From an uncultured Vicinamibacterales bacterium (GTDB taxonomy: Bacteria > Acidobacteriota > Vicinamibacteria > Vicinamibacterales > JAKQTR01): a stretch of 64,000 nucleotides of DNA. The DNA lies in assembly GCA_964358795.1 (NCBI GenBank), contig CAYHRK010000001.1, positions 1,432-65,431 on the forward strand, read 5' to 3'. Shown piece by piece: positions 1 to 64,000 of this stretch. A program made the position numbers and the translations under genes. The notes below the pieces were generated by a model. The model made no database searches, was not told the DNA's origin, and was given only the letters and a program-made list of their open reading frames with translations. How positions within the stretch are numbered: the first letter of the stretch is position 1; every line of letters starts with the position of its first letter.

Positions 1-372
1 CTGCAACGGCAGCGTGAACCCGTCGCGTCCAAACAGCTGCGGCGCCAGTACCGGTGAGGCCGACACGCCGGCCACCAGCACCATGCCGCTCACGGTGATG
101 AGAAAGAAGAAGATCGTGCTGGCCAGCGTCTGTCGGGCCGGTTGGTCCGCGCAGTCGTAGTAGAACCGCATGAACGACGCGTCGATGCCCCAGCGGTACA
201 CCACGCGCAGAATCTGCTCGACGGTGAGCAACAGGGCGATGGCGCCGTAGTCGCTCGGCGAGAGCACGTGGACGTAGAGGGGGAGCAGCAGGAAACTGGC
301 GATCTGGACGGCCACGTCGCCCACGCCGTACACGGTGAGATTGACGGAGAGCTCTTTCAGCTTGTGAAACAC
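1..372 (-). CDS. Wzx-like polysaccharide/O-antigen flippase (MOP superfamily), 5' part only; gene runs off the left edge
   Basis: Own reverse-strand translation from GTG at 372-370 gives VFHKLKELSVNLTVYGVGDVAVQIASFLLLPLYVHVLSPSDYGAIALLLTVEQILRVVYRWGIDASFMRFYYD..., the usual N-terminus of polysaccharide-biosynthesis/flippase proteins. It starts 3 nt after the stop (375-377) of the upstream radical SAM gene. It is absent from the ORF track because there is no stop codon in the window. Confidence 0.6.
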   Translation of the reverse strand, partial: MFHKLKELSVNLTVYGVGDVAVQIASFLLLPLYVHVLSPSDYGAIALLLTVEQILRVVYRWGIDASFMRFYYDCADQPARQTLASTIFFFLITVSGMVLVAGVSASPVLAPQLFGRDGFTLPLQ

Positions 373-374
373 GG

Positions 375-1328
375 TCAGACCAGTTTCGTCACCCACAGCG
401 GTGAGTCTTTGGCCGGCAGGTCGCAGTTCCGGCAGATGTCAGGGCCGCCACTTTCCAGGTGCTCGCGCCGCACGCGACGATACGCGTCGTGATTCCAGAT
501 GTCGCGGATGCTCGACGTGCGCAAGTCCCCCAGCACCACCTTGCCATCGAAATCGGCACAGCAAAGGCTGACCCGGCCGTCCCACAATGCCGTGAACGTC
601 AGCCAGGGCCGATAGCAGGGAAAGTTCACGTCGGCGGTCCGGTCGAGCGCGCCTGCCCAGTTGTGCATTTCCGTGATGTGGATCTTGTCGGCCACGCGCG
701 ACCAGCGATCGATGAACGCCTGCTCTTCGGCCGAGTTGTCCTGCCGGACAAACGACAGGATCAGCTTCGGCCGCACGCGCCCCAGTTCCTGCTTCAGGCG
801 GACCAAGCCTTCCAGATTGGCCATCACCTTGTCGAATTTCAGTCCCAGCCGCGTTGACTCAAACGTTTCGCGGCCAGCCGCGTCTAGACTGATGTTGATG
901 GCGTCCAGTCCGGCCTCGACCACCGCCCGCGCCACATCCGGTCCCAGCAGCGATCCGTTGGTGATGACGCCCACCTCCGGAATACCGCGTGCCTTCGCGT
1001 ACCGGATCTTCTCGGGCAGGCGCTTGTCGAGGAACGCCTCGCCATAGTTGTGCATGCGCAGATGGCGGATGCCGAGTTCCGCGCACTCGTCCACGATTTT
1101 TTGGAACAGCGGCATCTCCATGATGCCCTGCCGGCGCTCCATGTCGTCGCGGGGACAGAAGGTGCACTTGGCGTTGCAGATGTTGGTGGCTTCAATCTGG
1201 ACGATGTCCGGAAGGCCAGGCGCCCGATCGCGCCCGCTGGCGAGCAGCAACCGGCGCACCGGTTTGGCTCCGCGCTTCAGCAGCGATTCGACTATCGGGC
1301 GCACACGCCGTCGAAGGGGCTGAGACAC
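375..1328 (-). CDS. Radical SAM enzyme with C-terminal SPASM/twitch-like Cys-rich domain
   Basis: 317 aa. CxxxCxxC motif in IVQIEATNICNAKCTFCPR. C-terminal Cys cluster CYRPW...LCCADFDG...ICRNCD. GTG start at 1328, 3 nt after the stop of the upstream SDR gene. Confidence 0.85.
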   Translation of the reverse strand: MSQPLRRRVRPIVESLLKRGAKPVRRLLLASGRDRAPGLPDIVQIEATNICNAKCTFCPRDDMERRQGIMEMPLFQKIVDECAELGIRHLRMHNYGEAFLDKRLPEKIRYAKARGIPEVGVITNGSLLGPDVARAVVEAGLDAINISLDAAGRETFESTRLGLKFDKVMANLEGLVRLKQELGRVRPKLILSFVRQDNSAEEQAFIDRWSRVADKIHITEMHNWAGALDRTADVNFPCYRPWLTFTALWDGRVSLCCADFDGKVVLGDLRTSSIRDIWNHDAYRRVRREHLESGGPDICRNCDLPAKDSPLWVTKLV

Positions 1329-1331
1329 GGT

Positions 1332-2303
1332 CTACGGTTTCCTGTGGAATTCGATGACACGCCGGAGAATCTCGTCGAGCGAGATCTGGGGGGCGTACCC
1401 GATCAGGTTGCGGATCTTGCTGATGTCGGGCACGCGCCGCGGCATGTCTTCAAAGCCGCTTTCGTAGGCCTGATCGTACGGAATCGTGACGATGGGCGAC
1501 TCGCTTCCGACCAGTGTTTTCACCCGCGCGGCCAGCTGGCCGATGCTGATCTCTTCCGTGCTGCCGAGATTGAACACGTCTCCAACCGCGGCCGGCTCGG
1601 CCACGATGGCCGCGAGCGCGCCGACCACGTCTCCGACAAACGTGAAGCACCGCGTCTGTGTGCCGTCCCCAAACACGGTGATCGGCTCGCCGTCCAGGGC
1701 CTGTCGCACGAAGTTCGGCACCACCATGCCATACCGGCCGGTCTGCCTCGGACCCACCGTATTGAACAGCCTGACGATGATCACCGGCAGCCGCTTTTCC
1801 TTCCAATACGCCAGGGCCAGGAATTCATCGATCGCCTTGCTGCACGCGTACGCCCACCGGTGTTTCAGCGTGGCCCCCAGCGCAATGTCGCCATCCTCGC
1901 GGAAGGGCACCGCCTCGCTCTTGCCGTACACCTCGGACGTCGATGCGATCACCACGAGCCGGCGCTTCTTGGCCGCCAGCTTCAGCACCACTTCCGTACC
2001 GTGCACGTTGGTCTCGATGGTCCGCACGGGGGATTCCACAATCAGCCGCACACCCACGGCGGCCGCCAGGTGATAGACCACGTCGCACTGATCCACCAGT
2101 TCGGCCACCAGCGGCTCGTTCATCACCGTGTCGATCGTGTAATGAAACCCCGCGCGGCCTTTCAGGTGTGCGATGTTGTCGAACGATCCGGTCGATAGAT
2201 CGTCCAGCACGAACACCTCGTGACCGGCCGCCAGCAGCGTCTCGGACAGGTGAGACCCGATGAAACCGGCACCGCCCGTGATCAATGCACGCATGATCGC
2301 CAC
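1332..2303 (-). CDS. NAD-dependent epimerase/dehydratase (extended SDR; UDP-sugar decarboxylase/epimerase-like)
   Basis: 323 aa. Rossmann motif ITGGAGFIGSHL, STSEVYG, canonical YxxxK (WAYACSKAIDE). Confidence 0.85.
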   Translation of the reverse strand: MAIMRALITGGAGFIGSHLSETLLAAGHEVFVLDDLSTGSFDNIAHLKGRAGFHYTIDTVMNEPLVAELVDQCDVVYHLAAAVGVRLIVESPVRTIETNVHGTEVVLKLAAKKRRLVVIASTSEVYGKSEAVPFREDGDIALGATLKHRWAYACSKAIDEFLALAYWKEKRLPVIIVRLFNTVGPRQTGRYGMVVPNFVRQALDGEPITVFGDGTQTRCFTFVGDVVGALAAIVAEPAAVGDVFNLGSTEEISIGQLAARVKTLVGSESPIVTIPYDQAYESGFEDMPRRVPDISKIRNLIGYAPQISLDEILRRVIEFHRKP

Positions 2304-2313
2304 TCCTTACGAA

Positions 2314-4173
2314 TTAGCATATCGCGTCTGGCGCTGTCCCACCGGCCACGCGCAGCACGTGCGCCGCCGCGCGGGCCGCCGCCTGGCCATCGGACCGGAT
2401 GCCGTACCTGGTCAGAAACGCCACGCGCCCTCGATCGAGCGACTCGCGGCGCTCGCCATCAGCCAGCAGGGCGCGCAACGTCGGAACCAGATCTTCGCCG
2501 TCATGCACACCCGCCATGGCCCCGGCGTCGACAAAGGGACTGAGATTGCTCGGCAGTGCCAGACCGAGCGCTGGCACGCCCATCACCATCGCCTCGATGG
2601 CCGCCGTGGAATTGACCGTCACCAGCAAGCGCGCCGCGCGCGTCAAGGCGGCCAGATCGGCCGATCCCGGCGCCACCGTCACGTTGGCAGCGCCGGCAGC
2701 CATGGCCAGGTAAGGCGCGCCGCTTTCGGCCGGATGGCACTTCACCACCACGTGCACGTCGGGCATCGTTGCCACGGCCTCGACCAGACGTCGGAACACC
2801 GGCCGAATCTGCGTGAACTTTGCGGCGACCAGCACCAGATGCTGGCCCGGTCTGGCGCCGGCGATGTGTCGCACGTGCCCGATGTCGTCGCTGGTGAGGC
2901 GGGAGGCGCGTGCGACCAGCGAATCGAGCCTGGCGCTGCCGGTCACCGCTACGGCTTCAGGCGGGAACCCGCCGGCCGTTCTGAGATGCTCGGCCGCGAA
3001 CTCGTCATACAGCAACGTCACGGTTGGATACGGGAAGCCCCTGTCGGCAGGGTTGCCCGGCGACGGCCGCATCTCGTCAGGCTCGTGGAGGTAGTTCAAC
3101 CAGTGGCGGTAGATGAAGCCGTGCTGCAGACCCACTGACGGGATGGCGCGGCGGCGGGCTTCAAGCACCAGCGCTCGCCCCCATCCTCCGGCTTCGGCGT
3201 AGGTCACGACCGCTGCCGGACGCAGCACATCGAGGCTGGCTCCCAGCTGATCCATGACGTACGCGGACCACGGGAACTGCAAATACGCAATGCCGGCCAG
3301 CACGGGTTCGACCAGCGGCCAGACATCGCACTGCCGAATCACGGCCGCGTTGCGGAGAGGCTGGCTGCCGCACAGCGCCGAGAAGACGGACGCCCGGTGC
3401 CGCCAGATCTCCCGCGAGGGACCCACATCGGCCGGGCCCGCGACGTCGTCGATCGGTTCCAGGCGGGCACCTCCAGCGGCGCGTCCGCCGAATTCCGACA
3501 CGCGCTGGCGCCACGTCCGGGCGCGGTAGCTTGTGCGAGGCCCGAGCCCAACCAGCGCCAACTCGCCGGCCGGGAGCGAGGCGAACAACCGATCCAGAAT
3601 CGGCCCGATGTACTGCTCCTCCTCCTCGCGCCAGAAGGCGGCGTGGACAAAACCCGCTATCCTGACGGTGGCACCGCGCGGGCCGTCTGTCCTTTGTCGC
3701 CGTGCCAGCCAGGCCCCAACGCGGTAGGCGCGCGCGCGTCCGACCAGAACCGCCAGGGTCCACCAGCGCGGACGCCGCCCGAACGCGACACCACCACCCC
3801 ACCGAATCCCCTCCCGCGCGGCCACCTGGCGGGCCACAAGCGTCAACGCAACATCGCCGCGTTCGACGGCCAGCCTGGTGGGATGTTCCCGGCTGACGAG
3901 CGCGTCAAGCGCCAGCAACGTCCGGAAGATCCTGTTGATGACCTGGGTCTTGTGCAGGTAGAGCTCGGCGAACCACCAGAGGGAATCGCCACGCAACGTG
4001 AAGCGGTCCCGCAGCACCTGTCCGTCGATCGGGATGGTCCGCAGTGACTTGATCCAGCGATAGGCGGCACGCTCCGCCTGTTCGGCAAGGTCGGCGGTCA
4101 GGTACTCGTGCAACCCCACGCGGCGCGTGCGTCCACCCGCCTCGACGACGATGGCTTCGTCAGACGTCGCCAT
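2314..4173 (-). CDS. Hypothetical 619-aa protein; C-terminal half resembles the nucleotide-sugar-binding half of GT-B-fold capsule/teichoic-type transferases
   Basis: ATG at 4173 overlaps the stop of the upstream GT9 gene by 14 nt. The C-terminal segment VTGSARLDSL...LVLVAAKF...VVVKCHPAE...LLVTVNSTAAIEAMVMGVPAL has a GT-B-like strand/helix pattern. The N-terminal ~350 aa are not recognised. Confidence 0.4.
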   Translation of the reverse strand: MATSDEAIVVEAGGRTRRVGLHEYLTADLAEQAERAAYRWIKSLRTIPIDGQVLRDRFTLRGDSLWWFAELYLHKTQVINRIFRTLLALDALVSREHPTRLAVERGDVALTLVARQVAAREGIRWGGGVAFGRRPRWWTLAVLVGRARAYRVGAWLARRQRTDGPRGATVRIAGFVHAAFWREEEEQYIGPILDRLFASLPAGELALVGLGPRTSYRARTWRQRVSEFGGRAAGGARLEPIDDVAGPADVGPSREIWRHRASVFSALCGSQPLRNAAVIRQCDVWPLVEPVLAGIAYLQFPWSAYVMDQLGASLDVLRPAAVVTYAEAGGWGRALVLEARRRAIPSVGLQHGFIYRHWLNYLHEPDEMRPSPGNPADRGFPYPTVTLLYDEFAAEHLRTAGGFPPEAVAVTGSARLDSLVARASRLTSDDIGHVRHIAGARPGQHLVLVAAKFTQIRPVFRRLVEAVATMPDVHVVVKCHPAESGAPYLAMAAGAANVTVAPGSADLAALTRAARLLVTVNSTAAIEAMVMGVPALGLALPSNLSPFVDAGAMAGVHDGEDLVPTLRALLADGERRESLDRGRVAFLTRYGIRSDGQAAARAAAHVLRVAGGTAPDAIC

Positions 4174-5380
4174 GTGGGCTCGCAGACGGGTTGTGCAGGC
4201 GAAGGATGCGTACAGCGGCAGCTACCACGTCTGGCGTGCCGACGGCCTCGAGGCAGTCGGGAATCCGGCCCGTACAGCGGCCAGGCGGGCGCCTGATGCG
4301 GTTACAGGGACTGCACGGCAGATCGACCCGGACTCCGATCGAGCGCGGCCCAAGGGGGCCCCACCGGCGAGGGTCGGATGGACCGAACACGCCAACTACC
4401 GGCGCGCCGACCGCAGAGGCAAGGTGCATCGGGCCTGTGTCGCCGCTGACAAACAGCGTGAGACGTTCCAGGACGGCGGCCAGTTGCGGCACGTCAAGCG
4501 CTCCCGACAGATCGATCACCGGTACATCATGAGACAGCGCTGCCCGGAAGGCCTCCACCATGGGACGGTCCTCCAGGCTTCCCGTCAGTACCATCGCGGC
4601 ATCAAACATTCGCGAGAGCTCCGTCGCGACGACGGCGAAGCGAGCTGGACTCCACTGCTTGACCAAACGGCCACCGCTGGCATGGATGCCCACCAGCGGG
4701 CGGCGTTCGCCGACGTGAGGCACGGCGATGTCAGCCAGCCGGTGTGCCGCGAACGCGCGAGCGGCGTCGGGAATCACGAGCTGAGGCGGCGTGATGCCGG
4801 CGCCCGCGCCAGGTCGTCCGAAGGCCTGTTCCACCAGCCGGATCGCATTGTCGGCCGTGTGCGAGACGGGATCGAAATGCACCTGTTCATCGAGCAGCGG
4901 CCCGCCTCCCGCCATGCCGAACCCCGCGGTCCACGCCGGGCCGGCGGCGTAGAGCAGCACGTGACTCCGGATATCGCCTTCGAAGTTGATCCCGAGGTCG
5001 TACCGTCGAGCCCGCCATGCCTGCACTGCGGTCGTCATGCCGCGCCGCGCGCGGGAGGAAATGTCGCGGGCCAGCCAGCCGAGATCCAGCTCTTCGATGG
5101 TGTCCACGTCGGGCAGCATGCGGGCCAGGCTGGCATTCCAGCTGCCCACGGCGAGATCGATCCGTGCCGATGGCGCCAGCGTCCGCACGAGGCTGATGGC
5201 GGCGCGCGTCATCACGAGATCGCCCATGCGCTCGAGGCGCAGCAGCAGAATCCGACCGGGATGGGCCGGCCGCACGCGTGAACGCAGCCTGGAAGGCGAT
5301 CGAAGCACCGCCAGACCAAGATCCGCCAGGCCAACCAGGATGCGTTCCCGACGTTCGGTGAGCTGCAGATGCCGGAACAT
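4160..5380 (-). CDS. Glycosyltransferase family 9 (ADP-heptose:LPS heptosyltransferase-like)
   Basis: 406 aa from ATG at 5380 (MFRHLQLTERR...). Motifs ILLLRLERMGDLVMT, GINFEGDIRSH, SGDTGPMHLASAVGAPVVGVFGPSDP. The 921-aa track ORF (4160-6925) is a 5' extension that overlaps the well-supported upstream gene. Confidence 0.85.
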   Translation of the reverse strand: MFRHLQLTERRERILVGLADLGLAVLRSPSRLRSRVRPAHPGRILLLRLERMGDLVMTRAAISLVRTLAPSARIDLAVGSWNASLARMLPDVDTIEELDLGWLARDISSRARRGMTTAVQAWRARRYDLGINFEGDIRSHVLLYAAGPAWTAGFGMAGGGPLLDEQVHFDPVSHTADNAIRLVEQAFGRPGAGAGITPPQLVIPDAARAFAAHRLADIAVPHVGERRPLVGIHASGGRLVKQWSPARFAVVATELSRMFDAAMVLTGSLEDRPMVEAFRAALSHDVPVIDLSGALDVPQLAAVLERLTLFVSGDTGPMHLASAVGAPVVGVFGPSDPRRWGPLGPRSIGVRVDLPCSPCNRIRRPPGRCTGRIPDCLEAVGTPDVVAAAVRILRLHNPSASPHGDV

Positions 5381-5394
5381 GCCGATGTCAGAGC

Positions 5395-7920
5395 CTATTC
5401 GAGACGCACCCGGTCGAGCATCACGCCCAGTGCGCGATCGTCTGAGCCTCCGAACACCACGCTTGGCGTCCACGTGGTGCAGATCAGGCGAATCACCGAC
5501 ACATCCGGCAGTCGCGAAGCCTCGGCGGCGACCTCTGGCGGCACCGCGACCTGGTAGGCGTGAAAGCCTCCTCCGACCACGACCTCGCCGAGCAGGTGAT
5601 CGTTGAACATCACGCGAACCCTGGCGGGGCCGGCCGCTTCGGGTCGTCCCCCGTTGCTCATCCACAGGCGCACCACGCGCGCACTCGCGCCGACGCCCTG
5701 CAGCGTCACGTACGACACATCCCGCGTCCAACGGTAGTTCACCCCGTCGGTTTCTTCTTTGGCGTTGATGCGGTACACCCACAGATCGTCGAACGCGCCG
5801 ACATCGAGATCCGTGACGACCGGGGCGCGTGGTGCCACCGACAAGCGGTACAAGTTCAGGCCAAACTTCTTCTGGCGCACGCTCCGAGGATAGGCGTTGC
5901 GCAGCGACTCGTACTCGGCGATCTGAAAGCGCTGATGGGTGAGGGGTGTGGCCATCAGCGTGGCGGATGCCAGGTCCGTGCCGCCATCCGCCACAAACAG
6001 GACGCGCGTGTAGGTGTGCGTGGCCCACGTCATGAACTGCGCAAAGGTGGCGCGGTTCGGCTTTGGCGTCGACAGCAGCAGCACGTGCTTCGCGTAGATA
6101 TACGCGAGCGGGGTGGCCAGCACGTGTACGTCTGACGAGTTGCGAGGTTCGACAACCAGCAGGTCGCGCTCGCCGATGCGACTGGCCAGCTGCTCGAGTT
6201 GGGGAATCAGGCCGGCGTACTCCACGTGGTGCAGAATGGGCCGTGTCGCGACGGCGAATGACCATCCCGTGGCACCCAGAAGCACCACCGGGAGCACGAT
6301 GCGCCACGCGCCCGCCAGCAGTCGCGCGCCAAGCCCGGCACCGTGCGTGCTGGCGCGAAGACCCGGCAGGAACCCGGAGAGCGCCACCGATGCCATGAAG
6401 AGGCATGTCATCGGCAGCACGAGTGGGATGTAGCGCCGCGCCTGCCAGAAATGCTCGGGCACGATCCGGATCTTGTAGAACAAGAACACCGAGGCCAGGG
6501 CGGTGACCGTCAGCAGAATCGGCGCGCGCCAGAAGTGGCGCCACGACAGCAGGCCAAACCCCACGACGGCGGACGCCAGACCCACACCTCCCACATACCA
6601 GGCGAACACCGGCAGTGCAAAGGCGTCGTGAGCCGCCAGTTTTCCCACCGGTTCCCGCAGAAAGCCGGCATACACGGCGCAGAGCGCGATCGCGGCGGCC
6701 ATCACGCGCGGAATCCACGATTGCGCCCGCTGCACGATCGCGGGACGGCGCGATCGGATGTGGCGTACCACGAACAGCGCGACAACGACGGCGGCAGCAC
6801 CTCCACAGAGCATTCGCCAGCCGCCCAGCTGGAGGAGCGGAATCGCGACGTACATCTTCATCGGTCCCGCGTAGTACGCGGCCGCGATGATGGCCTGCGC
6901 CGCCAGCGGAAGCCAGAATGTCCACCGCACCCGCTTGCCGTCGGCGGTCACCAGCAGGAGGCCCGCCGACACATACGCCAGCACGAGCACGGCGTCGAAC
7001 CGCACAAACAGCAGGGCGCCGAGCAGCAGTCCGGCCACAGGCTCGAAAAACGGATCCTCGTCTTGGTAGGCTCGCCCGAGCGCCAGCAGGGCCACGAAGA
7101 GCAGCGCCTGCTGCATCACCTCCGAATTCGGATAGCGCGCGTACCAGACTTCAGCGACGTTGATGGCCAGCAGCACGCACCCGGCGGCCGCAGGCAGACG
7201 TCCGACGAGCCTCGCACCGGCGAAGTAGAAAGCGACCAGTCCCAGCAGTGCCCAAAAGCCAACCGCGCGCCGAGCTCCAGACAATCCGTCCACACCGTAC
7301 CCAATGGCGATCCAGGCCGGAAACGCGTGTGGAAACTGGCCGATCACCTCGCCGCGGGCACGGTTTGTGACGAAGAACCCCATGAACCGCACGCCTTCGT
7401 ACAACCCTTCGGTGAACCAGTCGAATCCCTCCGTCAGGTACAAACCGCGGAACTGGTTCGGCAGCGCGGCCAGGGTGTCATCGGCAATGCGCAGCGATCC
7501 ACGTTGCGCGATCTGGATCCCTTCGTTCATGTACGTGCCGGGATCCTTGCCGCCCATCACGTACTCGGACGAGGGGAAAAACAGTGACATCCCAAGACCC
7601 ACCAGCGCCACCGGCACAAGCGCCGTCCACTGCGGTTTCGGTGCCGGCGTGCCGAGTCGAAGGTTCCCGCGACCAGCGAGCAGCAGCAGCGCACTGATGC
7701 CAGCGTCGGCTGCGAGTAGTCGTCCGAAGGTATAGGCCCCAGCTGAGGCGAGCCCGAGGGTGACCAGCGTGGTGATGGTCACGCTCAGCACCACGGCCCA
7801 GAACACGCGTTCGTCGGCCGGCAGGGCGGCGCGGCGCAGGCGATTGGCCGTGGGCAGCCGGAAGGCGAGTGCACCCGGCAGGTACGCCACCACCATCAAC
7901 TGAGCAAGTGCCAGGAGCAT
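5395..7920 (-). CDS. Large polytopic membrane protein, probable GT-C-fold glycosyltransferase (ArnT/PMT-like) with ~230-aa C-terminal soluble domain
   Basis: 841 aa with many hydrophobic segments. The first loop, SSEYVMGGKDPGTYMNEGIQIAQRGSL, resembles the acidic loop-1 motif of GT-C enzymes. Sits between the DegT and GT9 genes. Confidence 0.55.
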   Translation of the reverse strand: MLLALAQLMVVAYLPGALAFRLPTANRLRRAALPADERVFWAVVLSVTITTLVTLGLASAGAYTFGRLLAADAGISALLLLAGRGNLRLGTPAPKPQWTALVPVALVGLGMSLFFPSSEYVMGGKDPGTYMNEGIQIAQRGSLRIADDTLAALPNQFRGLYLTEGFDWFTEGLYEGVRFMGFFVTNRARGEVIGQFPHAFPAWIAIGYGVDGLSGARRAVGFWALLGLVAFYFAGARLVGRLPAAAGCVLLAINVAEVWYARYPNSEVMQQALLFVALLALGRAYQDEDPFFEPVAGLLLGALLFVRFDAVLVLAYVSAGLLLVTADGKRVRWTFWLPLAAQAIIAAAYYAGPMKMYVAIPLLQLGGWRMLCGGAAAVVVALFVVRHIRSRRPAIVQRAQSWIPRVMAAAIALCAVYAGFLREPVGKLAAHDAFALPVFAWYVGGVGLASAVVGFGLLSWRHFWRAPILLTVTALASVFLFYKIRIVPEHFWQARRYIPLVLPMTCLFMASVALSGFLPGLRASTHGAGLGARLLAGAWRIVLPVVLLGATGWSFAVATRPILHHVEYAGLIPQLEQLASRIGERDLLVVEPRNSSDVHVLATPLAYIYAKHVLLLSTPKPNRATFAQFMTWATHTYTRVLFVADGGTDLASATLMATPLTHQRFQIAEYESLRNAYPRSVRQKKFGLNLYRLSVAPRAPVVTDLDVGAFDDLWVYRINAKEETDGVNYRWTRDVSYVTLQGVGASARVVRLWMSNGGRPEAAGPARVRVMFNDHLLGEVVVGGGFHAYQVAVPPEVAAEASRLPDVSVIRLICTTWTPSVVFGGSDDRALGVMLDRVRLE

Positions 7921-7923
7921 GGA

Positions 7924-9018
7924 TCAGGCGGTGAAGCGCCGCAGCGCGTCGGCAACCCGTTCCAGATCCCGCTCGGGGATCGTTGGATACAGGGGCAGCG
8001 AGAAGACCTCGGCGCACACGCGGTCAGCCACCGGACACGGCTGTGGCGCCTCCGATTGCAGGGCCGGCTGACGTGGAATCGGCACCGGGTAGTGGACGAG
8101 CGTTTCGATCCCATGCTCGAGCAGCCAGGCCTGCAGCTGCTCACGCTGTGGCGATCGCACGGGGAACAGATGGTACACATGTCCGGGGTCAGCTTGTGGC
8201 GGCACCACGACCGGCGCCCCCGTGAGCAAACGGCGGTACGCCGCTGCACCGATCCGGCGGGCCTGCGTCCAGCCCGGCAGGAACGGCAAGCGAGCCGACA
8301 GGATCGCCGCCTGCATCTCGTCGAGCCGGCTGTTCACGCCCATCTCGCCGTGGTGGTACCGATCCGTCTGCCCGCCGTTGCGGATGCGCTTCACCTTCGC
8401 GGCCAGGGCGGCGTCGCTGGTCGTGATGGCGCCACCATCGCCAAGCGCGCCCAGGTTCTTGGTGGGATAGAAGCTGTAGGCGGCCGCCACCCCGAAGCTG
8501 CCCACCGGCTGTCCGTTGCAGGTGGCCAGGTGCGCCTGACAGCAGTCCTCGACCACCGCGATCCCATGTCGGGAGGCGATCGTCACGATCGCGGGCATGT
8601 CGGCCGGTTGTCCGTACAGATGCACGGGAAGAATGGCGGCCGTGCGCGGGGTGATCGCAGCCTCGACGGCGGCCGGGTCGAGCGTCAATCGCTCCGGGTC
8701 AAGATCGGCGAACACCGGCCGCGCGCCCGCCATCATGCAGGCCAGCGCGGAGTAGGCGGCCGACAGCGGCGTCGTGATCACCTCGTCGCCAGCGCCAATG
8801 CCGAGGCCCCGCAGGATGATCGCGATCGCGTCGGTGCCCGTGCCGACGCCGATCGCATGCCTCGTACCGCACAGCCGGGCAAATGCCTGCTCGAAGGCCT
8901 CCACCTCGGGCCCCAGCACGAACCACCCGCGATCGATCACGCGGCGGATGGCCGCCTCGACTGCCGGACGATCCTCGGCTGGCTGCAACCGCATGAACGG
9001 CAGGCGCTCGGCACTCAT
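7924..9018 (-). CDS. DegT/DnrJ/EryC1/StrS-family PLP sugar aminotransferase (ArnB-like)
   Basis: 364 aa from ATG at 9018 (MSAERLPFMRLQP...). ATGA start/stop overlap at 9015-9018. Motifs GDEVITTPLSAAYSALA, SFYPTKNLGALGDGGAITT, NSRLDEMQAAIL. Confidence 0.9.
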   Translation of the reverse strand: MSAERLPFMRLQPAEDRPAVEAAIRRVIDRGWFVLGPEVEAFEQAFARLCGTRHAIGVGTGTDAIAIILRGLGIGAGDEVITTPLSAAYSALACMMAGARPVFADLDPERLTLDPAAVEAAITPRTAAILPVHLYGQPADMPAIVTIASRHGIAVVEDCCQAHLATCNGQPVGSFGVAAAYSFYPTKNLGALGDGGAITTSDAALAAKVKRIRNGGQTDRYHHGEMGVNSRLDEMQAAILSARLPFLPGWTQARRIGAAAYRRLLTGAPVVVPPQADPGHVYHLFPVRSPQREQLQAWLLEHGIETLVHYPVPIPRQPALQSEAPQPCPVADRVCAEVFSLPLYPTIPERDLERVADALRRFTA

Positions 9019-10037
9019 CGCGAGGGCGGCTCCATGGCGTCCGTGTCGAGGTAGTGGGCCAGATGAGCGCGGTAGAAGGCCACCGTGCGCGCGATGCCTT
9101 CGCGCAGGCCCACGCGCGGCTGCCAGCCGGTTCGGGCGCGGAACTTGCTCGAATCCGCGTAGAAACTGCCAATGTCGATGGCTTTCTTGTCGGGCGGCCA
9201 CTCGACGTAGCGTACCCGGCCGGTGCCGGCCACGTCGATCAGCAAGCCCACCAGGTCCCGGTGGCTGATGGCCTGGCTGCCGCCGACGTTGAACACTTCG
9301 CCGTTGCACTCATCGGATGCACCCGCCATCAAGAACGCCTCGGCCGCATCGTCCACGTAGACGAAGTCGCGCAGCTGGGATCCGTCACCGTACACCTGGA
9401 TCTCCTGGTCCTCGACCGCCAGGCGCATGAACCACCCGATGAATCCCTGCCGATTGTGCTTCACGAGCTGGCGAGGGCCGTAGACATTGGTCAGGCGCAG
9501 GGAGCAGGCGCGCACGCCGAACACGTTGTTGTAGACGAGATGGTAGTACTCGCCAGCGGCCTTGTTGATGCCGTTCACATCGGTGGGCCGCACCAGGTGC
9601 TGTTCGGTGACCGGCAGGACATCGGGTCTGCCGTACACCTGCCGCGTGCCCGCAAAGACCAGCTTCGCGGTCGGGTTGTAGCGGCGGCAGGCCTCGAGAA
9701 TCGACAACTGACTGCGGCAGTTGATTTCGAGATCCGTGTACGGATCGCGCATGCTGTCGATGTGGCTCACCTGGCCGGCCAGGTTGAAGATGACATCGAC
9801 GTGTCGCACCAGATAGTTGATCGTGCTCTGCTGGCGCACGTCCGCCACGTTCACACGGACCTGATGCTCAATGCCTGTGATGTTGTAGAGGTTGCCGCCG
9901 TAGTCGGGAATCAGCGAGTCCACCAGGAGCACGTCGGCGCCCAACTCGACCAACCGGTGAGCCAGGTTGCTGCCGATGAACCCCAGTCCGCCGGTGATCA
10001 TGACCCGACGGTTATGGTAGTACGCCTGGTGGCTCAT
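9015..10037 (-). CDS. Extended-SDR NAD-dependent epimerase/dehydratase homologue with non-canonical active-site motif
   Basis: 340 aa from ATG at 10037 (MSHQAYYHNRRVMITGGLGFIGSNL). ATGA overlap at 10034-10037. At the position of the SDR YxxxK motif the sequence reads NGINK (9561-9575). Confidence 0.8.
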   Translation of the reverse strand: MSHQAYYHNRRVMITGGLGFIGSNLAHRLVELGADVLLVDSLIPDYGGNLYNITGIEHQVRVNVADVRQQSTINYLVRHVDVIFNLAGQVSHIDSMRDPYTDLEINCRSQLSILEACRRYNPTAKLVFAGTRQVYGRPDVLPVTEQHLVRPTDVNGINKAAGEYYHLVYNNVFGVRACSLRLTNVYGPRQLVKHNRQGFIGWFMRLAVEDQEIQVYGDGSQLRDFVYVDDAAEAFLMAGASDECNGEVFNVGGSQAISHRDLVGLLIDVAGTGRVRYVEWPPDKKAIDIGSFYADSSKFRARTGWQPRVGLREGIARTVAFYRAHLAHYLDTDAMEPPSR

Positions 10038-10795
10038 CGTGACGCCCCGGACCCGTCGGTGCCGCCGGACGCTGCGCGTTGGCGCGACACGACAAGCGCC
10101 CACCAGAGTTTCAGCACGTCCACCCCAGTCCTGGCGATGCGGCCAAAATTGAAGAACTGCGACCTCCCGTACGCCCGGTGGTAGTGGTGCACCGGGGCTT
10201 CGACAATCCGGAAGCCGGCATCCTGAATCTTCTTCATCATCTCCAGGCAAATCACGCCGCTGCTTTTCTCGAGGCGCACCCGGTCGAAGATCGCGCGTCG
10301 CATCAACCGGAAGTCGCAATCGACGTCGCGCACCTTCAGGCCGAACAGCAGTTTCACCGTCCAGTGATAGAACCGGCCGATGAAGATCCGGTGCAGGGGA
10401 TCCGATCGGCTGATCTTGTAGCCATTCACCACGTCGACGCCCGGGACGAGTCGAGCCCACAGGACGGCCATTTCCGACGGATCGTACTGCGCATCGCCAT
10501 CGGTATAGAACACGAACTCCTTGGTCGCGTTCGCAAATCCGCTGCGCAGCGCACTGCCGTACCCACGATTGCCCTGATGGTGGACGACACGCACGAGCGG
10601 ATAGACCCGGGCCAGCTCGTTGGCAATCTGTGGCGTGGCGTCGCGGCTGCCGTCGTTGATGATCAGCACCTCGTAGTCCGGCGTCAGGCGTCCTGCCGCC
10701 AGCACGGCGCTGATCACCATGCTGGCGATGGTGCCGCTGTCGTTGTACGCCGGGAAGAACACCGTCAACCCGGGTGTGATCTGGGGCCCAGACAT
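10034..10795 (-). CDS. GT2 glycosyltransferase, Dpm1/ArnC-like (polyprenyl-phosphate sugar synthase type)
   Basis: 253 aa. Motifs VFFPAYNDSGTI, IINDGSRD, YTDGDAQYD (DxD). Confidence 0.8.
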   Translation of the reverse strand: MSGPQITPGLTVFFPAYNDSGTIASMVISAVLAAGRLTPDYEVLIINDGSRDATPQIANELARVYPLVRVVHHQGNRGYGSALRSGFANATKEFVFYTDGDAQYDPSEMAVLWARLVPGVDVVNGYKISRSDPLHRIFIGRFYHWTVKLLFGLKVRDVDCDFRLMRRAIFDRVRLEKSSGVICLEMMKKIQDAGFRIVEAPVHHYHRAYGRSQFFNFGRIARTGVDVLKLWWALVVSRQRAASGGTDGSGASR

Positions 10796-10804
10796 GTCGA
10801 GATC

Positions 10805-12061
10805 CTATACCGTCCCACGGCGTTCGCGCGCGCGACAGGACGCCCAATCGTACACCTGTTCGAACCGCTCGGCCACGCGATCCCATGTGTGCAGGCGCAG
10901 AGATTGCTCGCGCGCCCTGGCTGCCAGACCCATGCGGAAGTCCGGGTCGGCCAGCAGCCGATCGATCGCCGCTTCGAGCGCCCCGGCATCCTTCTCGGGT
11001 ACCAGCAGCCCGGTGCGCTCGTGCGTGACCACCGACGGGATGCCGCCCGCCGTGGTCGCCACAAGCGGCGTGCCCGACGCCAGCGCTTCCATGACGGTAT
11101 TGGGCAGACCATCCACGTTGCCAGCCTCGTCGTGCACCGAGGGCATCACCGCCACGTCGGCGGCGGCCAGCCAGGCCGCCACGTCGCGCTGGGGCAACAC
11201 GCCGGTAAACTGAACCCGGCCTGCGATGCCCGCCTCGCGCGCGCGCCGCCGGAGCTCACCGTCCAGGTCGCCGCCGCCAGCAATCACCAGCCGCAGGCCC
11301 GGCCAGCGCGGAGCCAGGCCGGCCACGGCGTCAATCAGATACTCGAATCCCTTCTTGCGCACGAACCGGCCCGCCGTAAACAGCACCAGATCGCCGGGCC
11401 CGGCGGCCATCGCCGACCGGCCTGCCGCCCGACGCGTCGGGTCGGGCCTGAACTGGTCCACATCCACACCATACGCAATGGTCTCGATCCGTTTCGGGTC
11501 GGCGCCAAGCGCGATGACCCGATCGCGCAGGTCGTCGCTGCAGGCGGTCACCCAGTCAACGCGGCGCAGCGCTGCTTGAGCCGCCCTGCGCACAAGCCCG
11601 TGGCGCTCGGCGACGTAGACATCCGATCCGTGCAGGCTGATGACGGTCGGCAGTCGCCGCCCGACGGCGGTGGCAATGACGCCGCTGGGGATGAGCCAAT
11701 GCCCGTGAATCACGGTGGCGCGCACCTGGCGGACGACGCGCCGCGCCGCCTGGAAGGAGGCCAGCAGCGCCAGTGGCGCGGCGAGATAGGCGGACAAGCG
11801 CAAATGCACATCTTCGCGCAGGGCCTCGGCATAGCCAAACGTGTTCAGACGGGGATGTGGCGCGTACGTGAAGGGATGGAAATAGACGCCGTGCTCGACT
11901 GGCCCCCTCGACAGACGCGGATGCCACGGCAGCACCACGTGCACCTGGTGGCCGCGGGCGGCGATGCCCTTGGCGATCGGCTCCATGAAGGTGCCGATCG
12001 TGTCCCCGTCGAAGCGGGGATACGACGTGGTGATCATGACGGCCACGTGGTCTGCGCTCAC
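10805..12061 (-). CDS. GT4 glycosyltransferase
   Basis: Start is either GTG at 12061 (GTGA overlap with the upstream stop at 12058-12060) or ATG at 12037 (MITTSYPRF). Motifs SLHGSDV, FTAGRFVRKKG, GLPNTVMEALASGTPLVATTAGGIP (EX7E region). Confidence 0.85.
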   Translation of the reverse strand: MSADHVAVMITTSYPRFDGDTIGTFMEPIAKGIAARGHQVHVVLPWHPRLSRGPVEHGVYFHPFTYAPHPRLNTFGYAEALREDVHLRLSAYLAAPLALLASFQAARRVVRQVRATVIHGHWLIPSGVIATAVGRRLPTVISLHGSDVYVAERHGLVRRAAQAALRRVDWVTACSDDLRDRVIALGADPKRIETIAYGVDVDQFRPDPTRRAAGRSAMAAGPGDLVLFTAGRFVRKKGFEYLIDAVAGLAPRWPGLRLVIAGGGDLDGELRRRAREAGIAGRVQFTGVLPQRDVAAWLAAADVAVMPSVHDEAGNVDGLPNTVMEALASGTPLVATTAGGIPSVVTHERTGLLVPEKDAGALEAAIDRLLADPDFRMGLAARAREQSLRLHTWDRVAERFEQVYDWASCRARERRGTV

Positions 12062-12795
12062 CGGGTTCCAGCTCCCGAGCCGGTTCGCAGCCGGCCGCGG
12101 TGGCGCAACAGGAGACGCCAGGGCATGACCATCGACTCGAGCAGCACGCGTCCCGACATCTTCGATGCGCCCTGCCGGCGCTCGACATAGATGATCGGCA
12201 CTTCGGTGATGCGGCAGCCCAGGCGCGCCGCCTCGAACAGGGTTTCCACCATGAAGGCGTAGCGCTGCGACAGGATGCGATCGAGCGGAAGTCTGGCCAG
12301 CGCCTCTCGCCGCCAGCACCGGAATCCGCTGGTGGTATCTCGGGGGGACAGGCCGGTGACGGCCCGTACGTAGCCGTTGGCAAACGTGCTCAGCACGATG
12401 CGTTGCAGCGGCCAGTTCACCACGCTGATGCCGTTGAGGTACCGGGATCCCAGCACCAGATCGTAGTCCCGTGTCGCTTCGATCAGATCGGGCAGGTAGC
12501 GTGGATCGTGCGAGAAGTCGGCGTCCATCTGGCAGATGAGCTCAGCGCCGCTTTGCAGAGCCCACCCGAACCCATCCACGTACGACAAGCCGAGACCGCG
12601 CGGGCCTGTGCGGTGCAGCACGTCAAGCCGTCCCGGGTGGGCGCGCGCCAGTTCATCGGCGATCGCGCCGGTGCCGTCGGGCGACTGGTCATCCACCACC
12701 AGGATCCGGAACGGGTGCGCGTCGAGAATCTGGCGCGCGAGCACCGGCAGGTTCTCGCACTCGTTGTAGGTCGGGATGATGACGAGGACACGCAT
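12058..12795 (-). CDS. GT2 polyprenol/dolichol-phosphate mannose synthase-like (Ppm1/Dpm1 family)
   Basis: 245 aa from ATG at 12795 (MRVLVIIPTYNECENL). Motifs VVDDQSPDGT, QMDADFSHDP. The 359-aa track ORF is a 5' extension into the upstream gene. Confidence 0.85.
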   Translation of the reverse strand: MRVLVIIPTYNECENLPVLARQILDAHPFRILVVDDQSPDGTGAIADELARAHPGRLDVLHRTGPRGLGLSYVDGFGWALQSGAELICQMDADFSHDPRYLPDLIEATRDYDLVLGSRYLNGISVVNWPLQRIVLSTFANGYVRAVTGLSPRDTTSGFRCWRREALARLPLDRILSQRYAFMVETLFEAARLGCRITEVPIIYVERRQGASKMSGRVLLESMVMPWRLLLRHRGRLRTGSGAGTR

Positions 12796-12803
12796 GCCAG
12801 AGG

Positions 12804-14102
12804 TCACGGCCGCAGCGCCCGCAAGGATGCCGCCATCACCAGGAGCGCCGGATCGACCACCGGGATTCGAAATCGCTCCTGCGGAAGAAACACCACCGAC
12901 GCCAGCACCGATCCGGCCGCCAGCAGCAGCAGCGACATCGGCACGCGTCTGGTGCGCACCAGCCGCGCGAATCCGGCCAGGGCAAACGGCAGGACGCCCA
13001 GATACGATGCGACCGAGCTCCACAAGTACAACGGTGAGTGTAACCGGTACGACGGCCCGATCGGCACAATCGTGTAGAACAGCTTCCGCACCAGCAGCCA
13101 TGCCCACCAGACCGGGTGATCGCGGATAAACCGCCATGCTTCCCGGTAGTAGATCGATTCCAGTTGTTCTGGACTCAGCCCCGGATGGCGCGCTCGCAGT
13201 TCGAGGTTGGCGCGCTTCAGGTCCGGGTTGGCCGCCAGGTCGCCTTCGCCGATGGCCATCGCGTGGTTACCCGTCCAGAACGTGATGCCACCCTCCGACG
13301 CGATGGGCACAAATCTGCCGGCGGTCCGCGTGTTGTAGACGCTCCACGGCGCGACCGCCAGCACGGCAGCGATGGCGAACACGGCAGCCGGGCGAACGCC
13401 GCGGGTCCACCAGACCCACGGCCCGGCCAGCACCAGAAAAAACAGCATGGCCGGCCGCGTCAGAACGGCCAGCCCTGCCAGGATGCCGGAGGCCGCGTAC
13501 AGCCAGACAGATCCGCGGTCCGGCACCCGTCCGCGATCGCCCTCGGCCGGCGTCACGATCCGATGGGCTGCCATGTTCAGCACGGCCGCACAGCCAAGCG
13601 CGACCACGGCGTAGAGGGTTTCGCTGAAGACGTATGCGGGTGTCCAGACCAGCGGCGGGTAGAGGGCCGCTAGCCAGGCCGCCGTCGCGGCGGCCCGGGA
13701 GCCGGCAGCCCGCCCGGCCATCCACCCGACCAGCCATACAAGCAGGCCGCCCAGTGCCGCCTGGCTCGTCCTGATGGCGCGTAGTACCGCCGGTCGAGCC
13801 ACATCTCCCTCGAGAGGACCAGCCGCCGCGTCGATGCCTGCCGCCTGCGACACCCGTATGACGCCGGCAAGAAACAGGGGATAGAACGGCGCCCGACCGA
13901 AATGCTCTCCTGGCGCCTGCGACCCATCAGGCAGGAGGTACACGAATCCCCTCCCGCTGGCCACATTCCGCGCAAGCAGGAGGTACTCGCGTTCGTCGTG
14001 AGTGAGCGGCTTGTCCACCCAGTAACCCAAGCCGAACACGAGGCGCGCGATCACACCGATGGCCACGGCGAGCCACACGACGCGGGGCACTGGTCGATCC
14101 AC
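12804..14102 (-). CDS. GT-C membrane glycosyltransferase (PMT_2/ArnT-like, GT39/GT83 type)
   Basis: ~432 aa from GTG at 14102, 6 nt after the upstream stop (alternative GTG at 14090). N-terminal TM helix followed by PLTHDEREYLLLARNVASGRGF, the DE..Y...A loop motif of ArnT/PMT-type enzymes. Many TM segments. Confidence 0.7.
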   Translation of the reverse strand: MDRPVPRVVWLAVAIGVIARLVFGLGYWVDKPLTHDEREYLLLARNVASGRGFVYLLPDGSQAPGEHFGRAPFYPLFLAGVIRVSQAAGIDAAAGPLEGDVARPAVLRAIRTSQAALGGLLVWLVGWMAGRAAGSRAAATAAWLAALYPPLVWTPAYVFSETLYAVVALGCAAVLNMAAHRIVTPAEGDRGRVPDRGSVWLYAASGILAGLAVLTRPAMLFFLVLAGPWVWWTRGVRPAAVFAIAAVLAVAPWSVYNTRTAGRFVPIASEGGITFWTGNHAMAIGEGDLAANPDLKRANLELRARHPGLSPEQLESIYYREAWRFIRDHPVWWAWLLVRKLFYTIVPIGPSYRLHSPLYLWSSVASYLGVLPFALAGFARLVRTRRVPMSLLLLAAGSVLASVVFLPQERFRIPVVDPALLVMAASLRALRP

Positions 14103-14107
14103 GATGC

Positions 14108-15007
14108 CTACTCGTGTCGCTCGAACCGCAGAGCGGCGATCTGTTCCGAGACCAAGCCAACCAGGAAGACGATGACCGCCAGCATGATCAACAGCACCGA
14201 CGAATTGGTGACGTGGGACTGTGTGGCAATCGTCCACGCCGCGTAGGCGGAGCCGGCCATGAAGGCGGCGAGGCTGATCGGGAAGAAGATCCGCAGCGGA
14301 CTGAACAGCGTGACGATCTTGAAGGCGATCAGCAGGAACTTCAGCCCGTCGCGCACGAACTTGATCTTCGACTTGCCGACCCGCGTGTCGGCTTCGATCG
14401 GCTCGAAGTGGACGTTGTACCCCGCCTTGATGAATGCCAGCGTCGTGGTGGTCGGCGTCGAAAAGCCGTTCGGCAGCAGGTGTAGGAACTCGCGCAGACA
14501 CGTGCGCCGCGCGCCGCGGAAGCCCGAAGTCAGGTCGGGTACGTGCCGCCCGGTCAGGTAGCTGGCCAGCCAGTTCAAGGCGCTGTTGCCCAGCAACCGC
14601 GCCTGTGTGGCCTGGGTGCCCAGCGAACGCGCGCCAATGACCAGATCGTACTCGCCGAGAAACGACACTAGGCGGGCTGCGTCGCCCGCGCGGTGCTGGC
14701 CATCACCGTCGATGATCAGCACATACTCGCCGGTCGCGTGGCGAATGCCCGTTTTCACCGACGCACCGTTCCCCTTGTTGTACGGATGGCGTACGACGGT
14801 AGCCCCCGCGGCCCCCGCGCGCGCGGCGGTCTGGTCGGCCGACCCGTCGTCCACCACCAGAATCTCGTGCCACGGCCCCGCGCCGCCCAGCGCCTCGACC
14901 AGCGGACCGATGGCCGCCTCCTCGTTGTAGGCCGGAATCACGATTGAGGTCGCTGCCCGTTCGGCCACCTCGCTAGCTCCGGTCCTGCGCAGCGGAGGCG
15001 CCGCCAT
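14108..15007 (-). CDS. Membrane-anchored GT2 (GtrB/ArnC-type polyprenyl-phosphate glycosyltransferase)
   Basis: Motifs IVIPAYNEEAAI, VVDDGSADQT, IIDGDGQH, and two C-terminal TM helices. Start is uncertain: TTG at 15016 (track), ATG at 15007 or GTG at 14968. The first two overlap the upstream gene (stop at 14973). Confidence 0.8.
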   Translation of the reverse strand: MAAPPLRRTGASEVAERAATSIVIPAYNEEAAIGPLVEALGGAGPWHEILVVDDGSADQTAARAGAAGATVVRHPYNKGNGASVKTGIRHATGEYVLIIDGDGQHRAGDAARLVSFLGEYDLVIGARSLGTQATQARLLGNSALNWLASYLTGRHVPDLTSGFRGARRTCLREFLHLLPNGFSTPTTTTLAFIKAGYNVHFEPIEADTRVGKSKIKFVRDGLKFLLIAFKIVTLFSPLRIFFPISLAAFMAGSAYAAWTIATQSHVTNSSVLLIMLAVIVFLVGLVSEQIAALRFERHE

Positions 15008-15983
15008 CGCCGGCAACAGACGGCCCGCCCTCGGGCGACGCTTGCCGCAATTCCATCAGCCGCACGCGGTACAGCAGTTCCTCGAGGAGTTTGCGGTTGC
15101 CGGAGATCACGTCGGCCAGCAAGCCGATCAGGCCGATCTGGAACCCGACAATCATGAGCACCGCCGACAGGATCAACGACTGCACGTGCCCGAGTCCTTC
15201 TCCAGCCAGGTAGAAGTACACGAAGCGCGCCGACACGGTCAGGCCCCCCAGGAACACGACGAGGCCGATCGAGCCGAACACCTTCAAGGGCTCGTACATG
15301 GCGTAGACGCGGACGATGGTCGCGGCAGACGCCTTGATGTAGGTACGCACGTTGGCAAACAGGCGCGACTGGCGCGTGCGGTGGTTGGTGCTGACGGGCA
15401 CGTGCGCAATGGCCATGCGCTTCTTGCCCGCCTGGATAATCGACTCGAGCGTGTAGGAAAACTCCGACACGATCGTCATGCGCAGCGCCGCCTCGCGCGT
15501 GTACGCCCGAAACCCGCTGGTCGTGTCGGGCACCTGGGTGTCCGACACCTGGCGCACGACCCAGCTGCCGAGCCACTGCAACCGTTTCCGCATCGGCGAC
15601 ATGTAGCTGAGATCCTGGATGTTGCGATCGCCGATCACGATGTCGGCCTCGCCCTTCACCAGCGGTGCGATCAGCGCGGCGATGTCGGCGCCCACGTACT
15701 GGTTGTCGCCATCCGTGTTGACGATGATGTCGGCGCCCAGTTTCAGCGAGGCGTCGATGCCCGCCGCAAACGCCGACGCCAGGCCGCGGCGCCGGGAAAA
15801 CCGGACCACGTGCGCCACGCCGTGCCGGCGCGCCACCTGGGCGGTGCCATCGGTCGACCCGTCGTCGACGATCAGGATCTCGACAGCGTCGACGCCGGGG
15901 ACCGACCGTGGCAGATCGCGCAGCGTCGCAGGAAGCGTCTCGGCCTCGTTCAGACACGGGATCTGGATAATCAGCTTCTTCAC
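14973..15983 (-). CDS. Membrane-anchored GT2 (GtrB/ArnC-type polyprenyl-phosphate glycosyltransferase), paralogue of the adjacent gene
   Basis: 336 aa. Motifs IQIPCLNEAETL, IVDDGSTDGT, NTDGDNQY, and a C-terminal TM pair. GTG start in a GTGA overlap with the upstream GT4 stop (15980-15983). Confidence 0.85.
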   Translation of the reverse strand: MKKLIIQIPCLNEAETLPATLRDLPRSVPGVDAVEILIVDDGSTDGTAQVARRHGVAHVVRFSRRRGLASAFAAGIDASLKLGADIIVNTDGDNQYVGADIAALIAPLVKGEADIVIGDRNIQDLSYMSPMRKRLQWLGSWVVRQVSDTQVPDTTSGFRAYTREAALRMTIVSEFSYTLESIIQAGKKRMAIAHVPVSTNHRTRQSRLFANVRTYIKASAATIVRVYAMYEPLKVFGSIGLVVFLGGLTVSARFVYFYLAGEGLGHVQSLILSAVLMIVGFQIGLIGLLADVISGNRKLLEELLYRVRLMELRQASPEGGPSVAGDGGASAAQDRS

Positions 15984-17023
15984 GATCCCACCAGTCTCTC
16001 GACCACGCCGTCCCAGGTGACCAGCCGCGCCCGCTCGTAGCCGGCGGCACCCATGGCGGCCGCCCCAGCCCGATTCCCGGCAAGCCGAGTGAACGCGTCA
16101 GCCAGGGCCGCCGGTACGGGCTCGCAGACCAAACCGTTGACCCCGTGCTGCACGAACTCGAGCGTGCCGCCCGAATCGGCGGCCGTCACGACGGGCTTGT
16201 GAGCCAGAAACGACTCGAGCGTCACGTAGCCGTAGTCCTCGTCGTAGGGCGCATACACCACGCCGAGCGCCCCCGCATAGAGATCGACGAGTGGTTCGTC
16301 TTCGACCGCCCCGGCAAAACGGACGCGGTCGCCGACCCCCAATTCGGCGGCCAGGCGTTGCAGGCGCCCGCGCTCGGTGCCTTCTCCGGCCACAATGAGC
16401 CGCAGGGAACCGGGAACCAGGGCGAGCGCCTGGATCGCCAGGTCGACGCGCTTCACCGTTTCCAGCCGGCCCACCGACAAGAGATAGTCTCCCGCCGGAC
16501 CGGGCACGATCCGATCGGCGAGTCTAGGCGGATGATACAGCGGTTCGGCGCGCAGGCCGTTGAACTTCGCGAGCCGGTTCGCCGTATTGCCGGCGTTGGT
16601 GAACAAGCGGCGGCACTCGCCGAGCATGGCGGTATCAAGCGCGATCAGCTTCTGCCGCAGGCCCACGTCCAGATCGGTGTGCGCGAAGTCGCTGTAGGGC
16701 GTGCCGCACAGCTCGTAGGCCGCACGGTACTGGTGGATCAGCCACGCCACTTTGTTCGGGTGCCGCGCGAAGTACGACGGAAACTTGGTGGCAATCACGA
16801 GATCGATCGGCGTGCCGTTGCTTTCACCGAGATCCAGCAGCCGCCAGGCCGCCGCGTGCGCGAGGATTTCGTCTTTTGGGTACCACTTGAACGGCACCGA
16901 CACGAGGTCCACGAGATACCCGTGCCCGCGCAGCCGATCCACCAGTTGGCGGACATGGCTCTCGGCGCCGCCCCTGACAAGCGGCACCTGCGCCTCGCAG
17001 ACGAGGATGGTGCGGATGGCCAT
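15980..17023 (-). CDS. GT4 glycosyltransferase (first gene of the glycan block)
   Basis: 347 aa. Motifs RGGAESHV, LIVAGEG, YGYVTLESFLAHKPVVTAADSGGTLEFV (EX7E region). Confidence 0.85.
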   Translation of the reverse strand: MAIRTILVCEAQVPLVRGGAESHVRQLVDRLRGHGYLVDLVSVPFKWYPKDEILAHAAAWRLLDLGESNGTPIDLVIATKFPSYFARHPNKVAWLIHQYRAAYELCGTPYSDFAHTDLDVGLRQKLIALDTAMLGECRRLFTNAGNTANRLAKFNGLRAEPLYHPPRLADRIVPGPAGDYLLSVGRLETVKRVDLAIQALALVPGSLRLIVAGEGTERGRLQRLAAELGVGDRVRFAGAVEDEPLVDLYAGALGVVYAPYDEDYGYVTLESFLAHKPVVTAADSGGTLEFVQHGVNGLVCEPVPAALADAFTRLAGNRAGAAAMGAAGYERARLVTWDGVVERLVGS

Positions 17024-17040
17024 ACGCGCCGATCACCGTA

Positions 17041-18144
17041 TCACGTCGCGAACCGGACGGTGATGATGTCGCCGTCGACGACGGGGTACTCCTTGCCTTC
17101 GAGGCGAACCTCACCGTGTTCCTTGCACGCGGCCATCGAGCCGCGGGCGATCAGATGGTGGTAGGCCACCACTTCCGCGCGAATGAATCCGCGGGCCAGG
17201 TCGCTGTGGATCTCGCCGGCGGCCATTTGCGCCGCAGTGTTCCTGGCGATCGACCAGGCGCGACATTCGTCATCGCCCACCGTGAAGAACGCGATGTAGC
17301 CCAGCAGGTCGTAACTGGCCCGGATGACACGATCGAGCCCGGATTCGGCCAGACCCAGATCCGCTCGAAACGCCGCCGCGTCGGCCAGGTCCAGTTGGGC
17401 CATTTCGAGCTCGATCTTCGCGCACACCGCCACGACGCCGGTGGCGGGCCCTGACGCAATCGCACCCAGGTCGTACCGGCCGAGCACGCGTTCGAGGCCG
17501 GCCGCCGCGCCGCCAGACAGGTCAGCTTCGTCGACGTTCAGCACCAGCAGCAACGGCTTGGCCGACAGGAACTGGAACCCCCGCAGCCGCTTCCGGTCAT
17601 CGTCGCCAAGTACGAGCGCACGCAGCGGCAGGCCGCCTTCCAGGTGGGCCCGGCACGCCACAAGGACGCCTTGTTCGCGTTCGAGTTCGGTGGTGCGGGT
17701 TTTCTTCAGGTCCTTGGCGAGCCGATCGAGGCGTTTCTCGACCACCGCCAGATCGGCGAGGATCACCTCGTCTTCCATCGCCCGCGCATCCCGCCGGGGA
17801 TCGATCGAGCCGGCCGCGTGGGGAATCGCCGGATCGCTGAAGGCCCGCAGCACGTGGACCAGGGCATCGGCGTTGCGGTACGCCGCCACGTCAAGCAGGG
17901 CCTCGGCCCCCGAACCCGATGGCCGGCCGGGGATGTCGGCGAACTCGACGGTCGCCGGTACCCGCTTTCGGGGATTGAACATGGACGTCAGCACGTCGAG
18001 ACGCGGGTCGGGAACACGCGCGACGCCGACGGTGGCTTCGAGCCTGCCGTGTGCGGCACGAGAGCCGTCATGCGCGCTCGTCATCAACTGGAAGAGCGTC
18101 GACTTGCCGACCGAAAAATAGCCAATTAGGGCGGTTCGAAGCAT
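17041..18144 (-). CDS. ychF: Ribosome-binding/redox-regulated ATPase YchF
   Basis: 367 aa. P-loop GYFSVGKSTLF, a central coiled-coil insert, and the C-terminal TGS-like IHSDLARGFIRAEVVAYHHL...VRLEGKEYPVVDGDIITVRF. Confidence 0.85.
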   Translation of the reverse strand: MLRTALIGYFSVGKSTLFQLMTSAHDGSRAAHGRLEATVGVARVPDPRLDVLTSMFNPRKRVPATVEFADIPGRPSGSGAEALLDVAAYRNADALVHVLRAFSDPAIPHAAGSIDPRRDARAMEDEVILADLAVVEKRLDRLAKDLKKTRTTELEREQGVLVACRAHLEGGLPLRALVLGDDDRKRLRGFQFLSAKPLLLVLNVDEADLSGGAAAGLERVLGRYDLGAIASGPATGVVAVCAKIELEMAQLDLADAAAFRADLGLAESGLDRVIRASYDLLGYIAFFTVGDDECRAWSIARNTAAQMAAGEIHSDLARGFIRAEVVAYHHLIARGSMAACKEHGEVRLEGKEYPVVDGDIITVRFAT

Positions 18145-18306
18145 GCGCAGTCTCGCGAGTAACAGATGGCGGCGTGCCGCCCGAGGCCAGAATTCAACAT
18201 CGTAGCACGCGGATGCGACCTGACATCCTGGTAGGCTGAGCGTTTAAAGGCGAAGAAAAAGCGTAGACCATCACCGCTAACTTCAACAACTGATTGGATT
18301 TTGCGA

Positions 18307-18335
18307 TTGACAAGGTCGCCGCCGTCTCTTAACAT
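18307..18335 (+). promoter_or_regulatory. Candidate sigma-70 promoter of the dcw cluster (TTGACA-N17-TAACAT)
   Basis: TTGACA at 18307-18312, a 17-nt spacer, and TAACAT at 18330-18335. It lies in a locally AT-richer patch about 25 nt upstream of the mraZ start. Confidence 0.5.
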
Positions 18336-18339
18336 CCGG

Positions 18340-18366
18340 GTGGTCTCTGGTGGAGTAAAGTGGACG
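18340..18366 (+). promoter_or_regulatory. Putative MraZ operator: three direct GTGG repeats with exact 10-bp phasing
   Basis: GTGG at 18340, 18350 and 18360 (GTGGTCTCTG GTGGAGTAAA GTGGACG). The third copy reads AAAGTGG and contains the mraZ GTG start codon. The SD GGAG (18352-18355) lies inside the array. Confidence 0.5.
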
Positions 18367-18815
18367 AAATCACAGCTCTTCGCGGGAACGCTCCGGCCAA
18401 GATAGACGAGAAAGGCCGGCTGAAGATCCCCACAGGGTTTCGCACAGTTGTCGAGGCGCAGCATGGCCGCGACGTCTTTGTGACGAGCCTGACCGGTGAA
18501 TCGGTACGAATCTACCCGATGCCGGTGTGGGTTGACATCGAACGCAAGCTGGCACAAATACCAACCACCCACCCTTCTCGCCTGCGCTTCTTCAGCCGCG
18601 TCAACTACTACGGACAAGCCGCCGATCTGGACAACCAGGGCCGCGTGTTGATCCACCAGCGGCTGCGTGAGTCGGCAGGCATGGCGGGCGAGGTGGATGT
18701 GTTTGGCCAGTACGACCATCTCGAAGTGTGGAACCACGAGCGCTTCGTCGCCAAACTCGCGAACGATCCATTCACCGACGAAGACGCCCGCGCGCTGGCG
18801 CAGTTCGGAATCTGA
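18360..18815 (+). CDS. mraZ: Transcriptional regulator MraZ
   Basis: 151 aa with a GTG start. Two MraZ/AbrB-like half domains (KIDEKGRLKIP and DNQGRVLIHQRL). First gene of the dcw cluster. Confidence 0.9.
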   Translation: MDEITALRGNAPAKIDEKGRLKIPTGFRTVVEAQHGRDVFVTSLTGESVRIYPMPVWVDIERKLAQIPTTHPSRLRFFSRVNYYGQAADLDNQGRVLIHQRLRESAGMAGEVDVFGQYDHLEVWNHERFVAKLANDPFTDEDARALAQFGI

Positions 18816-18838
18816 CCAGATCGACGGGTGCCGATTCC

Positions 18839-19720
18839 ATGTCCGTACACGTGCCTGTCATGACCGCCGAGGTCCTGACCTGCCTGTCTCCCGAACGAGG
18901 GGGCACGTACGTCGATTGCACGGTGGGCTTGGGCGGACACGCACGGGCGCTGTTGCAAGGCGGCGCGGCGCGACTGATAGGCCTCGACCGCGACCCCGAC
19001 GCGTTGCATATCGCACGGGAGGCGCTCGCCGAATGGGGCGACCGCGTGGAGTTGGTGCACGCCGACTACAGAGAGCTACCGCGCGTCCTGGACGAACGAG
19101 GGATCGAACTGGTCGACGGCGCCATCGCCGATCTGGGTCTGTCCTCGCTGCAGCTCGACCAGCCCGGGCGCGGATTCAGCTTTCAGCGCGACGAGCCCCT
19201 CGACATGCGGATGGACACGACCGGCGGCCTGACAGCGGCGGACCTGATCGCACGGGCCAGCGAAGTGGAGCTGGCCGACGCGATCTACCACCTGGGCGAG
19301 GAACGGCGTGCGCGGGCCGTCGCGCGGGCCATTGTCGCGACCAGGGGTGCGGCACCCATCCGCACCACCGGACAGCTGGCCTCGCTGGTCCGTCGCGTGG
19401 TGCGGCAGAGCGGGCGGATCGATCCCGCGACGCGCACCTTCCAGGGCATTCGAATCTGGGTGAACGCAGAACTGGAACGGCTCGAAGCCTTCCTGCGCGC
19501 CCTCTGCGCCCGGCTGCGCATCGAAGCGCGGTTCGCGGTCATCACGTTCCACTCGCTCGAGGATCGGCCCGTGAAACACACCTTCCGGGCCATCACGCAA
19601 GAACAGCGGCAGGAGTTCCGCCTGGTGACGAGGAAGTCGATCGTGCCGGGCGACGACGAGGTGCGGCGCAACCCGCGCGCGCGCAGTGCGCGGCTTCGCG
19701 CCATCGAACGGATTGGGTGA
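18839..19720 (+). CDS. rsmH: 16S rRNA (cytosine1402-N4)-methyltransferase RsmH
   Basis: 293 aa from ATG at 18839 (MSVHVPVMTAEVL). Motifs GGTYVDCTVGLGGHA, DLGLSSLQLD, ITFHSLEDR. Confidence 0.9.
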   Translation: MSVHVPVMTAEVLTCLSPERGGTYVDCTVGLGGHARALLQGGAARLIGLDRDPDALHIAREALAEWGDRVELVHADYRELPRVLDERGIELVDGAIADLGLSSLQLDQPGRGFSFQRDEPLDMRMDTTGGLTAADLIARASEVELADAIYHLGEERRARAVARAIVATRGAAPIRTTGQLASLVRRVVRQSGRIDPATRTFQGIRIWVNAELERLEAFLRALCARLRIEARFAVITFHSLEDRPVKHTFRAITQEQRQEFRLVTRKSIVPGDDEVRRNPRARSARLRAIERIG

Positions 19721-19725
19721 CGCAC

Positions 19726-20133
19726 ATGGCACCGACTCGCGATGCGGCCGACACCATCGACTTCGCCGTTCAGAAGAGCATTCATAACCACGCCGTGCGC
19801 GAAGTGGATCGTGAGCGCCAACGCGAGATGTGGATCACGGTGTGCGTGATTGCGGGATTCGTCATCGCGGCGTTGGGATCGGTGTGGGCGCCGTCCGAAC
19901 TGTTGCAGCTGGGCTACAAGGTCGAGCAGTTACGTGAGCGGCGCGCGGCCGAGGAGTCCGACAACCGGCAACTGCGTCTCGAATGGGAGACGCTGCGGGC
20001 ACCGGGGCGTATCGAGAGGCTGGCCACCGGCCAGCCACTGAATCTCGTAGCGCCGGGACAGACCGAGGCCATCGTCATTCAGCGCGTCAGGCAAGACGCG
20101 GCGCCATCGCGCGCGCTGGTCGCGCGACGGTAG
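19726..20133 (+). CDS. ftsL: Cell division protein FtsL-like
   Basis: 135 aa from ATG at 19726. A single TM helix (MWITVCVIAGFVIAALGSVW) followed by a coiled-coil-like segment. Sits in the canonical slot between rsmH and ftsI. Confidence 0.7.
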   Translation: MAPTRDAADTIDFAVQKSIHNHAVREVDRERQREMWITVCVIAGFVIAALGSVWAPSELLQLGYKVEQLRERRAAEESDNRQLRLEWETLRAPGRIERLATGQPLNLVAPGQTEAIVIQRVRQDAAPSRALVARR

Positions 20134-20178
20134 GTCGAGCACCTGCGGGGATCTGGCCGGCGCGTCCGGTCTGGAGAC

Positions 20179-22209
20179 ATGGTTGTGGCTGATTCACCTG
20201 AATCCACCTGGCAGTCGATCGTCCGGACGCGCCTGTTCGTGATCGCGACGGTCTTTGTCGTGTGGGCCGTGGCCGTCGAGTCTCGCCTGGTCTGGCTGCA
20301 GGTGTATCAGCACGACCACTTCGTCACGCGGGCGGCGAACCAGCAGAAGAGAACCGCCACCGTGGCTCCCCGCCGTGGCGACATCGTGGACCGGCACGGG
20401 CGTCCACTCGCGATCAGCGTGGATGCCGACACGATTGCCGCGGTTCCCAGGGACATCGACAACCCGCAGGCCACCGTCGACGCGGTGTGCGCGGCGCTTC
20501 AGGACTGCGTGCCCAAGGAGCGGGAGGTGTACCTGCGGCGCCTGCTGCGCACGAACGGGTCGATTTATCTCCGGCGCCAGATCACGTCAGAACAGGCCGC
20601 GCGCGTGACGGCGCTGAAACTGCCTGGCATCGGTCTGGTCACCGAGACCAAGCGGTTCTATCCCAACCGCGAGCTGGCGGCGCACGTGCTCGGCTTCGTC
20701 AACGTGGACAATCACGGCGGGGGCGGAATCGAAGCGGCCTACGACTCTCGCATCAGCGGGTTGCCGGGCAAGATCCTGATCGAAACCGACGGGAAGCGTC
20801 ACGCCTACCGGGCTATGGAACAGCCGCCCACCGCGGGCGCGACCGTCGAACTGACACTCGACGCCTATCTGCAGCACATGGTGGAGCGCGAACTCCACGC
20901 GGGCATCATCGCAAGCCGAGCCGCCGCCGGGACGGCCCTCATGATGAATCCGCGCACGGGTGAAATCCTGGCGCTCGCCAACGAGCCTACCTTCAACCCC
21001 AACGCCATCCGCGATGCGAAACAAGACCATCTCCGCAACCGGGCCGTGGCGGAGATCTACGAACCCGGCTCGACCTTCAAGGTCGTCACGGCCTCGGCGG
21101 CGATCGAAGAGCAGATGTTCCGCTCCAACGATCCGATTGACGTCAGCGCCGGCTCCATCCGCATCGGCTCCCGCGTCGTGAATGACGATCATCGGATTGC
21201 CGGCGAGCTCAGCTTTACCGACGTGATCGTCAAGTCGAGCAACGTCGGCGCCATCAAAGTCGGGTTAACGCTGGGTGCCGAGCGGCTGGGTCGCTATGTG
21301 CGCCGCTTCGGGTTCGGTGCGAAGCTGTGCCCGGACGTTGCCGGCGAAACGCCGGGCCGATTGTCGGACCCGGGCCAGTGGACCGAGAGCACGCTGGCCT
21401 CGGTCTCGATGGGCTACGAGATCGGCGTCTCGCCGCTGCAGATGGCCACCGCCGTGTCGTCGGTCGCCAACGGCGGCCTGCTCATTCAGCCACGCATCGT
21501 CCGAGCGCTGCGGACCGGGACCGGGCGTCGCGAAATCGAACCCAACGAAATGCGTCGTTCCATCAACCCGGACACGTCTGCCGAGCTGACCACCATCATG
21601 GAGCAAGTGGTGGAGCGCGGCACCGGCACGAAGGCGCAGATCCCGGGCTACACGATTGCCGGCAAGACGGGAACGGCGGGAAAGGTGGTCAAGGGCGGGT
21701 ACTCGAAAACCGACTACTTCGCCTCGTTCGTGGGCTTCGCGCCGTCGCGTGAGCCCGCCTTCACCATCCTCGTCGTGATCGATTCGCCCCACGCCGGGTC
21801 CATCTACGGTGGTACGGTTGCCGCACCCATCTTCAAGCGCATCGCCGAGGCGGCCCTCCGCCATCTTGGGATCGCGCCCACCTTGAATCCCGCGCCGCCC
21901 GTCATCGTGACCGCCTCGTCTGGTCCCGGCCAGGTCACCCGAGCGGTCGCCGCCGCGTCGGTGCCGGTCCGGAGCACCGGCAGGGACGTGGTGACCGGCC
22001 CGCCAACGGTGCCCGATGTGCGCGGCCTTGGCGCGCGCGAGGCGATCGTGCGCCTGGCGCGGCTGGGCCTGTTCGCGCGCGTGACGGGCGACGGCGTGGT
22101 GATCGATCAGGATCCGGCCGCCGGCGCCCCGCTGCAACCAGGAGCCGCGTGTCGGCTGTGGCTCGATCGTGTCGTGATGATTCCGCCGCCGGCGTCCATC
22201 CAGCCATGA
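20179..22209 (+). CDS. ftsI: Peptidoglycan D,D-transpeptidase FtsI (class B PBP) with C-terminal PASTA domain
   Basis: 676 aa. N-terminal TM helix. Transpeptidase motifs STFK (EPGSTFKV), SSN (KSSNVG) and KTG (GKTGTA). PASTA-like tail VPDVRGLGAREAIVRLARLGLFARVTGDGVVIDQDPAAG. Confidence 0.9.
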   Translation: MVVADSPESTWQSIVRTRLFVIATVFVVWAVAVESRLVWLQVYQHDHFVTRAANQQKRTATVAPRRGDIVDRHGRPLAISVDADTIAAVPRDIDNPQATVDAVCAALQDCVPKEREVYLRRLLRTNGSIYLRRQITSEQAARVTALKLPGIGLVTETKRFYPNRELAAHVLGFVNVDNHGGGGIEAAYDSRISGLPGKILIETDGKRHAYRAMEQPPTAGATVELTLDAYLQHMVERELHAGIIASRAAAGTALMMNPRTGEILALANEPTFNPNAIRDAKQDHLRNRAVAEIYEPGSTFKVVTASAAIEEQMFRSNDPIDVSAGSIRIGSRVVNDDHRIAGELSFTDVIVKSSNVGAIKVGLTLGAERLGRYVRRFGFGAKLCPDVAGETPGRLSDPGQWTESTLASVSMGYEIGVSPLQMATAVSSVANGGLLIQPRIVRALRTGTGRREIEPNEMRRSINPDTSAELTTIMEQVVERGTGTKAQIPGYTIAGKTGTAGKVVKGGYSKTDYFASFVGFAPSREPAFTILVVIDSPHAGSIYGGTVAAPIFKRIAEAALRHLGIAPTLNPAPPVIVTASSGPGQVTRAVAAASVPVRSTGRDVVTGPPTVPDVRGLGAREAIVRLARLGLFARVTGDGVVIDQDPAAGAPLQPGAACRLWLDRVVMIPPPASIQP

Positions 22210-23762
22210 CGCTACGCGACCTCCTCAGCGCGCTCGAGCCGTGCGATACGGACACCGGCACACCCGTCTCGATGGACAGCAGCGCCGTCTGGTCGCAAGA
22301 GGTCGCCGGCGTGGCCTACGATTCTCGAAACGTCAGGCCGGCCACGCTCTTTGTCGGATTGCGGGGCCAGCATGCCGACGGATCGACCTTCGCCGGCCAG
22401 GCCATCGCCAGCGGCGCGATCGCGGTGGTCTCCGAGCAGGCGCCCCCCGCGGCTACCGCCGTCCCATGGGTGCGCGTACGAGACGGGCGGCTGGCGTTGG
22501 CCCGCCTGGCAGCGGGTTTCTACGGTCATCCCAGCCGCGCGATGCAGGTGGTGGGCATCACGGGGACCAACGGCAAGACCACGACCGCGTACCTGGTCCG
22601 CGACGTGCTCGAGGCCGGCGGGCTTCGATGCGGGCTGCTCGGCACCGTGCAGTACCGCATTGGTTCAGAGGTGCGCGAGGCGTCGCGCACGACACCCGAG
22701 GCGGTCGACCTGCAGCAGATGCTGCGCGACATGGCCGACGCCGGCTGCCGCGCCTGCGCGATGGAAGTCTCCTCGCACGCGCTCGCGTTGAGACGGGTGG
22801 ACCAGACCCGGTTTGCCGCCGGCGTCTTCACCAACTTGACGCGCGACCACCTCGATTTCCATCAGGATCTGGAGCGCTACTTCGCCGCCAAACGCCGGTT
22901 GTTCGATCTGCTGCCGCCTGGCGCCCCCGCCATCCTCAATGCCGACGACCCGCGCGTCGCCGCGCTGGCGACCGAACGGTCGGCAGCGATCACGTATGGC
23001 ATCAGTCAGACGGCCGACCTCCGGCCGGTGTCCTTACCCGACTCACTGATGGCCCTGTCGTTCGACGTGCGAACACCGGCCGGCATCTTGGCGATCCGGT
23101 CTCGCCTGGCGGGCCTCTTCAACGTCTACAACCTACTGGCCGCCGCGGCGACGGGCGTCGGCCTGGGTCTGCCGCTTCCCGCGATCGAGGCCGGGCTGGC
23201 GGCCCTCACCGACGTGCCTGGCCGGTTTCAGGTGGTGTCGTCAGCCGGCGATGACATCGCCGTCATCGTCGACTACGCCCACACCGACGATGCCTTGAAA
23301 AACCTGCTGGAGGCGGCGCGGCCGCTGGCCGCCGCTCGGCTGATCACCGTGTTTGGCTGTGGCGGCGACCGCGATCGCACCAAGCGGCCGCTGATGGGTG
23401 CGGTAGCCGCGCGGCTGAGCGACCTGGTGGTGCTGACGTCCGACAATCCACGATCGGAAGATCCGGATCTGATCATCGACGACATCGAACGGGGCATCGC
23501 GCCTGCACCCGATCGAACCCGGCCATCAGCCGGCGCGCCGCCGTCGGCGCGCGACCGGGCAGGCACGCCGCGGTTGCGCGTGACCGATCGGCGGGCGGCG
23601 ATCGCGCGAGCGATCGGTGACGCCGGCACAGGCGATCTGGTGGTGATAGCCGGCAAGGGTCACGAGCAGTCCCAGGTTCTGCGCGATCGGGTGCTGCCGT
23701 TCGACGACGTGGCGGTTGCGCGCGAGGAGCTGTCCCGGCGTCGTGTGGAGGTCGCACGGTGA
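22206..23762 (+). CDS. murE: UDP-N-acetylmuramoyl-L-alanyl-D-glutamate--2,6-diaminopimelate ligase
   Basis: 518 aa from ATG at 22206 (ATGA overlap with the ftsI stop). Motifs GITGTNGKTTT and DNPRSEDP (a DNPR meso-DAP-type determinant). Confidence 0.9.
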   Translation: MTLRDLLSALEPCDTDTGTPVSMDSSAVWSQEVAGVAYDSRNVRPATLFVGLRGQHADGSTFAGQAIASGAIAVVSEQAPPAATAVPWVRVRDGRLALARLAAGFYGHPSRAMQVVGITGTNGKTTTAYLVRDVLEAGGLRCGLLGTVQYRIGSEVREASRTTPEAVDLQQMLRDMADAGCRACAMEVSSHALALRRVDQTRFAAGVFTNLTRDHLDFHQDLERYFAAKRRLFDLLPPGAPAILNADDPRVAALATERSAAITYGISQTADLRPVSLPDSLMALSFDVRTPAGILAIRSRLAGLFNVYNLLAAAATGVGLGLPLPAIEAGLAALTDVPGRFQVVSSAGDDIAVIVDYAHTDDALKNLLEAARPLAAARLITVFGCGGDRDRTKRPLMGAVAARLSDLVVLTSDNPRSEDPDLIIDDIERGIAPAPDRTRPSAGAPPSARDRAGTPRLRVTDRRAAIARAIGDAGTGDLVVIAGKGHEQSQVLRDRVLPFDDVAVAREELSRRRVEVAR

Positions 23763-25171
23763 GCGCCCGTGTAGAACTGACCGCCGCCTCGGTGGCCGCA
23801 GCCATGTCGGGCGCGTTGCTGTCCGGATCGCCATCGGCGCCGATTGGCGACGTCTCGATTGATTCACGCACGCTCGGTCCTGGCAGTCTCTTTGTCGCCA
23901 TTTTGGGCGAGCGGTTCGATGGGCACCGCTTCGTCGGCGCGGCGCTGGGATCGGGCGCCTGCGGTGTGGTGGTGTCGGAGCTGTCGGCGGTGCCGCCCGC
24001 CGCGACACAGACGGCCATCGTGATTCACGTGGCCGACACGACGCGCGCGTTGCAGGCGCTCTCACAATCGGTGCGCCGCAGGTCTGGCGCCAAGGTCGTG
24101 GCTGTCACCGGGAGCGCAGGCAAGACCACGACCAAGGAGGTCGCGGCTGAGTTGCTCGCCACGCGCTACCGGGTGTTCCGGACCAAGGGCAACTTCAATA
24201 ACCACATCGGGCTGCCGTTGTCGCTGCTGGAGTTGCGCGACGGCCCCGACATCGCCGTGGTGGAACTGGGCATGAGCCACGCCGGCGAGATTCGGATGCT
24301 GGTTGGACTGGCCGAGCCAGACGTGCGCGTGTGGACCAACGTCGCCGAGGTGCACGCCGCGTATTTCAGCTCCATCGACGCCATCGCGGACGCGAAGGCC
24401 GAAATCCTGGACGGCGCCACATCCGACACGGTGGTGGTCGCCAACGCCGCCGACGCGCGGGTGATGGTTCGCGTGCGCGGGTGTGCCGCTCGGATCGTGA
24501 CGTTCGGCGTGGAGGTGGACGCCGACGTGTCGGCCAGCGGCGTTGTCGATGCCGGCATCGGAGGCACGACGGCCACCGTGTCCACGCCGGCTGGCCGGGC
24601 CGAATTCCGCGTGCCGCTGGTCGGCCGCGGGCATCTGTCCAACGTCCTGGCGGCGACGGCGGTCGCGCTGCAGTTCGGCGTGCCGATTGAAGACATCGCC
24701 GCGCGAGTCTCCGGGCTCACCCCGGCCCCGCGGCGCGGCGAGGTGTGGCGGCTGCGAGACGACGTGGTGCTCGTCGACGATTCGTACAACTCGAATCCGG
24801 TCGCGCTGGAACGCATGCTCGACGTTCTGGGTGCAAGCGATCTCGCTCGACGCCGTGTGGCCGTGCTGGGCGAGATGCTCGAACTGGGTGCGCAGTCCGT
24901 TGCGTGGCACCAAGCGTGTGGCGCCGCGGCGGCCCGCGCCGGCGTGTCGGTGCTGGTTGCGGTTGGCGGACTGGCGGCGCGGGCCATGGCGACGGCCGCC
25001 ACCGAGGCTGGGATGGATCCGGCCGCCGTTCTGCACGTGGAGACCAGTGAAGAAGCGGCCGCCCATGTCGCGCATCTGCTGCGGGCAGGAGACATCGTGT
25101 TGGTGAAGGGGTCGCGAGCGATCCGTACGGACCTTGTGGCGGACCGGGTGAAAGCAGAACGGGCCTCATGA
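23759..25171 (+). CDS. murF: UDP-N-acetylmuramoyl-tripeptide--D-alanyl-D-alanine ligase
   Basis: 470 aa. GTG start in a GTGA overlap with the murE stop. Motifs VTGSAGKTTTKE and DDSYNSNP. Confidence 0.9.
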   Translation: MSARVELTAASVAAAMSGALLSGSPSAPIGDVSIDSRTLGPGSLFVAILGERFDGHRFVGAALGSGACGVVVSELSAVPPAATQTAIVIHVADTTRALQALSQSVRRRSGAKVVAVTGSAGKTTTKEVAAELLATRYRVFRTKGNFNNHIGLPLSLLELRDGPDIAVVELGMSHAGEIRMLVGLAEPDVRVWTNVAEVHAAYFSSIDAIADAKAEILDGATSDTVVVANAADARVMVRVRGCAARIVTFGVEVDADVSASGVVDAGIGGTTATVSTPAGRAEFRVPLVGRGHLSNVLAATAVALQFGVPIEDIAARVSGLTPAPRRGEVWRLRDDVVLVDDSYNSNPVALERMLDVLGASDLARRRVAVLGEMLELGAQSVAWHQACGAAAARAGVSVLVAVGGLAARAMATAATEAGMDPAAVLHVETSEEAAAHVAHLLRAGDIVLVKGSRAIRTDLVADRVKAERAS

Positions 25172-25196
25172 GGACGGCGTGCAGGAGCCAATCGGC

Positions 25197-26585
25197 ATGA
25201 GCGAGTTCAGCGTGCGTGGAACGCGAGTCGTGGTGGTGGGCGGCGCCGCCAGCGGCACGGCCGCCGCCCGCCTGCTCGCCGAGCGCGGCGCGCGCGTCAC
25301 GCTGACGGACGTGCGGCCGGCCATCGACGGCCAGGATGCCCTGCGGCTGATCGGCGTCGATCTGGTGCTTGGCGCCAATCCGCCCGACCTGTTAGCCCAC
25401 GCCGGTCTGGTGATCGTGAGCCCCGGAGTGCCCCTCACACACCCGGCCATCCAAGCCGCCCGACAGTGCGGCGTGCCCGTGCTGGGCGAAATCGAACTGG
25501 CATCACGCTGGCTTCGAGGCCGCATGGTGGCGATTACCGGGACCAAGGGGAAATCGACGACGACCGCCTTGACGGGTCGCATCCTGGCGCAGGCCGGATT
25601 CGACGCACCAGTTGGCGGCAACATCGGCACGCCGCTGTCGTCGTACGTGAGCGCCTCTCGCCCCGACACGATCCACGTGGTGGAGGTGAGCAGCTTCCAA
25701 CTGGAAACGACCGACACGTTTCACCCCTGGATTGCGGCGCTGCTCAATGTGACGGCCGACCATCTCGACCGTTACGCGAATCTGCAGGAGTACGCGCGTG
25801 CCAAGGCCCGAATCTTTGCACAGCAGACCGAAGCGGACTGGGCCGTAGTGAATGCCGACGATCCGCAGACGCTGGCCCTGGCCAGCCAGGGGCGCGCACG
25901 GCAGACCGCCTTTGCCAGACATGCCGCGATCGACGCCGGCGTCACGGTCGATCACGATTGGGTCGTGGAGGTGGCCGGTGGCACATCGACGCATCTGGTG
26001 CACACATCGGATGTGCGCCTGATCGGACAGCACCTGTTGTCGGATGTGCTGGCGGCGGCCGCCATCGCGCGGCTGGCCGGGGTGTCTGCCGAGGCGATCG
26101 CGCAGGCCGTCTCGTCGTTTCGCGGCCTCGAACACGCCATGGAATGGGTGGACGACATCCGCGGCGTGCGGTTCGTGAACGACTCGAAGGCCACCAACGT
26201 GGACGCGGCGGCGCAGGCGATTGAGACGTTCGAGCCAGGGCTGGTGGTGATCATGGGCGGCAAGTTCAAGGGGGGCGACCTGCGCACGCTTCGACCGCGC
26301 CTGGCGTCGCGGATGGCCACGGTGGTCGCGATTGGAGAAGCCCGGCCACTGATTCACGACGCCTTTGACGGCGGTGTGACGGTGGTCGACGCCACCACGA
26401 TGGCCGACGCCGTGCGGGCCGCCTTCGCCGCGGCGTCGCCTGGTGCCAGCGTACTGCTGGCCCCGGCGTGCGCCAGTTTCGACATGTTCGAGAACTACGC
26501 GGCGCGCGGCCTGGCGTTCAAGGCAGAGGTGGCGCGGCTGCGGGTGGAGCGTGGAGAGGGAGGCCGCATCGTGACAACGGCGTGA
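25197..26585 (+). CDS. murD: UDP-N-acetylmuramoylalanine--D-glutamate ligase
   Basis: ATG at 25197 preceded by GGAG (25183-25186); the track start is GTG at 25179. Motifs VVVGGAASGTAAARLL and ITGTKGKSTTTAL. Follows murF directly, with no mraY between them. Confidence 0.9.
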   Translation: MSEFSVRGTRVVVVGGAASGTAAARLLAERGARVTLTDVRPAIDGQDALRLIGVDLVLGANPPDLLAHAGLVIVSPGVPLTHPAIQAARQCGVPVLGEIELASRWLRGRMVAITGTKGKSTTTALTGRILAQAGFDAPVGGNIGTPLSSYVSASRPDTIHVVEVSSFQLETTDTFHPWIAALLNVTADHLDRYANLQEYARAKARIFAQQTEADWAVVNADDPQTLALASQGRARQTAFARHAAIDAGVTVDHDWVVEVAGGTSTHLVHTSDVRLIGQHLLSDVLAAAAIARLAGVSAEAIAQAVSSFRGLEHAMEWVDDIRGVRFVNDSKATNVDAAAQAIETFEPGLVVIMGGKFKGGDLRTLRPRLASRMATVVAIGEARPLIHDAFDGGVTVVDATTMADAVRAAFAAASPGASVLLAPACASFDMFENYAARGLAFKAEVARLRVERGEGGRIVTTA

Positions 26586-26709
26586 GCCGTGAGCAGTCGT
26601 CAGTCGGCTCAAGACGGCATGGAACTGGCTGCTGGGAACCCGCGCCGCCCCGGCGCGGGAAGCTGGTGTCCGTGCCTCTCGGGCTGACTGATGACTGCTG
26701 ACGGCTCAC
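26582..26709. repeat. 128-bp element bounded by a 27/28-bp near-perfect inverted repeat, enclosing a 9-bp GC hairpin
   Basis: Left arm GTGAGCCGTGAGCAGTCGTCAGTCGGC (26582-26608). The reverse complement of the right arm (26682-26709) is GTGAGCCGTCAGCAGTCATCAGTCAGCC. As plus-strand RNA this gives 24 Watson-Crick pairs, 2 G-U pairs and 1 mismatch. Inner hairpin CCCGCGCCG/CGGCGCGGG at 26639-26659. Confidence 0.8.
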
Positions 26710-26713
26710 ACCC

Positions 26714-26787
26714 GGACCTCCAACAGAGGTCCAGGTCGCTGACGCCTCTAGAGTTGTCGGCAGCAGCGGGCTAAGACTGTAGCCCGC
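26714..26787 (+). other. Two further short stem-loops in the murD-ftsW spacer
   Basis: GGACCTC-caaca-GAGGTCC at 26714-26732. GCGGGCT-aagactgt-AGCCCGC at 26766-26787, ending 11 nt before the ftsW ATG. Confidence 0.6.
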
Positions 26788-26798
26788 AGGTAGGGACG

Positions 26799-27902
26799 AT
26801 GGCAAGGAAACTGAAGTCGGATCGCGTGCTGTTCTTCACCACGATTGGCCTGGTCGCCACCAGCGTCGTGATGGTCTATAGCGCGTCGAACGTGGTGGCG
26901 CTGGATCAGTACGGCCGGCCCAGCTGGTTTCTGGTCAAACAATGTGTCTTCGCCTGCCTGGGTCTGGCGGCCATGGCGCTGGCCATGCACGTCAACTACC
27001 GCGTGTATAAGCTGCCGGCGGTTCTCAAGCCGCTGCTGGTTGTCACATTGCTGGCGCTGGTGGGCGTGCTCTTCCTGGGTCCGAGGATCAACAACACGCA
27101 CCGATGGTATGTCGTGGCGGGTATCAGCCTGCAACCGTCGGAACTGGCCAAGCTGGCGACGGCGATCTTCGCCGCCTTCATGCTCGAACGCCGCATGGAT
27201 CGCATCGACAGCATCCGCCAGACCCTGCTGCCCATCGGGATCCCGCTCATCATCGTCATTGCCCTGATCACGAGCCAGCCGGACTTCGGCAGCGCATTGG
27301 CCGTGCTGGCCATCGTAGGCGTGATGATGTTCGCCGCCGGCCTCTCGTACCGGTACCTGGCGGGAATCGTCCTCTGCACGATCCCGCTGGTGACAGCGCT
27401 GGTGCTCTATGAGCCGTACCGGCTACGCCGGTGGACCGCGTTCTGGAATCCCGAACTGGATCCGCGCGGGGACAGCTTCCAGGTGATGCAATCGCTCATC
27501 GCCGTGGGGACCGGCGGCGTGACAGGCCGCGGTCTGAGTGAAGGCGTGCAGAAACTGTGGTACCTGCCGTACGCACACACGGACTTCATCTATGCCGTCA
27601 TTGCGGAGGAACTGGGCCTGATCGGTGCGACCGTCGTGCTGTTGTGCTTTTGTGTGATTGCCTGGCGCGGTCTTCGCATCGCGTCGCATGCGCCAGACGC
27701 CTTCGCCTCGCTGCTCGCGTTGGGGCTGACGGTGATGGTCGCGCTGCAGGCGTTTGTGAACATCAGCGTGGTGCTGGGTCTGGTGCCGACCAAGGGCATT
27801 CCGCTGCCATTTGTCAGTGCCGGAGGGTCGTCGCTCGTCGCGAGCCTGTTCGGCATGGGCATGCTGCTCAATATTTCGCAGCACGCTTCGGCGGAAGGCT
27901 GA
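26799..27902 (+). CDS. ftsW: Peptidoglycan glycosyltransferase FtsW (SEDS family)
   Basis: 367 aa, polytopic. Motifs SLQPSELAKL, SQPDFGSAL, LPYAHTDFIYAVIAEELG, KGIPLPFVSAGGSS. Confidence 0.9.
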   Translation: MARKLKSDRVLFFTTIGLVATSVVMVYSASNVVALDQYGRPSWFLVKQCVFACLGLAAMALAMHVNYRVYKLPAVLKPLLVVTLLALVGVLFLGPRINNTHRWYVVAGISLQPSELAKLATAIFAAFMLERRMDRIDSIRQTLLPIGIPLIIVIALITSQPDFGSALAVLAIVGVMMFAAGLSYRYLAGIVLCTIPLVTALVLYEPYRLRRWTAFWNPELDPRGDSFQVMQSLIAVGTGGVTGRGLSEGVQKLWYLPYAHTDFIYAVIAEELGLIGATVVLLCFCVIAWRGLRIASHAPDAFASLLALGLTVMVALQAFVNISVVLGLVPTKGIPLPFVSAGGSSLVASLFGMGMLLNISQHASAEG

Positions 27903-27912
27903 GGCGCCATCG

Positions 27913-29343
<1,431 letters not shown>

Positions 29344-29344
29344 C

Positions 29345-30232
29345 ATGGCCGTGACGGTGCCGTCGGACAAGCACTTTCGACGCAGCCGGATTCACGCCAC
29401 GCGGCGCAGCCATCTGCGCGCGAAGCCGGTCGTCCGTGTCATCCGCGCGGTGCTGGGGCTGTGCGTGCTGGCGGCCGGCGGCTACGTGGCGGCACAAGCG
29501 GCCGTCGATATGCTCGGACTGCGCGTGCGCCACATCACCGTGCACGGGAACCAGCGGGTGTCCACAGTGGAGGTGCTCAATCTGCTGGAAGGACTGAACG
29601 GCGACAGCCTGATGACGACCGACCTCGATCGCTGGCGCGCCCGTTTGTTCGCGTCGCCCTGGGTAGCCGACGCCCGCTTCCGGCGCCGGTTGCCTGCCAC
29701 GATCGACGTGGAGATTCGTGAACGACAGCCGGCCGGCATTGCCCGCATCGGCAACGAACTGCACTTGATCGACGCTGGCGCGACACCCATCGACGAGTTC
29801 GGGCCCCGCTACGCCGACTGCGACCTGCCGATGATTGACGGTCTCGTGGTGGATCGGTCGGCCATCAAGCCCCAGATCGACCGCGCGCGCAGCCAGTTGG
29901 TGATGCGGCTGTTGACCGATCTCAGCGGGCATCCGGATCTGGCGAAGCGGGTGTCACAGATAGACGTCAGCGATGCGCACGACGTGCACGTGATCCTGGA
30001 CGGCGACACGGCCGTCCTGCGGCTCGGCGACATGAAGTTTGCCGAGCGTCTCGGTTCGTACGTGGAGCTGCAGGCGGCGCTGCGCGAGCGTGTGCCCGAC
30101 ATCGACTACGTGGATCTTCGCTTCGGCGAGCGCGTCTACGTCGGCCCGTCGCACACGGCGGCGTCGCAGGCGCCCGCCACGAACACCACGCCGCCGCCAG
30201 CCCGTGATGCGGGCGCGCGGCGGCAGCAGTAG
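29345..30232 (+). CDS. ftsQ: Cell division protein FtsQ (POTRA domain)
   Basis: 295 aa from ATG at 29345, 1 nt after the murC stop. Basic N-terminus, a TM helix (VIRAVLGLCVLAAGGYVAA), the POTRA-like ITVHGNQRVSTVEVLNLL, and a Pro-rich tail. Confidence 0.8.
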   Translation: MAVTVPSDKHFRRSRIHATRRSHLRAKPVVRVIRAVLGLCVLAAGGYVAAQAAVDMLGLRVRHITVHGNQRVSTVEVLNLLEGLNGDSLMTTDLDRWRARLFASPWVADARFRRRLPATIDVEIRERQPAGIARIGNELHLIDAGATPIDEFGPRYADCDLPMIDGLVVDRSAIKPQIDRARSQLVMRLLTDLSGHPDLAKRVSQIDVSDAHDVHVILDGDTAVLRLGDMKFAERLGSYVELQAALRERVPDIDYVDLRFGERVYVGPSHTAASQAPATNTTPPPARDAGARRQQ

Positions 30233-30250
30233 CACCAGTCCGGAGGACAT

Positions 30251-31483
30251 GTGGGACGCAAGGAACGGCATCTGGTCGGTCTCGACATCGGCACCTCGAC
30301 GGTGGCGGCCATCGTCGGTGAGTTGGTGGACGGCAATCAGATCGAGATTATCGGACTGGGCGTGGCCGAATCGCATGGGATCCGGCGCGGAGCCGTAGTC
30401 GACCTCGACGCCGCCGTCGACTCGATTCGCAAGGCCATCGACGAGGCCGAACTGACCGCTGGCGCCGAGATCGACAATGTGTTTCTGGGTCTGTCTGGCA
30501 CGCATATCAAGGGATTCAACAGCCGCGGCGTCGTGGCCGTTGCCGGCAAGAACCGGGAGATCACACGCGACGATGTGAGGCGCGCCATCGAGGCGGCGCG
30601 AGCGGTGAGCCTGCCGGTGGGCCGGGAGATTCTGCACGTGCTGCCGCAGGATTTCGTGGTGGATGACGAAGACGGCATCTGCGCTCCGGTCGGCATGACG
30701 GGATCTCGGCTTGAAGTGAACGTCCACATTGTCACGGGCCTCGCCACCACGATGCAGAACCTGGTGGCCTGCGTGAACCGCGCAGGCGTCAACGTGAAAG
30801 AGTCGGTCCTCGAGCAGTTGGCGGCCGCCGACGCGGTGCTGACCAGCGACGAGAAAGAACTCGGTGTGGCACTGGTCGACATCGGCGGTGGCACCACCGA
30901 CGTCGCGATCTACGAGCGCGGATTCCTGTGGCACACCAGCGTGACGCCCATTGGCGGCGACCATTTCACCAACGACATGGCCATCGGGCTGCGCATGCCG
31001 ATTCCCGAAGCGGAGAAGCTGAAACGCAAGTGTGGATGCGTCCTGTCCACCATGGTCGGCGACGACGAGATGATGGACGTGGCCAGTGTCGGCGGGCGCC
31101 CCTCCAGGGTGATGGCACGACGAATCCTGTCGGAAGTGCTCCAGCCGCGGGCTGAGGAGATGTTCCACCTAGTGTGGGACGAGATCAACCGGACCGGGTA
31201 CGAGAAGGCGCTCAACTCGGGGATCGTGCTTACCGGCGGCACCGTCAATCTGGAGGGCATGCCCGAGATTGCCGAACAGATCTTCGATCTGCCTGTGCGC
31301 AGGGGCATCCCGACCGGCGCCGGCAGTCTGGCCGATCACGTCAGCAACCCATCGTTTGCGGCGGCCGTGGGCCTGTTGCTGCGCGCCAGGCAGCAGAAGC
31401 TGGCGAGAGACGACGATGGGAGTGGATCCACGCTGCGCCACATCTTCAGGCGCATGAAAGTCGCGTTCAACGAACTGATGTAG
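30251..31483 (+). CDS. ftsA: Cell division protein FtsA
   Basis: 410 aa. GTG start preceded by GGAGGA. Actin-fold motifs VGLDIGTSTVAAIVGE and VDIGGGTTDVAIYE. Confidence 0.9.
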   Translation: MGRKERHLVGLDIGTSTVAAIVGELVDGNQIEIIGLGVAESHGIRRGAVVDLDAAVDSIRKAIDEAELTAGAEIDNVFLGLSGTHIKGFNSRGVVAVAGKNREITRDDVRRAIEAARAVSLPVGREILHVLPQDFVVDDEDGICAPVGMTGSRLEVNVHIVTGLATTMQNLVACVNRAGVNVKESVLEQLAAADAVLTSDEKELGVALVDIGGGTTDVAIYERGFLWHTSVTPIGGDHFTNDMAIGLRMPIPEAEKLKRKCGCVLSTMVGDDEMMDVASVGGRPSRVMARRILSEVLQPRAEEMFHLVWDEINRTGYEKALNSGIVLTGGTVNLEGMPEIAEQIFDLPVRRGIPTGAGSLADHVSNPSFAAAVGLLLRARQQKLARDDDGSGSTLRHIFRRMKVAFNELM

Positions 31484-31485
31484 CA

Positions 31486-31512
31486 CGCGGAGCCCTCGAA
31501 GGGCACACCGCG
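31486..31512 (+). other. Small stem-loop in the ftsA-ftsZ spacer
   Basis: CGCGG-a-GCCC-tcgaa-GGGC-aca-CCGCG, with no U-tract. Function unknown. Confidence 0.3.
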
Positions 31513-31547
31513 GTTGATGGCGTCGAGACGAGGAGCGGAGGCCGTTC

Positions 31548-32843
31548 ATGTCGAACCCGAACCCTGTGACACCCCTTGCCAGCGAGCGAACCGGCACGAC
31601 GCCGCTGCGGCTGACGATTGACGACTCGGAGCGTGCCGGAGCGCGCATCAAGGTGATTGGTGTCGGAGGCGGCGGCAGCAATGCCGTGAACCGTATGATG
31701 CGCGAAGGGTTTGACGGCGTGCACTTCATGGTCGCCAACACCGACGTGCAGGCGTTGCGGACCAATTCCGCGCCAGTGAAGATTCAGCTGGGTGAGAAGC
31801 TCACCAAGGGCCTTGGCGCCGGAGCGGACCCGGCCATTGGCCGGGCCGCCGCGCTCGAAGACACCGAAAAACTGATTCAGGCCCTCGACGGGGCAGACCT
31901 GGTGTTTGTCACCACCGGTCTTGGCGGCGGCACCGGTACCGGCGCGGCGCCCGTCATCGCCACGCTGGCCGCCGAAATGGGGGCGCTGACGATCGCGGTC
32001 GTCACCAAGCCATTCAAGTTCGAAGGCCGCAAGCGGGCCCTGCAGGCTGAACAGGGGCTCGCCGCCTTGCGCGAGTGTGTCGACAGTGTCATCACGATTC
32101 CAAACGATCGTCTGCTCACCAGTATCGAGCGAACCACGCCGCTGCTGGACGCCTTTGCGGCCGCCGACGATGTGCTGCGCCAGGCCATTCAAGGCATTTC
32201 GGATCTCATCCTGGTGCCGGGGTTGATCAACCTCGATTTCGCGGACGTCAGGACCATCATGACAAGCATGGGTGTGGCCGTGATGGGCACCGGCGTTGGG
32301 CAGGGCCCAGACCGCGCGGTCGAGGCCGCCAGGCGCGCCATTTCGAGCCCGCTGCTCGAGGACGCCTCCATCAACGGCGCACGTGGCGTGATCATCAACG
32401 TGACGGGTGGTCCCGATCTGTCGCTGGTCGAAGTCAGCGAGGCCGCGTCGATTGTCTACGAAGCCGCGCACGAAGAGGCCAATATCATCTTCGGCGCGGT
32501 CATCGATCCGAAGCTCGAAGGCACGGTCAAGATGACCGTGATCGCCACCGGGTTCGATCGCGCCGGCGCCAGACAAGTGGTACCGGGCAGTGCCGTCGTC
32601 ACGCCGGTGGATCTCAGCCCGTACACGTCGTGGCTGCGCGCCCGCGGCCAAGGCACCGGCGATGCCGCAGGCGCGCCAGCCCTCACGATCACCCGGCGCC
32701 ACGGTGTCGGCTTGTCCATGGCGACACCGCTGGCACTGACCATCGATCCCGAGACTGAGGATGCCGGCGGGACGGCAGAGGCAGACGGATGCTATCCGGA
32801 ACTTGAGGTGCCAGCCTTCCTGCGCCGCGTGAAACACGCATAG
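31548..32843 (+). CDS. ftsZ: Cell division protein FtsZ
   Basis: 431 aa. Motifs [13 protein letters not shown], the tubulin signature [13 protein letters not shown], and the C-terminal peptide LEVPAFLRR. Confidence 0.95.
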
Positions 32844-32887
32844 GAGCCCGCCCGAGGTGTTATCGCGACGGGTGAAGCAAGTTGTTC

Positions 32888-33060
32888 GTCACCCCCGCAC
32901 CCCGTCTGTCACCCCCGCGAAAGCGGGGGTCCAGCTCTGGATTCCCGCCCTCGCTTTCGCGAGGGCAGGCTCTTCGCGGAAATGACGAAGGGAGGGCGGG
33001 AATGACGGGATGGCGGTGCCGCTTTGCCACCGTCGCGGCTGCTGGCACCATGCCAGGGCC
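32888..33060. repeat. Cluster of nested GC-rich palindromes (REP-like intergenic repeat units)
   Basis: GTCACCCCCGC occurs twice (32888 and 32908). Hairpin ACCCCCGC-GAAA-GCGGGGGT at 32911-32930. Hairpin GCCCTCGC-TTTC-GCGAGGGC at 32947-32966. Outer pair ATTCCCGCCCTC (32941-32952) with GAGGGCGGGAAT (32992-33003). Track ORFs across this region read ...RGNDEGRAGMTG..., the sort of pseudo-peptide palindromic repeats produce. Confidence 0.7.
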
Positions 33061-33203
33061 GGGATCGCCACCGGCCGGCTCGCCGCCCCGCGCGTGGTAC
33101 ACTGAAAACACCCACCGCATCTTGGAGCGCCTGCGCTGAAGCCTGACGTGCAGAACCATTGGCGGCCGCCGGTCGGGCGGGGCGGCTGGAGAGCCGGACA
33201 CAC

Positions 33204-34949
33204 ATGCGCCATTCGTCACATCGCGCCCGGGCACAGGACATCCTTACGCGCGAAGTGGGATACATCCGCAAGTCGCACGCGCAACGGCTTCGGGTGGCGC
33301 TGGCGTTTCCCAACACCTATTTTGTGGGTATGTCGAACCTGGGCTTTCAGGTGATCTACCGACTGTTCAACAGCCTCGACGATGTGGTGTGCGAGCGCGT
33401 ATTCCTGCCGCCGAAACAGGAACTCGCCGAGGCGTTGTTGTCGCCTGGCTGGCTGTCCACGATCGAGTCGCAGACGCGCGTACGCGACTTCGATGTGCTC
33501 GCCTTCTCGGTGTCCTTCGAGTGGGACTACACCAACGTGCTGTCGATGTTGCGGCTGGCGGGCCTGCCGGTGTACGCGGCCGAACGGAGTGCGCGCGATC
33601 CGCTGGTCGTCATTGGCGGAGCGGTGACGTTTGTCAACCCGGAACCACTCGCCTTGTTTGCCGACGTGGTGGCGGCAGGCGAAGGCGAAATGCTGGTACC
33701 CGCACTGGCCCGCCACCTGCGGTCGGCGGCGACCCGCGCGGACGTGCTGACGGGCCTGGCCGGCGAACGCGGCTTCTATGTGCCGTCGTTCTACGACGTG
33801 CGCTACGCCGACAACGGGACAATCGAGGCTTTCGAGGCCCGCCAGGGCACAGGGGCTCCCGTGCCCGTGCGAAAGGCCGCGCTGCCCGCATCGGCCGGGG
33901 CGGACCCACCGGCGACCAGCATCTTCACGCCCGACACCGAATTCGGGTCGCGTCTGCTGATTGAGGTGGTGCGCGGATGCGCCAACCTGTGCCGGTTCTG
34001 CTGGGCTGGCTACAACTATCTGCCCGTGCGCGCGTTTCCGGCCGCTCGCATCCTCGAGATTGCCGCGGCGGCCCGTCCCTACGCAAATCGGGTGGGATTG
34101 GTGTCGATCGCGTTGTGCGATCACCCCGAGATCGAGCCGCTGCTCTCTGGGCTCGCCGGCCTGGGCTACTCCATCAGCCCGGCCTCGCTGCGCCTCGACG
34201 ACCTGACCCCTGCGATTGTCCGCCTGTTGAAGGCGAGTGGCGAGCGGTCCCTCACCATCGCTCCCGAGACCGGATCGGATCGTCTGAGGCGCGTCATCAA
34301 TAAGACAGTGACCAACGACGAGATTCTGGACCGAGCCGACCTGATCTTCTCGAGTGGGTTCGAGAACCTGAAGCTCTACTTCATGATTGGCTTGCCGACC
34401 GAAACTGATGACGACCTGGTGGCCATCAGGGATCTGGCCATCGAGTTGAAAGAGCGGATGCTGAAGTACGCACGCCCGCGTGGACACATCGGCCGGATTG
34501 TGGCCAGCGTCAACCCCCTGGTGCCCAAGCCCGGCACGGCCTACCAGTGGCTGCCGATGGAAGAGCCGGCCGCCGTCGAGCAGAAAATTAAACGCCTTCG
34601 ATCGCTGGTGGCCGGACTCGACAACGTGTACTTCAGCATCAAGTCCGAACGGCAGTCCTTTCACCAGGCCCTGCTCTCGCTGGGCGATCGCCGCGTGGCA
34701 CCGGCCATCGTCGCGGCCGAGCGTCATGGCGGGAACTGGCGAAGCGCGTTGGCCGAGACCGGGATCGACCCTGCCTTTTACGTGTTCCGCGATCGCAGCC
34801 AGGATCGGACGCTGCCCTGGGATATCATCGACGGCGGCATGAAGGCCGCCTTCTTCCGAGCCGAGTTCGATAAGAGCCTGCGCGCCGAATGGACGCTGCC
34901 GCCCAAGCGCGCAGCCGAGCACGTCCAGTTGCTGCCGGCCATTCCCTGA
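33204..34949 (+). CDS. B12-binding-domain radical SAM protein of unknown function (resembles the TIGR03960-type family)
   Basis: ~581 aa from ATG at 33204 (track start is TTG at 33159). N-terminal VALAFPNTYFVGMSNLGFQVIYRLFN, then VIGGAVTFVNPEPL. Radical SAM cluster in VVRGCANLCRFCWAGY (CxxxCxxC). Confidence 0.8.
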   Translation: MRHSSHRARAQDILTREVGYIRKSHAQRLRVALAFPNTYFVGMSNLGFQVIYRLFNSLDDVVCERVFLPPKQELAEALLSPGWLSTIESQTRVRDFDVLAFSVSFEWDYTNVLSMLRLAGLPVYAAERSARDPLVVIGGAVTFVNPEPLALFADVVAAGEGEMLVPALARHLRSAATRADVLTGLAGERGFYVPSFYDVRYADNGTIEAFEARQGTGAPVPVRKAALPASAGADPPATSIFTPDTEFGSRLLIEVVRGCANLCRFCWAGYNYLPVRAFPAARILEIAAAARPYANRVGLVSIALCDHPEIEPLLSGLAGLGYSISPASLRLDDLTPAIVRLLKASGERSLTIAPETGSDRLRRVINKTVTNDEILDRADLIFSSGFENLKLYFMIGLPTETDDDLVAIRDLAIELKERMLKYARPRGHIGRIVASVNPLVPKPGTAYQWLPMEEPAAVEQKIKRLRSLVAGLDNVYFSIKSERQSFHQALLSLGDRRVAPAIVAAERHGGNWRSALAETGIDPAFYVFRDRSQDRTLPWDIIDGGMKAAFFRAEFDKSLRAEWTLPPKRAAEHVQLLPAIP

Positions 34950-35155
34950 TTCCTCCGGTGCCCTGTGCCCACGGCCGAACCTGACCGGTACCGCATTGCC
35001 CGCCGCGCGTGCTTGGCGGTGTCCGGACTGGCTGGCGTGGCGTTCGACCTGCGGGCACTCGAAGAACGCGATCGCGCGGCCGGCACGTATGTGAGTCAAC
35101 AGCGTTCCCCGCATGCCGTGTTGCTGTCCGTGCAACACAGCGGAAGCCTCCGCCT

Positions 35156-35458
35156 CTATTCGGCGGTCGCCAGTTGCTGCTCGTATTCGGCGTAGGCCTG
35201 CAGGATGAACTCCCGCACGCGGTCCTGGCTGGTTGAATCGACGACCGGTCGCAGCAAGGAAAAACTGCGCCGCTCGCCATTCACCGAGTACTGGCGGGCA
35301 GGGAAGGTGACGTTGCGCCCAGATCCGTTCCGCCGTTGCCAGATGCCGAAGCCAATCAGCTTGAGGCCGTCGAGCACACCTTCTGCGAAATGCAGTTCGG
35401 CGTCGGCGAGTTTCCCGGGCGGATTGCCGCGGTCGTTGGGTGCGAACTTGACGATCAT
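35156..35458 (-). CDS. Small SpoVG-like protein (putative nucleic-acid binding), function uncertain
   Basis: 100 aa from ATG at 35458, preceded by GGAG with a 6-nt spacer. MIVKFAPNDRGNPPGKLADAELHF...GLKLIGFGIWQRRNGSGRNVTFPARQYSVNGERRSFSLLRP follows the SpoVG-type pattern by eye. The 168-aa track ORF is a Pro/Ala/Arg-rich 5' extension. Confidence 0.45.
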   Translation of the reverse strand: MIVKFAPNDRGNPPGKLADAELHFAEGVLDGLKLIGFGIWQRRNGSGRNVTFPARQYSVNGERRSFSLLRPVVDSTSQDRVREFILQAYAEYEQQLATAE

Positions 35459-35746
35459 TGTGTGCTCCGCGTCTGCCAGCCGTGCGCCGGGCCGCCTGTG
35501 TTGGTGTGTGTATGCGGGCGCGGACCGGGGCGGTCGAAAGACCCCAGGCGCAAATGGCGGCGTGGCTGAAGCCGGCCCGCTACCCGCCTGGGTGACGGGC
35601 AAGTACGGTGCCGTCAGTCGTGCGCGGACTGGTGCGTCTGGAACACTCGGGCCGGACGGCACTTGGCGCGTCGAAGCCCGGACACGCGCCAGCCGCCGGA
35701 CGCTGCGGTGGCCGCTGTGGTGAACGCGGGTTGCGGGCGGTGGTCG

Positions 35747-36130
35747 TCAGTCGGCGCCAAGCAACAGCACCTGGGCCAGGGCGAGCGAATCCGAGTGGGT
35801 GATCGTGAGCAGTGACGAAGTGGCTCCGAGCTGTTCGAACCGGCGGAGTGCGCCTTCATGAAAGCGCAGGCGAGGCGGGCCGCCGCCACGGATCACTTCG
35901 ATGCCTCGCCAGTGCACGTCGTGCGCCCAGCCGGTGCCCAAGGCCTTCATGGCTGCTTCCTTGGCCGCAAACCGGCCTGCGTAGTGTGGTGCGGGATGGT
36001 GCTTGCGCGAGCAATACGCGACCTCGGCGTCGGTAAACACCCGTTGCAGGAAGCGGTCGCCGAATCTCGCGATCGACTGCTCGATGCGTGGAATGTCGGT
36101 GGCGTCCAGCCCGATGCCGATGATATGCAT
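35747..36130 (-). CDS. acpS: Holo-[acyl-carrier-protein] synthase
   Basis: 127 aa. Motifs IGIGLDATDIPRIE, FTDAEVAYC, RFAAKEAAMKALG. Confidence 0.9.
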   Translation of the reverse strand: MHIIGIGLDATDIPRIEQSIARFGDRFLQRVFTDAEVAYCSRKHHPAPHYAGRFAAKEAAMKALGTGWAHDVHWRGIEVIRGGGPPRLRFHEGALRRFEQLGATSSLLTITHSDSLALAQVLLLGAD

Positions 36131-36259
36131 AGGACTTCAGTATGCCCGAAACCAAGGCGAGCGACGTGTTCCACTCGTACCGTGTCGATGGCGCGGCGTC
36201 GGGCCGAATAGTGGCGGCGATTCGGGCGCGCGGCCAGAGGTCGGGAACCTGACCGATCC

Positions 36260-36652
36260 TTACCCCAGGTCCATGGCCTTGTTGGCCAGCGCGTCGGCTT
36301 CGACATTGTGCTCGCGCCGCACGTGTTCAAACCGGACCTTGCCCACCTGGGCAGCCAGGCGTCTGGCTTCGGCATGAAGCGGCTGCAGGCCCGGATGCTT
36401 CACGCGGTACTCGCCGCGCATCTGGCAGACCAGCAGGAGCGAATCCGATCGGATCGTGATGTCGGTCAGACCGTGGTCGCGCGCGTACTGAAGGGCAGCC
36501 AGCAAGCCTCGGTACTCGGCCACATTGTTGGTAGCCGTGCCGATGGCCGCGTGCAGTTCATCCACGAGCTGGTCGTTCGCGTCGACGATGCGGACGCCAT
36601 ATCCGGCAGGGCCGGGATTGCCCCGGGAGCCGCCATCAATGGACAACACCAT
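36260..36652 (-). CDS. rnhA: Ribonuclease H (RNase HI family)
   Basis: 130 aa from ATG at 36652 (MVLSIDGGSRGNPGPAGYG). DEDD residues lie in SIDGG, NNVAEYRGL, IRSDS and NVEADALA. Starts 9 nt after the upstream stop. Confidence 0.8.
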   Translation of the reverse strand: MVLSIDGGSRGNPGPAGYGVRIVDANDQLVDELHAAIGTATNNVAEYRGLLAALQYARDHGLTDITIRSDSLLLVCQMRGEYRVKHPGLQPLHAEARRLAAQVGKVRFEHVRREHNVEADALANKAMDLG

Positions 36653-36660
36653 GGGAGCGT

Positions 36661-37386
36661 TCACGCGGCCGGCGGCGCCGGCGGTCCGGGATGGTACAGG
36701 ATGCGCTGGCAGCTTTCGCACTGGAAGACGATCTCGTTGCGTCTCAGTTCGTTGTACACCTGCGGTCTGACGCGGACCTGGCACGCGGAGCAGCGTCCAT
36801 CCTGTAGCGGCGCCACCGCCGAGATCCTGCGCGACTTCATCACCCGCTCGAAGATGGCCGCCACCGGCGGGCTGATTCTGGCCGCCACGGTTTCTCGCTC
36901 GGCGGCCACGCGCACCAACGAGGCCTGGGCTTCGGCCAGCTGAGCGGCCAGGCCCCGGCGCTCCTCCTCGATGACGGCCTGCTCGGCTGTCAGCGCCCGT
37001 TCGGCCGCTTTCAGGTGCCCTTCCACTTCGTCGTGTTCGAGCATTCGTTCGAGCAGCCGGTCCTCGAACTTCCGGACCTCGTGCTGCGCGACCTCGATCT
37101 CCTTTTGCATCGCCTGGTATTCGCGGTTGGTCTTGACGTCCATCAGTTGGCTGCGGAACTTGGAGAGCCTGGCCTGCTGGGCGGCCAGGTCCTTCTCGAT
37201 GTCCCGACGCGCCGCCTGGTTCGCGGTCAGCAACTGCCGCTCGTTCTCGAATGCCTGGCGGGCGGCGGCCAGTTTGGCATCCAGCGCCTCCTGGCGGGCA
37301 GGCTCGTCGGCGACGGTCCGGCGAGCCTGCTCGAGGATGTCCTCGAGTTGCTGCAGGCGGATCAGATGTTCGATGTCAGGGTGCAT
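36661..37386 (-). CDS. Coiled-coil protein with C-terminal C4 zinc ribbon (COG1579/DUF164 type)
   Basis: 241 aa from ATG at 37386 (MHPDIEHLIRLQQLE). About 190 aa of coiled coil, then CSACQVRV...CESCQRIL. The track start (GTG at 37404) lies inside the tRNA gene and was rejected. Confidence 0.8.
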   Translation of the reverse strand: MHPDIEHLIRLQQLEDILEQARRTVADEPARQEALDAKLAAARQAFENERQLLTANQAARRDIEKDLAAQQARLSKFRSQLMDVKTNREYQAMQKEIEVAQHEVRKFEDRLLERMLEHDEVEGHLKAAERALTAEQAVIEEERRGLAAQLAEAQASLVRVAAERETVAARISPPVAAIFERVMKSRRISAVAPLQDGRCSACQVRVRPQVYNELRRNEIVFQCESCQRILYHPGPPAPPAA

Positions 37387-37392
37387 GATTGT

Positions 37393-37468
37393 TGGTGGGC
37401 CCACCAGGATTCGAACCTGGGACAGGCCGGTTATGAGCCGGCGGCTCTTACCGCTGAGCTATGGGCCC
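37393..37468 (-). tRNA. tRNA-Met (anticodon CAU), elongator type; 3' CCA encoded
   Basis: Hand-folded cloverleaf: GGGCCCA-TA-GCTC-AGCGGTAA-GAGC-C-GCCGG-CTCATAA-CCGGC-CTGTC-CCAGG-TTCGAAT-CCTGG-TGGGCCC-A-CCA, 76 nt. The 1:72 pair is G-C, so it is not an initiator. A lysidine-modified tRNA-Ile2 cannot be excluded. Confidence 0.9.
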
Positions 37469-37519
37469 GTACTAGCTTACTGCCAGAGGCCGGGCCGGCG
37501 AAGCCCGCCTCGGCGCGGC

Positions 37520-39202
<1,683 letters not shown>

Positions 39203-39214
39203 GGCTTCCTCCCG

Positions 39215-40975
39215 TCAGGTGCCAGAGATCCCCAGCGCGGCCATGCGCTGGAGAAGTTCACGTTTCTGTTGCCACAATTGGTCGATATCCGCACCGCCGG
39301 CTTCCTGCAGCCGGTCGATCTCGCGCTGGACGGCGGCGCCCTCGCGTTCGTAGCGCAGGCGCTTGATCGCCCGCGCACAGTCGATAGCCGGTGCCGGAGG
39401 CGCCGGTTCGGCGCCGATGCCAGTCGCCAGCGCCGCCTCCTCAGTACTGAGACGCTCCAGGAGCCCTGGGGGTAAGCACTCGTCGCCGCCGGCGATCAGG
39501 CTCGACGCCTGTTCCAGAATCCTGGCGCACGTCAGGCCGTCGAGATCGTCCCATGCGAGAAGCTGGAGCGCAAAGCGCGCCTCGTGCGGCTCGTTCATCA
39601 GCGCCCAGATCAATCCGCGTTCGGCCGGCTTCAACTGGCCGAACGAGGGCATGTCGCGGCTGCTCATCTCGGTGCGGCGTTCGACGGCGGCCTTGCGGAT
39701 TTCTGCCCGGACGACCGATTCCGTAATGCGAGCCCGGTGCGCGATGCGGTCGGCAAACTGGTCCCGCGCGGCCGCGTCGGGAATCCTGGCGGCCACCGTG
39801 AGCATGTCCTGCAGGAACGCCCGCCGGCTGTCGTCCCGGTGCAAATCGTGGGCGGCCACCGACCGATCTAGCAGGTACTCCAGATACGGCTTGGATTGCT
39901 GGAGTTGCGCCGCGTACTGGCGGCCGCCCCGCTTGCGGATGAAGGCATCGGGGTCGTCGCCACCCGGCAGCACGGCCACGTTCACCTGAAATCCCTCCGA
40001 TACCAGCAGATCGCACGATCTGGCGGCCGCACTCTGGCCGGCCGCATCGGGATCGAAACTGATCACCACTTTCGAGACAAATCGATGCAACACCTGGGCC
40101 TGTTGCACCGTCAGCGCCGTGCCGCAGGACGCCACCACGGGCAGCGCACACTCCTGCAGCACCTGGGCAAAGTCGAAGTACCCTTCCACCAGTACGACAA
40201 ACCCGGATTTGCGCAACAGCGGCTTGGTGTGGTCCAGGCCGTACACCGTCCGGCTTTTCGAATAGATGGGCGTTTCTGGCGAATTCAGATACTTCGGCAC
40301 CTGGTCGGCATCCATGGCTCGCCCGCCAAACGCAATCACCGATCCGGTGTCGCGGGCAATCGGAACGATCAACCGGTTGCGGAAGCGATCGACCACCTGT
40401 CCGCTGTCTCGTTCGGCCACCAGTCCGGCGCGAACCAGCAGCGCCAGCGGCTGGCCTTGTCCGATCAGCCAGGTTTTCAGGCCGTCACGCGCCGGCGTGG
40501 CGTAGCCCAATCCCAGTACCCGGATGGTGTCGGGCGTGATGCCCCGATCGCTTAACTGCTTCCGGGCGCGCGCGCCGGCCGGCTCCTCGAGCTGAGACTG
40601 GAAATAGCTGCGAGCCAGTTCGTGCACCTTCAGCAGCGCTTCGCGTTCGCGCGAATCGGCTTCGTGTTCTCCAGGTCCGGATTCTGGCACGGTCATGCCA
40701 AACCGCCGCGCGAGCAATCGCACCGCGTCGGTGAAGCCCACCTTCTCGTGCATCTCCACGAATCTGAACACGTCTCCGCCCACCCCGCAGCCGAAGCAGT
40801 GGAAGAATCCCTTCTCGCTGTTCACGCTGAACGAAGGCGTCTTCTCGCCATGAAACGGGCACAGCCCCGTGTAGCGGCTGCCGACCTTCTTCAACGAGAC
40901 GTGGTCCTGGACCACCTGCACGATGTCCGCGCGGGTTCGCAGGTCGTCGATGAAGGACGAGGGGAACAGTGCCAC
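39215..40975 (-). CDS. dnaG: DNA primase DnaG
   Basis: 586 aa with a GTG start. Zinc ribbon CPFHGEKTPSFSVN...FHCFGCG. TOPRIM segment VVLVEGYFD. Confidence 0.9.
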   Translation of the reverse strand: MALFPSSFIDDLRTRADIVQVVQDHVSLKKVGSRYTGLCPFHGEKTPSFSVNSEKGFFHCFGCGVGGDVFRFVEMHEKVGFTDAVRLLARRFGMTVPESGPGEHEADSREREALLKVHELARSYFQSQLEEPAGARARKQLSDRGITPDTIRVLGLGYATPARDGLKTWLIGQGQPLALLVRAGLVAERDSGQVVDRFRNRLIVPIARDTGSVIAFGGRAMDADQVPKYLNSPETPIYSKSRTVYGLDHTKPLLRKSGFVVLVEGYFDFAQVLQECALPVVASCGTALTVQQAQVLHRFVSKVVISFDPDAAGQSAAARSCDLLVSEGFQVNVAVLPGGDDPDAFIRKRGGRQYAAQLQQSKPYLEYLLDRSVAAHDLHRDDSRRAFLQDMLTVAARIPDAAARDQFADRIAHRARITESVVRAEIRKAAVERRTEMSSRDMPSFGQLKPAERGLIWALMNEPHEARFALQLLAWDDLDGLTCARILEQASSLIAGGDECLPPGLLERLSTEEAALATGIGAEPAPPAPAIDCARAIKRLRYEREGAAVQREIDRLQEAGGADIDQLWQQKRELLQRMAALGISGT

Positions 40976-43485
40976 TAGTCGTTCAGCTCCGCCACGGTCA
41001 CCCCGCCGCCGCCCTGTTCGTGCGGCGCAGGCTGGTGCCGTGCCACCAGCGGATGTCGCTGCAGGTACTCGCCAATGGCCCGCCGCAACTGACCGGTGCC
41101 GTGGCCATGGATGATTCGAACCGTGCGCTCATCACTCATCAAGATGTCGTCGAGCAATCGCTCGACCCGTCCCAGCGCCTCGTCGACCGTACAGCCGATC
41201 ACGTTGATCTCGGTGGCCACCGACTCGCGGGCCTGGACCTGCACGCTGACGCTGACGCGCGCGGCGCCCTGCGGCGCGACCCCGCCCACCACCCGCAGTT
41301 CCTCCAGACGCGCGCGCAGCCGCTTCCCGCGCACGTCGATGTCGGCCTCGCCCTCCTGCAGGGCCAGCACCCGGCCTTCGAGGCCCAGGCCGCGCACCGT
41401 GACGCGATCGCCTACATGGGGGAGCGTATGGGCGCCTTCTGACGGCCCTGCGGCGGGCGCCGGTTCGACCCCCTCGCGCACTCGCTGTGCCAGCGCGTCC
41501 AGGCTGGTCTTGGCCTCCGCCCGTGCCGCGCCGGCGTCACCGGTGGAGAGGACGCCGCCAATGCGGGCGCGGTGGGCCGCTTCGGCGCTGAGGCGCTCGG
41601 TCTGCCGCCGGAAATCGTCGACGATGCGATCGATGTCCTGCCGGGCGGCCCGGAGACGGGTGTCCAGCTCGTCGTCCACACGGTGGCGCAAGCGGTCTTC
41701 CTTCTCTTTCAATGCCTGCTCGCGCGCTCGCAGACGGGTGTCGGACTGCGCCAACGATTCCCGCTCGCGCGCGACCAGCCGCCGCTCGTGTTCCAGACCG
41801 CGCATCTCGCTGTCAATCCTGGCGAGGTGTTCGGCCAGTTGGGCTTCCCGGACGCTGATGTTGCGGCGCGCCTCGTCGAGGATGGACGGGCTCAGGCCAA
41901 GGCGGCCCGCAATCTCCAGCGCCAGGCTCCGTCCGGGTGTGCCGTACAGCAACTGGTATGTGGGAGCGTACGAATCCGGATCGAAGCCAAACGCCGCGCC
42001 GGTCACACCGGTGGTGGTCGCGGCGTACGACTTCAGTTGCTCGTAATGCGTGGTGGCGACGACATGCGCGCCCCGCACCCGCAGGTGGTCGACCACGGCC
42101 AGGCCCAGCGCGCCGCCCTCGACCGGATCGGTGCCCACCCCCACCTCGTCGAGCAGCACGAGGGCCGGCAGCGCCAGGGATTGGTCCATCTGCACGATGT
42201 TCGACATGTGCCACGAAAACGTGCTGAGGTTCGAGGCGATGGACTGTTCGTCGCCGATGTCGGCAAACACCGATCGGAACACGGGCAGCCGCGACCCTCC
42301 CGCCGCCGGTACGTGCAGACCGGACTGCGCCATCAGCACGAGCAGGCCGGCCGTCTTCAGGGCCACGGTCTTGCCGCCGGTATTCGGTCCGGTAATCACC
42401 AGCACACTGGCCGGGGGGAGCATCCGAATGTCGACCGGCACCGGATTGGAGGCGCGTCGGCTGCCGGGTCTGGCACCGGCGCCGGCGTCTCCACTGTCTG
42501 GCTGGCCGGACGCGGCCGAAGCACGCTCCGGCAATCGGCCCGTCACCTCCGGCATGAGCAGCGGGTGGCGTGCGGCCAGCAGTTCGAAGGCCCCATCGGG
42601 CGACAACGTGGGTTCGACCCCGTTGACGACGGCCGAGAAACGAGCCTTGGCCTGGATCACATCCAGCTCGGTGGCCGATTCGATCGTGCGCTGCAGATCC
42701 AGGGCGCGCCGCCGGAACTGGTCGGTCAGCTGCAGCAGAATGCGGTGCACCTCCTGCGCTTCCTGTTGCTCGAGCGCCACGATGTCGTTGTTGATCTCCA
42801 CCGTGCTGAGCGGTTCCAGAAACAGGCTGGCGCCGCTGGCCGAGCTGCCGTGCACGATGCCCGGGATCGCGGTGCGGCATTCGGTGCGCACGACCAGGAC
42901 GAAACGCCCGTTGCGATCGGTGACGATCTGGTCCTGGAGGTACTTGGAGGTGTCCTTGTTTCGCAGGAACGACTCGAGGGTGCCTCGCAGACGCGTCCGC
43001 TGGCGCCTGAGGCGGTCGCGAACGGTACGCAGCTCCGGGCTGGCTTCGTCGACGACCTCGCCAGGCGGCGCAATCTTGTGTCGCGTTTCGGCGACCTCCG
43101 ACCGGAATGCGGCTCCCGACTCAGCCAGTGTCTTCAACGTCGGGAATGCGCCTTCAGTTCGCCGGATAGCGGCGCGCGTGGTCTCGACCGAATCAAGGTA
43201 CTCGGCGAGCGCCAGCAGCCGGACCGGTTCCAGAGCACGCCCTTCAATGGCCAACTGGTTCAGAGCCGCCGGCAGGTCGGCCTGAGCGGAGAGCGCAAAT
43301 CCCCCCGCCAGCTCGTTGAACCGGACGCCCTCCGATGTGGCCGCCAGCATCTGCGCCACACGGCGTGGGTCAGACGATGGGCGCAGCGCCGCTAGCCGGG
43401 CGGCACCAAGCGGAGTAGCCGCCAAGGTGCAGACCACCTCCACGATGCGCGTCAACTCGAGGGTCTGCAGGACGGATGGGTGCAT
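40975..43485 (-). CDS. mutS2: Endonuclease MutS2 (MutS-II family with C-terminal Smr domain)
   Basis: 836 aa from ATG at 43485 (MHPSVLQTLEL). Walker A ITGPNTGGKTV. Smr tail VRIIHGHGTGQLRRAI. The stop TAG (40975-40977) overlaps the dnaG GTG by 1 nt. Confidence 0.9.
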   Translation of the reverse strand: MHPSVLQTLELTRIVEVVCTLAATPLGAARLAALRPSSDPRRVAQMLAATSEGVRFNELAGGFALSAQADLPAALNQLAIEGRALEPVRLLALAEYLDSVETTRAAIRRTEGAFPTLKTLAESGAAFRSEVAETRHKIAPPGEVVDEASPELRTVRDRLRRQRTRLRGTLESFLRNKDTSKYLQDQIVTDRNGRFVLVVRTECRTAIPGIVHGSSASGASLFLEPLSTVEINNDIVALEQQEAQEVHRILLQLTDQFRRRALDLQRTIESATELDVIQAKARFSAVVNGVEPTLSPDGAFELLAARHPLLMPEVTGRLPERASAASGQPDSGDAGAGARPGSRRASNPVPVDIRMLPPASVLVITGPNTGGKTVALKTAGLLVLMAQSGLHVPAAGGSRLPVFRSVFADIGDEQSIASNLSTFSWHMSNIVQMDQSLALPALVLLDEVGVGTDPVEGGALGLAVVDHLRVRGAHVVATTHYEQLKSYAATTTGVTGAAFGFDPDSYAPTYQLLYGTPGRSLALEIAGRLGLSPSILDEARRNISVREAQLAEHLARIDSEMRGLEHERRLVARERESLAQSDTRLRAREQALKEKEDRLRHRVDDELDTRLRAARQDIDRIVDDFRRQTERLSAEAAHRARIGGVLSTGDAGAARAEAKTSLDALAQRVREGVEPAPAAGPSEGAHTLPHVGDRVTVRGLGLEGRVLALQEGEADIDVRGKRLRARLEELRVVGGVAPQGAARVSVSVQVQARESVATEINVIGCTVDEALGRVERLLDDILMSDERTVRIIHGHGTGQLRRAIGEYLQRHPLVARHQPAPHEQGGGGVTVAELND

Positions 43486-43598
43486 GGTCCGTTGGGAACC
43501 GATGGTGAGAGGAGGGGAAAGCCCTCTCGCCGACCTGCCGCGTCCGGCAGAGACGAACTTTAAAGGATAACACGACAGCGGAAAGGCCGGCAACCCTA

Positions 43599-43627
43599 AA
43601 TATGGACGTCGCGGCGCGTCCTGTCAA
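43599..43627 (-). promoter_or_regulatory. Candidate promoter for mutS2 (TTGACA-N17-CATATT, minus strand)
   Basis: The reverse complement of 43622-43627 is TTGACA, followed by a 17-nt spacer. The reverse complement of 43599-43604 is CATATT. Lies about 110 nt upstream of the mutS2 ATG in a locally AT-richer patch. Confidence 0.35.
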
Positions 43628-43636
43628 GCGGGTCAA

Positions 43637-44398
<762 letters not shown>

Positions 44399-44419
44399 GA
44401 ACAGGCCCTCGACGGTTCG

Positions 44420-44448
44420 TTGAAGATCGGTCGACTGGGAGCTATAAT
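44420..44448 (+). promoter_or_regulatory. Candidate sigma-70 promoter (TTGAAG-N17-TATAAT) for the GT2 synthase gene
   Basis: TTGAAG at 44420-44425, a 17-nt spacer, and a perfect TATAAT at 44443-44448, 46 nt upstream of the ATG at 44495. Confidence 0.5.
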
Positions 44449-44494
44449 GGCGGATTGTGCCTCAACGCACAACACCGGACCGGTTGCCGAAATC

Positions 44495-46000
44495 ATGACG
44501 CTACTTGAGACCCTCATCCTCGGGCTCTACTTCTTCATCCTGGTTATCCTGGGCGTGTACGGGTGGCATCGGTACTACCTCGTCTACGCCTACATGAAAA
44601 ACAAGGACCGGGTGCCGGGTCCGCCGCCGGTGTGGGACGGCCCGTTGCCGGTGGTCACGATCCAGTTGCCGATCTACAACGAGATGTACGTGATTGACCG
44701 GCTGGTTCAGGCGACCGCCCGCATGGACTATCCGCGCGAATTGCTCGAGATCCAGGTGCTCGACGACTCCACCGACGAAACCGCCGAGGTGGCGCGCCGG
44801 GCCGTGGACCGGCTGGCGGCGCAGGGGTTCGACATCAAGTACTACCACCGCACCGGTCGCACTGGCTACAAGGCCGGCGCGCTGGACGCGGGACTGAAGG
44901 AGGCGCGAGGCCAGTTTGTGGCGATTTTCGATGCCGATTTCATCCCGAGCGCCGATTTCCTCAACAAGACCGTGCCGTATTTCCAGGATCCACGCATCGG
45001 GCTGGTGCAGGCGCGCTGGGGCCACGTCAACCAGGACTACTCGCTGTTGACCAAAGCGCAAGCCATCCTGCTCGACGGCCATTTCGTGCTCGAGCACGGC
45101 GGCCGCAACCGCGCGGGCCACTTCTTCAACTTCAACGGTACGGCCGGCATCTGGCGGCGCGAGGTGATTTCGGCGGCGGGTGGATGGCAACACGACACAC
45201 TCACCGAAGATCTGGACCTGAGCTATCGAGCCCAGTTGCTGGGGTGGAAATTCCTGTTCCTGCCGAACCTGGTGGCCCCGGCCGAAGTACCGGTTGAGAT
45301 GAACGCGTTCAAGTCGCAGCAGCACCGCTGGGCCAAAGGGTCGATTCAGGTGTGCCTGAAGCTGCTGTCGCGCATCCTGCAGTCGAACCAGCCGTTTGGC
45401 GTCAAGGCCGAGGCGTTCTTCCACCTGACCGCGAATTTCAACTACGTGCTCATGTCGCTGCTGTGCATCCTGATGTTCCCGTCGATGGTGATCCGCTACA
45501 ACATGGGCTGGTACGAGATGCTGCTGATTGACGTGCCGCTGTTTTTCGCGGCGACGGCGTCGGTGGCCAACTTCTACGTGGTTTCCCAACGCGAGCTCTA
45601 TCCGGACAGCTGGAAAGCGCGGCTGCGGTACATTCCGTTCCTGATGGCGCTGGGCATCGGGCTGACCGTGAACAACACGCGCGCCGTGATCGAAGCGCTC
45701 CTGAAACGCGAATCGGCGTTCGCGCGCACGCCGAAATACGGGATCGAGCGGGGGTCGGATGAGTGGAACGGCAAGAAGTACCACCAATTCGTGGCGCTTC
45801 AGCCGCTGGTCGAGATCGCCCTCGGCCTGTACTTCACCATGACGGTCTTCTATGCGCTGGCCAATGGCATCTACGGCACGCTGCCGTTTCTGGTGCTGTT
45901 CCAGGTTGGGTTCCTCTACACAGGCCTGCTGTCGGTCATCCAACAGTTTGGCGGCGGACACGGCGCCGTGCTGAGCACGCAAGTGGCCGGCGGCAAGTAG
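44495..46000 (+). CDS. Processive GT2 beta-glycan synthase (cellulose-synthase-like/CslA-like), integral membrane
   Basis: 501 aa from ATG at 44495 (MTLLETLILGLYFF). Motifs QLPIYNE, VLDDSTDET, FDADF, TEDLDLS, QQHRWAKG (D,D,D,QxxRW). Several C-terminal TM helices. Confidence 0.85.
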   Translation: MTLLETLILGLYFFILVILGVYGWHRYYLVYAYMKNKDRVPGPPPVWDGPLPVVTIQLPIYNEMYVIDRLVQATARMDYPRELLEIQVLDDSTDETAEVARRAVDRLAAQGFDIKYYHRTGRTGYKAGALDAGLKEARGQFVAIFDADFIPSADFLNKTVPYFQDPRIGLVQARWGHVNQDYSLLTKAQAILLDGHFVLEHGGRNRAGHFFNFNGTAGIWRREVISAAGGWQHDTLTEDLDLSYRAQLLGWKFLFLPNLVAPAEVPVEMNAFKSQQHRWAKGSIQVCLKLLSRILQSNQPFGVKAEAFFHLTANFNYVLMSLLCILMFPSMVIRYNMGWYEMLLIDVPLFFAATASVANFYVVSQRELYPDSWKARLRYIPFLMALGIGLTVNNTRAVIEALLKRESAFARTPKYGIERGSDEWNGKKYHQFVALQPLVEIALGLYFTMTVFYALANGIYGTLPFLVLFQVGFLYTGLLSVIQQFGGGHGAVLSTQVAGGK

Positions 46001-46015
46001 CCTCGGGAGGCGGAC

Positions 46016-46432
46016 GTGAACTTCGGTCGCGTCGCGGCATCGGCGGTGGTTGCGTGGATCGCATTCCTGGTGATCAACCCGGTCGTCAACAATGTGCTGC
46101 TCGCCGATCTCTATGCTCAGCACGCCGCGGTGTTCCGGCCGCAGAACGAGATAAACCTCGTCGTCGGCCTTGGCGCCGCGCTTCTCGGTTCCTTCGTGTT
46201 CTCGTACGCGTACGCGAAGGGCTACGAAGGCGGGCGGGGCGCGATCGAAGGATTGCGCTACGGCGTGATCGTGGGCCTGATGCTGGCCTGCTTCGCCGTG
46301 GTGTGGAGCTACGTGGTGCTGCCCATCTCGGCCCGCCTGGCCGTGGCGTGGATTGTCGACACGATTGCCGAAATGGCCATCTACGGCGCGATTGTCGGCC
46401 TCATCTACAAGCCCATTGCCCGGCGCGTGTGA
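46016..46432 (+). CDS. Small four-TM membrane protein of unknown function
   Basis: 138 aa. GTG start preceded by GGGAGG, 15 nt after the GT2 synthase stop. Hydrophobic segments [56 protein letters not shown]. Confidence 0.65.
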
Positions 46433-46448
46433 GCAGGTCCCGGCTCGC

Positions 46449-48257
46449 ATGGATCACCAGCTTATCCGTAACTTCGCGATCATCGCGCACATCGATCACG
46501 GCAAGTCGACGCTGGCCGACCGGTTTCTCGAAATGACCGGCGCGCTGCAGCCGCGCGAGATGACCGAGGCCCAGGTCCTCGACTCGATGGATCTCGAGCG
46601 AGAGCGGGGCATTACGATCAAGGCGCACCCGGTGCGCCTGAACTACACCGCGCTCGACGGACGCTCGTTTGTCCTGAACCTGATCGACACGCCCGGGCAC
46701 GTGGACTTCTCCTACGAAGTCACGCGGTCGCTGGCCGCGTGCGAGGGCGCGCTGCTGCTGGTGGACGCCTCCCAGGGCGTCGAAGCGCAGACCCTGGCCA
46801 ACGCCTACCTGGCGGTCGAGAACAACCTCGAGATCATTCCCATCATCAATAAGATCGATCTGCCCAGCGCGCAGCCGGAGGAGGCCCGCCGCCAGCTGGC
46901 CGACATCATCGGACTGGATCCGTCCCACGCGATTCTGGCGAGCGCCAAGGCCGGGACCGGCGTGCTGGAGGTGCTGGAAGCCATCGTCGAACGCCTGCCT
47001 CCACCGGTCGGCGATCCGTCGGCACCGCTGAAGGCCCTGGTCTTCGACTCGTGGTACGACGCCTACCGCGGCGTCGTGATTGTGGTGCGCGTGCTGGACG
47101 GCACCATCAGGCCGCGCATGAAGATCAGGCTGATGGCCGAGGGCCAGGAATACGACGTCGAGCAGGTCGGGGTGTTTACGCCGAAGCCGCAGCAGATGGA
47201 CGAACTGGGCGTCGGCGAGGTCGGCTTCCTCACGGCGACCATCAAGAAGGTGAGCGACGCGCGCATCGGCGATACGGTCACCGAGGCGGCGCGACCGGCC
47301 ATCGAACCGTTTCCCGGCTTCCGCGCGCTGAAGCCGATGGTGTTTGCCGGGCTCTATCCGGTGGAAGGGCACGAGTACCCGGAGTTGCGTGACGCGCTCG
47401 AGAAGCTGCGGCTGAACGACGCCTCGTTTTTCTACGAGCCCGAGACCTCCGCCGCGCTGGGATTCGGGTTCCGCTGCGGGTTCCTGGGCCTGCTGCACAT
47501 GGAGATTGTCCAGGAGCGTCTCGAGCGCGAGTTCGACATGGACCTGGTGACGACCGCGCCCGGCGTGCTCTACCGCATCACGACGACCGATGGGGTGGTG
47601 CAGGAAGTCGACAGCCCCGCCAAGCTGCCCGACACCGGGCGCATCACGATCTTTGAAGAGCCGGTCATCACCGCGATGATTCTGACGCCGTCCGAACATG
47701 TCGGAGGCATCCTCCAGCTGTGCCAGGACAAGCGCGGGGTGCAGAAGAAGCTGGAGTACGTCTCGACCAACCGCGTGCTGATCACCTACGAGCTGCCCTT
47801 TGCCGAGGTGGTGCTCGATTTCTACGACAGGCTGAAGACGATCTCGCGCGGGTACGCCTCGTTGGACTACCACGTCAGCGGGTACTGGGAATCCCCGCTG
47901 GTGAAGCTCGACATCCTCGTGAACGGAGATCCGGTGGATGCGTTGTCCGTGATTCTGCACCGCGACGCGGCCTATACGCGTGGGCGTGCGCTGGCCAGCA
48001 AGATGCGCGAGCTGATTCCCCGGCAGATGTTCGAGGTGGCCATCCAGGCGGCGATCGGAGGGCGGATTGTCGCGCGGGAGTCGGTGAAGGCGCTCAGGAA
48101 GAACGTGCTCGCCAAGTGCTACGGCGGCGACATCAGCCGCAAGCGTAAGCTGCTCGAGAAACAGAAGGAAGGCAAGAAACGGATGAAGCGCGTCGGCCGC
48201 GTCGAGATTCCGCAGGACGCGTTCCTGGCGGTGCTGAAGCTCGGATCGGAGGAGTAG
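46449..48257 (+). CDS. lepA: Translation elongation factor 4 (LepA)
   Basis: 602 aa from ATG at 46449 ([25 protein letters not shown]). Motifs [13 protein letters not shown], and the C-terminal LepA tail. Confidence 0.95.
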
Positions 48258-48908
48258 GTGCCCCATCTCCGCAAGTCGGTGGCCCGTGAGTACTTCGAGT
48301 CCATCGTGATCGCGGTCATTCTGGCGCTGTTCATTCGCACGTTCGTGGTGCAGGCGTTCAAGATTCCAACCGGGTCGATGGAGCCGAATCTGCTCGTCGG
48401 CGATCACCTGCTCGTCAACAAGTTCGTGTTTGCGCCGGTGGCCGCGGGCGTCGAACGGGCGCTCCTGCCGGTGGCCGACGTCCGCCGCGGCGATGTGGTG
48501 GTGTTCAAGTTCCCGGAAGATCCGGAGCGCGACTTCATCAAGCGCGTGATCGGCCTGCCTGGCGACACCGTCCAATTCCGCGATCACCGGGTGTTCATCA
48601 ACGGCACGGCCATCGACGAACCTTACGCGCACTACCTGCCCCGGCCCGACGGGTCAGGCTCGCGCGAGATCGCGTCCGAAGATGTCCGCGACGAGTACGG
48701 ACCGGTCACGGTGCCGGCCGGGTCCTACTTCATGATGGGGGACAACCGCGACAACTCGCAGGATTCCCGGTACTGGGGCTTCCTGCCGCACGACAACATC
48801 AAGGGAAAAGCCCTGATGATCTACTGGTCGTACGAAGCCGACCAGCCAGGCGCCTTCAACTTCCTGACGCGGACCCGCTGGTCACGCCTGTTGCATCAGA
48901 TCCACTGA
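48258..48908 (+). CDS. lepB: Signal peptidase I
   Basis: 216 aa. GTG start preceded by GGAGGAG. Motifs IPTGSMEPNL (catalytic Ser), KRVIGLPGD (catalytic Lys), GDNRDNSQDSRYWG. Confidence 0.9.
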   Translation: MPHLRKSVAREYFESIVIAVILALFIRTFVVQAFKIPTGSMEPNLLVGDHLLVNKFVFAPVAAGVERALLPVADVRRGDVVVFKFPEDPERDFIKRVIGLPGDTVQFRDHRVFINGTAIDEPYAHYLPRPDGSGSREIASEDVRDEYGPVTVPAGSYFMMGDNRDNSQDSRYWGFLPHDNIKGKALMIYWSYEADQPGAFNFLTRTRWSRLLHQIH

Positions 48909-48910
48909 CT

Positions 48911-49261
48911 ATGGGCCGAGTGATTCGCATTGTTGTCGTCGCTCTCGTGCTCTACGCCTGCTGGCACGCGGTGTCCGCACAATGGGAGTACCTGCAGTTC
49001 AAGGACGCGGTCGACCAGATCGCGCAATTCGGCGTGGACAAGGACCCGGACGACATCCGCGCGTCGGTGCTGAGCGCGGGGACCAAACTGCGCATCCCCG
49101 TCACCCCCGAACGGGTGGCCGTCCGCAAAGAGAGCGACCACCTGTACATCGACGTGGTCTACACGCGCCCGGTCGAGGTCCTGCCGCGCTACACCTACCC
49201 CTGGACCTTCACGGTGAACGCTCACGGCTGGTTCGTGCCAGGCGGGCAAATCAGGAAATAG
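48911..49261 (+). CDS. Small membrane-anchored hypothetical protein
   Basis: 116 aa. N-terminal TM helix (VIRIVVVALVLYACWHAV). Starts 2 nt after the lepB stop. No recognised domain. Confidence 0.55.
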   Translation: MGRVIRIVVVALVLYACWHAVSAQWEYLQFKDAVDQIAQFGVDKDPDDIRASVLSAGTKLRIPVTPERVAVRKESDHLYIDVVYTRPVEVLPRYTYPWTFTVNAHGWFVPGGQIRK

Positions 49262-50495
49262 GGACGCCGTTCTTGACGACCGTGCGAATCGCCGGCGTCC
49301 CGACCTTCAGCAGGTCCACGGCGTCACCGTCGATGATCACCGCGTCCAACTGTTTCCCCACCTCGAGACTGCCGACGCAGGTGTGACGGTCGATGGCGTA
49401 GGCGGCGTTGATGGTCGCGGCCACCAGGGCCTCTTCCAGCGTCATCTGCATGGCGAAACAGGCAAGGGCCATGGCAAACGGCATCGAGGGCGAAAAGCCG
49501 CCGCCTGGATTGAGATCGGTGCCAAGCGCCACGGGCACGGCGCCGGCAATCAGATCGCGCGCCGGGGCGTACCGACCGATTTTCAGGTAAAACGCCGCAA
49601 TCGGCAGCAGCGTCGCCACCACGCCCGCTTCCCTCAGGGCTTGAATGCCGCGCGGTGAGACGTACAAGAGGTGGTCGGCCGAACGCGCCTTGACCCTGGC
49701 TGCGACGAGCGACCCGCCGCTTTCGCCCAATTCGTCGGCGTGGATCCGGGCTTTCAGCCCATGCCGCTTGCCGGCTTCCAAGATCTCCTCGGACTCCTCA
49801 GGTGTATAGACGCCGGTCTCGCAGAACACGTCGCACCACTGGGCCAGGCCGTCGCGCGCGGCGGCGGGAATCATCTGGCGCACCAACTGGTCGATGTAGA
49901 AGCGCCGGTTGGCCCGATGCTCGGCTGGCACCTCATGAGCACCCATGAAGGTGGAGACCAGGTCGATCGGGTGCTCGTCGTGCACGCGCCGGATCACACG
50001 CAGCATCTTCAGCTCGGTCTCAGTATCGAGGCCGTAGCCGCTCTTGGCTTCGCAGGTGGTCGTGCCACAGTGCAGCATGCCGTCGAGGCGGGCACGCGTG
50101 GCGTCCACCAGCTCATCTTCGCTGGCCGCGCGCGTCGCGCGTACCGTCGACAGGATGCCACCGCCCTGGGCCGCGATCTCCGCGTAGCTGGCCCCTGCCA
50201 GCCGCCTTTGTAACTCGTCGCGGCGGTCGCCGCCGAACACCACGTGTGTGTGGGGATCGACCAGCCCGGGAATCACCGTGCAACCCGCCGCGTCAATCAC
50301 GCGAAAAGCGAGATCGGGAGGGTAACGCCGATCGCCTTCGCCGGCCGGCCCGGCAAACACGATTCTGCCGTCGACGGCCACGACCGAGGCGTGCTGGATG
50401 GGTCCGACATCGCCTTGCGCCGAGCCGCACCTGGGCGCGGTGCCGGCGCAGGTCAGCAGCAGACGGGCGTTGCGAATGATGATGGTCTCGCGCAT
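49251..50495 (-). CDS. hutI: Imidazolonepropionase (HutI family amidohydrolase)
   Basis: 414 aa from ATG at 50495 (MRETIIIRNARLL). Motifs GLVDPHTHVVFGGDR, KSGYGL, HADELGESGG, GTDLNPG. Confidence 0.8.
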   Translation of the reverse strand: MRETIIIRNARLLLTCAGTAPRCGSAQGDVGPIQHASVVAVDGRIVFAGPAGEGDRRYPPDLAFRVIDAAGCTVIPGLVDPHTHVVFGGDRRDELQRRLAGASYAEIAAQGGGILSTVRATRAASEDELVDATRARLDGMLHCGTTTCEAKSGYGLDTETELKMLRVIRRVHDEHPIDLVSTFMGAHEVPAEHRANRRFYIDQLVRQMIPAAARDGLAQWCDVFCETGVYTPEESEEILEAGKRHGLKARIHADELGESGGSLVAARVKARSADHLLYVSPRGIQALREAGVVATLLPIAAFYLKIGRYAPARDLIAGAVPVALGTDLNPGGGFSPSMPFAMALACFAMQMTLEEALVAATINAAYAIDRHTCVGSLEVGKQLDAVIIDGDAVDLLKVGTPAIRTVVKNGVPIS

Positions 50496-50517
50496 CGCTC
50501 GGGCGAGCAACGGCCGA

Positions 50518-51105
50518 TCAGGCGCGCCGTTCGACCGCCACCACATGGGGGGAGGCGTCGCGCTCGGTTCGGTCCTGCCCCCACAGCTGAGCGGGTTCCC
50601 GCGTGTCGGAGTGGCGCGGGCGGTGCAGCACGATTTTCTCTTCCCGTTCGCGCGCGTCCTGCTCGCGGACGAACTCGAGCGCGTTTCGGAGCGTTCCCAT
50701 GACCGACTCGACCGACGTTTCGACGTCGCGGCGCTTCATGCGCAATCCGTCGATCTCCCGCTGCACATCCTCGAGGCGACACTGGGCCTTCTCGAGAACC
50801 AGGCCCGCCCGTCCTTCGGCTTCCTTCACGATCGAGCCGGCGTGCTTCTGGGCGTTGTCCTTGATCTCGTCGGCCAGGCGCTGGGCCGTCAGCAGCGTGT
50901 TACGCAGGTTCCGCTCGTGCTCGCGGTGTTCGTTCACCTGGCCTTCCAGCCGCGCCACCTCCTGACGCAGACGGTCGGCTTCGCGCAGCGCCCCCTCGTA
51001 TTCCTCGGACACCTCGGTCAGGAACGCCACGACCTCGGACTTGTCGAATCCGCGCATCACGGTGCGGAAGTGCTGTTGACGCAGATCCAGTGGGGTGATA
51101 TTCAT
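50518..51105 (-). CDS. divIVA: DivIVA-domain cell-division/polarity protein
   Basis: 195 aa. N-terminal MNITPLDLRQQHFRTVMRGFDKSEVVAFL followed by coiled coil. SD AGGAG lies 5 nt upstream. Confidence 0.85.
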   Translation of the reverse strand: MNITPLDLRQQHFRTVMRGFDKSEVVAFLTEVSEEYEGALREADRLRQEVARLEGQVNEHREHERNLRNTLLTAQRLADEIKDNAQKHAGSIVKEAEGRAGLVLEKAQCRLEDVQREIDGLRMKRRDVETSVESVMGTLRNALEFVREQDAREREEKIVLHRPRHSDTREPAQLWGQDRTERDASPHVVAVERRA

Positions 51106-51119
51106 CGCTGCTCCTGTAC

Positions 51120-51223
51120 GCCTCGCCGAAGCTCATGGCCACGTGACGTGTCTACGTCCCCTTGAGCGAAGGCGGGTAAGCCTCGCCGAAGCTCATGGCC
51201 ACGTTCCAGTGAGCGAAGGCGGG
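51120..51223. repeat. Tandem direct repeat (two units, period 60 bp) in the yggS-divIVA spacer; each unit can fold as a hairpin
   Basis: A 25-bp exact repeat GCCTCGCCGAAGCTCATGGCCACGT at 51120-51144 and 51180-51204. A 14-bp exact repeat TGAGCGAAGGCGGG at 51163-51176 and 51210-51223. GCTCA/TGAGC and CGCC/GGCG are complementary within each unit. Confidence 0.85.
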
Positions 51224-51232
51224 CGAACGTTC

Positions 51233-51940
51233 CTAGCGCGTGCCGAACAGGGCGGTGCCCACGCGCACCAGCGTGGCGCCTTCTTCGACCGCCACCTCGA
51301 AGTCGTGGCTCATGCCCATCGACAGCTCCCGGAGCATCGACGACGGAATGCCACGGCCGGCCAGTTCGTCACGGATGTTCCGGAGACCCCTGAAAAACGG
51401 GCGGGCCCCTTCTGGATCCGGCGTGAACGGCGGCAGCACCATGAGTCCGACCACCCGCACGGCCCGGCAGGCCGCTGCCTCCTCGAAGATCGACGGCAAC
51501 GCCTCGGCCGTGGCGCCGAACTTGGTCGGTTCACCCGCCAGATCGACTTGAATCAGCACCTCGGGGTGATGATCGCCATGGACTGCAGCGGAATCCACCC
51601 GGCGCAGCAGGTCGCTGCTGGTCACCGAGTGAATGCACGCAAACGATTCAGCCGCCCGTCGGGCTTTGTTCGACTGCAGGTGGCCGACCAGATGCCACTT
51701 GATCGACATATCGGATGATAGGCCGATCTTCTCCAGGGCTTCCTGCAGCCGGTTTTCGCCAAACTCGGTCTGGCCGGCCGCGCGGGCGGCCCGGACATAT
51801 GCGATCGGGAAAGTCTTGGAAACCGCAATCAGGCGAATGGACGATGGTTCCCGGCCGGCCCGCGCCGCAGCGAGACCCAGCCGGGAACGAACAGCAGCGA
51901 GATTGGCGGCAATGGTGTCCTGGAGCGTCAAGGACTCCAC
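51233..51940 (-). CDS. yggS: PLP-binding homeostasis protein YggS/YlmE family
   Basis: 235 aa. Motifs LIAVSKTFP (PLP Lys), GENRLQE, HLVGHLQSNK, SMGMSHDFEVAVEEGAT. Confidence 0.9.
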   Translation of the reverse strand: MESLTLQDTIAANLAAVRSRLGLAAARAGREPSSIRLIAVSKTFPIAYVRAARAAGQTEFGENRLQEALEKIGLSSDMSIKWHLVGHLQSNKARRAAESFACIHSVTSSDLLRRVDSAAVHGDHHPEVLIQVDLAGEPTKFGATAEALPSIFEEAAACRAVRVVGLMVLPPFTPDPEGARPFFRGLRNIRDELAGRGIPSSMLRELSMGMSHDFEVAVEEGATLVRVGTALFGTR

Positions 51941-51946
51941 GGCGCC

Positions 51947-52930
51947 CTACTTCTTGATCTGCGTCAGGATACTCTTGGCCACCGCCGCAAACTGGCCTTC
52001 GGGAGCCAGCTGCAGGTACTTCTCGAACATGGCAGCGGCTTCCGGCATCTTGCCCTCGTTGAGCAGCGCCATGCCGAGCTGGTAATGCGCGTCGGCATGA
52101 TCCGGCTTCAACTCGATCACCTTTAGGAAGTGCTGCTTGGCGTCGGCGATCTGCCCGGCGTTCCAGTGGATGACGCCCTGGTTGTACTCGGCATCCACGC
52201 CTCCAGATCCACCTGGCGCCGCGCCGCTCGCCGCGGCCAGCTCCGCCGCTTTGGCGCCCATCTCGCCCGCCTTGTCGAATTTCTTCTGGGCGTTGTAGAC
52301 CGTGGCGAGGCCGTTGTAGGCGTCCACGTAGGTCGGCTTCAACTCGATGGCCTTGTTGAACGCCGCCTCAGCCAGGTCGTACTCCTTCTTCTGGCTCTGC
52401 GCGTAGCCGATGTTGTAGTAGCAGTCGTAGCAGCTCGGTACCAGGCCGACCGCTTCGGTAAACTTCGCGATCGCCTCATCGAAATTGCCGGCCTTGCTCG
52501 CCGCCACGCCATCGTCGAATGCCTTCTTCAACGCGACCGCCTTGGCGGCTTCCTCCTTGCTGATGCCGGGCGCGCCGGCGGCACCGCCCCCCAGCACGAA
52601 GTTCACCACGGCCGGGTCACCAAGACGGATGCGGACCGTGAATGTCTGGCTGCCCAGCGCTTCGAACGACGCCGTCACCTTGTAGCTGCCGGGCTGCAGT
52701 CCAATCTGGATGAACTCGCCCTTCTTGTTGGTCTTGACGTCGTACTTGCGGTTGATGCCATCGGCGTACTCGATGACGACCGCGGCCTTGTCAATCGGCT
52801 TGGCGGCACCATCAACGACTTTGCCTTTGACCGAACCCGTCTGGGCGGACGCAGGGGACGCGATCGCGAAGGCTGCACACGCGAGCAGGCTGACGACCAG
52901 CAGGCGGCGGCCGAAGAAGAGGCGAAGCAT
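51947..52930 (-). CDS. Secreted TPR-repeat protein with N-terminal carboxypeptidase-regulatory-like beta domain
   Basis: 327 aa. Signal peptide with an ASA-Q cleavage motif. GSVKGKVVDG...GSYKVTA beta-sandwich-like segment, then several TPR-like repeats (YNIGYAQSQKKEYDLAEAAFNKAIELKP and similar). Confidence 0.75.
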   Translation of the reverse strand: MLRLFFGRRLLVVSLLACAAFAIASPASAQTGSVKGKVVDGAAKPIDKAAVVIEYADGINRKYDVKTNKKGEFIQIGLQPGSYKVTASFEALGSQTFTVRIRLGDPAVVNFVLGGGAAGAPGISKEEAAKAVALKKAFDDGVAASKAGNFDEAIAKFTEAVGLVPSCYDCYYNIGYAQSQKKEYDLAEAAFNKAIELKPTYVDAYNGLATVYNAQKKFDKAGEMGAKAAELAAASGAAPGGSGGVDAEYNQGVIHWNAGQIADAKQHFLKVIELKPDHADAHYQLGMALLNEGKMPEAAAMFEKYLQLAPEGQFAAVAKSILTQIKK

Positions 52931-53070
52931 TGGCGCTCCTCGGTAACAGATAAACGATGAATACAGGTGAAAAGAACTCGACCGACCACACGCCGATCGG
53001 CGTTCAGTTTACACCCAAACCTCTGGCAGACGCGAACGGCATGTCCTGGATGAGCCCCGACAGAGGCGCC

Positions 53071-55068
53071 TTACTCCCGGTTGAAAAACAGTCCGATTTC
53101 GTTGATATCGTGGGTGATCGGCGCCGGCGGCAACGAGGCCAGAAACCTGCGTCCGTAGGGCATCGTGCGCAGGCGAGGATCCAGGATCGCCAGCACGCCC
53201 CGATCGCGCCGATGGCGCAGCAGCCGGCCCAGGCCCTGAAGCAGGCTCAGCACGGCCAGCGGCACCTGCAGGCCGGCGAACGCGTCCTCGCCACGGGCGG
53301 TCAGGGCCTCGATGCGAGCCGCTATCACCGGATCGCCCGGCGAAGCAAACGGCAAGCGGTCGATGATGACGCAACTGAGCGCCTCGCCCACCACGTCCAC
53401 ACCCTGCCAAAAACTGGACGTGGCGAACAGGACGGCGTGCGGGGTCGACCGGAACTGCTTCACCAGCGTCGACCGGGGCGCGGTGCCCTGCACCAGGATC
53501 GGGTAGTCGAGCGCCGCCTCCACCACGGGCAGGACCGCGCGCATCACGGCGTAGCTGGTAAACAGAACAAACGCGCGGCCCTTCGTGCGTGTCAGGATCT
53601 CCACGATCTCGCGGGCGGCGGCGCCGGGAAACGCCGGCGTCTTGGGCGACGGCATGCGCGGCGGCAGATACAGGATGGCCTGCTCGGCGTAGTTGAACTC
53701 GGACGGCAGCTGGATTTCGACGGCCCGCTCGATGCCCAGCCGCCCGCGAATGTACTCGAACGATCCTTCGACGGCCAGCGTGGCCGACGTCAGCACTGTG
53801 GCCGAAAACCGGTCGAGCAACAGATGCCGGACCAGCGTCGACACATCGATTGGTGCGGCCCGCAGGAACACCCCGCGACCACGCCATTCGAGGAAAAACA
53901 CGTAGTCGCGGTCGCCGGCCGACAACAGGAAGCGCAGGTCGTCGCGTAGTTCACCAGCCCGCCGTCCGATGGCACGCAGATCCTCTGGCGCCTCGGTGAT
54001 GAGCGCGATGGTGGCCTCCAGTGCATCGACGGCGTCGATCAGATGGCCGCCTGATTCAATGGCCGGCTCCAGCATGCCGGGCTGAAGACGCACCCGCTCT
54101 TCGCCGACGCCGGCGGCCGAGGCCGCCAGCGCGCCCGGCGTGTGTCTCGCCAGGATGAGGTTCGCGAAAAACAGGTCCCCGTGATCGTCAACCCGGCTGG
54201 CGGCCCGGCGAAGCTCGGCCGTGTGGTCTGCAGGAGGCTCGGCGGCCATCACACGGTCGAAATCGCGGACCAGTTCATCGATCCGGTAGTTGCTGACCGA
54301 GAAGCCAAAGTACTGCGTGGCGACATCCTCGAGCTGGTGCGCCTCATCGATCACCGCAGAGGCACATTCGGGAATCACCTCGCCGTACGTGCTCTGGCGA
54401 ACGGCCGCGTCGGCGCACATGAGATGGTGGTTCACAATCACAATGTCCGACTGGGCCGCGCGCTGGCGCATCTGCGTGACGAAACACGCGTCGTAGTCGG
54501 GACACTGGGCGCCGAGGCAGGTGTCGGCCGAGGCCGACATGTCGTTCCAGAGCGGCACGTCCTCCGGAAGATCCTCCAGTTCGGCCCGATCGCCGGTGCT
54601 CGTGCCAGCCACCCAGTCCTCCACCATGCGGAGGTACACGCGATCGGCAGGCGATCCGGCGTCAGGATTGTCCTTCAGCGCGTCGAAGCGATGGAGGCAC
54701 AGATAGTTGCTGCGGCCCTTCATGTAGGTGGCGGTGAAGGGCACACCAAGCGCCTCGCGCAACACGGGCAGGTCTTTGAAGTAGATCTGTTCCTGGAGAT
54801 TCTTCGTGCCGGTCGAGACCAGGACGCGCTGACGGCTCAAAATCGCCGGGACCAGGTACGCCAGCGTCTTGCCCGTGCCGGTGCCGGCTTCGGCCAGCAA
54901 CACCCCGCTGCGGATGAAGACGCGAGCCACGGCCGCAGCCATGTCGCGCTGCCCGGGCCTCGGCTCGAACTCGGGTACGGCCCGGGCCAGAGGGCCTTCG
55001 TCCTCGAACACGAGGTCGACGGCCGCCGCTAGATCAGCTTGTCCGGATAGAGCGGGAACGTCCTGCAC
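53071..55068 (-). CDS. dinG: ATP-dependent DNA helicase, DinG/XPD (Rad3) family
   Basis: 665 aa. Walker [16 protein letters not shown] box ([10 protein letters not shown]), a Cys cluster (CLHRF...[12 protein letters not shown]) consistent with an Fe-S domain, and the C-terminal [14 protein letters not shown] at 55068 overlaps the glyA 3' end by 40 nt, so the start is uncertain. Confidence 0.8.
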
Positions 55069-56300
55069 AGAGCTTCCACTTCGGTCCGCACCATGGCCTG
55101 GACCCGATCGTCATCGGGAGCGGCCAGCACGCGCGCGATGAGGCCGCCGATGATCTCCATCTCCGGTTCCCGCATGCCACGCGTGGTGACGGCCGGGGTA
55201 CCGATGCGGATACCGCTTGCGACAAGAGGCGGGTTCTGATCGAACGGAATGGTGTTCTGGTTCACCGTGATGCCGGCCTTGCCCAGCGCGGTTGTGGCGG
55301 CCTTGCCGGTGACGCCCTTCGAGAACACATCGACCAGCATCAAGTGGTTGTCGGTCCCGCCCGACACCAGCCGGAAGCTGTGCGACGCGATCACCGACGC
55401 CAGCCGGGCGGCGTTGTCGACAATCTGCTGCTGGTAGGCCGCGAAGGCCGGCTCGGCCGCCTCTTTGAAACAGACGGCCTTGGCGGCGATGATGTGCACC
55501 AGCGGACCACCCTGCACGCCGGGAAAGACGCTGCGGTCGAGGTCTTTGGCGTACCGCTCCTGGCACAGCACCAGGCCGGCCCGAGGCCCGCGCAGGGTCT
55601 TGTGCGTGGTCGTGGTGACGAAATCGGAATGGGGCACCGGGCTTGGATGCACGCCGGCAGCCACCAGGCCGGCGATGTGCGCCATGTCGGTCACCATGGC
55701 CGCCCCCACCGCGGAGGCCACCTGGCGGATGCGCGCGAAGTCGATCACGCGCGAATAGGCGCTGGCGCCCACCATGATCATCTTTGGCTTGTGCTCGTGC
55801 GCCAGCCGTTCCAGGTCGTCGTAGTCGAGGCGCTCGTCGTCTTTCCGGACACCGTACGCGACAATGGTGTAGAGCTTGCCCGAGAAATTCAGGGGATGGC
55901 CGTGCGTGAGATGGCCGCCGTGCGACAGATTCATGCCGAGCACCGTGTCGCCCGGCTTCAGCAGCGTGAAGTACACCGCCATGTTGGCCTGCGCGCCCGA
56001 GTGCGGCTGCACGTTGGCGTGCTCGGCGCCAAACAGCGCCTTGGCGCGGTCGATGGCCAACCGTTCGACCACATCGGTGCACTCGCATCCGCCGTAGTAG
56101 CGGCGGCCCGGATAGCCTTCGGCGTACTTGTTGGTGAACACCGATCCGGCCGCTTCCAGCACGGCCTGGCTGACGAAGTTCTCGGAGGCAATCAACTCGA
56201 GCCCAGACGCCTGGCGGTTCACTTCGTTGCGGATGGCATCGGCGATATCGGGATCGACCTCACGCAGGCTGCGGCGATGGGCGGCGACGGTGCTGCCCAT
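55029..56300 (-). CDS. glyA: Serine hydroxymethyltransferase
   Basis: 423 aa from ATG at 56300 ([23 protein letters not shown]). Motifs [31 protein letters not shown] (PLP Lys). Confidence 0.95.
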
Positions 56301-56302
56301 GA

Positions 56303-56749
56303 TCAGGAGTCCTCGCGTTCGAGCCGGGCGATCTTCTCGAGACGCCGATCGTGACGGCCGCCTTCGTACTCGGTCGTCAGAAACGCGCGCACCATATCCA
56401 TGGCTCGGTCGGCTGGCGTCGTGCGTCCGCCCAGAGCCATGATGTTCGCGTTGTTGTGGGCCCGGCTGAAGCGTGCGCTCGACTCGTCCCACACGGCCGC
56501 GGCGCGCACGCCACGGATCTTGTTGGCGGCCATGGCCATGCCAATGCCGGTGCCGCACACGAGGATGCCGCGATCGGCGCCGCCGTCGACCACCGCATGC
56601 GACACGGCTGCGGCCAGGTCGGGATAGTCGACTGACGCGGTGGACGCCGATCCGAAGTCCTCGTACGGGATGCGCAACTGGTCCAGCAGGGCCTTGATGG
56701 TTTCCTTGAGGTCGAACCCGGCGTGATCGGAACCGATGGCGACGCGCAC
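56303..56749 (-). CDS. rpiB: Ribose-5-phosphate isomerase B
   Basis: 148 aa from GTG at 56749 ([15 protein letters not shown]). Motifs [17 protein letters not shown] and [12 protein letters not shown]. Confidence 0.85.
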
Positions 56750-56788
56750 GATCCGTGATTCTACTCGATTTCCACGGCCGGATTGCGC

Positions 56789-57994
56789 ATGATGGAAGGT
56801 CGGAAGGCGGCAGAGACCGTGACCACACAGAACGTCCCGCACGTCGTCGTCAGCAGCCGGGGTGAAGAACGGCTGCGCGGCGGACATCCCTGGATCTATC
56901 GCGCCGATGTGGCCGACATTCGTGCGGCAGGCGGCGACACGGTGGCCGTGCTGAACCCGCGCGGTCGGATCATCGGGCGCGCGCTCTACAGTCAACAGTC
57001 CCAGATCGCGTTACGGTTGCTCGTGATTGGCGAGGCGGCCGCCGGTCTGGACCTGTGGCGCACGAGACTGCAGGCCGCCATCGCGTTTCGCGAGAGCCTG
57101 AGGATCGATGCGACCGCGTACAGGCTGGTGCACGGCGAGGCCGACCTGCTGCCGTCGCTCGTGGTGGATCGGTACGACCGGCACGTGGTGGTGCAGGCGC
57201 TCTCGCAGGGCGTGGAGCGGCTCCTGCCCGACATCGTGGCCATGCTGACCGCCGCACTGTCGCCGGCCGGAATCCTGGCGCGCCATGACGTGCGCGTGCG
57301 CCATCTCGAGGGGCTCGACGCGGGCGTCACGCTGCTGGCGGGCGAGGTGCCCGCGCAGGTGACCGTGCGCGAGGGGCGCATCGAGCACATGGTGGACCTG
57401 TGGAAGGGCCAGAAGACGGGGCTCTTCCTCGACCAGCGCGAAAACCGGATCGCCGCGCGTCAGTATGCGCGAGGGCGGATGCTCGACGGCTTCAGCTACC
57501 ACGGAGCCTTCGCCCTGCAACTGGCTGACCTGTGCGACGAGGTGATCGCCCTGGACGTGTCGGAAGAGGCGGTGGCTCAGATCGGCCGCAATGCGCAGCG
57601 CAACGGCATCACCAACGTGCAGGCGCGGTGCGTAAACGTGTTTGACGAGCTTCGAACGCTCGAACGCGCTGGCGAGCGATTCGACACCGTGGTGCTCGAC
57701 CCGCCGGCCTTCGCGAAGAACAAGGATGCCGTCGAGAAGGCCTACGCCGGGTACAAGGAGATCAACCTGCGTGCGCTGAAGTTGCTTCGGCCTGGCGGCA
57801 CCCTCGTCACCTGCAGCTGTTCGTACCACATCGATGAAGCCACCTTCGGTCAGATCGTCTACGACGCCGCCGTTGATGCGCGGACCCGGGTGATGGTGGT
57901 CGAGAAACGGATGCAAGCGCGGGATCATCCCGTGCTGCTGGGCATGCCGGAGTCGTACTACCTGAAGTGTTTCATTCTCCGGAAAATGGGCTAG
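56789..57994 (+). CDS. rlmI: Class I SAM-dependent 23S rRNA m5C methyltransferase (RlmI family, PUA + MTase)
   Basis: About 401 aa from ATG at 56789 (track start is TTG at 56783). Motifs [52 protein letters not shown]. Confidence 0.8.
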
Positions 57995-58560
57995 CGCGGG
58001 GGACTGGCTACGCGGCCGGGCGCGGCCACAATCTGGATCACGGTGGGAAAGCTGGCAGGTGAGGCGCCCGGCTTCGGGTTGGCATAGCCGATGCCGCCAC
58101 CCCACATGTAGTCCTTGATGGTGACGCCTGGCGGAAACGCCACGTCCGTGTCTTTGTACTTGCCCACGTCAAACGTATGCGTGGGTGGCTCCTCGAAGAC
58201 CAGTTCGCCTTTGTTGGCCAAGACGGTTCGGTAGTACGCCACGAGCTCCGCAAAGCTCTGGCGTGCGCCAAACAAGTAGAAACGCTGGCCGCGGCCGGCG
58301 TCATACGAGCCAAGGTACTGCGCGGTCGGAAAGACGGGCATGCCCAGCGTGGCTGCCGTCGGAGCCGCTTCGGCGGACGCGACGGCCGGTGCCGGAGGGT
58401 TCTGTGCCGGCGGCGGTGTCGCTGGTTGAGCCGGCTTGGCTCCAGCGACTGGCGGCGGAGGTTGCGGCCGAGCCACAGGAGGCTGCGCTGATGATGCCAC
58501 CTGAGCGCCCGCCAGAAACAGAACCACGACCGGCACGCCGACGATCAAAGCCTGGAACAT
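57991..58560 (-). CDS. Secreted hypothetical protein with Pro/Ala-rich linker
   Basis: 189 aa from ATG at 58560 (MFQALIVGVPVVVLFLAGAQVASSAQ). Signal-peptide-like N-terminus, a PPPPVAGAKPAQPATPPPAQNPPAP linker, and a ~110-aa C-terminal domain that is not recognised. Confidence 0.6.
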   Translation of the reverse strand: MFQALIVGVPVVVLFLAGAQVASSAQPPVARPQPPPPVAGAKPAQPATPPPAQNPPAPAVASAEAAPTAATLGMPVFPTAQYLGSYDAGRGQRFYLFGARQSFAELVAYYRTVLANKGELVFEEPPTHTFDVGKYKDTDVAFPPGVTIKDYMWGGGIGYANPKPGASPASFPTVIQIVAAPGRVASPPR

Positions 58561-58577
58561 GTCAGCATTATATAGAC
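58561..58577. promoter_or_regulatory. 17-bp AT-rich divergent spacer with -10-like hexamers facing both flanking ATG codons (possible leaderless transcripts)
   Basis: Plus strand reads GTCAGCATTATATAGAC. On the minus strand a perfect TATAAT (58572-58567) is followed by 6 nt and then the ATG at 58560. On the plus strand ATTATA (58567-58572) is followed by 5 nt and then the ATG at 58578. Confidence 0.4.
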
Positions 58578-59714
58578 ATGAAATCCCTTCTTGCATGCTG
58601 TGACGCGGAGCTGGGGTGGATGGTCGACGCCATCGAGGAATTGGTGGCGTGTGAGTCGCCCACCACCGACAAGACGGCCGTCGACGCCTGCGGCCGGCAG
58701 CTGGCCCGGCGATTGTCCAGCTTGGGCGGCCGCATCGAGTGGTTCCCGCGCGCCAATGCAGGGGATCACCTGCTGGCCGAATTCGGCTGCGGCACCAGGC
58801 AGATCCTGTTGCTCGGCCACCTCGACACGGTCTGGCCGCTGGGTGAGCTTGCGAGACGACCGCTGCGACGGGAGGGGCATCTGCTGTACGGCCCGGGTGT
58901 CTTTGACATGAAAGCGGGCCTGGCACTCGCCATGCAGGCCGTTCGCGCGCTGGCGGCATCGTGCGCCGGACTGCCGGGGCGCGTCACGTGGCTGCTAACC
59001 AGCGACGAAGAGACCGGCAGCGCCACCTCGCGTACCTTGATTGAGGACGAAGCCCGGCGAAGCGTGGCGGTACTCGTGCTGGAACCGCCGCTGCCGGGCG
59101 GCGCGCTGAAAACCATGAGAAAGGGCTGCGGCGAATTCGTGCTCAGGATCGCCGGCCGACCCACCCACGCCGGCATCGAGCCGGAGCGCGGCGCGAGCGC
59201 CATCCACGAGCTGGCCCGGCAGATCCTGGCCATCGAGGCGCTTGCCGAACCCGCACGCGGGCTGACGTTGAATGTTGGCGTGGTTCGGGGCGGAACCCGC
59301 ACAAACGTGGTGGCGGCCCAAGCCGAAGCGGTCATCGACGTGCGCGTGTCATCCATGGCGGATGCCTCGCGCATCAGCGAGTCCTTGCACGCGTTGACCC
59401 CTCAGACACCGGGCACGACACTCGAGGTCAGCGGTGGGATCGACCGGCCGCCGTTTGAACGCACGCCTGCTGTGGCCAGCCTGTTCCGCCAGGCCCGCAG
59501 CGTGGCGGCAGACCTGGGGCGAGAGCTTGGCGAAGGCGCCACCGGTGGAGGTTCGGACGGAAACCTGACCGCCGCGATTGGCGTCCCAACACTAGACGGG
59601 CTGGGAGCCATCGGCGGCGGCGCCCACGCGCTCGACGAGCACGTGAACGTGTCCGAACTGCCCTGGCGCGCGGCGCTGCTGGCCGGCCTGATACGCCGGC
59701 TCCTGGCTGACTAG
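58578..59714 (+). CDS. M20-family metallopeptidase (carboxypeptidase G2/glutamate carboxypeptidase-like)
   Basis: 378 aa from ATG at 58578 (MKSLLACCDAELGWMVD). Motifs LLGHLDTVWP, GPGVFDMKAG, TSDEETGS, GGGSDGN. Confidence 0.8.
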   Translation: MKSLLACCDAELGWMVDAIEELVACESPTTDKTAVDACGRQLARRLSSLGGRIEWFPRANAGDHLLAEFGCGTRQILLLGHLDTVWPLGELARRPLRREGHLLYGPGVFDMKAGLALAMQAVRALAASCAGLPGRVTWLLTSDEETGSATSRTLIEDEARRSVAVLVLEPPLPGGALKTMRKGCGEFVLRIAGRPTHAGIEPERGASAIHELARQILAIEALAEPARGLTLNVGVVRGGTRTNVVAAQAEAVIDVRVSSMADASRISESLHALTPQTPGTTLEVSGGIDRPPFERTPAVASLFRQARSVAADLGRELGEGATGGGSDGNLTAAIGVPTLDGLGAIGGGAHALDEHVNVSELPWRAALLAGLIRRLLAD

Positions 59715-59749
59715 GTCCGCAAGGTAGAATGCTGCTGAGGAGCGCCATC

Positions 59750-60586
59750 ATGGGAAATGCTGTCAAGACGACGTTGCTGCTCGGGTTGTTGAGCGGCGTG
59801 CTGCTGGTTCTGGGGGAGCGGTTCGGTGGATCGGGCGGCCTGATGATGGCCTTTGGCATCGCCGTCGTGATGAATCTCGGATCGTACTGGTTCTCCGACA
59901 AGATCGTGTTGGCGATGTACAAAGCCACGCCGGTGGGTCCCGACCATCGGTTGTCGCAGGTGGTGGCACGCCTTGCGCAACGCGCCGGGCTGCCAATGCC
60001 CAAGGTCTATCTGATTCCGGATCCGTCTCCCAACGCGTTTGCCACGGGACGCAACCCGTCGCATGCGGCAGTCGCGGCAACCGAAGGCATCCTGCGCCTG
60101 CTCGATGATCGCGAACTGGAAGGCGTGATGGCGCACGAACTGGCACACGTCAAGCACCGCGACATCCTGATCAGCTCGATTGCGGCAACGATGGCGGCGG
60201 CCATCATGATGGTGGCGCGCATGGCGCAGTTTGCGGCATTTTTTGGCGGCGGACGAAGCGACGATCGCGAAGGCTCCAATCCGATTGCCATGCTCGCCAC
60301 GATTCTGCTGGCGCCCATCGCGGCCATGCTGATTCAGTCAGCGATCTCGCGGTCCCGGGAATTCGGTGCCGATCGCGGCGGCGCGGAGATTGCCGGGACG
60401 CCCTACGGGCTCGTCGATGCGCTGCGCAAGCTGGAGTCCGCATCCAAACGCATTCCGATGGACGCCAACCCCGCCACCGCGCACATGTTCATCGTGAAGC
60501 CATTCAGCGTGTCGGGCATGCTCGCGATCTTCAGCACGCATCCGCCAACCGAAGCCCGCATCAGGGCGCTTGTCGGGCAGATCTAG
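59750..60586 (+). CDS. htpX: Membrane zinc metalloprotease HtpX (M48 family)
   Basis: 278 aa from ATG at 59750, preceded by GAGGAG with a 7-nt spacer (track start is ATG at 59729). Motifs NAFATGRNP, HELAHVKHRD (HExxH), STHPPTEARI. Confidence 0.9.
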   Translation: MGNAVKTTLLLGLLSGVLLVLGERFGGSGGLMMAFGIAVVMNLGSYWFSDKIVLAMYKATPVGPDHRLSQVVARLAQRAGLPMPKVYLIPDPSPNAFATGRNPSHAAVAATEGILRLLDDRELEGVMAHELAHVKHRDILISSIAATMAAAIMMVARMAQFAAFFGGGRSDDREGSNPIAMLATILLAPIAAMLIQSAISRSREFGADRGGAEIAGTPYGLVDALRKLESASKRIPMDANPATAHMFIVKPFSVSGMLAIFSTHPPTEARIRALVGQI

Positions 60587-60593
60587 TTCCGCT

Positions 60594-61511
60594 TCAGAGC
60601 AGATAGGCGGCGGCAAACCCGATCTGCGCGGCAAACATCATGCGGTACATGTGGGCCCAGGACACGTGGTTGGCTTCCACCGCCAGTTCGTGTGGCCGCC
60701 GCAACATCAGGAAGCAGACGTACAGCCCGTAGACGGTCATCAGCAGGCCCAGTGCCTGCAGCAGCCAGAAGTTGCCGGTGAGGATGCCGGCCCACGCACC
60801 GACTGGAATCAGCAGAAACGGCAGCACGAACGACGGCGAGATCATCCAGGCTGCTCTCGAGACGCCGTACTGGAGCGGCAGCGTGCGGCACCCTCCCTGC
60901 GCGTCGCCCTTCATGTCGGCGAAGTCCTTCGTCGTGGTGGCGCCCAGCAGAAACAGCCCGAAGATGGCCCCCAGGAACCACGGCTCGATCCCCGCGGCGG
61001 TTTTCACCGACGACCACCCGGCCACCTTCAGCAGCACCCCTCGCGGTATCGCGATCGTCACGTTGGCCCAGATGCCGAGCCGCTTCGTGCGAAACGGCGG
61101 AACCGAGTAGAGCGTCGTGATGAGCGTGGCGGCCACGACCATCCAGAAGCACTCGTGGCGCCCGCCCGGCGAGACGAACCACGCCAGCGCGAAGGCGACG
61201 GCGAAACTGACGAGCGTCACGGCCCACGCCTCGCGAAGCGTCATCCGGCCGCTTGGCAGCGGGCGCGACGGCTTGTTCACACGATCGATCGCAAGGTCGA
61301 AGATCTGGTTGAGGCCATTGGAGGCCACGTTCAGGACCGCCGCCATGATGGAGCCGAGCACGGGCGGCACCAGTAGTCCCCACGTCCACGTCTCGTGCGG
61401 GTGCGCGCCGATGGCCGTGGCGGCCGCCGACGCAAAGCCGAGCGCCGGGGCAATCAGCGTAAACGGTCTGGCGAAGTCGTCGATCGTGTGCAGTCGTTCC
61501 GAGAACGTCAC
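60594..61511 (-). CDS. UbiA-superfamily prenyltransferase (motifs closest to the ChlG/BchG/DGGGP-synthase/HPT group)
   Basis: 305 aa from GTG at 61511 (GTGA overlap with the upstream stop at 61508-61510). First Asp-rich motif NQIFDLAIDRVNKPSRPLPSG. Second motif KDFADMKGD...GCRTLP. About 8 TM segments. The 723-aa track ORF is a 5' extension. Confidence 0.8.
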   Translation of the reverse strand: MTFSERLHTIDDFARPFTLIAPALGFASAAATAIGAHPHETWTWGLLVPPVLGSIMAAVLNVASNGLNQIFDLAIDRVNKPSRPLPSGRMTLREAWAVTLVSFAVAFALAWFVSPGGRHECFWMVVAATLITTLYSVPPFRTKRLGIWANVTIAIPRGVLLKVAGWSSVKTAAGIEPWFLGAIFGLFLLGATTTKDFADMKGDAQGGCRTLPLQYGVSRAAWMISPSFVLPFLLIPVGAWAGILTGNFWLLQALGLLMTVYGLYVCFLMLRRPHELAVEANHVSWAHMYRMMFAAQIGFAAAYLL

Positions 61512-62842
61512 ACCCACCTCGTCAAACCCAGGGCAACGATGGCGCCCGTCGCCGTGTTGATGAAGTTCAGCATATCGTTGTTCACGATGCCTGGCGCCTC
61601 GAGTGTCGCCGCCAGGGCGCTTTCCACGAGCGAACCCACCACCGCGCCGGTCACCGCGCACCAGACGAGCGAGGCAGGCAGCAGACCCAGCCACGTGGCC
61701 AGCGACGCCAGCACGAGCGCGCCGAGCACGCCGGCCGCCGTGCCCTCGAGTGACATGGCGCCTGGTGTGCCCGGTTTCACCTCGGCCATCGTCGTCACCA
61801 GGTAGGTCCTTCGGCCCCAGGCTTTCCCGATCTCGCTGGCGATCGTGTCGCTGCCGCCGGTGACGAGGGCCGCCACGAACGCCACCAGGGCGGCGTCGTG
61901 ATACGGCGTGAACACGGCGGCCAGCGCGGCAATCGCCGCCAGCCCGGTGTTGGCGAACGCGTTGCCTCCGCCGCGGCGGCCGCCACGCTCCTCCGCAATG
62001 CCAAGCAAGGCTTTGCGCCGAAAGCCAAGCCTCGACGACATCGCCGCAGCCAGAAACGTCGTGAACAGCAACACCCAGCCCGGCCATCCCGTGCACGCGT
62101 ACACCGCCACGCCGATGGCCCATCCGGTGATCATGCCGGACGCCCGAACCGTGCCGACTCTCCATCCGCCGATGGCGACTACCGTATTCACCGCGAGCGC
62201 CGCCGGTGCAGACGCGGCCACAGCCAGCAGTGAGGCACGGGCTGCATCCATCGTGACCAGGCTGGCCAGCCACAACGAGGCGCCGGCAACGGCCGGCACC
62301 GACAAATTGTCGTCGAGCTGCACCGGCAGCGATTCGGCCAGACCTGCCAACACGGCGGCTGCGATCGGCGCCATCACGATGAAGGCCACCGGCGGAACTG
62401 GAACCACGGTTGGAGACATCCACCACGCCAGCAGGATGCCGGCCGCCGATCCAGCCACCACGAAGGCGATCAGGCCTTCCCAGGTCTTCGCCGGATTCCA
62501 GCTCAGGCGATGGTGACCGTAGGCGCGGCCGGCCAGCGTGGCGCAGCCATCGCCACAGGCAAGAATGCCCCAGGCGCTGGCCGCGATATCGAGGCGTGCC
62601 GGGAACGCAAGAATCAACAGGAGCACAGACAGCGGGTACAGCACAATGCCGAGTGGATACCCGCGCGCGCGGTCGACTGGCCGGTCGAGCGAACCGCCGG
62701 CGAGCCTTGGCAGCACGAACGCGTTGACGATCAGCGCCGCGATCGCGCACAGGGCCGCCTGCCACCAGGTGAGCGCCCGCAAGCAGAGCGCGAACCCGCT
62801 CATGGAGATGTGCACGATCTGGCGGCGCGTTTCTGAAGACAC
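61508..62842 (-). CDS. Fusion protein: N-terminal CTP-dependent prenol kinase domain (dolichol/phytol kinase, VTE5-like) + C-terminal DUF92/TMEM19 domain (VTE6-like)
   Basis: 444 aa with a GTG start at 62842. N-terminal half has RRQIVHISMSG and GDGCATLAGRAYGHHRLSWNPAKTWEGLIAFVVAG (the D..A...G...G...K(S/T)xEG motif of dolichol/phytol kinases) and no CdsA PGHGG motif. C-terminal half has RGGGNAFANTGLAA, GGSDTIASEIGKAWG, PGTPGAMSLEGTAAG, VNNDMLNFINT (DUF92 hallmarks as I recall them). Confidence 0.7.
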   Translation of the reverse strand: MSSETRRQIVHISMSGFALCLRALTWWQAALCAIAALIVNAFVLPRLAGGSLDRPVDRARGYPLGIVLYPLSVLLLILAFPARLDIAASAWGILACGDGCATLAGRAYGHHRLSWNPAKTWEGLIAFVVAGSAAGILLAWWMSPTVVPVPPVAFIVMAPIAAAVLAGLAESLPVQLDDNLSVPAVAGASLWLASLVTMDAARASLLAVAASAPAALAVNTVVAIGGWRVGTVRASGMITGWAIGVAVYACTGWPGWVLLFTTFLAAAMSSRLGFRRKALLGIAEERGGRRGGGNAFANTGLAAIAALAAVFTPYHDAALVAFVAALVTGGSDTIASEIGKAWGRRTYLVTTMAEVKPGTPGAMSLEGTAAGVLGALVLASLATWLGLLPASLVWCAVTGAVVGSLVESALAATLEAPGIVNNDMLNFINTATGAIVALGLTRWV

Positions 62843-62845
62843 GGG

Positions 62846-63814
62846 TTAGCCTTCGGCGGGCTGGCCACCAGCCTGCGGGCCCCTGGCCAGCGAGGCGATC
62901 ACTCGGCTGATGCCTTCGTCAAGCGGAGTGACACGGTACCCAAGTTCCTCCTGAGCCAGCACGCAGCCCAGCGGCCAGTCGTGCAGCAGAATCTCCAGCG
63001 TGCCGGTCGTCAGGCGCGGGATGCCCCCGAACCACGAGACACGCAGTTCATCGGCCAGTGCCGCCCCGGCCGCCAACCAGGCCGGCAGACGGCGCGGCAG
63101 CGGATGGCCGGTGAGGCGTCGCACCAATTCGAACACACGCATGGGAGGCGCATCCTCGCCGCCCAGCAGATACCGCTGCCCGAGGCGACCCCGGTCGAGC
63201 GCCGCCACGTGCGCGGCCGCCACATCGCCGATATAGGCAAACGACCAGATGCGGCCGGCGCCCACCAGTCCAGGAAGGCGTCCGGCCAGATGATCGGCGA
63301 TCAAACGGCCAACCAGGTTTCCGTCCGACAGCACGCCGGGTCCATAGATGACCCCCGGGTAGAGCGTGACGATCGGCGCCCCATGCTGGGCCGCCGCATG
63401 GGCGAGGCGATCGGCAACGGATTTGGTTCGCTGGTAATCGTTCCACGCCGGGGACTGGTCGACCCCGCCAGGAGGCAGCGCCAGAAACGACGACGTGTAG
63501 ACGACGCGGCGGATGCGATGGTGGCGGGCGGCGTCGAGCACGTTGGCGAGGCCTCCGACGTTCACCTCGTCGAACTGGCGCGCCTGTTTTCGCCACACCG
63601 CGACAAGCGCCGCGATGTGCACGATGGCGTCGCAACCGAAGGCCGTCGCCATCACGTGGCTGCTGTCCCGGATGTCTCCATCGACGAGCACACCCCGAAG
63701 CCCGCTCGCCGTCGCCGACCGGGCGAACACCGTGGTGGCATGGCCGGCCGCCTGAATGGCACCGACGACTGCTCGTCCGAGATACCCGGTTCCGCCGGTG
63801 ACCAGGACCTTCAT
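62846..63814 (-). CDS. NAD(P)-dependent SDR (epimerase/dehydratase/reductase family; HpnA/dihydroflavonol-reductase-like)
   Basis: 322 aa. Motifs VTGGTGYLGRAV, YTSSFLAL, canonical YxxxK (NDYQRTKSVAD). The stop TAA lies 3 nt before the GTG of the kinase fusion. Confidence 0.8.
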   Translation of the reverse strand: MKVLVTGGTGYLGRAVVGAIQAAGHATTVFARSATASGLRGVLVDGDIRDSSHVMATAFGCDAIVHIAALVAVWRKQARQFDEVNVGGLANVLDAARHHRIRRVVYTSSFLALPPGGVDQSPAWNDYQRTKSVADRLAHAAAQHGAPIVTLYPGVIYGPGVLSDGNLVGRLIADHLAGRLPGLVGAGRIWSFAYIGDVAAAHVAALDRGRLGQRYLLGGEDAPPMRVFELVRRLTGHPLPRRLPAWLAAGAALADELRVSWFGGIPRLTTGTLEILLHDWPLGCVLAQEELGYRVTPLDEGISRVIASLARGPQAGGQPAEG

Positions 63815-63821
63815 GCCGGCC

Positions 63822-64000
63822 TCACACCTGTTGCCGCCAATGATCGAGCAGGTCGCGAAGCGTCTGGTGAAGTGGCACGATAGCCACCCACCCCGTATCG
63901 CGGGTGATACGCGAGTGGTCGCCGAGCAGCAACGGTGTGTCGTTGGGACGGAACCGATCGGGATCTTGTCGCACCTCGACCGGCACGCGTGAGTGGGCGA
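63822..64000 (-). CDS. 3' end of an NAD-dependent epimerase/dehydratase/reductase gene (GDP-sugar reductase/dehydratase-like C-terminus); 5' part is outside the window
   Basis: Own translation gives ...AHSRVPVEVRQDPDRFRPNDTPLLLGDHSRITRDTGWVAIVPLHQTLRDLLDHWRQQV*. The pattern D..R.RP.D.P.L.GD..++...TGW.P...L..TL.DLL..WR is typical of the family C-terminus. Stop TGA at 63822-63824, 7 nt before the next ATG. Confidence 0.6.
   Translation of the reverse strand, partial: AHSRVPVEVRQDPDRFRPNDTPLLLGDHSRITRDTGWVAIVPLHQTLRDLLDHWRQQV

Follow-up and report, generated by a model that had tools for sequence, protein, structure and literature searches.

Which envelope glycan might be made by a dense, one-strand run of glycosyltransferase and sugar-tailoring genes, and on which lipid is it likely to be built? 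The run occupies the left end of the 64,000-nt stretch of DNA analyzed here (the window), which comes from an uncultured Vicinamibacterales bacterium. The organism is known solely from metagenome assemblies. An earlier description of the first 17 kb, the sequence-only reading, had proposed a 15-gene operon with two GT-C enzymes.

Packing and extent of the gene cluster

As shown in Table 1, minus-strand genes follow one another without a break from position 1 to 18144. GC3 frame analysis and ORF maps put the coding fraction of this interval at about 100% and supported no plus-strand gene in it, in agreement with the single orientation described earlier. Adjacent genes within it either overlap or lie no more than 19 nt apart. 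The four 4-nt ATGA/GTGA overlaps of the sequence-only reading were found at 9015-9018, 10034-10037, 12058-12061 and 15980-15983, as was the 14-nt overlap of D and E at 4160-4173. A fifth overlap, GTGA at 12804-12807, requires K to begin at GTG 12807; on contig L003, which is 99.9% identical to the window and was the source of alternative gene calls and of the left-hand continuation, K is called from ATG 12795. The longer overlap claimed at 14973-15007/15016 also depends on the start: it stands with the longer form of M but is replaced by a 4-nt gap with GTG 14968, which is preceded by GGAG and was used in the L003 gene call (286 aa). The other gaps, given earlier as 3-17 nt, measured 2-17 nt, or 19 nt if C begins at its likely start, ATG 2294, which has AAGGAG upstream.

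Positions 1 and 17023 do not mark the ends of the unit, which runs past both and contains more than the proposed 15 genes and two GT-Cs. Upstream of O, at a distance of 17 nt, is ychF, and in 28 of 38 related loci it is directly upstream on the same strand with a gap of -4 to 195 nt; it probably opens the transcription unit and does not encode a glycan enzyme. On the other side, to which the sequence-only reading had pointed, L003 extends left of position 1 and supplies the full 509-aa Wzx (Polysacc_synt_3, 6e-15) and, just left of the window, a third GT-C that matches PMT_2, PMT and STT3 above Pfam cutoffs. The operon promoter probably lies in the ychF-mraZ intergenic region because this is the sole non-coding stretch longer than 20 nt. 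A sigma-70-like site at 18307-18335 is directed toward mraZ (18360-18815, plus strand), and no minus-strand promoter-like site was found across 1-18500. Terminator-like sites inside the unit were below chance (5 compared to 9.6 expected). We infer a single transcript.

Table 1. Features of the cluster and the evidence for each assignment
Gene	Assignment	Coordinates	Strand	Evidence
A	Wzx/MOP-type flippase, N-terminal 124 aa, cut by window edge	1..372	-	Pfam Polysacc_synt 4e-7
B	Radical SAM/SPASM enzyme, BtrN-like	375..1328	-	Pfam Radical_SAM 9e-18, SPASM 2e-15
C	Extended SDR, nucleotide-sugar dehydratase/decarboxylase-like	1332..2303	-	Pfam Epimerase, GDP_Man_Dehyd
D	619-aa DUF6716 putative glycosyltransferase	2314..4173	-	Homologue Pfam matches, profile search
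E	GT9 (heptosyltransferase-family) glycosyltransferase, 406 aa	4160..5380	-	Pfam Glyco_transf_9 1.3e-32
F	841-aa GT-C, C-terminal beta-sandwich (CBM-like) domain	5395..7920	-	AF2 fold, orthologue PMT_2
G	DegT/DnrJ/EryC1 sugar aminotransferase	7924..9018	-	Pfam 4e-109
H	Extended SDR, NDP-hexose 4,6-dehydratase-like	9015..10037	-	Pfam Epimerase 5e-49
I	Soluble GT2, ArnC-like polyprenyl-phosphate sugar synthase candidate	10034..10795	-	Pfam GT2 7e-25
J	GT4 glycosyltransferase	10805..12061	-	Pfam Glycos_transf_1, Glyco_transf_4
K	Soluble GT2, Dpm1/DPMS-like	12058..12807	-	P. furiosus Dol-P-Man synthase 5mlz match
L	432-aa GT-C (PMT_2/GT39-GT83-like)	12804..14102	-	AF2 fold, orthologue PMT_2
M	GT2, two C-terminal TM helices; start may be GTG 14968	14108..15007	-	Pfam GT2 8e-25
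N	GT2, two C-terminal TM helices	14973..15983	-	Pfam GT2 2e-21
O	GT4 glycosyltransferase	15980..17023	-	Pfam Glycos_transf_1 1e-28
P	YchF GTPase/ATPase	17041..18144	-	Pfam YchF-GTPase_C 7e-32
	ychF-mraZ divergent intergenic region	18145..18359	.	Sole non-coding stretch >20 nt

Enzyme classes encoded by the cluster

The proposal that four GT2 proteins are of the polyprenyl-phosphate-sugar synthase type held up. The closest solved structure was ArnC for I (9hwj, 1.8e-19, residues 10-225), M (7e-15) and N (9bhc, 4.9e-12, residues 2-294), and P. furiosus Dol-P-Man synthase for K (3.3e-30, residues 4-233), which carries MDAD and TTSGFR stretches. The best NCBIfam matches of the four were ArnC, AglJ, PpgS and Dol-P-hexose transferase. 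M and N matched the AglJ model over the full length at 132 and 131 bits, respectively, far below its cutoff of 325 bits. The predicted C-terminal hairpins correspond to two hydrophobic helices each in M (224-242 and 269-287) and N (233-251 and 270-288), while I has no hydrophobic helix. The four proteins are mutually divergent, with pairwise identities of 27-30%.

The sequence-only reading had also called F and L GT-C enzymes and had made the call depend on GT-C models, which the window copies failed to match: F gave no Pfam, NCBIfam or PDB sequence match and L no Pfam or NCBIfam match. Predicted folds and orthologues nevertheless support the class. In Foldseek searches with the AF2 models (pLDDT 90.8 for F and 85.6 for L), the top 26 PDB matches of F and the top 35 of L were all GT-C. 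Among orthologues, PMT_2 was matched by 23 of 45 for F and by 43 of 67 for L, some of the latter being annotated as ArnT-like or GT39; 7 of 10 distant relatives of F matched it as well. Each protein has one conserved Asp motif in a loop after a TM helix, the invariant G123-G-K-D126-P-G-x-Y130 in F and the near-invariant H35-D36-E37-x-E39-Y40, just after the first helix, in L. The WWDxG motif is absent from both. Residues ~650-841 of F matched CBM35, CBM51 and BcsB by Foldseek.

Pfam bore out each of the remaining classes (GT9, two GT4s, Wzx-like flippase, radical SAM/SPASM enzyme, two SDRs and DegT aminotransferase). The top solved structure for B was BtrN (4m7t, 3e-15). NCBIfam matches were all below cutoff for C (LegB, 181 bits; UDP-xylose synthase, 158; ArnA C-terminus, 126), G (PseC, 208; ArnB, 196; DesI, 181) and H (dTDP-glucose 4,6-dehydratase at the top, 149), and E scored 90-92 bits with the heptosyltransferase I/II/III models, whose cutoffs are 134-185 bits. 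The 619-aa protein D, previously unrecognized, is now placed in DUF6716, although the window copy itself gave weak Pfam matches at most. Among 50 homologues, 47 matched DUF6716, 31 Epimerase_2 and 9 Capsule_synth; the profile matched UDP-GlcNAc 2-epimerase (3dzc) at 1.3e-4, and NCBIfam matches (TIGR04396, TIGR04326 and BFO_1060) were below cutoff. Judged from these matches, the C-terminal half of D is probably GT-B-like and resembles the UDP-GlcNAc 2-epimerase superfamily.

Conservation and modularity

Comparison with related genomes, as had been suggested, showed collinear gene order across about 50 species-level genomes of Vicinamibacterales, at protein identities of 42-84%. J and F were found in all 52 related loci and E in 50, adjoining F in each of these. 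K and L co-occur in 43 loci. I-H-G is missing from 12 and D-C-B, whose members co-occur, from 7; Wzx was found in 25 and the third GT-C in 13. A minimal variant, O-N-M-J-F-E, exists, and IS elements lie within the cluster in locus L002. The cluster is thus modular, with a constant core of GT4, 841-aa GT-C and GT9, one paired GT-C and GT2, an optional module of GT2, SDR and aminotransferase, and a DUF6716-SDR-radical-SAM module. After the cluster, close relatives encode a Flg_new_2 repeat protein of at least 1594 or of 1757 aa, and in locus L084 another PMT_2 GT-C also follows. A 52%-identical homologue of D lies directly upstream of Wzx in an unrelated glycan cluster.

Related systems and proposed function

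The locus is a large but recognizable example of a known strategy. The GtrA/GtrB/GtrC systems of Shigella and Salmonella and ORF15/ORF14/ORF12 (GT136) of C. youngae likewise combine a polyprenyl-phosphate sugar synthase with a GT-C on the periplasmic face. In C. youngae, the acceptor glycan is bound by a CBM at the C-terminal end of the GT-C (PMC11127046), and by fold match F carries a similar domain at that end. In contrast to these systems, the operon has no small GtrA/SMR-type flippase gene and its synthases are GT2 rather than PRPP-dependent; where three-component systems have one set, four synthases and three GT-Cs share one unit, embedded among cytoplasmic GT4, GT9 and sugar-tailoring genes. 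I-H-G-F follows the same logic as the Arn pathway (ArnB-C-A-D-T-E-F), which places L-Ara4N on lipid A (PMC4402001): an SDR-derived 4-keto sugar, DegT amination, ArnC-like loading and GT-C transfer. ArnC is the best PDB match of I, M and N, and ArnB the second-best NCBIfam match of G. Unlike in Arn, no formyltransferase domain, ArnD deformylase or ArnE/F was found here by Pfam, H is closer to the 4,6-dehydratase than to ArnA (149 vs 47 bits), and no score comes near an equivalog cutoff. Rhizobium RgtA/RgtB and Francisella FlmK, ArnT-like GT-Cs that work in the periplasm and modify LPS in its Kdo/lipid A region (PMC4402001), offer a parallel to the GT-Cs of the present locus, whose acceptor is putative.

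Ppm1/Pmt of Actinobacteria and eukaryotic DPM1/PMT are resembled by K, the GT2 closest to Dol-P-Man synthase, and by L, which is translationally coupled to K, PMT_2-type and has H-D-E-x-E-Y in its first loop. However, L has just 432 aa, and neither the window copy nor the orthologues were reported to carry a MIR domain; any action of L on a protein acceptor is putative. In the Rgt system (RgtA/RgtB with RgtC/D/E), which galacturonosylates LPS core and lipid A, several GT-Cs use a polyprenyl-phosphate donor from one synthase, whereas four distinct synthases occur here. Mycobacterial EmbA/B/C and AftD, large GT-Cs with C-terminal carbohydrate-binding modules, are among the fold matches of F, but sequence similarity to F was not detected, TM-scores were 0.25-0.32, and phylum and cell envelope differ.

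On balance we lean slightly toward assembly of the LPS-core type, after which polyprenyl-phosphate sugars would serve for periplasmic decoration, at an envelope-glycoconjugate locus typical of the class Vicinamibacteria, a group of soil Acidobacteria (phylum Acidobacteriota). Transcription would start from the ychF-mraZ intergenic region. In the cytoplasm, SDRs C and H, aminotransferase G and the BtrN-like B would provide unusual nucleotide-sugar donors, and the Leloir-type enzymes E, J and O together with D would extend a lipid-anchored acceptor, for which the LPS inner core (lipid A-Kdo) is the most likely candidate. I, K, M and N would each put a different sugar on polyprenyl phosphate and, after flipping, F, L and the third GT-C would pass these as single sugars to the glycan on the periplasmic face. 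Adjacency and co-occurrence suggest that K works with L and I-H-G with F; it counts against the scheme that four synthases cannot be paired one to one with three GT-Cs. LPS is favored because the GT9 is near-invariant beside F and the conserved core set has no dedicated flippase, Wzx being found in just 25 of 52 loci, which fits an acceptor flipped by MsbA. ArnC/ArnT, FlmK and RgtA/B acting on Kdo2-lipid A are established precedents (PMC4402001), and there is also precedent for GT-Cs whose CBM domains bind the acceptor glycan (PMC11127046). Counting against this reading, none of lpx, waaA, waaL, msbA and lpt was among the ORFs scanned in the window, the operon has no GtrA/ArnEF-type flippase for polyprenyl-phosphate sugars, no protein reached a curated equivalog cutoff, and the heptosyltransferase scores of E are low. 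The Wzx also counts against it, since a Wzx flippase normally implies an Und-PP-linked oligosaccharide.

Such an oligosaccharide, a unit of O-antigen, EPS/capsule or a general protein O-glycan, is a rather unlikely alternative. A PGT encoded elsewhere would start the unit, the GT4, GT9 and DUF6716 enzymes would extend it, Wzx would flip it, and the GT-Cs would decorate it or attach it to protein. Besides Wzx itself, the D homologue next to another Wzx, the Dol-P-Man synthase-like K, the PMT_2 type (to which protein O-mannosyltransferases belong) of L and the third GT-C, and the Flg_new_2 protein and further PMT_2 GT-C after the cluster all fit this course. Yet the window ORFs that were scanned yielded no PGT, Wzy, Wzz, ligase or OTase. 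They yielded no ABC exporter either, and the sequence-only reading had already noted the lack of an initiating PGT, Wzy, Wzz and ABC exporter. Wzx and the third GT-C are also far less frequent than the near-universal J, F and E, and we know of no GT9 enzyme that acts on Und-PP-linked intermediates. The gap left by the missing PGT would be filled if an AglJ-like M or N put the first hexose on polyprenyl phosphate, as in haloarchaeal N-glycosylation, with extension by the GT4, GT9 and DUF6716 enzymes, flipping by Wzx and en bloc transfer by F. AglJ starts a dolichol phosphate-linked glycan that AglB transfers later (PMC3871713), AglJ is the best curated NCBIfam match of M and N, and three oligosaccharyltransferases, STT3, AglB and PglB, are among the top fold matches of F. 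This course is nonetheless very improbable given the sub-cutoff AglJ scores, the missing WWDxG motif and the low TM-scores of F with these transferases (0.3-0.4), with which ArnT ranks equally. To our knowledge, no such monophosphate-primed pathway has been described in bacteria.

Compared with LPS-core assembly and decoration, it is improbable, though a shade less so than monophosphate priming, that separate glycan modules and ychF are merely packed together, with different products and possibly separate internal promoters. Independent loss of I-H-G and D-C-B, the minimal variant and the IS elements would fit such an arrangement, as would ychF, for which we know of no role in glycan synthesis. 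Against it, internal promoter-like sites were not found and terminator-like sites were not above chance, stop and start codons often overlap, the genes leave essentially no intergenic space, and order and orientation are kept across the whole range of protein identities.

Layout and extent of the locus

Maps of codon-position GC and ORFs showed that genes on the minus strand follow one another without interruption up to position 18144, starting at the left edge of the window (G+C ~66%), with ~100% of this stretch coding. The genes are lettered A to P from the left edge, and P, encoding YchF, is first in the order of transcription.

Genes of the locus within the window, listed in transcription order; family assignments for A to P are from Pfam
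Gene	Coordinates	Strand	Product	Source
P	17041-18144	-	YchF	Pfam
O	15980-17023	-	GT4	Pfam
N	14973-15983	-	GT2	Pfam
M	14108-15007	-	GT2	Pfam
L	12804-14102	-	432-aa membrane protein	
K	12058-12807	-	GT2	Pfam
J	10805-12061	-	GT4	Pfam
I	10034-10795	-	GT2	Pfam
H	9015-10037	-	SDR	Pfam
G	7924-9018	-	DegT aminotransferase	Pfam
F	5395-7920	-	841-aa membrane protein	
E	4160-5380	-	GT9	Pfam
D	2314-4173	-	619-aa protein	
C	1332-2303	-	SDR	Pfam
B	375-1328	-	radical SAM/SPASM	Pfam
A	1-372	-	Wzx N-terminus	Pfam

The four 4-nt overlaps and the 14-nt overlap described in the sequence-only reading were all found in the sequence, and a fifth 4-nt overlap (12804-12807) is present provided that the GT2 gene K starts at GTG 12807. 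The remaining intergenic gaps are 2-19 nt. The longer overlap that had been placed at 14973-15007 is uncertain, since GTG 14968 is an equally good start for the GT2 gene M and was chosen in the gene call of a near-identical contig. A consensus scan for promoters and terminators, which is weak in an Acidobacterium and was used solely as absence of contrary evidence, found no sigma-70-like sites on the minus strand of 1-18500. Five terminator-like hairpins were observed compared to 9.6 expected by chance, and every one lies within a gene. By this weak test there is no sign of boundaries inside the unit.

The extent originally proposed, 15 genes with two GT-C enzymes, proved too small at both ends. 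The end of ychF is separated from the first GT4 gene (O) by 17 nt, and a YchF gene lies immediately upstream on the same strand (gap -4 to 195 nt) in 28 of the 38 related loci that have enough upstream sequence. The sequence left of coordinate 1 was viewed by way of a groundwater contig from ENA (L003), which is 99.9% identical to window positions 1-17920 and extends 2 kb further left. An exact-sequence look-up with F found no match, and L003 was reached through the cluster representative of F (P0001). It carries a complete 509-aa Wzx followed by a gene that overlaps the Wzx stop by 11 nt and whose first 289 residues match PMT_2, PMT and STT3 above Pfam cutoffs. This gene (Z) encodes a third GT-C. 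Extended in this way at both ends, the unit comprises at least 18 genes, three GT-C enzymes among them. The sequence-only reading had seen no initiating phosphoglycosyltransferase (PGT), Wzy or Wzz in the window. A scan of ORFs across the 64 kb likewise turned up Wzx as the sole component of this kind, and the 2 kb past the left edge gave none of the other three.

The sole sizeable non-coding stretch (18145-18359) lies between ychF and the divergent dcw cluster, which begins with mraZ at 18360 and continues with rsmH, ftsL, ftsI, murE, murF, murD, ftsW, murC, ftsQ, ftsA and ftsZ. A minus-strand ORF at 18126-18737 was not accepted as a gene, since the GC content by codon position agrees with mraZ on the plus strand (18360-18815). 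The murE-murC stretch (22149-29343, plus strand) has no space for mraY or murG, whose usual places in a dcw cluster are between murF and murD and between ftsW and murC, respectively, and both must be encoded elsewhere. The FtsI-type penicillin-binding protein (20179-22209, plus strand) carries a C-terminal PASTA domain (8.6e-9), a domain that is commoner among Gram-positive bacteria than in diderms such as this Acidobacterium. Just past ftsZ is a gene for a 596-aa B12-binding radical SAM protein (Radical_SAM_N2; 33159-34949, plus strand).

Glycosyltransferases and sugar-tailoring enzymes

The four GT2s match Pfam Glycos_transf_2 at 77-88 bits, and DxD-type stretches (TDGD, MDAD, IDGD and TDGD in I, K, M and N, respectively) were read from their sequences. 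The best match to a solved structure was ArnC for I (1.8e-19, residues 10-225), M (7e-15) and N (4.9e-12, residues 2-294), and Pyrococcus dolichyl-phosphate mannose synthase (DPMS) for K (3.3e-30, residues 4-233), which upholds their earlier placement with the polyprenyl-phosphate sugar synthases. Consistent with this, the top NCBIfam models were ArnC, AglJ, PpgS and dolichyl-phosphate hexose transferase, and the nearest characterised relatives belong to the Dpm1/ArnC/GtrB/AglJ clade, with alignments extending beyond the catalytic core. No curated equivalog cutoff was reached by any of the four (best score 132 bits vs 325 for AglJ; 43-70 bits vs 529 for ArnC). Two C-terminal hydrophobic helices are present in each of M and N and none in I or K; the clade includes TM-less members, such as those of the PpgS (226 aa) and Dol-P-hexose transferase (213 aa) models. 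Judged by sequence, all four GT2s belong to this clade, with a predicted activity of loading sugars from nucleotide-sugar donors onto polyprenyl phosphate. Their pairwise identity of 27-30% indicates that they are old paralogues, and they may use different donors.

The 841-aa (F) and 432-aa (L) membrane proteins had been expected to match GT-C models. Taken literally this failed, as neither matched a Pfam or NCBIfam model at E <= 0.01, but the result is overridden by evidence from the fold. Because sequence and profile searches of the PDB also gave no meaningful match, the assignment is based on AlphaFold2 models (mean pLDDT 90.8 for F, built on 72 homologues, and 85.6 for L, built on 67) and Foldseek. 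The best 26 PDB matches of the F model were all GT-C (STT3, ArnT, AglB, PglB, EmbA/B, AftD, ALG12, DPY19), as were the best 35 of the L model, including AglB, STT3, ArnT, PglB, ALG9, Pmt4, PimE and EmbB. These models predict that F and L are polytopic proteins of the GT-C fold. PMT_2 was matched by 43 of 67 L orthologues, by 23 of 45 F orthologues and by 7 of 10 distant full-length F relatives. When the profiles of F and L were compared (hhalign), the probability was 4.6%, so the two are not close paralogues. At E <= 1e-30, the F family comprises 1290 cluster representatives (clustering at 50% identity).

In F, an invariant motif (G-G-K-D126-P-G-x-Y) follows the helix at 98-114, and in L the motif H35-D36-E37-x-E39-Y40, of which H35-D36-E37 is kept in at least 90% of sequences, follows the first helix (7-27). 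The catalytic acidic residues of GT-C enzymes have the same placement. The positive-inside rule, on which the location depends, would put both motifs in the first extracytoplasmic (periplasmic) loop. Residues ~650-841 of F form a beta-sandwich with Foldseek matches to CBM35, CBM51 and BcsB. Identity as an oligosaccharyltransferase was rejected for both proteins: STT3, PglB and AglB carry WWDxG in the C-terminal periplasmic domain, whereas this motif is absent from F and L.

The GT9 (E) has the Glyco_transf_9 domain of LPS heptosyltransferases (Pfam 113.5 bits vs a cutoff of 22), yet its scores against the heptosyltransferase I, II and III equivalogs (90-92 bits) are below the cutoffs of 134-185. 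The 619-aa protein D, previously listed as unrecognised, can now be assigned, as DUF6716, annotated in the database as a putative glycosyltransferase, was found in 47 of 50 homologues; Epimerase_2 was found in 31, Capsule_synth in 9 and Glyphos_transf in 5. The D profile matches UDP-GlcNAc 2-epimerase (1.3e-4, residues ~400-590), suggesting that the C-terminal half probably has a GT-B-like fold, an assignment that covers all but the N-terminal ~300 residues.

The nearest relative of the radical SAM protein B is the dehydrogenase BtrN (3e-15). The SDR C resembles LegB, UDP-xylose synthase and the ArnA C-terminus, the SDR H resembles dTDP-glucose 4,6-dehydratase, and the aminotransferase G resembles PseC, ArnB and DesI. 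Since all of these scores are under the cutoffs, they do not allow the sugars to be named. The LegB-, PseC- and BFO_1060-type matches raised the possibility of a nonulosonic-acid (Leg/Pse) pathway, which was set aside, as the scores were all less than half of the cutoffs; the locus has no NeuB-type synthase or CMP-transferase, which also counts against it.

Conservation and modularity

Vicinamibacteria are abundant Acidobacteria of soil and groundwater that are rarely cultured. The homologues carry annotations of Vicinamibacterales or Acidobacteriota. When each GTDB species was scanned by way of one genome, relatives of F turned up in 233 stretches, and the 80 of these loci that were listed are nearly all from Vicinamibacterales, Vicinamibacteria or Acidobacteriota MAGs. 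The synteny comparison with related genomes proposed in the sequence-only reading was made by searching those 80 loci with the proteins of the window (tblastn); the counts cover the 52 loci that are 20 kb or longer. Most of these are collinear in the order P-O-N-M-L-K-J-I-H-G-F-E-D-C-B-A-Z, at 42-84% identity.

Every one of the 52 loci has the GT4 J and the GT-C F, and 50 have E. In 43 loci L is accompanied by K, and 5 have neither; the I-H-G block is optional, with G and H both missing from 12; and D, C and B travel together. Several MAGs have a minimal form, O-N-M-J-F-E(-I). Wzx was found in 25 of the 52 loci and the third GT-C in 13, both counts possibly limited by the 10-kb flank. A reading in which independent modules are merely juxtaposed could accommodate the optional blocks; given the collinear order, we consider it unlikely.

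In two relatives of ~60% identity (L001, 17760-22526; L084, 14062-21851), the gene next after the radical SAM gene encodes, in place of Wzx, a Flg_new_2 repeat protein (1594+ aa in L001, 1757 aa in L084), which could be a target of glycosylation. Beyond it, L084 has a HEAT-repeat protein and then another PMT_2 GT-C. In locus L085 (10001-19303), a 52%-identical D homologue is directly upstream of Wzx in a different glycan cluster that also has GT8, GT4 and methyltransferase genes. In L002 (5902-6876 and 14121-19768), IS elements (DDE_Tnp_IS1595, DDE_5/DDE_Tnp_1) lie both within the cluster and next to it, H appears split and the D-C-B module appears lost.

Among the ~50 related loci, most have the dcw cluster as the neighbour, as judged from the adjacency of ychF in 28 of 38, and this position suggests that its product is probably a core surface structure of Vicinamibacteria. 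No paper was found on this locus, on the glycans of Vicinamibacteria or on DUF6716.

Proposed function and acceptor

Building on the enzyme families, predicted folds, tight packing, conserved order and modularity established here, we propose that sugar-tailoring enzymes in the cytoplasm would make donors, and that the GT9, GT4 and DUF6716 enzymes would lengthen a lipid-anchored acceptor. The four Dpm1/ArnC-type synthases would make four polyprenyl-phosphate sugars, to be transferred at the periplasmic face by the three GT-C enzymes. The CBM-like domain of F may hold the glycan acceptor, a role with precedents in the GT136 enzyme of C. youngae and in EmbC/AftD (PMC11127046). Adjacency and co-occurrence suggest two pairings, of K with L and of I-H-G with F. 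The second of these, I-H-G-F, would then proceed in an Arn-like manner, from dehydratase and aminotransferase to loading on lipid phosphate and transfer by the GT-C.

The acceptor we favour is the LPS inner core or lipid A, because the GT9 is near-invariant beside F, because the conserved core is without its own flippase, which fits MsbA-dependent export, and because ArnT, FlmK and RgtA/B are precedents that make periplasmic additions to Kdo2-lipid A (PMC4402001). Against this acceptor, no lpx, waa or msbA genes were found among the scanned ORFs of the window, Wzx is present, E scores under the heptosyltransferase cutoffs and no GtrA/ArnEF-type flippase is encoded. The Wzx supports a rival in which the product is an Und-PP-linked O-antigen, EPS or protein O-glycan unit initiated by a PGT encoded elsewhere. 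The PMT_2 type of the GT-Cs, the adjacency of D and Wzx in L085 and the giant Flg_new_2 surface protein beside the cluster in relatives point the same way. Wzx/Wzy-dependent assembly would be expected to have a PGT, Wzy and Wzz alongside Wzx, whereas the locus shows Wzx alone, and we regard this rival as possible but doubtful. A PGT would be dispensable if an AglJ-like GT2 (M or N) primed polyprenyl monophosphate, the GT4, GT9 and DUF6716 enzymes built an oligosaccharide on it and F transferred this en bloc to an envelope acceptor. Such a pathway has an archaeal precedent (PMC3871713) and, if true, would be a bacterial counterpart of haloarchaeal N-glycosylation; F lacks the WWDxG motif of AglB, and we consider the pathway very improbable.

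In its proposed mode of action, the locus resembles the known three-component, Arn, Rgt and Ppm1/Pmt systems. It belongs to none of them, because the Arn-specific enzymes and small flippases are missing and no equivalog cutoff was reached by any of the proteins. Three-component periplasmic glycosylation systems encode a dedicated small flippase (GtrA or SMR/ArnEF) with the synthase and GT-C; there is none in the locus, where 1-18144 has no free coding space. Membership in the Arn (L-Ara4N) pathway was rejected, as the ArnA formyltransferase domain, the ArnD deformylase and ArnE/F are all missing; in searches with Pfam and NCBIfam, none of the genes yielded a domain of the formyltransferase, polysaccharide deacetylase or SMR type.

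The locus is a large, class-wide example of known glycosylation strategies, and since its biology follows known principles, it is of use for annotation and as a guide to experiments and not for any new concept. The near-invariant GT4/GT-C/GT9 core, four predicted lipid-linked donors and three predicted periplasmic transferases make up a concrete parts list for the surface structure proposed for the class. The analysis also gives a fold and a probable role to DUF6716 and to the CBM-bearing 841-aa GT-C family, which has no dedicated Pfam or NCBIfam model; both are mostly "hypothetical" in databases.

Elsewhere in the window, a 784-aa processive-synthase-type GT2 (Glyco_tranf_2_3, Glyco_trans_2_3; 43646-46000, plus strand), with a ~330-aa N-terminus without annotation, is unrelated to the operon. 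The stretch 61508-63814 (minus strand) encodes a 444-aa protein with a DUF92 membrane domain and a weak match to CTP_transf_1, followed by an SDR. The CTP_transf_1 family includes dolichol and phytol kinases, and the DUF92 protein could be a polyprenol kinase and a source of polyprenyl phosphate.

What the first reader, a model, noticed from the sequence alone, without database searches (positions are those of the whole stretch)
18360..32843. dcw cluster lacks both lipid-linked steps (mraY, murG) as well as murB and ddl, with clean junctions
Seen in sequence:
- The murF stop (25169-25171) is followed 25 nt later by the murD ATG.
- The ftsW stop (27900-27902) is followed 10 nt later by the murC ATG.
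- The murC stop (29341-29343) is followed 1 nt later by the ftsQ ATG.
- No ORF in the window resembles MraY, MurG, MurB or Ddl.

Established knowledge: the widely conserved order is mraZ-rsmH-ftsL-ftsI-murE-murF-mraY-murD-ftsW-murG-murC-(murB-ddl)-ftsQ-ftsA-ftsZ. mraY and murG are among the most stably embedded members.

Inference: lipid I/II synthesis genes have been relocated or never joined this cluster, while all four Mur ligases, the SEDS protein and the PBP remain. This changes the co-expression logic of precursor synthesis relative to the lipid cycle. A large polyprenyl-phosphate-dependent glycan operon lies just upstream.
Basis: partly seen in the sequence, partly recalled or inferred. 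Interest (0 to 1): 0.6.

Follow-up and report, generated by a model that had tools for sequence, protein, structure and literature searches.

The report
Cell-wall operon missing mraY and murG
In one branch of the soil and groundwater Vicinamibacterales (Acidobacteriota), the normally very stable cell-division and cell-wall operon has cleanly lost the two genes that make lipid I and lipid II. This is typical of that branch rather than an assembly error, and where those two genes now sit could not be found.

Summary
The window carries mraZ-rsmH-ftsL-ftsI-murE-murF-murD-ftsW-murC-ftsQ-ftsA-ftsZ with the stated junctions. No MraY, MurG, MurB or Ddl homologue occurs anywhere in the 64 kb.

It is not a misassembly. 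An independent groundwater contig and 10 species-level MAGs from different studies show the same compact order.

It is lineage-typical:
- The core compact clade is monophyletic.
- Its sister group and all other Vicinamibacterales keep mraY and murG in the usual places, so the genes were lost secondarily, not "never joined".
- One more distant MAG (L014) has the same double loss but branches outside, which suggests a second independent paired loss.
- murB and ddl are absent from the cluster in every related locus, so that part is ordinary.

The relocated mraY and murG were not found. About 100 Vicinamibacterales mraY/murG contexts were all in-cluster. Compact-clade MurD ranks high in a control search, but no compact-clade MraY or MurG does. 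The copies must therefore be unusually divergent or foreign.

Separately, the murD-ftsW spacer holds a roughly 128-nt hairpin RNA. It is conserved, supported by covariation, and has no Rfam match.

Verdict: a new variant of a known kind, of moderate interest.

The parts
18307..18335 (+). sigma-70-like promoter candidate (TTGACA-17-TAACAT) just upstream of mraZ
   Evidence: Consensus scan, (10 of 12 matches). It is the only + strand site in the cluster. This is a consensus match only, not proof of function.
18360..18815 (+). mraZ
   Evidence: Pfam MraZ 2.6e-18; TIGR00242
18728..19720 (+). rsmH (mraW). This is the longest ORF; the true start is probably downstream of the mraZ stop.
   Evidence: Methyltransf_5 1.4e-98; TIGR00006 4e-91
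19717..20133 (+). ftsL
   Evidence: Weak Pfam FtsL match, E 3e-4. The position and size match the ftsL called in relatives.
20179..22209 (+). ftsI (class B PBP with a C-terminal PASTA domain)
   Evidence: Transpeptidase 5e-75, PBP_dimer, PASTA
22149..23762 (+). murE (longest ORF; the family match begins near residue 49)
   Evidence: NF001126 4.9e-161
23759..25171 (+). murF
   Evidence: TIGR01143 6e-114
25172..25196 (+). murF-murD junction, 25 nt with an AGGAG ribosome-binding site. This is where mraY sits in relatives.
   Evidence: Sequence. No mraY remnant. In some clade members the murF stop overlaps the murD ATG.
25197..26585 (+). murD
   Evidence: TIGR01087 8.6e-126. The exact protein is also found on an independent contig.
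26583..26712 (+). Conserved hairpin RNA of about 128 nt in the murD-ftsW spacer, beginning at the murD stop codon
   Evidence: Fold of the 226-nt spacer is -144 kcal/mol, z -10.2. It is present in 56 loci. 32 of 48 pairs show compensatory changes and 95% of cells are paired, against 85% in shuffles, 0 of 500 shuffles reaching the observed value. The covariance model hits only this spacer in Acidobacteriota loci, with the + strand scoring far above the - strand. No Rfam match.
26799..27902 (+). ftsW (SEDS glycosyltransferase)
   Evidence: TIGR02614 8.8e-112
27903..27912 (+). ftsW-murC junction, 10 nt. This is where murG sits in relatives.
   Evidence: Sequence. No murG remnant.
27913..29343 (+). 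murC
   Evidence: TIGR01082 1.3e-158
29345..30232 (+). ftsQ
   Evidence: POTRA_1 and FtsQ_DivIB_C
30251..31483 (+). ftsA
   Evidence: FtsA and SHS2_FTSA
31548..32843 (+). ftsZ
   Evidence: TIGR00065 1.2e-127

Best explanation
The window comes from a member of a subclade of Vicinamibacterales (Acidobacteriota). In the ancestor of that subclade, mraY and murG were each excised cleanly from an otherwise canonical dcw operon. All neighbouring genes stayed intact, on the same strand and tightly spaced.

What is shown:
- The loss is secondary, because the sister group and the outgroups keep both genes.
- It is fixed across the clade.
- It is not an assembly artefact.
- It leaves no pseudogene remnants.

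What is inferred:
- The operon is still transcribed from a promoter upstream of mraZ.
- murF-murD, ftsW-murC and murC-ftsQ are translationally coupled through short or overlapping junctions.
- The operon now co-expresses only the cytoplasmic ligases and the divisome proteins.
- MraY and MurG, which these bacteria should still need to turn UDP-MurNAc-pentapeptide into lipid II for FtsW and FtsI, are encoded elsewhere under separate control.
- Those unseen copies are much more divergent from the sister group's proteins than vertical descent at normal rates predicts. The likeliest history is that a second (duplicated and fast-evolving, or horizontally acquired) mraY/murG pair made the in-cluster copies dispensable, after which both were deleted.
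- The same double loss in a separately branching MAG suggests the two genes tend to be replaced and lost as a pair.

Absence of murB and ddl is an older, phylum-level condition and is unrelated to this event.
For: Gene content and junctions:
-.
- No homologues in the window or in 265 kb of compact-clade loci.

Independent assemblies with the same order:
- L001, a 9-kb groundwater contig from ENA.
- L004, L006-L012, L014 and L017, from different projects.

Standard order in relatives:
- L005, L013, L015, L016, L018, L084, L087-L091, L172, L173, L175-L178.
- 80 of 80 metagenome loci.

Synteny of the flanks is conserved between compact and standard forms: GT2-GT1-ychF | dcw | B12 radical-SAM, ACPS.

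Phylogeny (neighbour-joining, 2254-2411 aa of dcw proteins):
- Core compact clade, 91-98% bootstrap.
- Core plus the standard-order L005 group, 99-100%.
- Core plus L014, 0%.
- Quartet site patterns 23: 8: 2 in favour of (core, sister) against L014.
- L014 has a different, 253-nt murF-murD junction.

Divergence argument:
- The control search with L005 MurD returns 29 compact-clade proteins among the top 120, including those of L004 and L008.
- Searches with L005 MraY and MurG, plus about 100 inspected contexts, return none outside a dcw cluster.
- L005 MraY is 86-90% identical to its own group and 70-81% identical to the rest of the order.
Against: - The relocated mraY and murG were never found, so "encoded elsewhere" is inference from pathway logic, not observation.
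- The phylogeny uses only dcw proteins, distance methods and MAG data. L014's position outside (core + sister) rests on 99% support for core + L005 but only 38-49% support for the node above it.
- A regain of both genes in the L005 group by recombination with a standard-order relative is unlikely but not formally excluded.
- Promoter and translational-coupling statements rest on consensus patterns only.
Confidence: 0.8

Rival explanations
1. Assembly artefact. The mraY and murG segments were collapsed or skipped during metagenome assembly or binning, and the real genome has the standard order.
For: No read data were available to me.
Against: - The identical arrangement, with 100% identical proteins, occurs on an independently assembled ENA contig.
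- The same order is seen in 10 species-level MAGs from different studies and assemblers, including long-read assemblies with contigs of 0.45-2 Mb.
- The junctions carry ribosome-binding sites or ATGA overlaps, as in real operons.
- There are no remnants or frame breaks.
Confidence: 0.01
2. Primitive state. mraY and murG never joined the cluster in this lineage, so the compact order is ancestral.
For: In some other phyla the cluster is split; for example, the Poribacteria loci start at murD with nothing related upstream.
Against: - The sister group (L005, L088-L090) and all other Vicinamibacterales and Acidobacteriota loci have mraY between murF and murD, and murG between ftsW and murC. So do most other phyla sampled.
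- The compact clade is nested well inside this standard-order diversity.
Confidence: 0.02
3. True absence. The clade has no canonical MraY or MurG at all. The lipid-linked steps are carried out by non-homologous or unrecognisably divergent enzymes, or the Mur/FtsW/FtsI products serve a modified pathway.
For: - No compact-clade MraY or MurG appeared among the best 120 database hits, the 80 best metagenome loci or any looked-up context. Compact-clade MurD is abundant in the same database.
- Both genes vanish together, twice.
Against: - From established knowledge of peptidoglycan synthesis, every bacterium known to make peptidoglycan through MurC-F and FtsW/FtsI uses MraY and MurG.
- The searches only show that the copies are not closely similar to the sister group's. 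Hit lists were capped at 120 of about 8000 candidates, and whole genomes could not be scanned.
- MurC-F, FtsW and FtsI are intact and 55-80% conserved across the clade, which implies that a working lipid II supply exists.
Confidence: 0.04
4. Single origin of the compact order, including L014, followed by re-insertion of mraY and murG in the L005 group by recombination with a standard-order relative.
For: - It needs one loss event instead of two.
- Support for the node joining L014 to (core + L005) is weak, 38-49%.
Against: - It requires two precise re-insertions at the ancestral positions.
- L005-group MurD, FtsW, MurC, MurE and FtsI group with the core at 99-100%, so the segment was not replaced wholesale.
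- L014's murF-murD junction (253 nt) is unlike the core's.
- Site patterns disfavour L014 + core, 2-7 sites against 23-31.
Confidence: 0.1

Closest known systems
Canonical dcw (division and cell wall) cluster, as in E. coli: mraZ-rsmH-ftsL-ftsI-murE-murF-mraY-murD-ftsW-murG-murC-ddlB-ftsQ-ftsA-ftsZ
   Same: - Same gene families in the same relative order, on the same strand.
- mraZ-rsmH at the 5' end and ftsQAZ at the 3' end.
- Tight spacing and a promoter-like site before mraZ.
   Different: - mraY, murG and ddl are missing.
- A structured 213-nt spacer lies between murD and ftsW.
- FtsI carries a PASTA domain.
Standard-order dcw cluster of other Vicinamibacterales (for example L005 / MFD05942.bin.1.97 and the Rifle MAG MEKV01)
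   Same: - Identical flanks (GT2-GT1-ychF upstream, B12 radical-SAM and ACPS downstream).
- murB and ddl are also absent from the cluster.
- The same murD-ftsW hairpin RNA is present.
- Proteins are 55-80% identical.
   Different: Those clusters keep mraY between murF and murD, and murG between ftsW and murC.
Reduced dcw clusters in other lineages: the Bacillus-type cluster that lacks murF, murC and ddl (from my own knowledge), and the split Poribacteria cluster seen here
   Same: - They show that individual Mur genes can leave the cluster while the rest stays syntenic.
- A murF-less variant also occurs inside Vicinamibacterales, where murE is directly followed by mraY in about 10 of 80 metagenome loci.
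- PMC8871954 notes that murC, murB and ddlB are often found outside the cluster, and that many taxa are characterised by the lack of specific cluster genes.
   Different: - In those variants mraY and/or murG stay in the cluster.
- Here it is exactly the two lipid-linked steps that are gone, while all four ligases stay.

Membership tests
dcw (division and cell wall) gene cluster | mraZ-rsmH(mraW)-ftsL-ftsI block at the 5' end, all on one strand | tested here: met
   The ftsL match is weak, E 3e-4, but the position is conserved.
dcw (division and cell wall) gene cluster | Mur ligase genes murE, murF, murD and murC in canonical relative order, with ftsW between murD and murC | tested here: met
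   NCBIfam equivalog or subfamily models score above their cut-offs for murE, murF, murD, murC and ftsW.
dcw (division and cell wall) gene cluster | ftsQ-ftsA-ftsZ at the 3' end | tested here: met
dcw (division and cell wall) gene cluster | mraY between murF and murD, and murG between ftsW and murC (the canonical core) | tested here: not met
   The junctions are 25 nt and 10 nt. There is no homologue in the window by tblastn or profile HMM.
Compact dcw variant of a Vicinamibacterales subclade (defined here) | murF directly followed by murD and ftsW directly followed by murC, with otherwise standard order and the same flanks | tested here: met
   The window plus L001, L004, L006-L012 and L017.
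Compact dcw variant of a Vicinamibacterales subclade (defined here) | Membership of the monophyletic core clade | tested here: met
   The window groups with L009 (97%) inside the core clade (91-98% bootstrap).
Complete peptidoglycan lipid II pathway | Presence of MraY (PF00953) and MurG (GT28) somewhere in the genome | not testable with these tools
   - Only 64 kb of this genome and 21-kb pieces of relatives were readable.
- Indirect searches did not find the genes.
Known Rfam RNA families (for the murD-ftsW hairpin) | Covariance-model match at or near the gathering score | tested here: not met
   cmscan of 17500-33500 at E<=1 gave only three chance-level hits elsewhere and none at 26583-26712.

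The most novel reading that the evidence does not exclude
The compact-clade Vicinamibacterales have no canonical MraY or MurG anywhere in their genomes. The paired loss, seen twice, would then mark replacement of the two lipid-linked peptidoglycan steps by non-homologous or unrecognisably divergent enzymes, while MurC-F, FtsW and FtsI are retained.

A milder version is much more likely, perhaps 0.3-0.4. In it, a horizontally acquired or fast-evolving mraY-murG module displaced the native essential genes as a pair.
Probability: 0.04. Interest if true: 0.95.

Novelty: new variant of a known kind. Interest (0 to 1): 0.45.

Why it matters
The dcw cluster is one of the most conserved gene arrangements in bacteria, and mraY and murG belong to its stable core.

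This is a whole environmental clade that removed exactly the two membrane steps (lipid I and lipid II synthesis) while keeping every cytoplasmic ligase and the FtsW/FtsI synthase. That shows co-location of precursor synthesis and the lipid cycle is not obligatory.

It also offers a natural comparison, compact clade against its standard-order sister group, for asking what the operon arrangement is good for.

Three points raise a testable question about replacement of essential cell-wall genes, possibly as a functional pair:
- The double loss seems to have happened twice.
- A murF-less variant occurs in the same order.
- The replacement genes look unusually divergent.

MraY and MurG are antibiotic targets, so divergent versions would be of practical interest.

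The conserved hairpin RNA upstream of ftsW is a candidate lineage-specific regulatory element inside the operon.

Tried and rejected
1. Searching for the relocated genes.
- Protein searches with the sister group's MraY and MurG were capped at 120 listed hits.
- Ten hits were looked up: P0043, P0112, P0003, P0125, P0124, P0194, P0190, P0444, P0071 and P0090. They were chosen from distinct tree branches, long contigs or NCBI sources. All sit in standard dcw clusters.
- The metagenome scan with MraY gave 80 of 80 loci in-cluster.

2. The exhaustive representative search with MraY. Clusters at 50% identity are far too broad for this conserved protein. The top hit, P0241, is a frameshifted MraY-MurD read-through and therefore standard order.

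3. Walking beyond the window with an end gene. No exact record was found, probably because the gene caller chose a different start codon.

4. tblastn of MraY against plasmids. It returned only chromids and mislabelled chromosomes, so it was uninformative.

5. Remnant search at the junctions, including L014's 253-nt gap, found nothing.

6. The hairpin as a dispersed REP- or MITE-like repeat was rejected. There is one copy in 64 kb, always at the same spacer.

7. The hairpin as an intrinsic terminator was rejected. No U-run follows it.

8. The literature search found no description of this variant. The key comparative paper, Megrian et al. 2022, is cited in the library but not held in it.


Full report
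**What is in the window**

The region 18360-32843 is a single-strand operon-like block in a 66% G+C genome. Pfam and NCBIfam identify mraZ, rsmH, ftsI (with a C-terminal PASTA domain), murE, murF, murD, ftsW, murC, ftsQ, ftsA and ftsZ with strong scores. The 138-codon ORF at 19717-20133 is a weak FtsL match in the expected slot.

- murF stop at 25169-25171, then 25 nt, then murD ATG at 25197.
- ftsW stop at 27900-27902, then 10 nt, then murC ATG at 27913.
- murC stop at 29341-29343, then 1 nt, then ftsQ ATG at 29345.

Each downstream start is preceded by a purine-rich Shine-Dalgarno-like stretch. The only + strand sigma-70-like site in the block lies just before mraZ, at 18307-18335.

**Absence of MraY, MurG, MurB and Ddl**

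E. coli reference proteins were taken from NC_000913.3. Their best tblastn hit in the 64-kb window has E 0.15.

They give no hit at E<=10 against any six-frame ORF of the window or of ten related compact loci. They score 1e-212 and 1e-184 on the positive control L005.

Pfam scans of about 58 window ORFs show no PF00953 and no GT28 domain.

**Not an artefact**

The exact MurD protein of the window is also encoded on an independently assembled 9-kb ENA groundwater contig (ERZ1292635, "Hain_H43"). That contig has the same order, murE-murF-murD-ftsW-murC-ftsQ-ftsA, and 100% identical proteins.

I scanned one genome per species of bacteria and archaea with MurD and mapped genes by tblastn. The same compact order appears in ten MAGs labelled Acidobacteriota or Vicinamibacterales: L004, L006, L007, L008, L009, L010, L011, L012, L014 and L017. 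Their MurD is 58-73% identical to the window's. They come from different projects, and some are long-read assemblies with contigs of 0.45-2 Mb.

No mraY or murG remnant exists in 265 kb of these loci. In several of them the murF stop overlaps the murD start as ATGA.

**Lineage context**

Other Vicinamibacterales-type loci carry the canonical order with mraY and murG. These are:
- L005, L013, L015, L016 and L018 from genomes.
- L084, L087-L091, L172, L173 and L175-L178 from look-ups.
- All 80 loci of a metagenome scan.

Most loci from other phyla have the canonical order too.

None of the Acidobacteriota loci, compact or standard, has murB or ddl in the cluster. That part of the finding is a broad lineage trait. 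The literature also notes that murC, murB and ddlB are often outside the cluster (PMC8871954).

Flanking genes are the same in compact and standard genomes: GT2, GT1 and ychF on the opposite strand upstream, and a B12-binding radical-SAM gene and ACPS downstream. So only the two genes were removed. The proximal part of the upstream glycan operon (GT2-GT1-ychF) is shared with standard-order relatives and is not specific to the compact form.

**Phylogeny**

I built neighbour-joining trees on 2254-2411 aligned residues of concatenated dcw proteins.
- The core compact clade is monophyletic (window, L006-L011, L017; 91-98% bootstrap).
- The standard-order L005 group is its sister (99-100%).
- There is 0% support for L014 joining the core.

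Counts of quartet site patterns favour (core, sister) over the alternatives that involve L014, by 23: 8: 2 and, at looser thresholds, 31: 11: 7. Rates relative to the outgroups are similar, so long-branch attraction is not an obvious problem. L014 also has a different, 253-nt non-coding murF-murD junction.

The most parsimonious reading has two parts:
- mraY and murG were ancestrally in the cluster and were lost together in the ancestor of the core clade.
- They were lost together again, independently, in the L014 lineage.

No locus with only one of the two genes missing was seen among the Vicinamibacterales-type loci.

Caveats: these are distance trees, built from dcw genes only, on MAG data. 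The node above (core + L005) is weakly supported.

**Where are mraY and murG?**

This could not be determined.

Protein-database searches with the sister group's MraY and MurG list only the best 120 of about 8000 candidates. I used trees of those hits to choose look-ups from distinct branches. Every one lay in a standard cluster. The 80 best metagenome MraY loci (72-80% identity) are all followed by murD.

As a control I ran the same kind of search with the sister group's MurD. It returns 29 compact-clade proteins among its top 120, including the very proteins of L004 and L008. Compact-clade organisms are therefore well represented in the database, and they rank high for an ordinary dcw gene.

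L005's MraY is 86-90% identical within its own group and 70-81% identical to the rest of the order. A vertically inherited, normally evolving compact-clade MraY should therefore have appeared near the top of the list. It did not.

The copies must be markedly more divergent than expected, either fast-evolving after relocation or acquired from outside the order, or else they are absent. I rate true absence as very unlikely (about 4%). MurC-F, FtsW and FtsI are intact and conserved, and no peptidoglycan pathway is known to work without MraY and MurG. This last point is established knowledge, not something tested here.

**How it most likely works**

Shown:
- The operon keeps the cytoplasmic ligases and the divisome proteins.
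- It lacks the lipid I and lipid II enzymes.

Inferred:
- Transcription starts upstream of mraZ.
- Short or overlapping junctions couple translation across the former insertion points.
- MraY and MurG are expressed from another locus, which uncouples the lipid cycle from the division operon.
- A second mraY/murG pair probably arose or arrived first and made the in-cluster copies dispensable. This would explain why the two genes disappear together.

**Additional structure inside the finding's coordinates**

The murD-ftsW spacer (213 nt) is not a clean junction. It contains a near-perfect hairpin of about 128 nt at 26583-26712, which starts at the murD stop codon. The fold of the 226-nt spacer is -144 kcal/mol, with z = -10.2 against shuffles.

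The same element occurs at the same place in 56 Vicinamibacterales/Acidobacteriota-type loci, whether compact or standard.

In a 46-sequence alignment the evidence for structure is strong:
- The consensus has 48 pairs, and 32 of them show compensatory changes.
- 95.1% of cells are paired, against 85.1% in shuffles; 0 of 500 shuffles reach the observed value.
- Controls in which partners are slid by 1-3 columns drop to 27-47% paired.

A covariance model finds the element only in that spacer, including in eight loci not used to build the model. Scores are 83-133 bits on the + strand for full-length matches (64-105 bits where the contig ends inside the element) and 27-52 bits on the - strand. It finds nothing in about 33 dcw loci of other phyla.

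There is one copy in the window, no Rfam match and no U-tract after it. Invariant unpaired GCUGGGAA and CCCC loops suggest a binding site.

The element is best read as a lineage-specific structured RNA within the operon transcript, just upstream of ftsW. Its function is unknown. Candidates are a processing, stability or translational-control element that separates the murE-murD part of the operon from the ftsW-ftsZ part.

**Verdict**

The loss is secondary and typical of the lineage, the "never joined" alternative is rejected, and relocation is plausible but unproven.

It is a new variant of a known kind of gene cluster. It is moderately interesting for three reasons:
- The core genes mraY and murG are the ones affected.
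- The paired loss seems to recur.
- The replacement genes appear unusually divergent.

Noticed in passing
window 26583-26712 (+), also the murD-ftsW spacer of L004-L018, L084, L089-L091, L093-L172: A structured RNA hairpin of about 128 nt, conserved and strongly supported by covariation, lies between murD and ftsW. It is present in all Vicinamibacterales/Acidobacteriota-type dcw loci examined and absent from dcw loci of other phyla. It has no Rfam match. The internal loop GCUGGGAA and the apical loop CCCC are invariant.
   Followed up: yes
window ~26770-26795; equivalent positions in L004-L012, L017, L005, L089, L090, L097, L111: A short conserved motif, (A/G)CTTTAGGG, lies about 3-40 nt upstream of the ftsW start in most relatives. 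In the window it is degenerate (…CTGTAGCCCGCAGGTAGGG). It could be a promoter -10-like or ribosome-binding element for ftsW.
   Followed up: no
L095, L096, L097, L116, L125, L126, L147, L154, L159, L161 (metagenome loci): This is another dcw variant in the same order. murE is directly followed by mraY, so murF is missing from the cluster. It occurs in about 10 of 80 Vicinamibacterales-type metagenome loci. Dropout of genes from the cluster therefore seems recurrent in this order.
   Followed up: partly
L014:9749-10000: The separately branching compact MAG has a 253-nt non-coding gap between murF and murD, unlike the 0-50 nt in the core clade. It has no detectable mraY remnant.
   Followed up: partly
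L026, L028, L030, L034-L040, L042, L061 (Poribacteria): In these loci the cluster starts at murD (murD-ftsW-murG-murC…ftsA-ftsZ). No murE, murF or mraY lies in the 10 kb upstream. This is a split dcw cluster in another phylum.
   Followed up: no
window 1-17032 (-): A large glycan-synthesis operon lies on the opposite strand. It comprises a flippase-like Polysacc_synt protein, a radical-SAM/SPASM protein, two epimerases/dehydratases, a DegT aminotransferase, four GT2 and two GT1/GT4 glycosyltransferases, and three large ORFs with no Pfam match (4064-5281 +, 5395-7923 -, 12804-14501 -). No initiating phosphoglycosyl transferase was recognised.
   Followed up: partly
window 50518-51946 (-): divIVA and a YggS/YlmE-type PLP-binding gene sit together about 18 kb downstream of ftsZ on the opposite strand. 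In many bacteria these genes directly follow ftsZ.
   Followed up: no
window 61508-62845 (-): This membrane protein combines DUF92 with a CTP_transf_1 (cytidylyltransferase / polyprenol-kinase-like) region. It may be relevant to lipid-carrier metabolism.
   Followed up: no
L174 (ENA ERZ28563660 scaffold_232): This contig carries the same MurD as the Rifle MAG, but the dcw cluster breaks off right after murD into amidase and toxin-antitoxin genes. It is probably a chimeric assembly or a rearranged strain.
   Followed up: no
proteins P0258, P0263, P0268, P0280, P0295, P0303: Several MraY cluster representatives from unknown organisms are 490-545 aa long. They have an insertion of about 130 residues between the two halves of the MraY fold (sequences).
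   Followed up: no

Follow-up and report, generated by a model that had tools for sequence, protein, structure and literature searches.

The dcw cluster is among the most conserved operons of bacteria, and what is known of its internal regulation comes, to our knowledge, almost solely from model organisms, in the form of promoters and a few RNase E sites. Intercistronic stem-loops processed by RNase III include those of the E. coli rpsO-pnp and rnc leaders and phage T7 R1.1, and known RNase III sites are recognized mainly by shape. Intercistronic stabilizer hairpins occur in the Rhodobacter puf operon and, as a REP element, in E. coli malE-malF. The EAR (eps-associated RNA) of Bacillales acts inside its operon as a processive antitermination element. 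The Rfam families include the mraW RNA motif of Actinobacteria. The dcw cluster of Rhodobacteraceae gives rise to a 5'-leader-derived sRNA, UpsM (PMC5089854).

The stretch of DNA analyzed here, which we call the window, comprises 64,000 nucleotides from an uncultured Vicinamibacterales bacterium, and its positions 26582-26709 hold a member of a conserved structured RNA family that folds in the sense of the dcw mRNA. The element lies between murD, a precursor-synthesis gene (ORF 25179-26585, plus strand), and ftsW, the gene of the septal peptidoglycan polymerase. Because the murD TGA occupies 26583-26585 and the ftsW ATG begins at 26799, the spacer is 213 nt long, as the preliminary description of this DNA had measured, and the ORF coordinates bear out its remark that the remaining dcw junctions in the window are all 64 nt or shorter. 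The features of the junction are as follows.

26582-26709, plus strand: conserved structured RNA, entire, 128 nt; the covariance-model match covers 26577-26714
26582-26608, plus strand: 5' arm of the basal stem P1, four tandem heptamers GTGAGCC GTGAGCA GTCGTCA GTCGGC
26583-26585, plus strand: murD stop codon TGA, inside the 5' arm of P1
26614-26630, plus strand: 5' strand of P2/P3, paired with 26661-26677; variable in sequence, with strong covariation
26631-26638, plus strand: conserved 8-nt internal loop GCUGGGAA, facing a lone bulged A at 26660
26639-26659, plus strand: P4 hairpin, with a C-rich apical loop at 26646-26652 (consensus GCCCCGG)
26661-26677, plus strand: 3' strand of P2/P3, partner of 26614-26630
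26683-26709, plus strand: 3' arm of P1, GCTGAC TGATGAC TGCTGAC GGCTCAC
26710-26736, plus strand: hairpin directly 3' of P1, arms 26710-26720 and 26726-26736 (11 nt, 91%)
26753-26783, no strand assigned: bipartite DNA motif, TTGTCGG (26753-26759), a 17-nt gap and CTGTAGC (26777-26783)
26766-26787, plus strand: second downstream hairpin, 26766-26773 with 26780-26787 (8 bp), ending 11 nt before the ATG
26799-27902, plus strand: ftsW, 367 aa, the gene downstream of the spacer

The structure of the spacer is far beyond chance expectation. The minimum free energy of the plus strand is -147.1 kcal/mol compared with -101.2 ± 4.9 for shuffled sequences (z = -9.4, with 0 of 200 shuffles as good); the minus strand reaches -128.3 (z = -7.4), 19 kcal/mol worse than the plus strand. 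P1 pairs 26582-26608 with 26683-26709 along 27 positions; the exceptions to Watson-Crick pairing are a single G.G mismatch (26591/26700) and two G-U pairs (26599/26692 and 26606/26685). This agrees with the stem first reported, including the placement of the murD TGA in its left arm. The 5' arm is near-invariant clade-wide, and the substitutions found there are compensatory or of the G-U type; the G.G mismatch becomes G-C or C-G in some lineages. The 3' arm contains UGA in all three frames (starts at 26685, 26689, 26692 and 26699).

Within P1, a 73-nt loop carrying a 9-bp GC hairpin had been described. The hairpin is present (26639-26647 with 26651-26659) but the loop is not, since the interior is nearly all paired; through P2/P3 and P4 the 128-nt unit becomes a single rod-like hairpin. 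The internal loop at 26631-26638 is unpaired in the consensus structure and of the 8x1 type (GCUGGGAA/A), and its CTGGG core is invariant; conservation of the loop positions on either side of this core is at least 90% in both alignments described below. By inspection, a k-turn in this loop was rejected because the required register clashes with an invariant C-G and an adjoining covarying pair.

Pairing in this fold is maintained by compensatory change, as was observed in an alignment of 77 sequences (A3) and in an alignment of 23 sequences assembled blind to the RNA (A5), each set against 500 shuffles and against controls in which the pairing partners were slid. In A3, 95.4% of the cells are paired, compared with 85.9% after shuffling and 29-45% with slid partners; both sides change in 31 of the 50 pairs, and none of the 500 shuffles reaches any of these measures. 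A5 behaves in the same manner (94.1% paired versus 84.9% shuffled), with covariation in 26 of 47 pairs, the share of P1 being 9 of 24. Across both alignments the slid controls pair at 28-45%, against the observed 94-95%. The changes on both sides are seen in 15 of the 16 pairs of the second helix, P2/P3 (A3), while the third helix, P4, is 99.7% paired with 6 of its 8 pairs covarying (A3). The comparison of relatives' spacers that had been recommended thus yields compensatory substitutions in both alignments. In addition, G-U cells exceed A-C cells by about 7 to 1 (486:66 in A3 and 130:16 in A5), indicating that the folded RNA is the mRNA-sense strand.

To determine the distribution of the element, we used ftsW loci chosen without reference to the RNA and ranked by FtsW identity to that of the window. 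The element stands just upstream of ftsW in all 24 loci whose FtsW is at least 55% identical and in 0 of 56 more distant loci (FtsW at most 52% identical); carriers with FtsW only 55-66% identical still have it at the same junction. All carriers with a class or order name are Vicinamibacteria, and the RNA family is specific to one clade of Acidobacteriota. The carriers are soil and groundwater Acidobacteria. When 185,579 species genomes were scanned with the arm pattern, at least 120 matching rows resulted, and among the matches listed at least about 80 species-level genomes have the element at murD-ftsW, with one locus each. None of the carrier genomes in these rows has more than one locus, except for one locus split over two contigs, and the locus is also single in listed contigs of 4-6 Mb (L035, L046, L089 and L105). 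In the window itself, the covariance model R1 scores the element at 132.8 bits on the plus strand and 57.1 bits on the minus strand; no further copy was found in the 64 kb by the arm pattern (up to 3 mismatches) or by the covariance model, whose next-best match has 18.9 bits (E = 0.35). The element is absent from viral contigs, where one arm-pattern match is due to chance.

The position of the element relative to its neighbors is fixed on one side. It starts at the murD stop codon or a few nucleotides away: among 77 related loci whose murD stop could be determined, it falls within the 5' arm in 42, where it is the TGA of either the first or the second GTGAGC heptamer, and at most 10 nt from P1 in 8 further loci. 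The distance to ftsW varies from 37 to ~240 nt (44-246 nt from the arm core to the ATG). Two displaced copies lie outside the dcw cluster, one with a large non-FtsW ORF after it (L032) and the other adjoining tRNA genes (L070); both have altered apical loops and scores of 108-112 bits. The RNA can thus persist without murD or ftsW, and this persistence suits a trans-acting RNA at least as well as a cis element.

No Rfam 15 family reaches its gathering score for the element. Only the plant miRNA precursor MIR8622 matches at E ≤ 10, with 38 bits where its gathering score is 197; this is a generic long-hairpin or chance match. No description of the motif was found in the literature searched. The element is apparently an RNA family new to the literature and to Rfam. 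One suggestion in the preliminary description, a previously unrecognized cis-regulatory RNA, is upheld by the covariation, the G-U excess and the Rfam result as far as a conserved structured RNA in the mRNA sense is concerned. A small ORF across the element was not found, since no frame on either strand is consistently open among relatives; the element lengths are spread evenly over the three classes modulo 3.

The spacer downstream of P1 differs between lineages. Two hairpins there had been counted into the structured spacer; both are present according to inverted-repeat coordinates, but neither belongs to the conserved RNA. By eye, the hairpin at 26710-26736 recurs at the same position only in the window's own subclade, where L054, L087, L060, L098 and L121 have, at the same place, sequences that open with CCCGG and close with CCGGG; other lineages have a GATC-N-TAG piece instead. 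The sequence directly 3' of P1 is ACCCGG in the window and GGCGATC or AGTGTTTCGG in relatives. The hairpin at 26766-26787 shares sequence with the second block of the bipartite motif; only the window and a 95% relative (L002) show it, and no hairpin was seen there in remoter relatives. Other heptamer-repeat tracts are also present in these spacers.

Between the RNA and ftsW, the bipartite motif, which is conserved together with the RNA, has the form TGTTTCGG-N16-CTTTAGGG (clade consensus tGTkTCGG-N16-CTkTAGgg) and keeps a fixed spacing in 59 unique loci; the P1 arm approaches it down to 4 nt in some genomes. By its geometry, the motif looks like a promoter. As a general promoter consensus it was rejected, having one match in 64 kb and matching this junction only in 1.3 Mb of loci. 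An RNA structure was rejected for it as well, RNAalifold yielding no consensus fold for the plus or the minus strand. Also rejected, by inspection, was a pseudoknot between the internal or apical loop and the motif, because the UUUCGG pairing needs three wobbles and fails in the window variant GUUGUCGG. A plus-strand promoter separating leaderless and leadered classes had been considered from a gap at 9-13 nt to the ATG in the genome sample; distances of 9, 10, 10 and 10 in the metagenome sample fill this gap, so the ATG-distance argument for the orientation of the motif was dropped. The sigma-28 (FliA/WhiG) promoter consensus is TAAA(G)-N15-GCCGATAA. Read on the minus strand, the motif is cc(C/A)TA(A/C)AG-N16-CCGA(A/C)ACA, whose core letters match this consensus with a spacer longer by 1 nt. 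In outgroup Acidobacteriota the murD-ftsW junctions are mostly tight (2-12 nt), which indicates that the RNA and the motif form a module inserted into the operon in this clade.

We consider, tentatively and somewhat short of even confidence, that the best explanation of the element is a cis-acting intercistronic processing, stability or insulation element. It would be transcribed together with the genes from mraZ to murD, since a conserved promoter was not found ahead of it and there is no U-tract after P1; a search of 26300-27000 likewise revealed no intrinsic terminator-like site. The long double-stranded stem would then block 3' exonucleases and may be bound by RNase III or by some other protein with affinity for dsRNA, with the conserved loops giving the binding partner its specificity. 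Cleavage by RNase III, which the preliminary description had put forward, is plausible and would fit the 27-bp stem: substrates of the enzyme have roughly two helical turns of dsRNA (at least 20 bp), and P1 pairs over 27 positions. The processed transcript or the downstream promoter-like motif could then provide for separate expression of ftsW and the genes after it, and the net result may be that the amounts of the upstream Mur enzymes are uncoupled from FtsW.

Stem length alone leaves the near-invariant stem sequence and the conserved apical loops unexplained. A simple RNase III site or stabilizer needs neither a fixed stem sequence nor fixed loops, which implies a sequence-specific partner of the element, whether protein, RNA or ligand. 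We regard a further proposal as doubtful: the element may be the first riboregulator inside a dcw operon, a clade-wide RNA sensing a precursor metabolite or a dedicated RNA-binding protein or being freed as a ~100-nt hairpin sRNA, and may thereby couple precursor synthesis (murD and upstream) to FtsW expression in Vicinamibacteria.

In the likeliest rival reading, a trans-acting sRNA of ~100-130 nt would be processed from the murD 3' UTR or the operon, with the loops GCUGGGAA and GCCCCGG as seeds or protein sites. Known sRNAs use C-rich loops as seeds. The element is placed directly 3' of a stop codon, like 3'-UTR-derived sRNAs, and its primary sequence is conserved beyond structural need, but most of that sequence is locked in helix rather than exposed. 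The displaced copies L032 and L070 would suit an RNA that acts in trans; their altered apical loops and lower scores mean, however, that they may be decaying duplicates. Neither a terminator nor a promoter of its own is visible, and a complement of the internal loop is absent elsewhere in the 64-kb window, where no trans target was found. That a dcw transcript can yield a family-specific sRNA has a precedent in UpsM (PMC5089854). We judge the sRNA reading unlikely.

A switch responding to a ligand or protein, riboswitch-like or an autoregulatory operator, could tune ftsW or the downstream dcw genes, a division protein or a precursor of peptidoglycan being examples of its signal. Such a device would be suited by the asymmetric internal loop, whose unpaired nucleotides are conserved, and by the likewise conserved apical loop, both set between covarying helices; its location between a precursor-synthesis gene and the septal polymerase gene and its presence in all sampled clade members would fit too. 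Against this, the fold is one rod-like hairpin that lacks a multi-helix junction, neither an expression platform nor a conserved alternative pairing was found, and the element's distance from the ftsW start varies by 200 nt with other elements inserted between. One candidate alternative pairing, through the repeat GCTGACGGCTC / GCTGACGCCTC, was discarded because, in the spacers read, only the window and L002 showed the copy GCTGACGCCTC (26738-26748). We regard a switch as improbable.

A function of the palindrome at the DNA level, as a protein-binding site or cruciform and for example as an operator for the adjacent promoter-like motif, would account for the near-invariant arms and their close approach to the motif in some genomes. 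It is very improbable, because pairing is preserved on one strand only, as the ~7:1 ratio of G-U to A-C shows, and because the interior helices vary freely with covariation that a DNA site does not need.

The least tenable reading is a functionless selfish palindromic repeat (MITE- or REP-like) present here by chance, which had been offered in the preliminary description on the grounds of its terminal inverted arms, here made of tandem heptamers, and which is refuted by the single copy in 64 kb, the one locus per genome among at least 120 rows, fixation at one junction in 24 of 24 loci across divergent FtsW, the compensatory substitutions, the absence from viral contigs and flanks that differ without a target-site duplication (ACGGC at 26577-26581, ACCCG at 26710-26714). 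The dispersed copies that a repeat family would leave were thus not seen in the window or among the scan rows, nor was a presence/absence polymorphism observed among relatives. A related heptamer-repeat palindrome that has no apical domain does interrupt a thiL-like ORF in the Acidobacteriota MAG L090 and, together with the further heptamer-repeat tracts in these spacers, it suggests that the stem may have arisen from such a repeat.

In summary, a class of abundant, barely cultured soil and groundwater bacteria has placed a strongly covarying 128-nt RNA and a conserved promoter-like motif between murD and ftsW, where the junction is normally tight. Should this RNA determine how much Mur enzyme is made relative to FtsW, it would be a new post-transcriptional control point of cell division. 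With the element, RNA family databases gain a new entry, and it offers a case of a helix conserved in sequence, beyond pairing alone.

With regard to known systems, the element shares with MITE, REP/BIME, ERIC and Correia-type repeats the ~27-nt inverted arms of short tandem repeats, a length of 100-150 nt and an intergenic location, but it differs from them in its one locus per genome listed, its lack of a target-site duplication, its fixation at a single junction over deep divergence and its RNA-type covariation. As in EAR, a conserved structured RNA lies between genes of a long operon, outside the 5' UTR, and the two have no homology. UpsM and the mraW RNA motif are, like this element, lineage-restricted structured RNAs attached to the dcw transcript, but their place is at the 5' end of the cluster, ahead of mraZ or mraW, while the element is internal, at murD-ftsW, and there is no sequence or structure homology between them (Rfam 15). 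The stabilizer hairpins resemble it in being very stable and in directly following the upstream cistron's stop codon, a placement that could shield the upstream message from 3' exonucleases and lead to differential expression; the element is much longer, has conserved unpaired nucleotides and, in contrast to REP, is single-copy and locus-specific. Finally, the RNase III-processed stem-loops have in common with it an uninterrupted dsRNA of more than 20 bp within an operon transcript whose cistron products are needed unequally, whereas here the stem sequence is conserved class-wide and comes together with conserved loops and an apical domain that covaries.

The element between murD and ftsW is a structured RNA, conserved, single-locus and in the sense of both genes. 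It starts at the murD stop, and a conserved DNA motif lies between it and ftsW. The window carries a high-GC dcw cluster of an Acidobacteriota-like genome, and the identical sequence is also present on contig ERZ1292640 from a Hainich groundwater metagenome. A spacer of 213 nt separates the end of murD (26585) from the start of ftsW (26799). The features of the locus are as follows.

25179-26585, plus strand: murD, with its TGA stop at 26583-26585
26582-26608 / 26683-26709, plus strand: P1, the basal stem, each arm consisting of four tandem heptamers
26614-26630 / 26661-26677, plus strand: P2/P3, interior helices of variable sequence, with covariation in 15 of 16 pairs
26631-26638, plus strand: internal loop GCUGGGAA, opposite a single A at 26660
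26639-26659, plus strand: P4, the apical hairpin, with a C-rich apical loop (consensus GCCCCGG)
26753-26759 and 26777-26783: TTGTCGG and CTGTAGC, the two blocks of the bipartite DNA motif
26799, plus strand: start of ftsW, downstream of the element

We recovered the 27 paired positions of P1, with one G.G mismatch and two G-U pairs, and the GC hairpin at 26639-26659, both of which had been noticed in the preliminary description. The interior, taken there for a 73-nt loop, is instead almost completely paired; therefore, 26582-26709 forms a single rod-like hairpin, in which an asymmetric internal loop separates P1 and P2/P3 from P4 and the apical loop. The plus strand folds far better than chance (-147.1 kcal/mol, z = -9.4), as does the minus strand (-128.3 kcal/mol, z = -7.4). 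The two downstream hairpins lie where they had been placed (26710-26736 and 26766-26787), but they are not conserved across the clade: same-position counterparts of the first were found by eye in the window's subclade only, and the second, which overlaps the second block of the bipartite motif, was observed in the window and in only one other locus, its 95% relative L002. The heptamers of the P1 5' arm read GTGAGCN GTGAGCA GTCGTCA GTCGGC and the 3' arm is their inverted counterpart, with UGA in two frames of the 5' arm and in three frames of the 3' arm. The P1 sequence is near-invariant, also in a sample collected blind to the RNA, and the internal loop has an invariant CTGGG core with flanking positions at least 90% conserved. 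The invariant stem sequence and the loops would imply a sequence-specific partner.

Covariation on homologous spacers, which had been suggested as a check, is present beyond shuffled expectation in two alignments. In the MAFFT alignment of 77 distinct elements (A3), RNAalifold gave a consensus of 50 pairs with compensatory double changes in 31, for example U-A 38 / C-G 37, A-U 38 / G-C 34, and G-C 44 / C-G 23 / A-U 8. The fraction of paired cells was 95.4% against 85.9% after shuffling and 29-45% when the partners were slid by 1-3 columns, and both sides changed in 31/50 pairs. The 23 sequences of the RNA-blind sample (A5) gave 94.1% against 84.9%, 28-45% when slid, and change on both sides in 26/47 pairs; for either alignment, none of 500 shuffles matched any observed measure. 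Within P1, 9 of 24 pairs covary in A5 (e.g. C-G 17 / U-A 6), and some lineages have G-C or C-G in place of the G.G mismatch. In the consensus structure, cells with G-U are more frequent than cells with A-C (486:66 in A3, 130:16 in A5); therefore, the folded molecule is the plus strand, on which murD and ftsW are encoded too. Neither strand has an ORF that is conserved across the element.

We scanned one genome per species from 185,579 species with a degenerate arm 20-mer and obtained at least 120 stretches. Among the matches listed, ~80 are Acidobacteriota MAGs, where the element lies between MurD and FtsW homologues only 45-70% identical to those of the window, and the carriers with a class or order name are Vicinamibacteria, Vicinamibacterales, Luteitalea or 'gp6'. 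The listed matches include at most one locus per genome, 4-6 Mb contigs included, the exception (L019/L064) being one locus over two contig ends. The remaining ones (Cyanobacteria, Chitinophagaceae, Planctomycetota and others) have a single arm or at most 36 bits, have no MurD/FtsW context and look like simple heptamer repeats, those of Cyanobacteria probably being of the STRR type. In viral contigs, the arm pattern gave one chance match that is not the element. The element also occurs in high-GC dcw loci of MAGs labelled Bifidobacteriaceae, Bifidobacterium breve, Acidimicrobiia or Betaproteobacteria (L010, L042, L050, L071, L083, L091, L093, L106, L125), together with a MurD and/or FtsW that shares ~53-65% identity with that of the window; these bins are probably mislabelled or contaminated. 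Several metagenome or MAG contigs (L019/L064, L091, L126, L129, L136, L141) have an end within the element, in three cases where the 3' arm starts, most likely because assembly broke at the inverted repeat and not for a biological reason.

Because the arm scan selects for conserved arms, a second sample was taken that ignored the RNA, comprising 80 metagenome loci found through FtsW protein alignment only, and this was searched with the covariance model derived from the first set. The element was directly upstream of ftsW in 24/24 loci with an FtsW at least 55% identical to the window's (20 full length at 83-136 bits, four cut by a contig end) and in 0/56 loci at 52% or below, where the junction is mostly tight, as usual, with the genes overlapping or 2-12 nt apart, and a few loci have mraY-ftsW in place of murD-ftsW. 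Thus, the element is a fixed, clade-specific insertion into the operon, the opposite of what is expected of a mobile repeat. As for the gene content around it, the dcw cluster (23759-29343) of the window and those of L002, L054, L016, L060 and L098 lack mraY and murG, with murD immediately after murF and murC immediately after ftsW; neither gene was found anywhere in the 64-kb window. The more distant carriers L003, L004, L066 and L067 have both at the canonical places.

The position of the element is tied to the end of murD, whose stop is one of the two 5'-arm UGAs in 42/77 loci, lies within 10 nt of P1 in 8 more and elsewhere up to 207 nt upstream. From the arm core to the ftsW ATG there are 44 to 246 nt, an interval that holds other inserted hairpins and repeats. 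The short stretch just before P1 lacks conservation and no U-tract follows the element; therefore, the RNA is most simply part of a transcript through murD. Altogether, we tentatively infer a cis-acting intercistronic element, which would end, process or stabilise the upstream mur message and insulate it from ftsW. The 27-bp stem would be a plausible site for RNase III or a dsRNA-binding protein, and could be a barrier to 3' exonucleases.

A processed, trans-acting sRNA is less probable, and would agree with the sequence conservation and with two displaced copies outside the dcw cluster, at L032 229-360 and L070 5619-5747 (minus strand). The former lies at a contig start before a 904-aa ORF that is not FtsW, and the latter adjoins tRNA-Arg and tRNA-Lys genes. 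Both have a P1 variant that is also present in the dcw copy of L072, altered apical loops and lower scores (108-112 bits), and retain the GATC-N-TAG piece after P1 without the bipartite motif. We consider a ligand- or protein-responsive switch for ftsW improbable, and a DNA-level palindrome, which the strand asymmetry contradicts, highly so. Least credible is a selfish repeat: the arms are built of heptamers and a related palindrome exists in L090, but the MITE/REP-like insertion of the preliminary description is at odds with one locus per genome among the matches listed, fixed at the junction, and with the lack of a second copy in the 64-kb window, by pattern (up to 3 mismatches) or covariance model.

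The P1 stem of the proposed intercistronic element may nevertheless have arisen from a heptamer-type repeat. In L090 (3778-3935), from another Acidobacteriota MAG, a ~150-nt palindrome of CAGTCNN heptamers lies within a thiL-like ORF, between ...GLALMRQG and YLYPSPRV..., with P1-like arms, no apical domain and a covariance model score of 48.7 bits; it looks like a repeat palindrome inserted in a coding region. Tandem heptamers are also frequent in murD-ftsW spacers, including GTTGTCG/GTTGTCA repeats forming a palindrome in L081, GGCAGGT in L100 and L038, and GGGGGCA in L109. Extra spacer palindromes with A/U tracts (AAAAGGTGCC..GGCACCTTTT) in L009 (~5616-5700) and in L052, downstream of the bipartite motif, resemble bidirectional terminators or a further small repeat.

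The bipartite motif, tGTkTCGG-N16-CTkTAGgg, has a fixed spacing and lies between the RNA and ftsW in almost all carriers (~65 related loci). It occurs once in the 64-kb window, is confined to the murD-ftsW junction within the 1.3 Mb of loci searched, and showed no consensus RNA structure in either orientation; its behaviour is that of a DNA-level site whose geometry is promoter-like. The minus-strand reading is similar to the sigma-28 consensus, TAAAG-N15-CCGATAA; the plus-strand reading could be a promoter of ftsW, in some loci only 2-8 nt from the ATG. A gap in motif-to-ATG distances that seemed to give the orientation in the first sample was absent from the second. The two blocks also resemble a direct repeat, TKT(C/A)GG, 23 nt apart. 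Outgroup Acidobacteriota with long murD-ftsW spacers (L158, L159, L160, L167, L168, L183, L187, L190, L199) share a different sequence, CCGTGGTGAAATGAA, just before the ftsW ATG, most with a GGAACC...GTTA piece upstream of it, which may be an independent internal ftsW promoter or leader in another class.

The element has no real match in Rfam (release 15) and we found no description of it in the full-text literature; therefore, this conserved structured RNA inside an operon is apparently an undescribed family. Strong evidence supports a real family in an essential operon, and the features of this family are unusual, although new orphan RNA motifs are not rare and the mechanism is a proposal. 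By location, the nearest known RNAs are the mraW motif and UpsM, which are both associated with the dcw cluster, but are located at its 5' end and have no homology to the element. UpsM has been described at this position (PMC5089854). By its proposed function, the element is nearest to RNase III-processed intercistronic stems and stabiliser hairpins.
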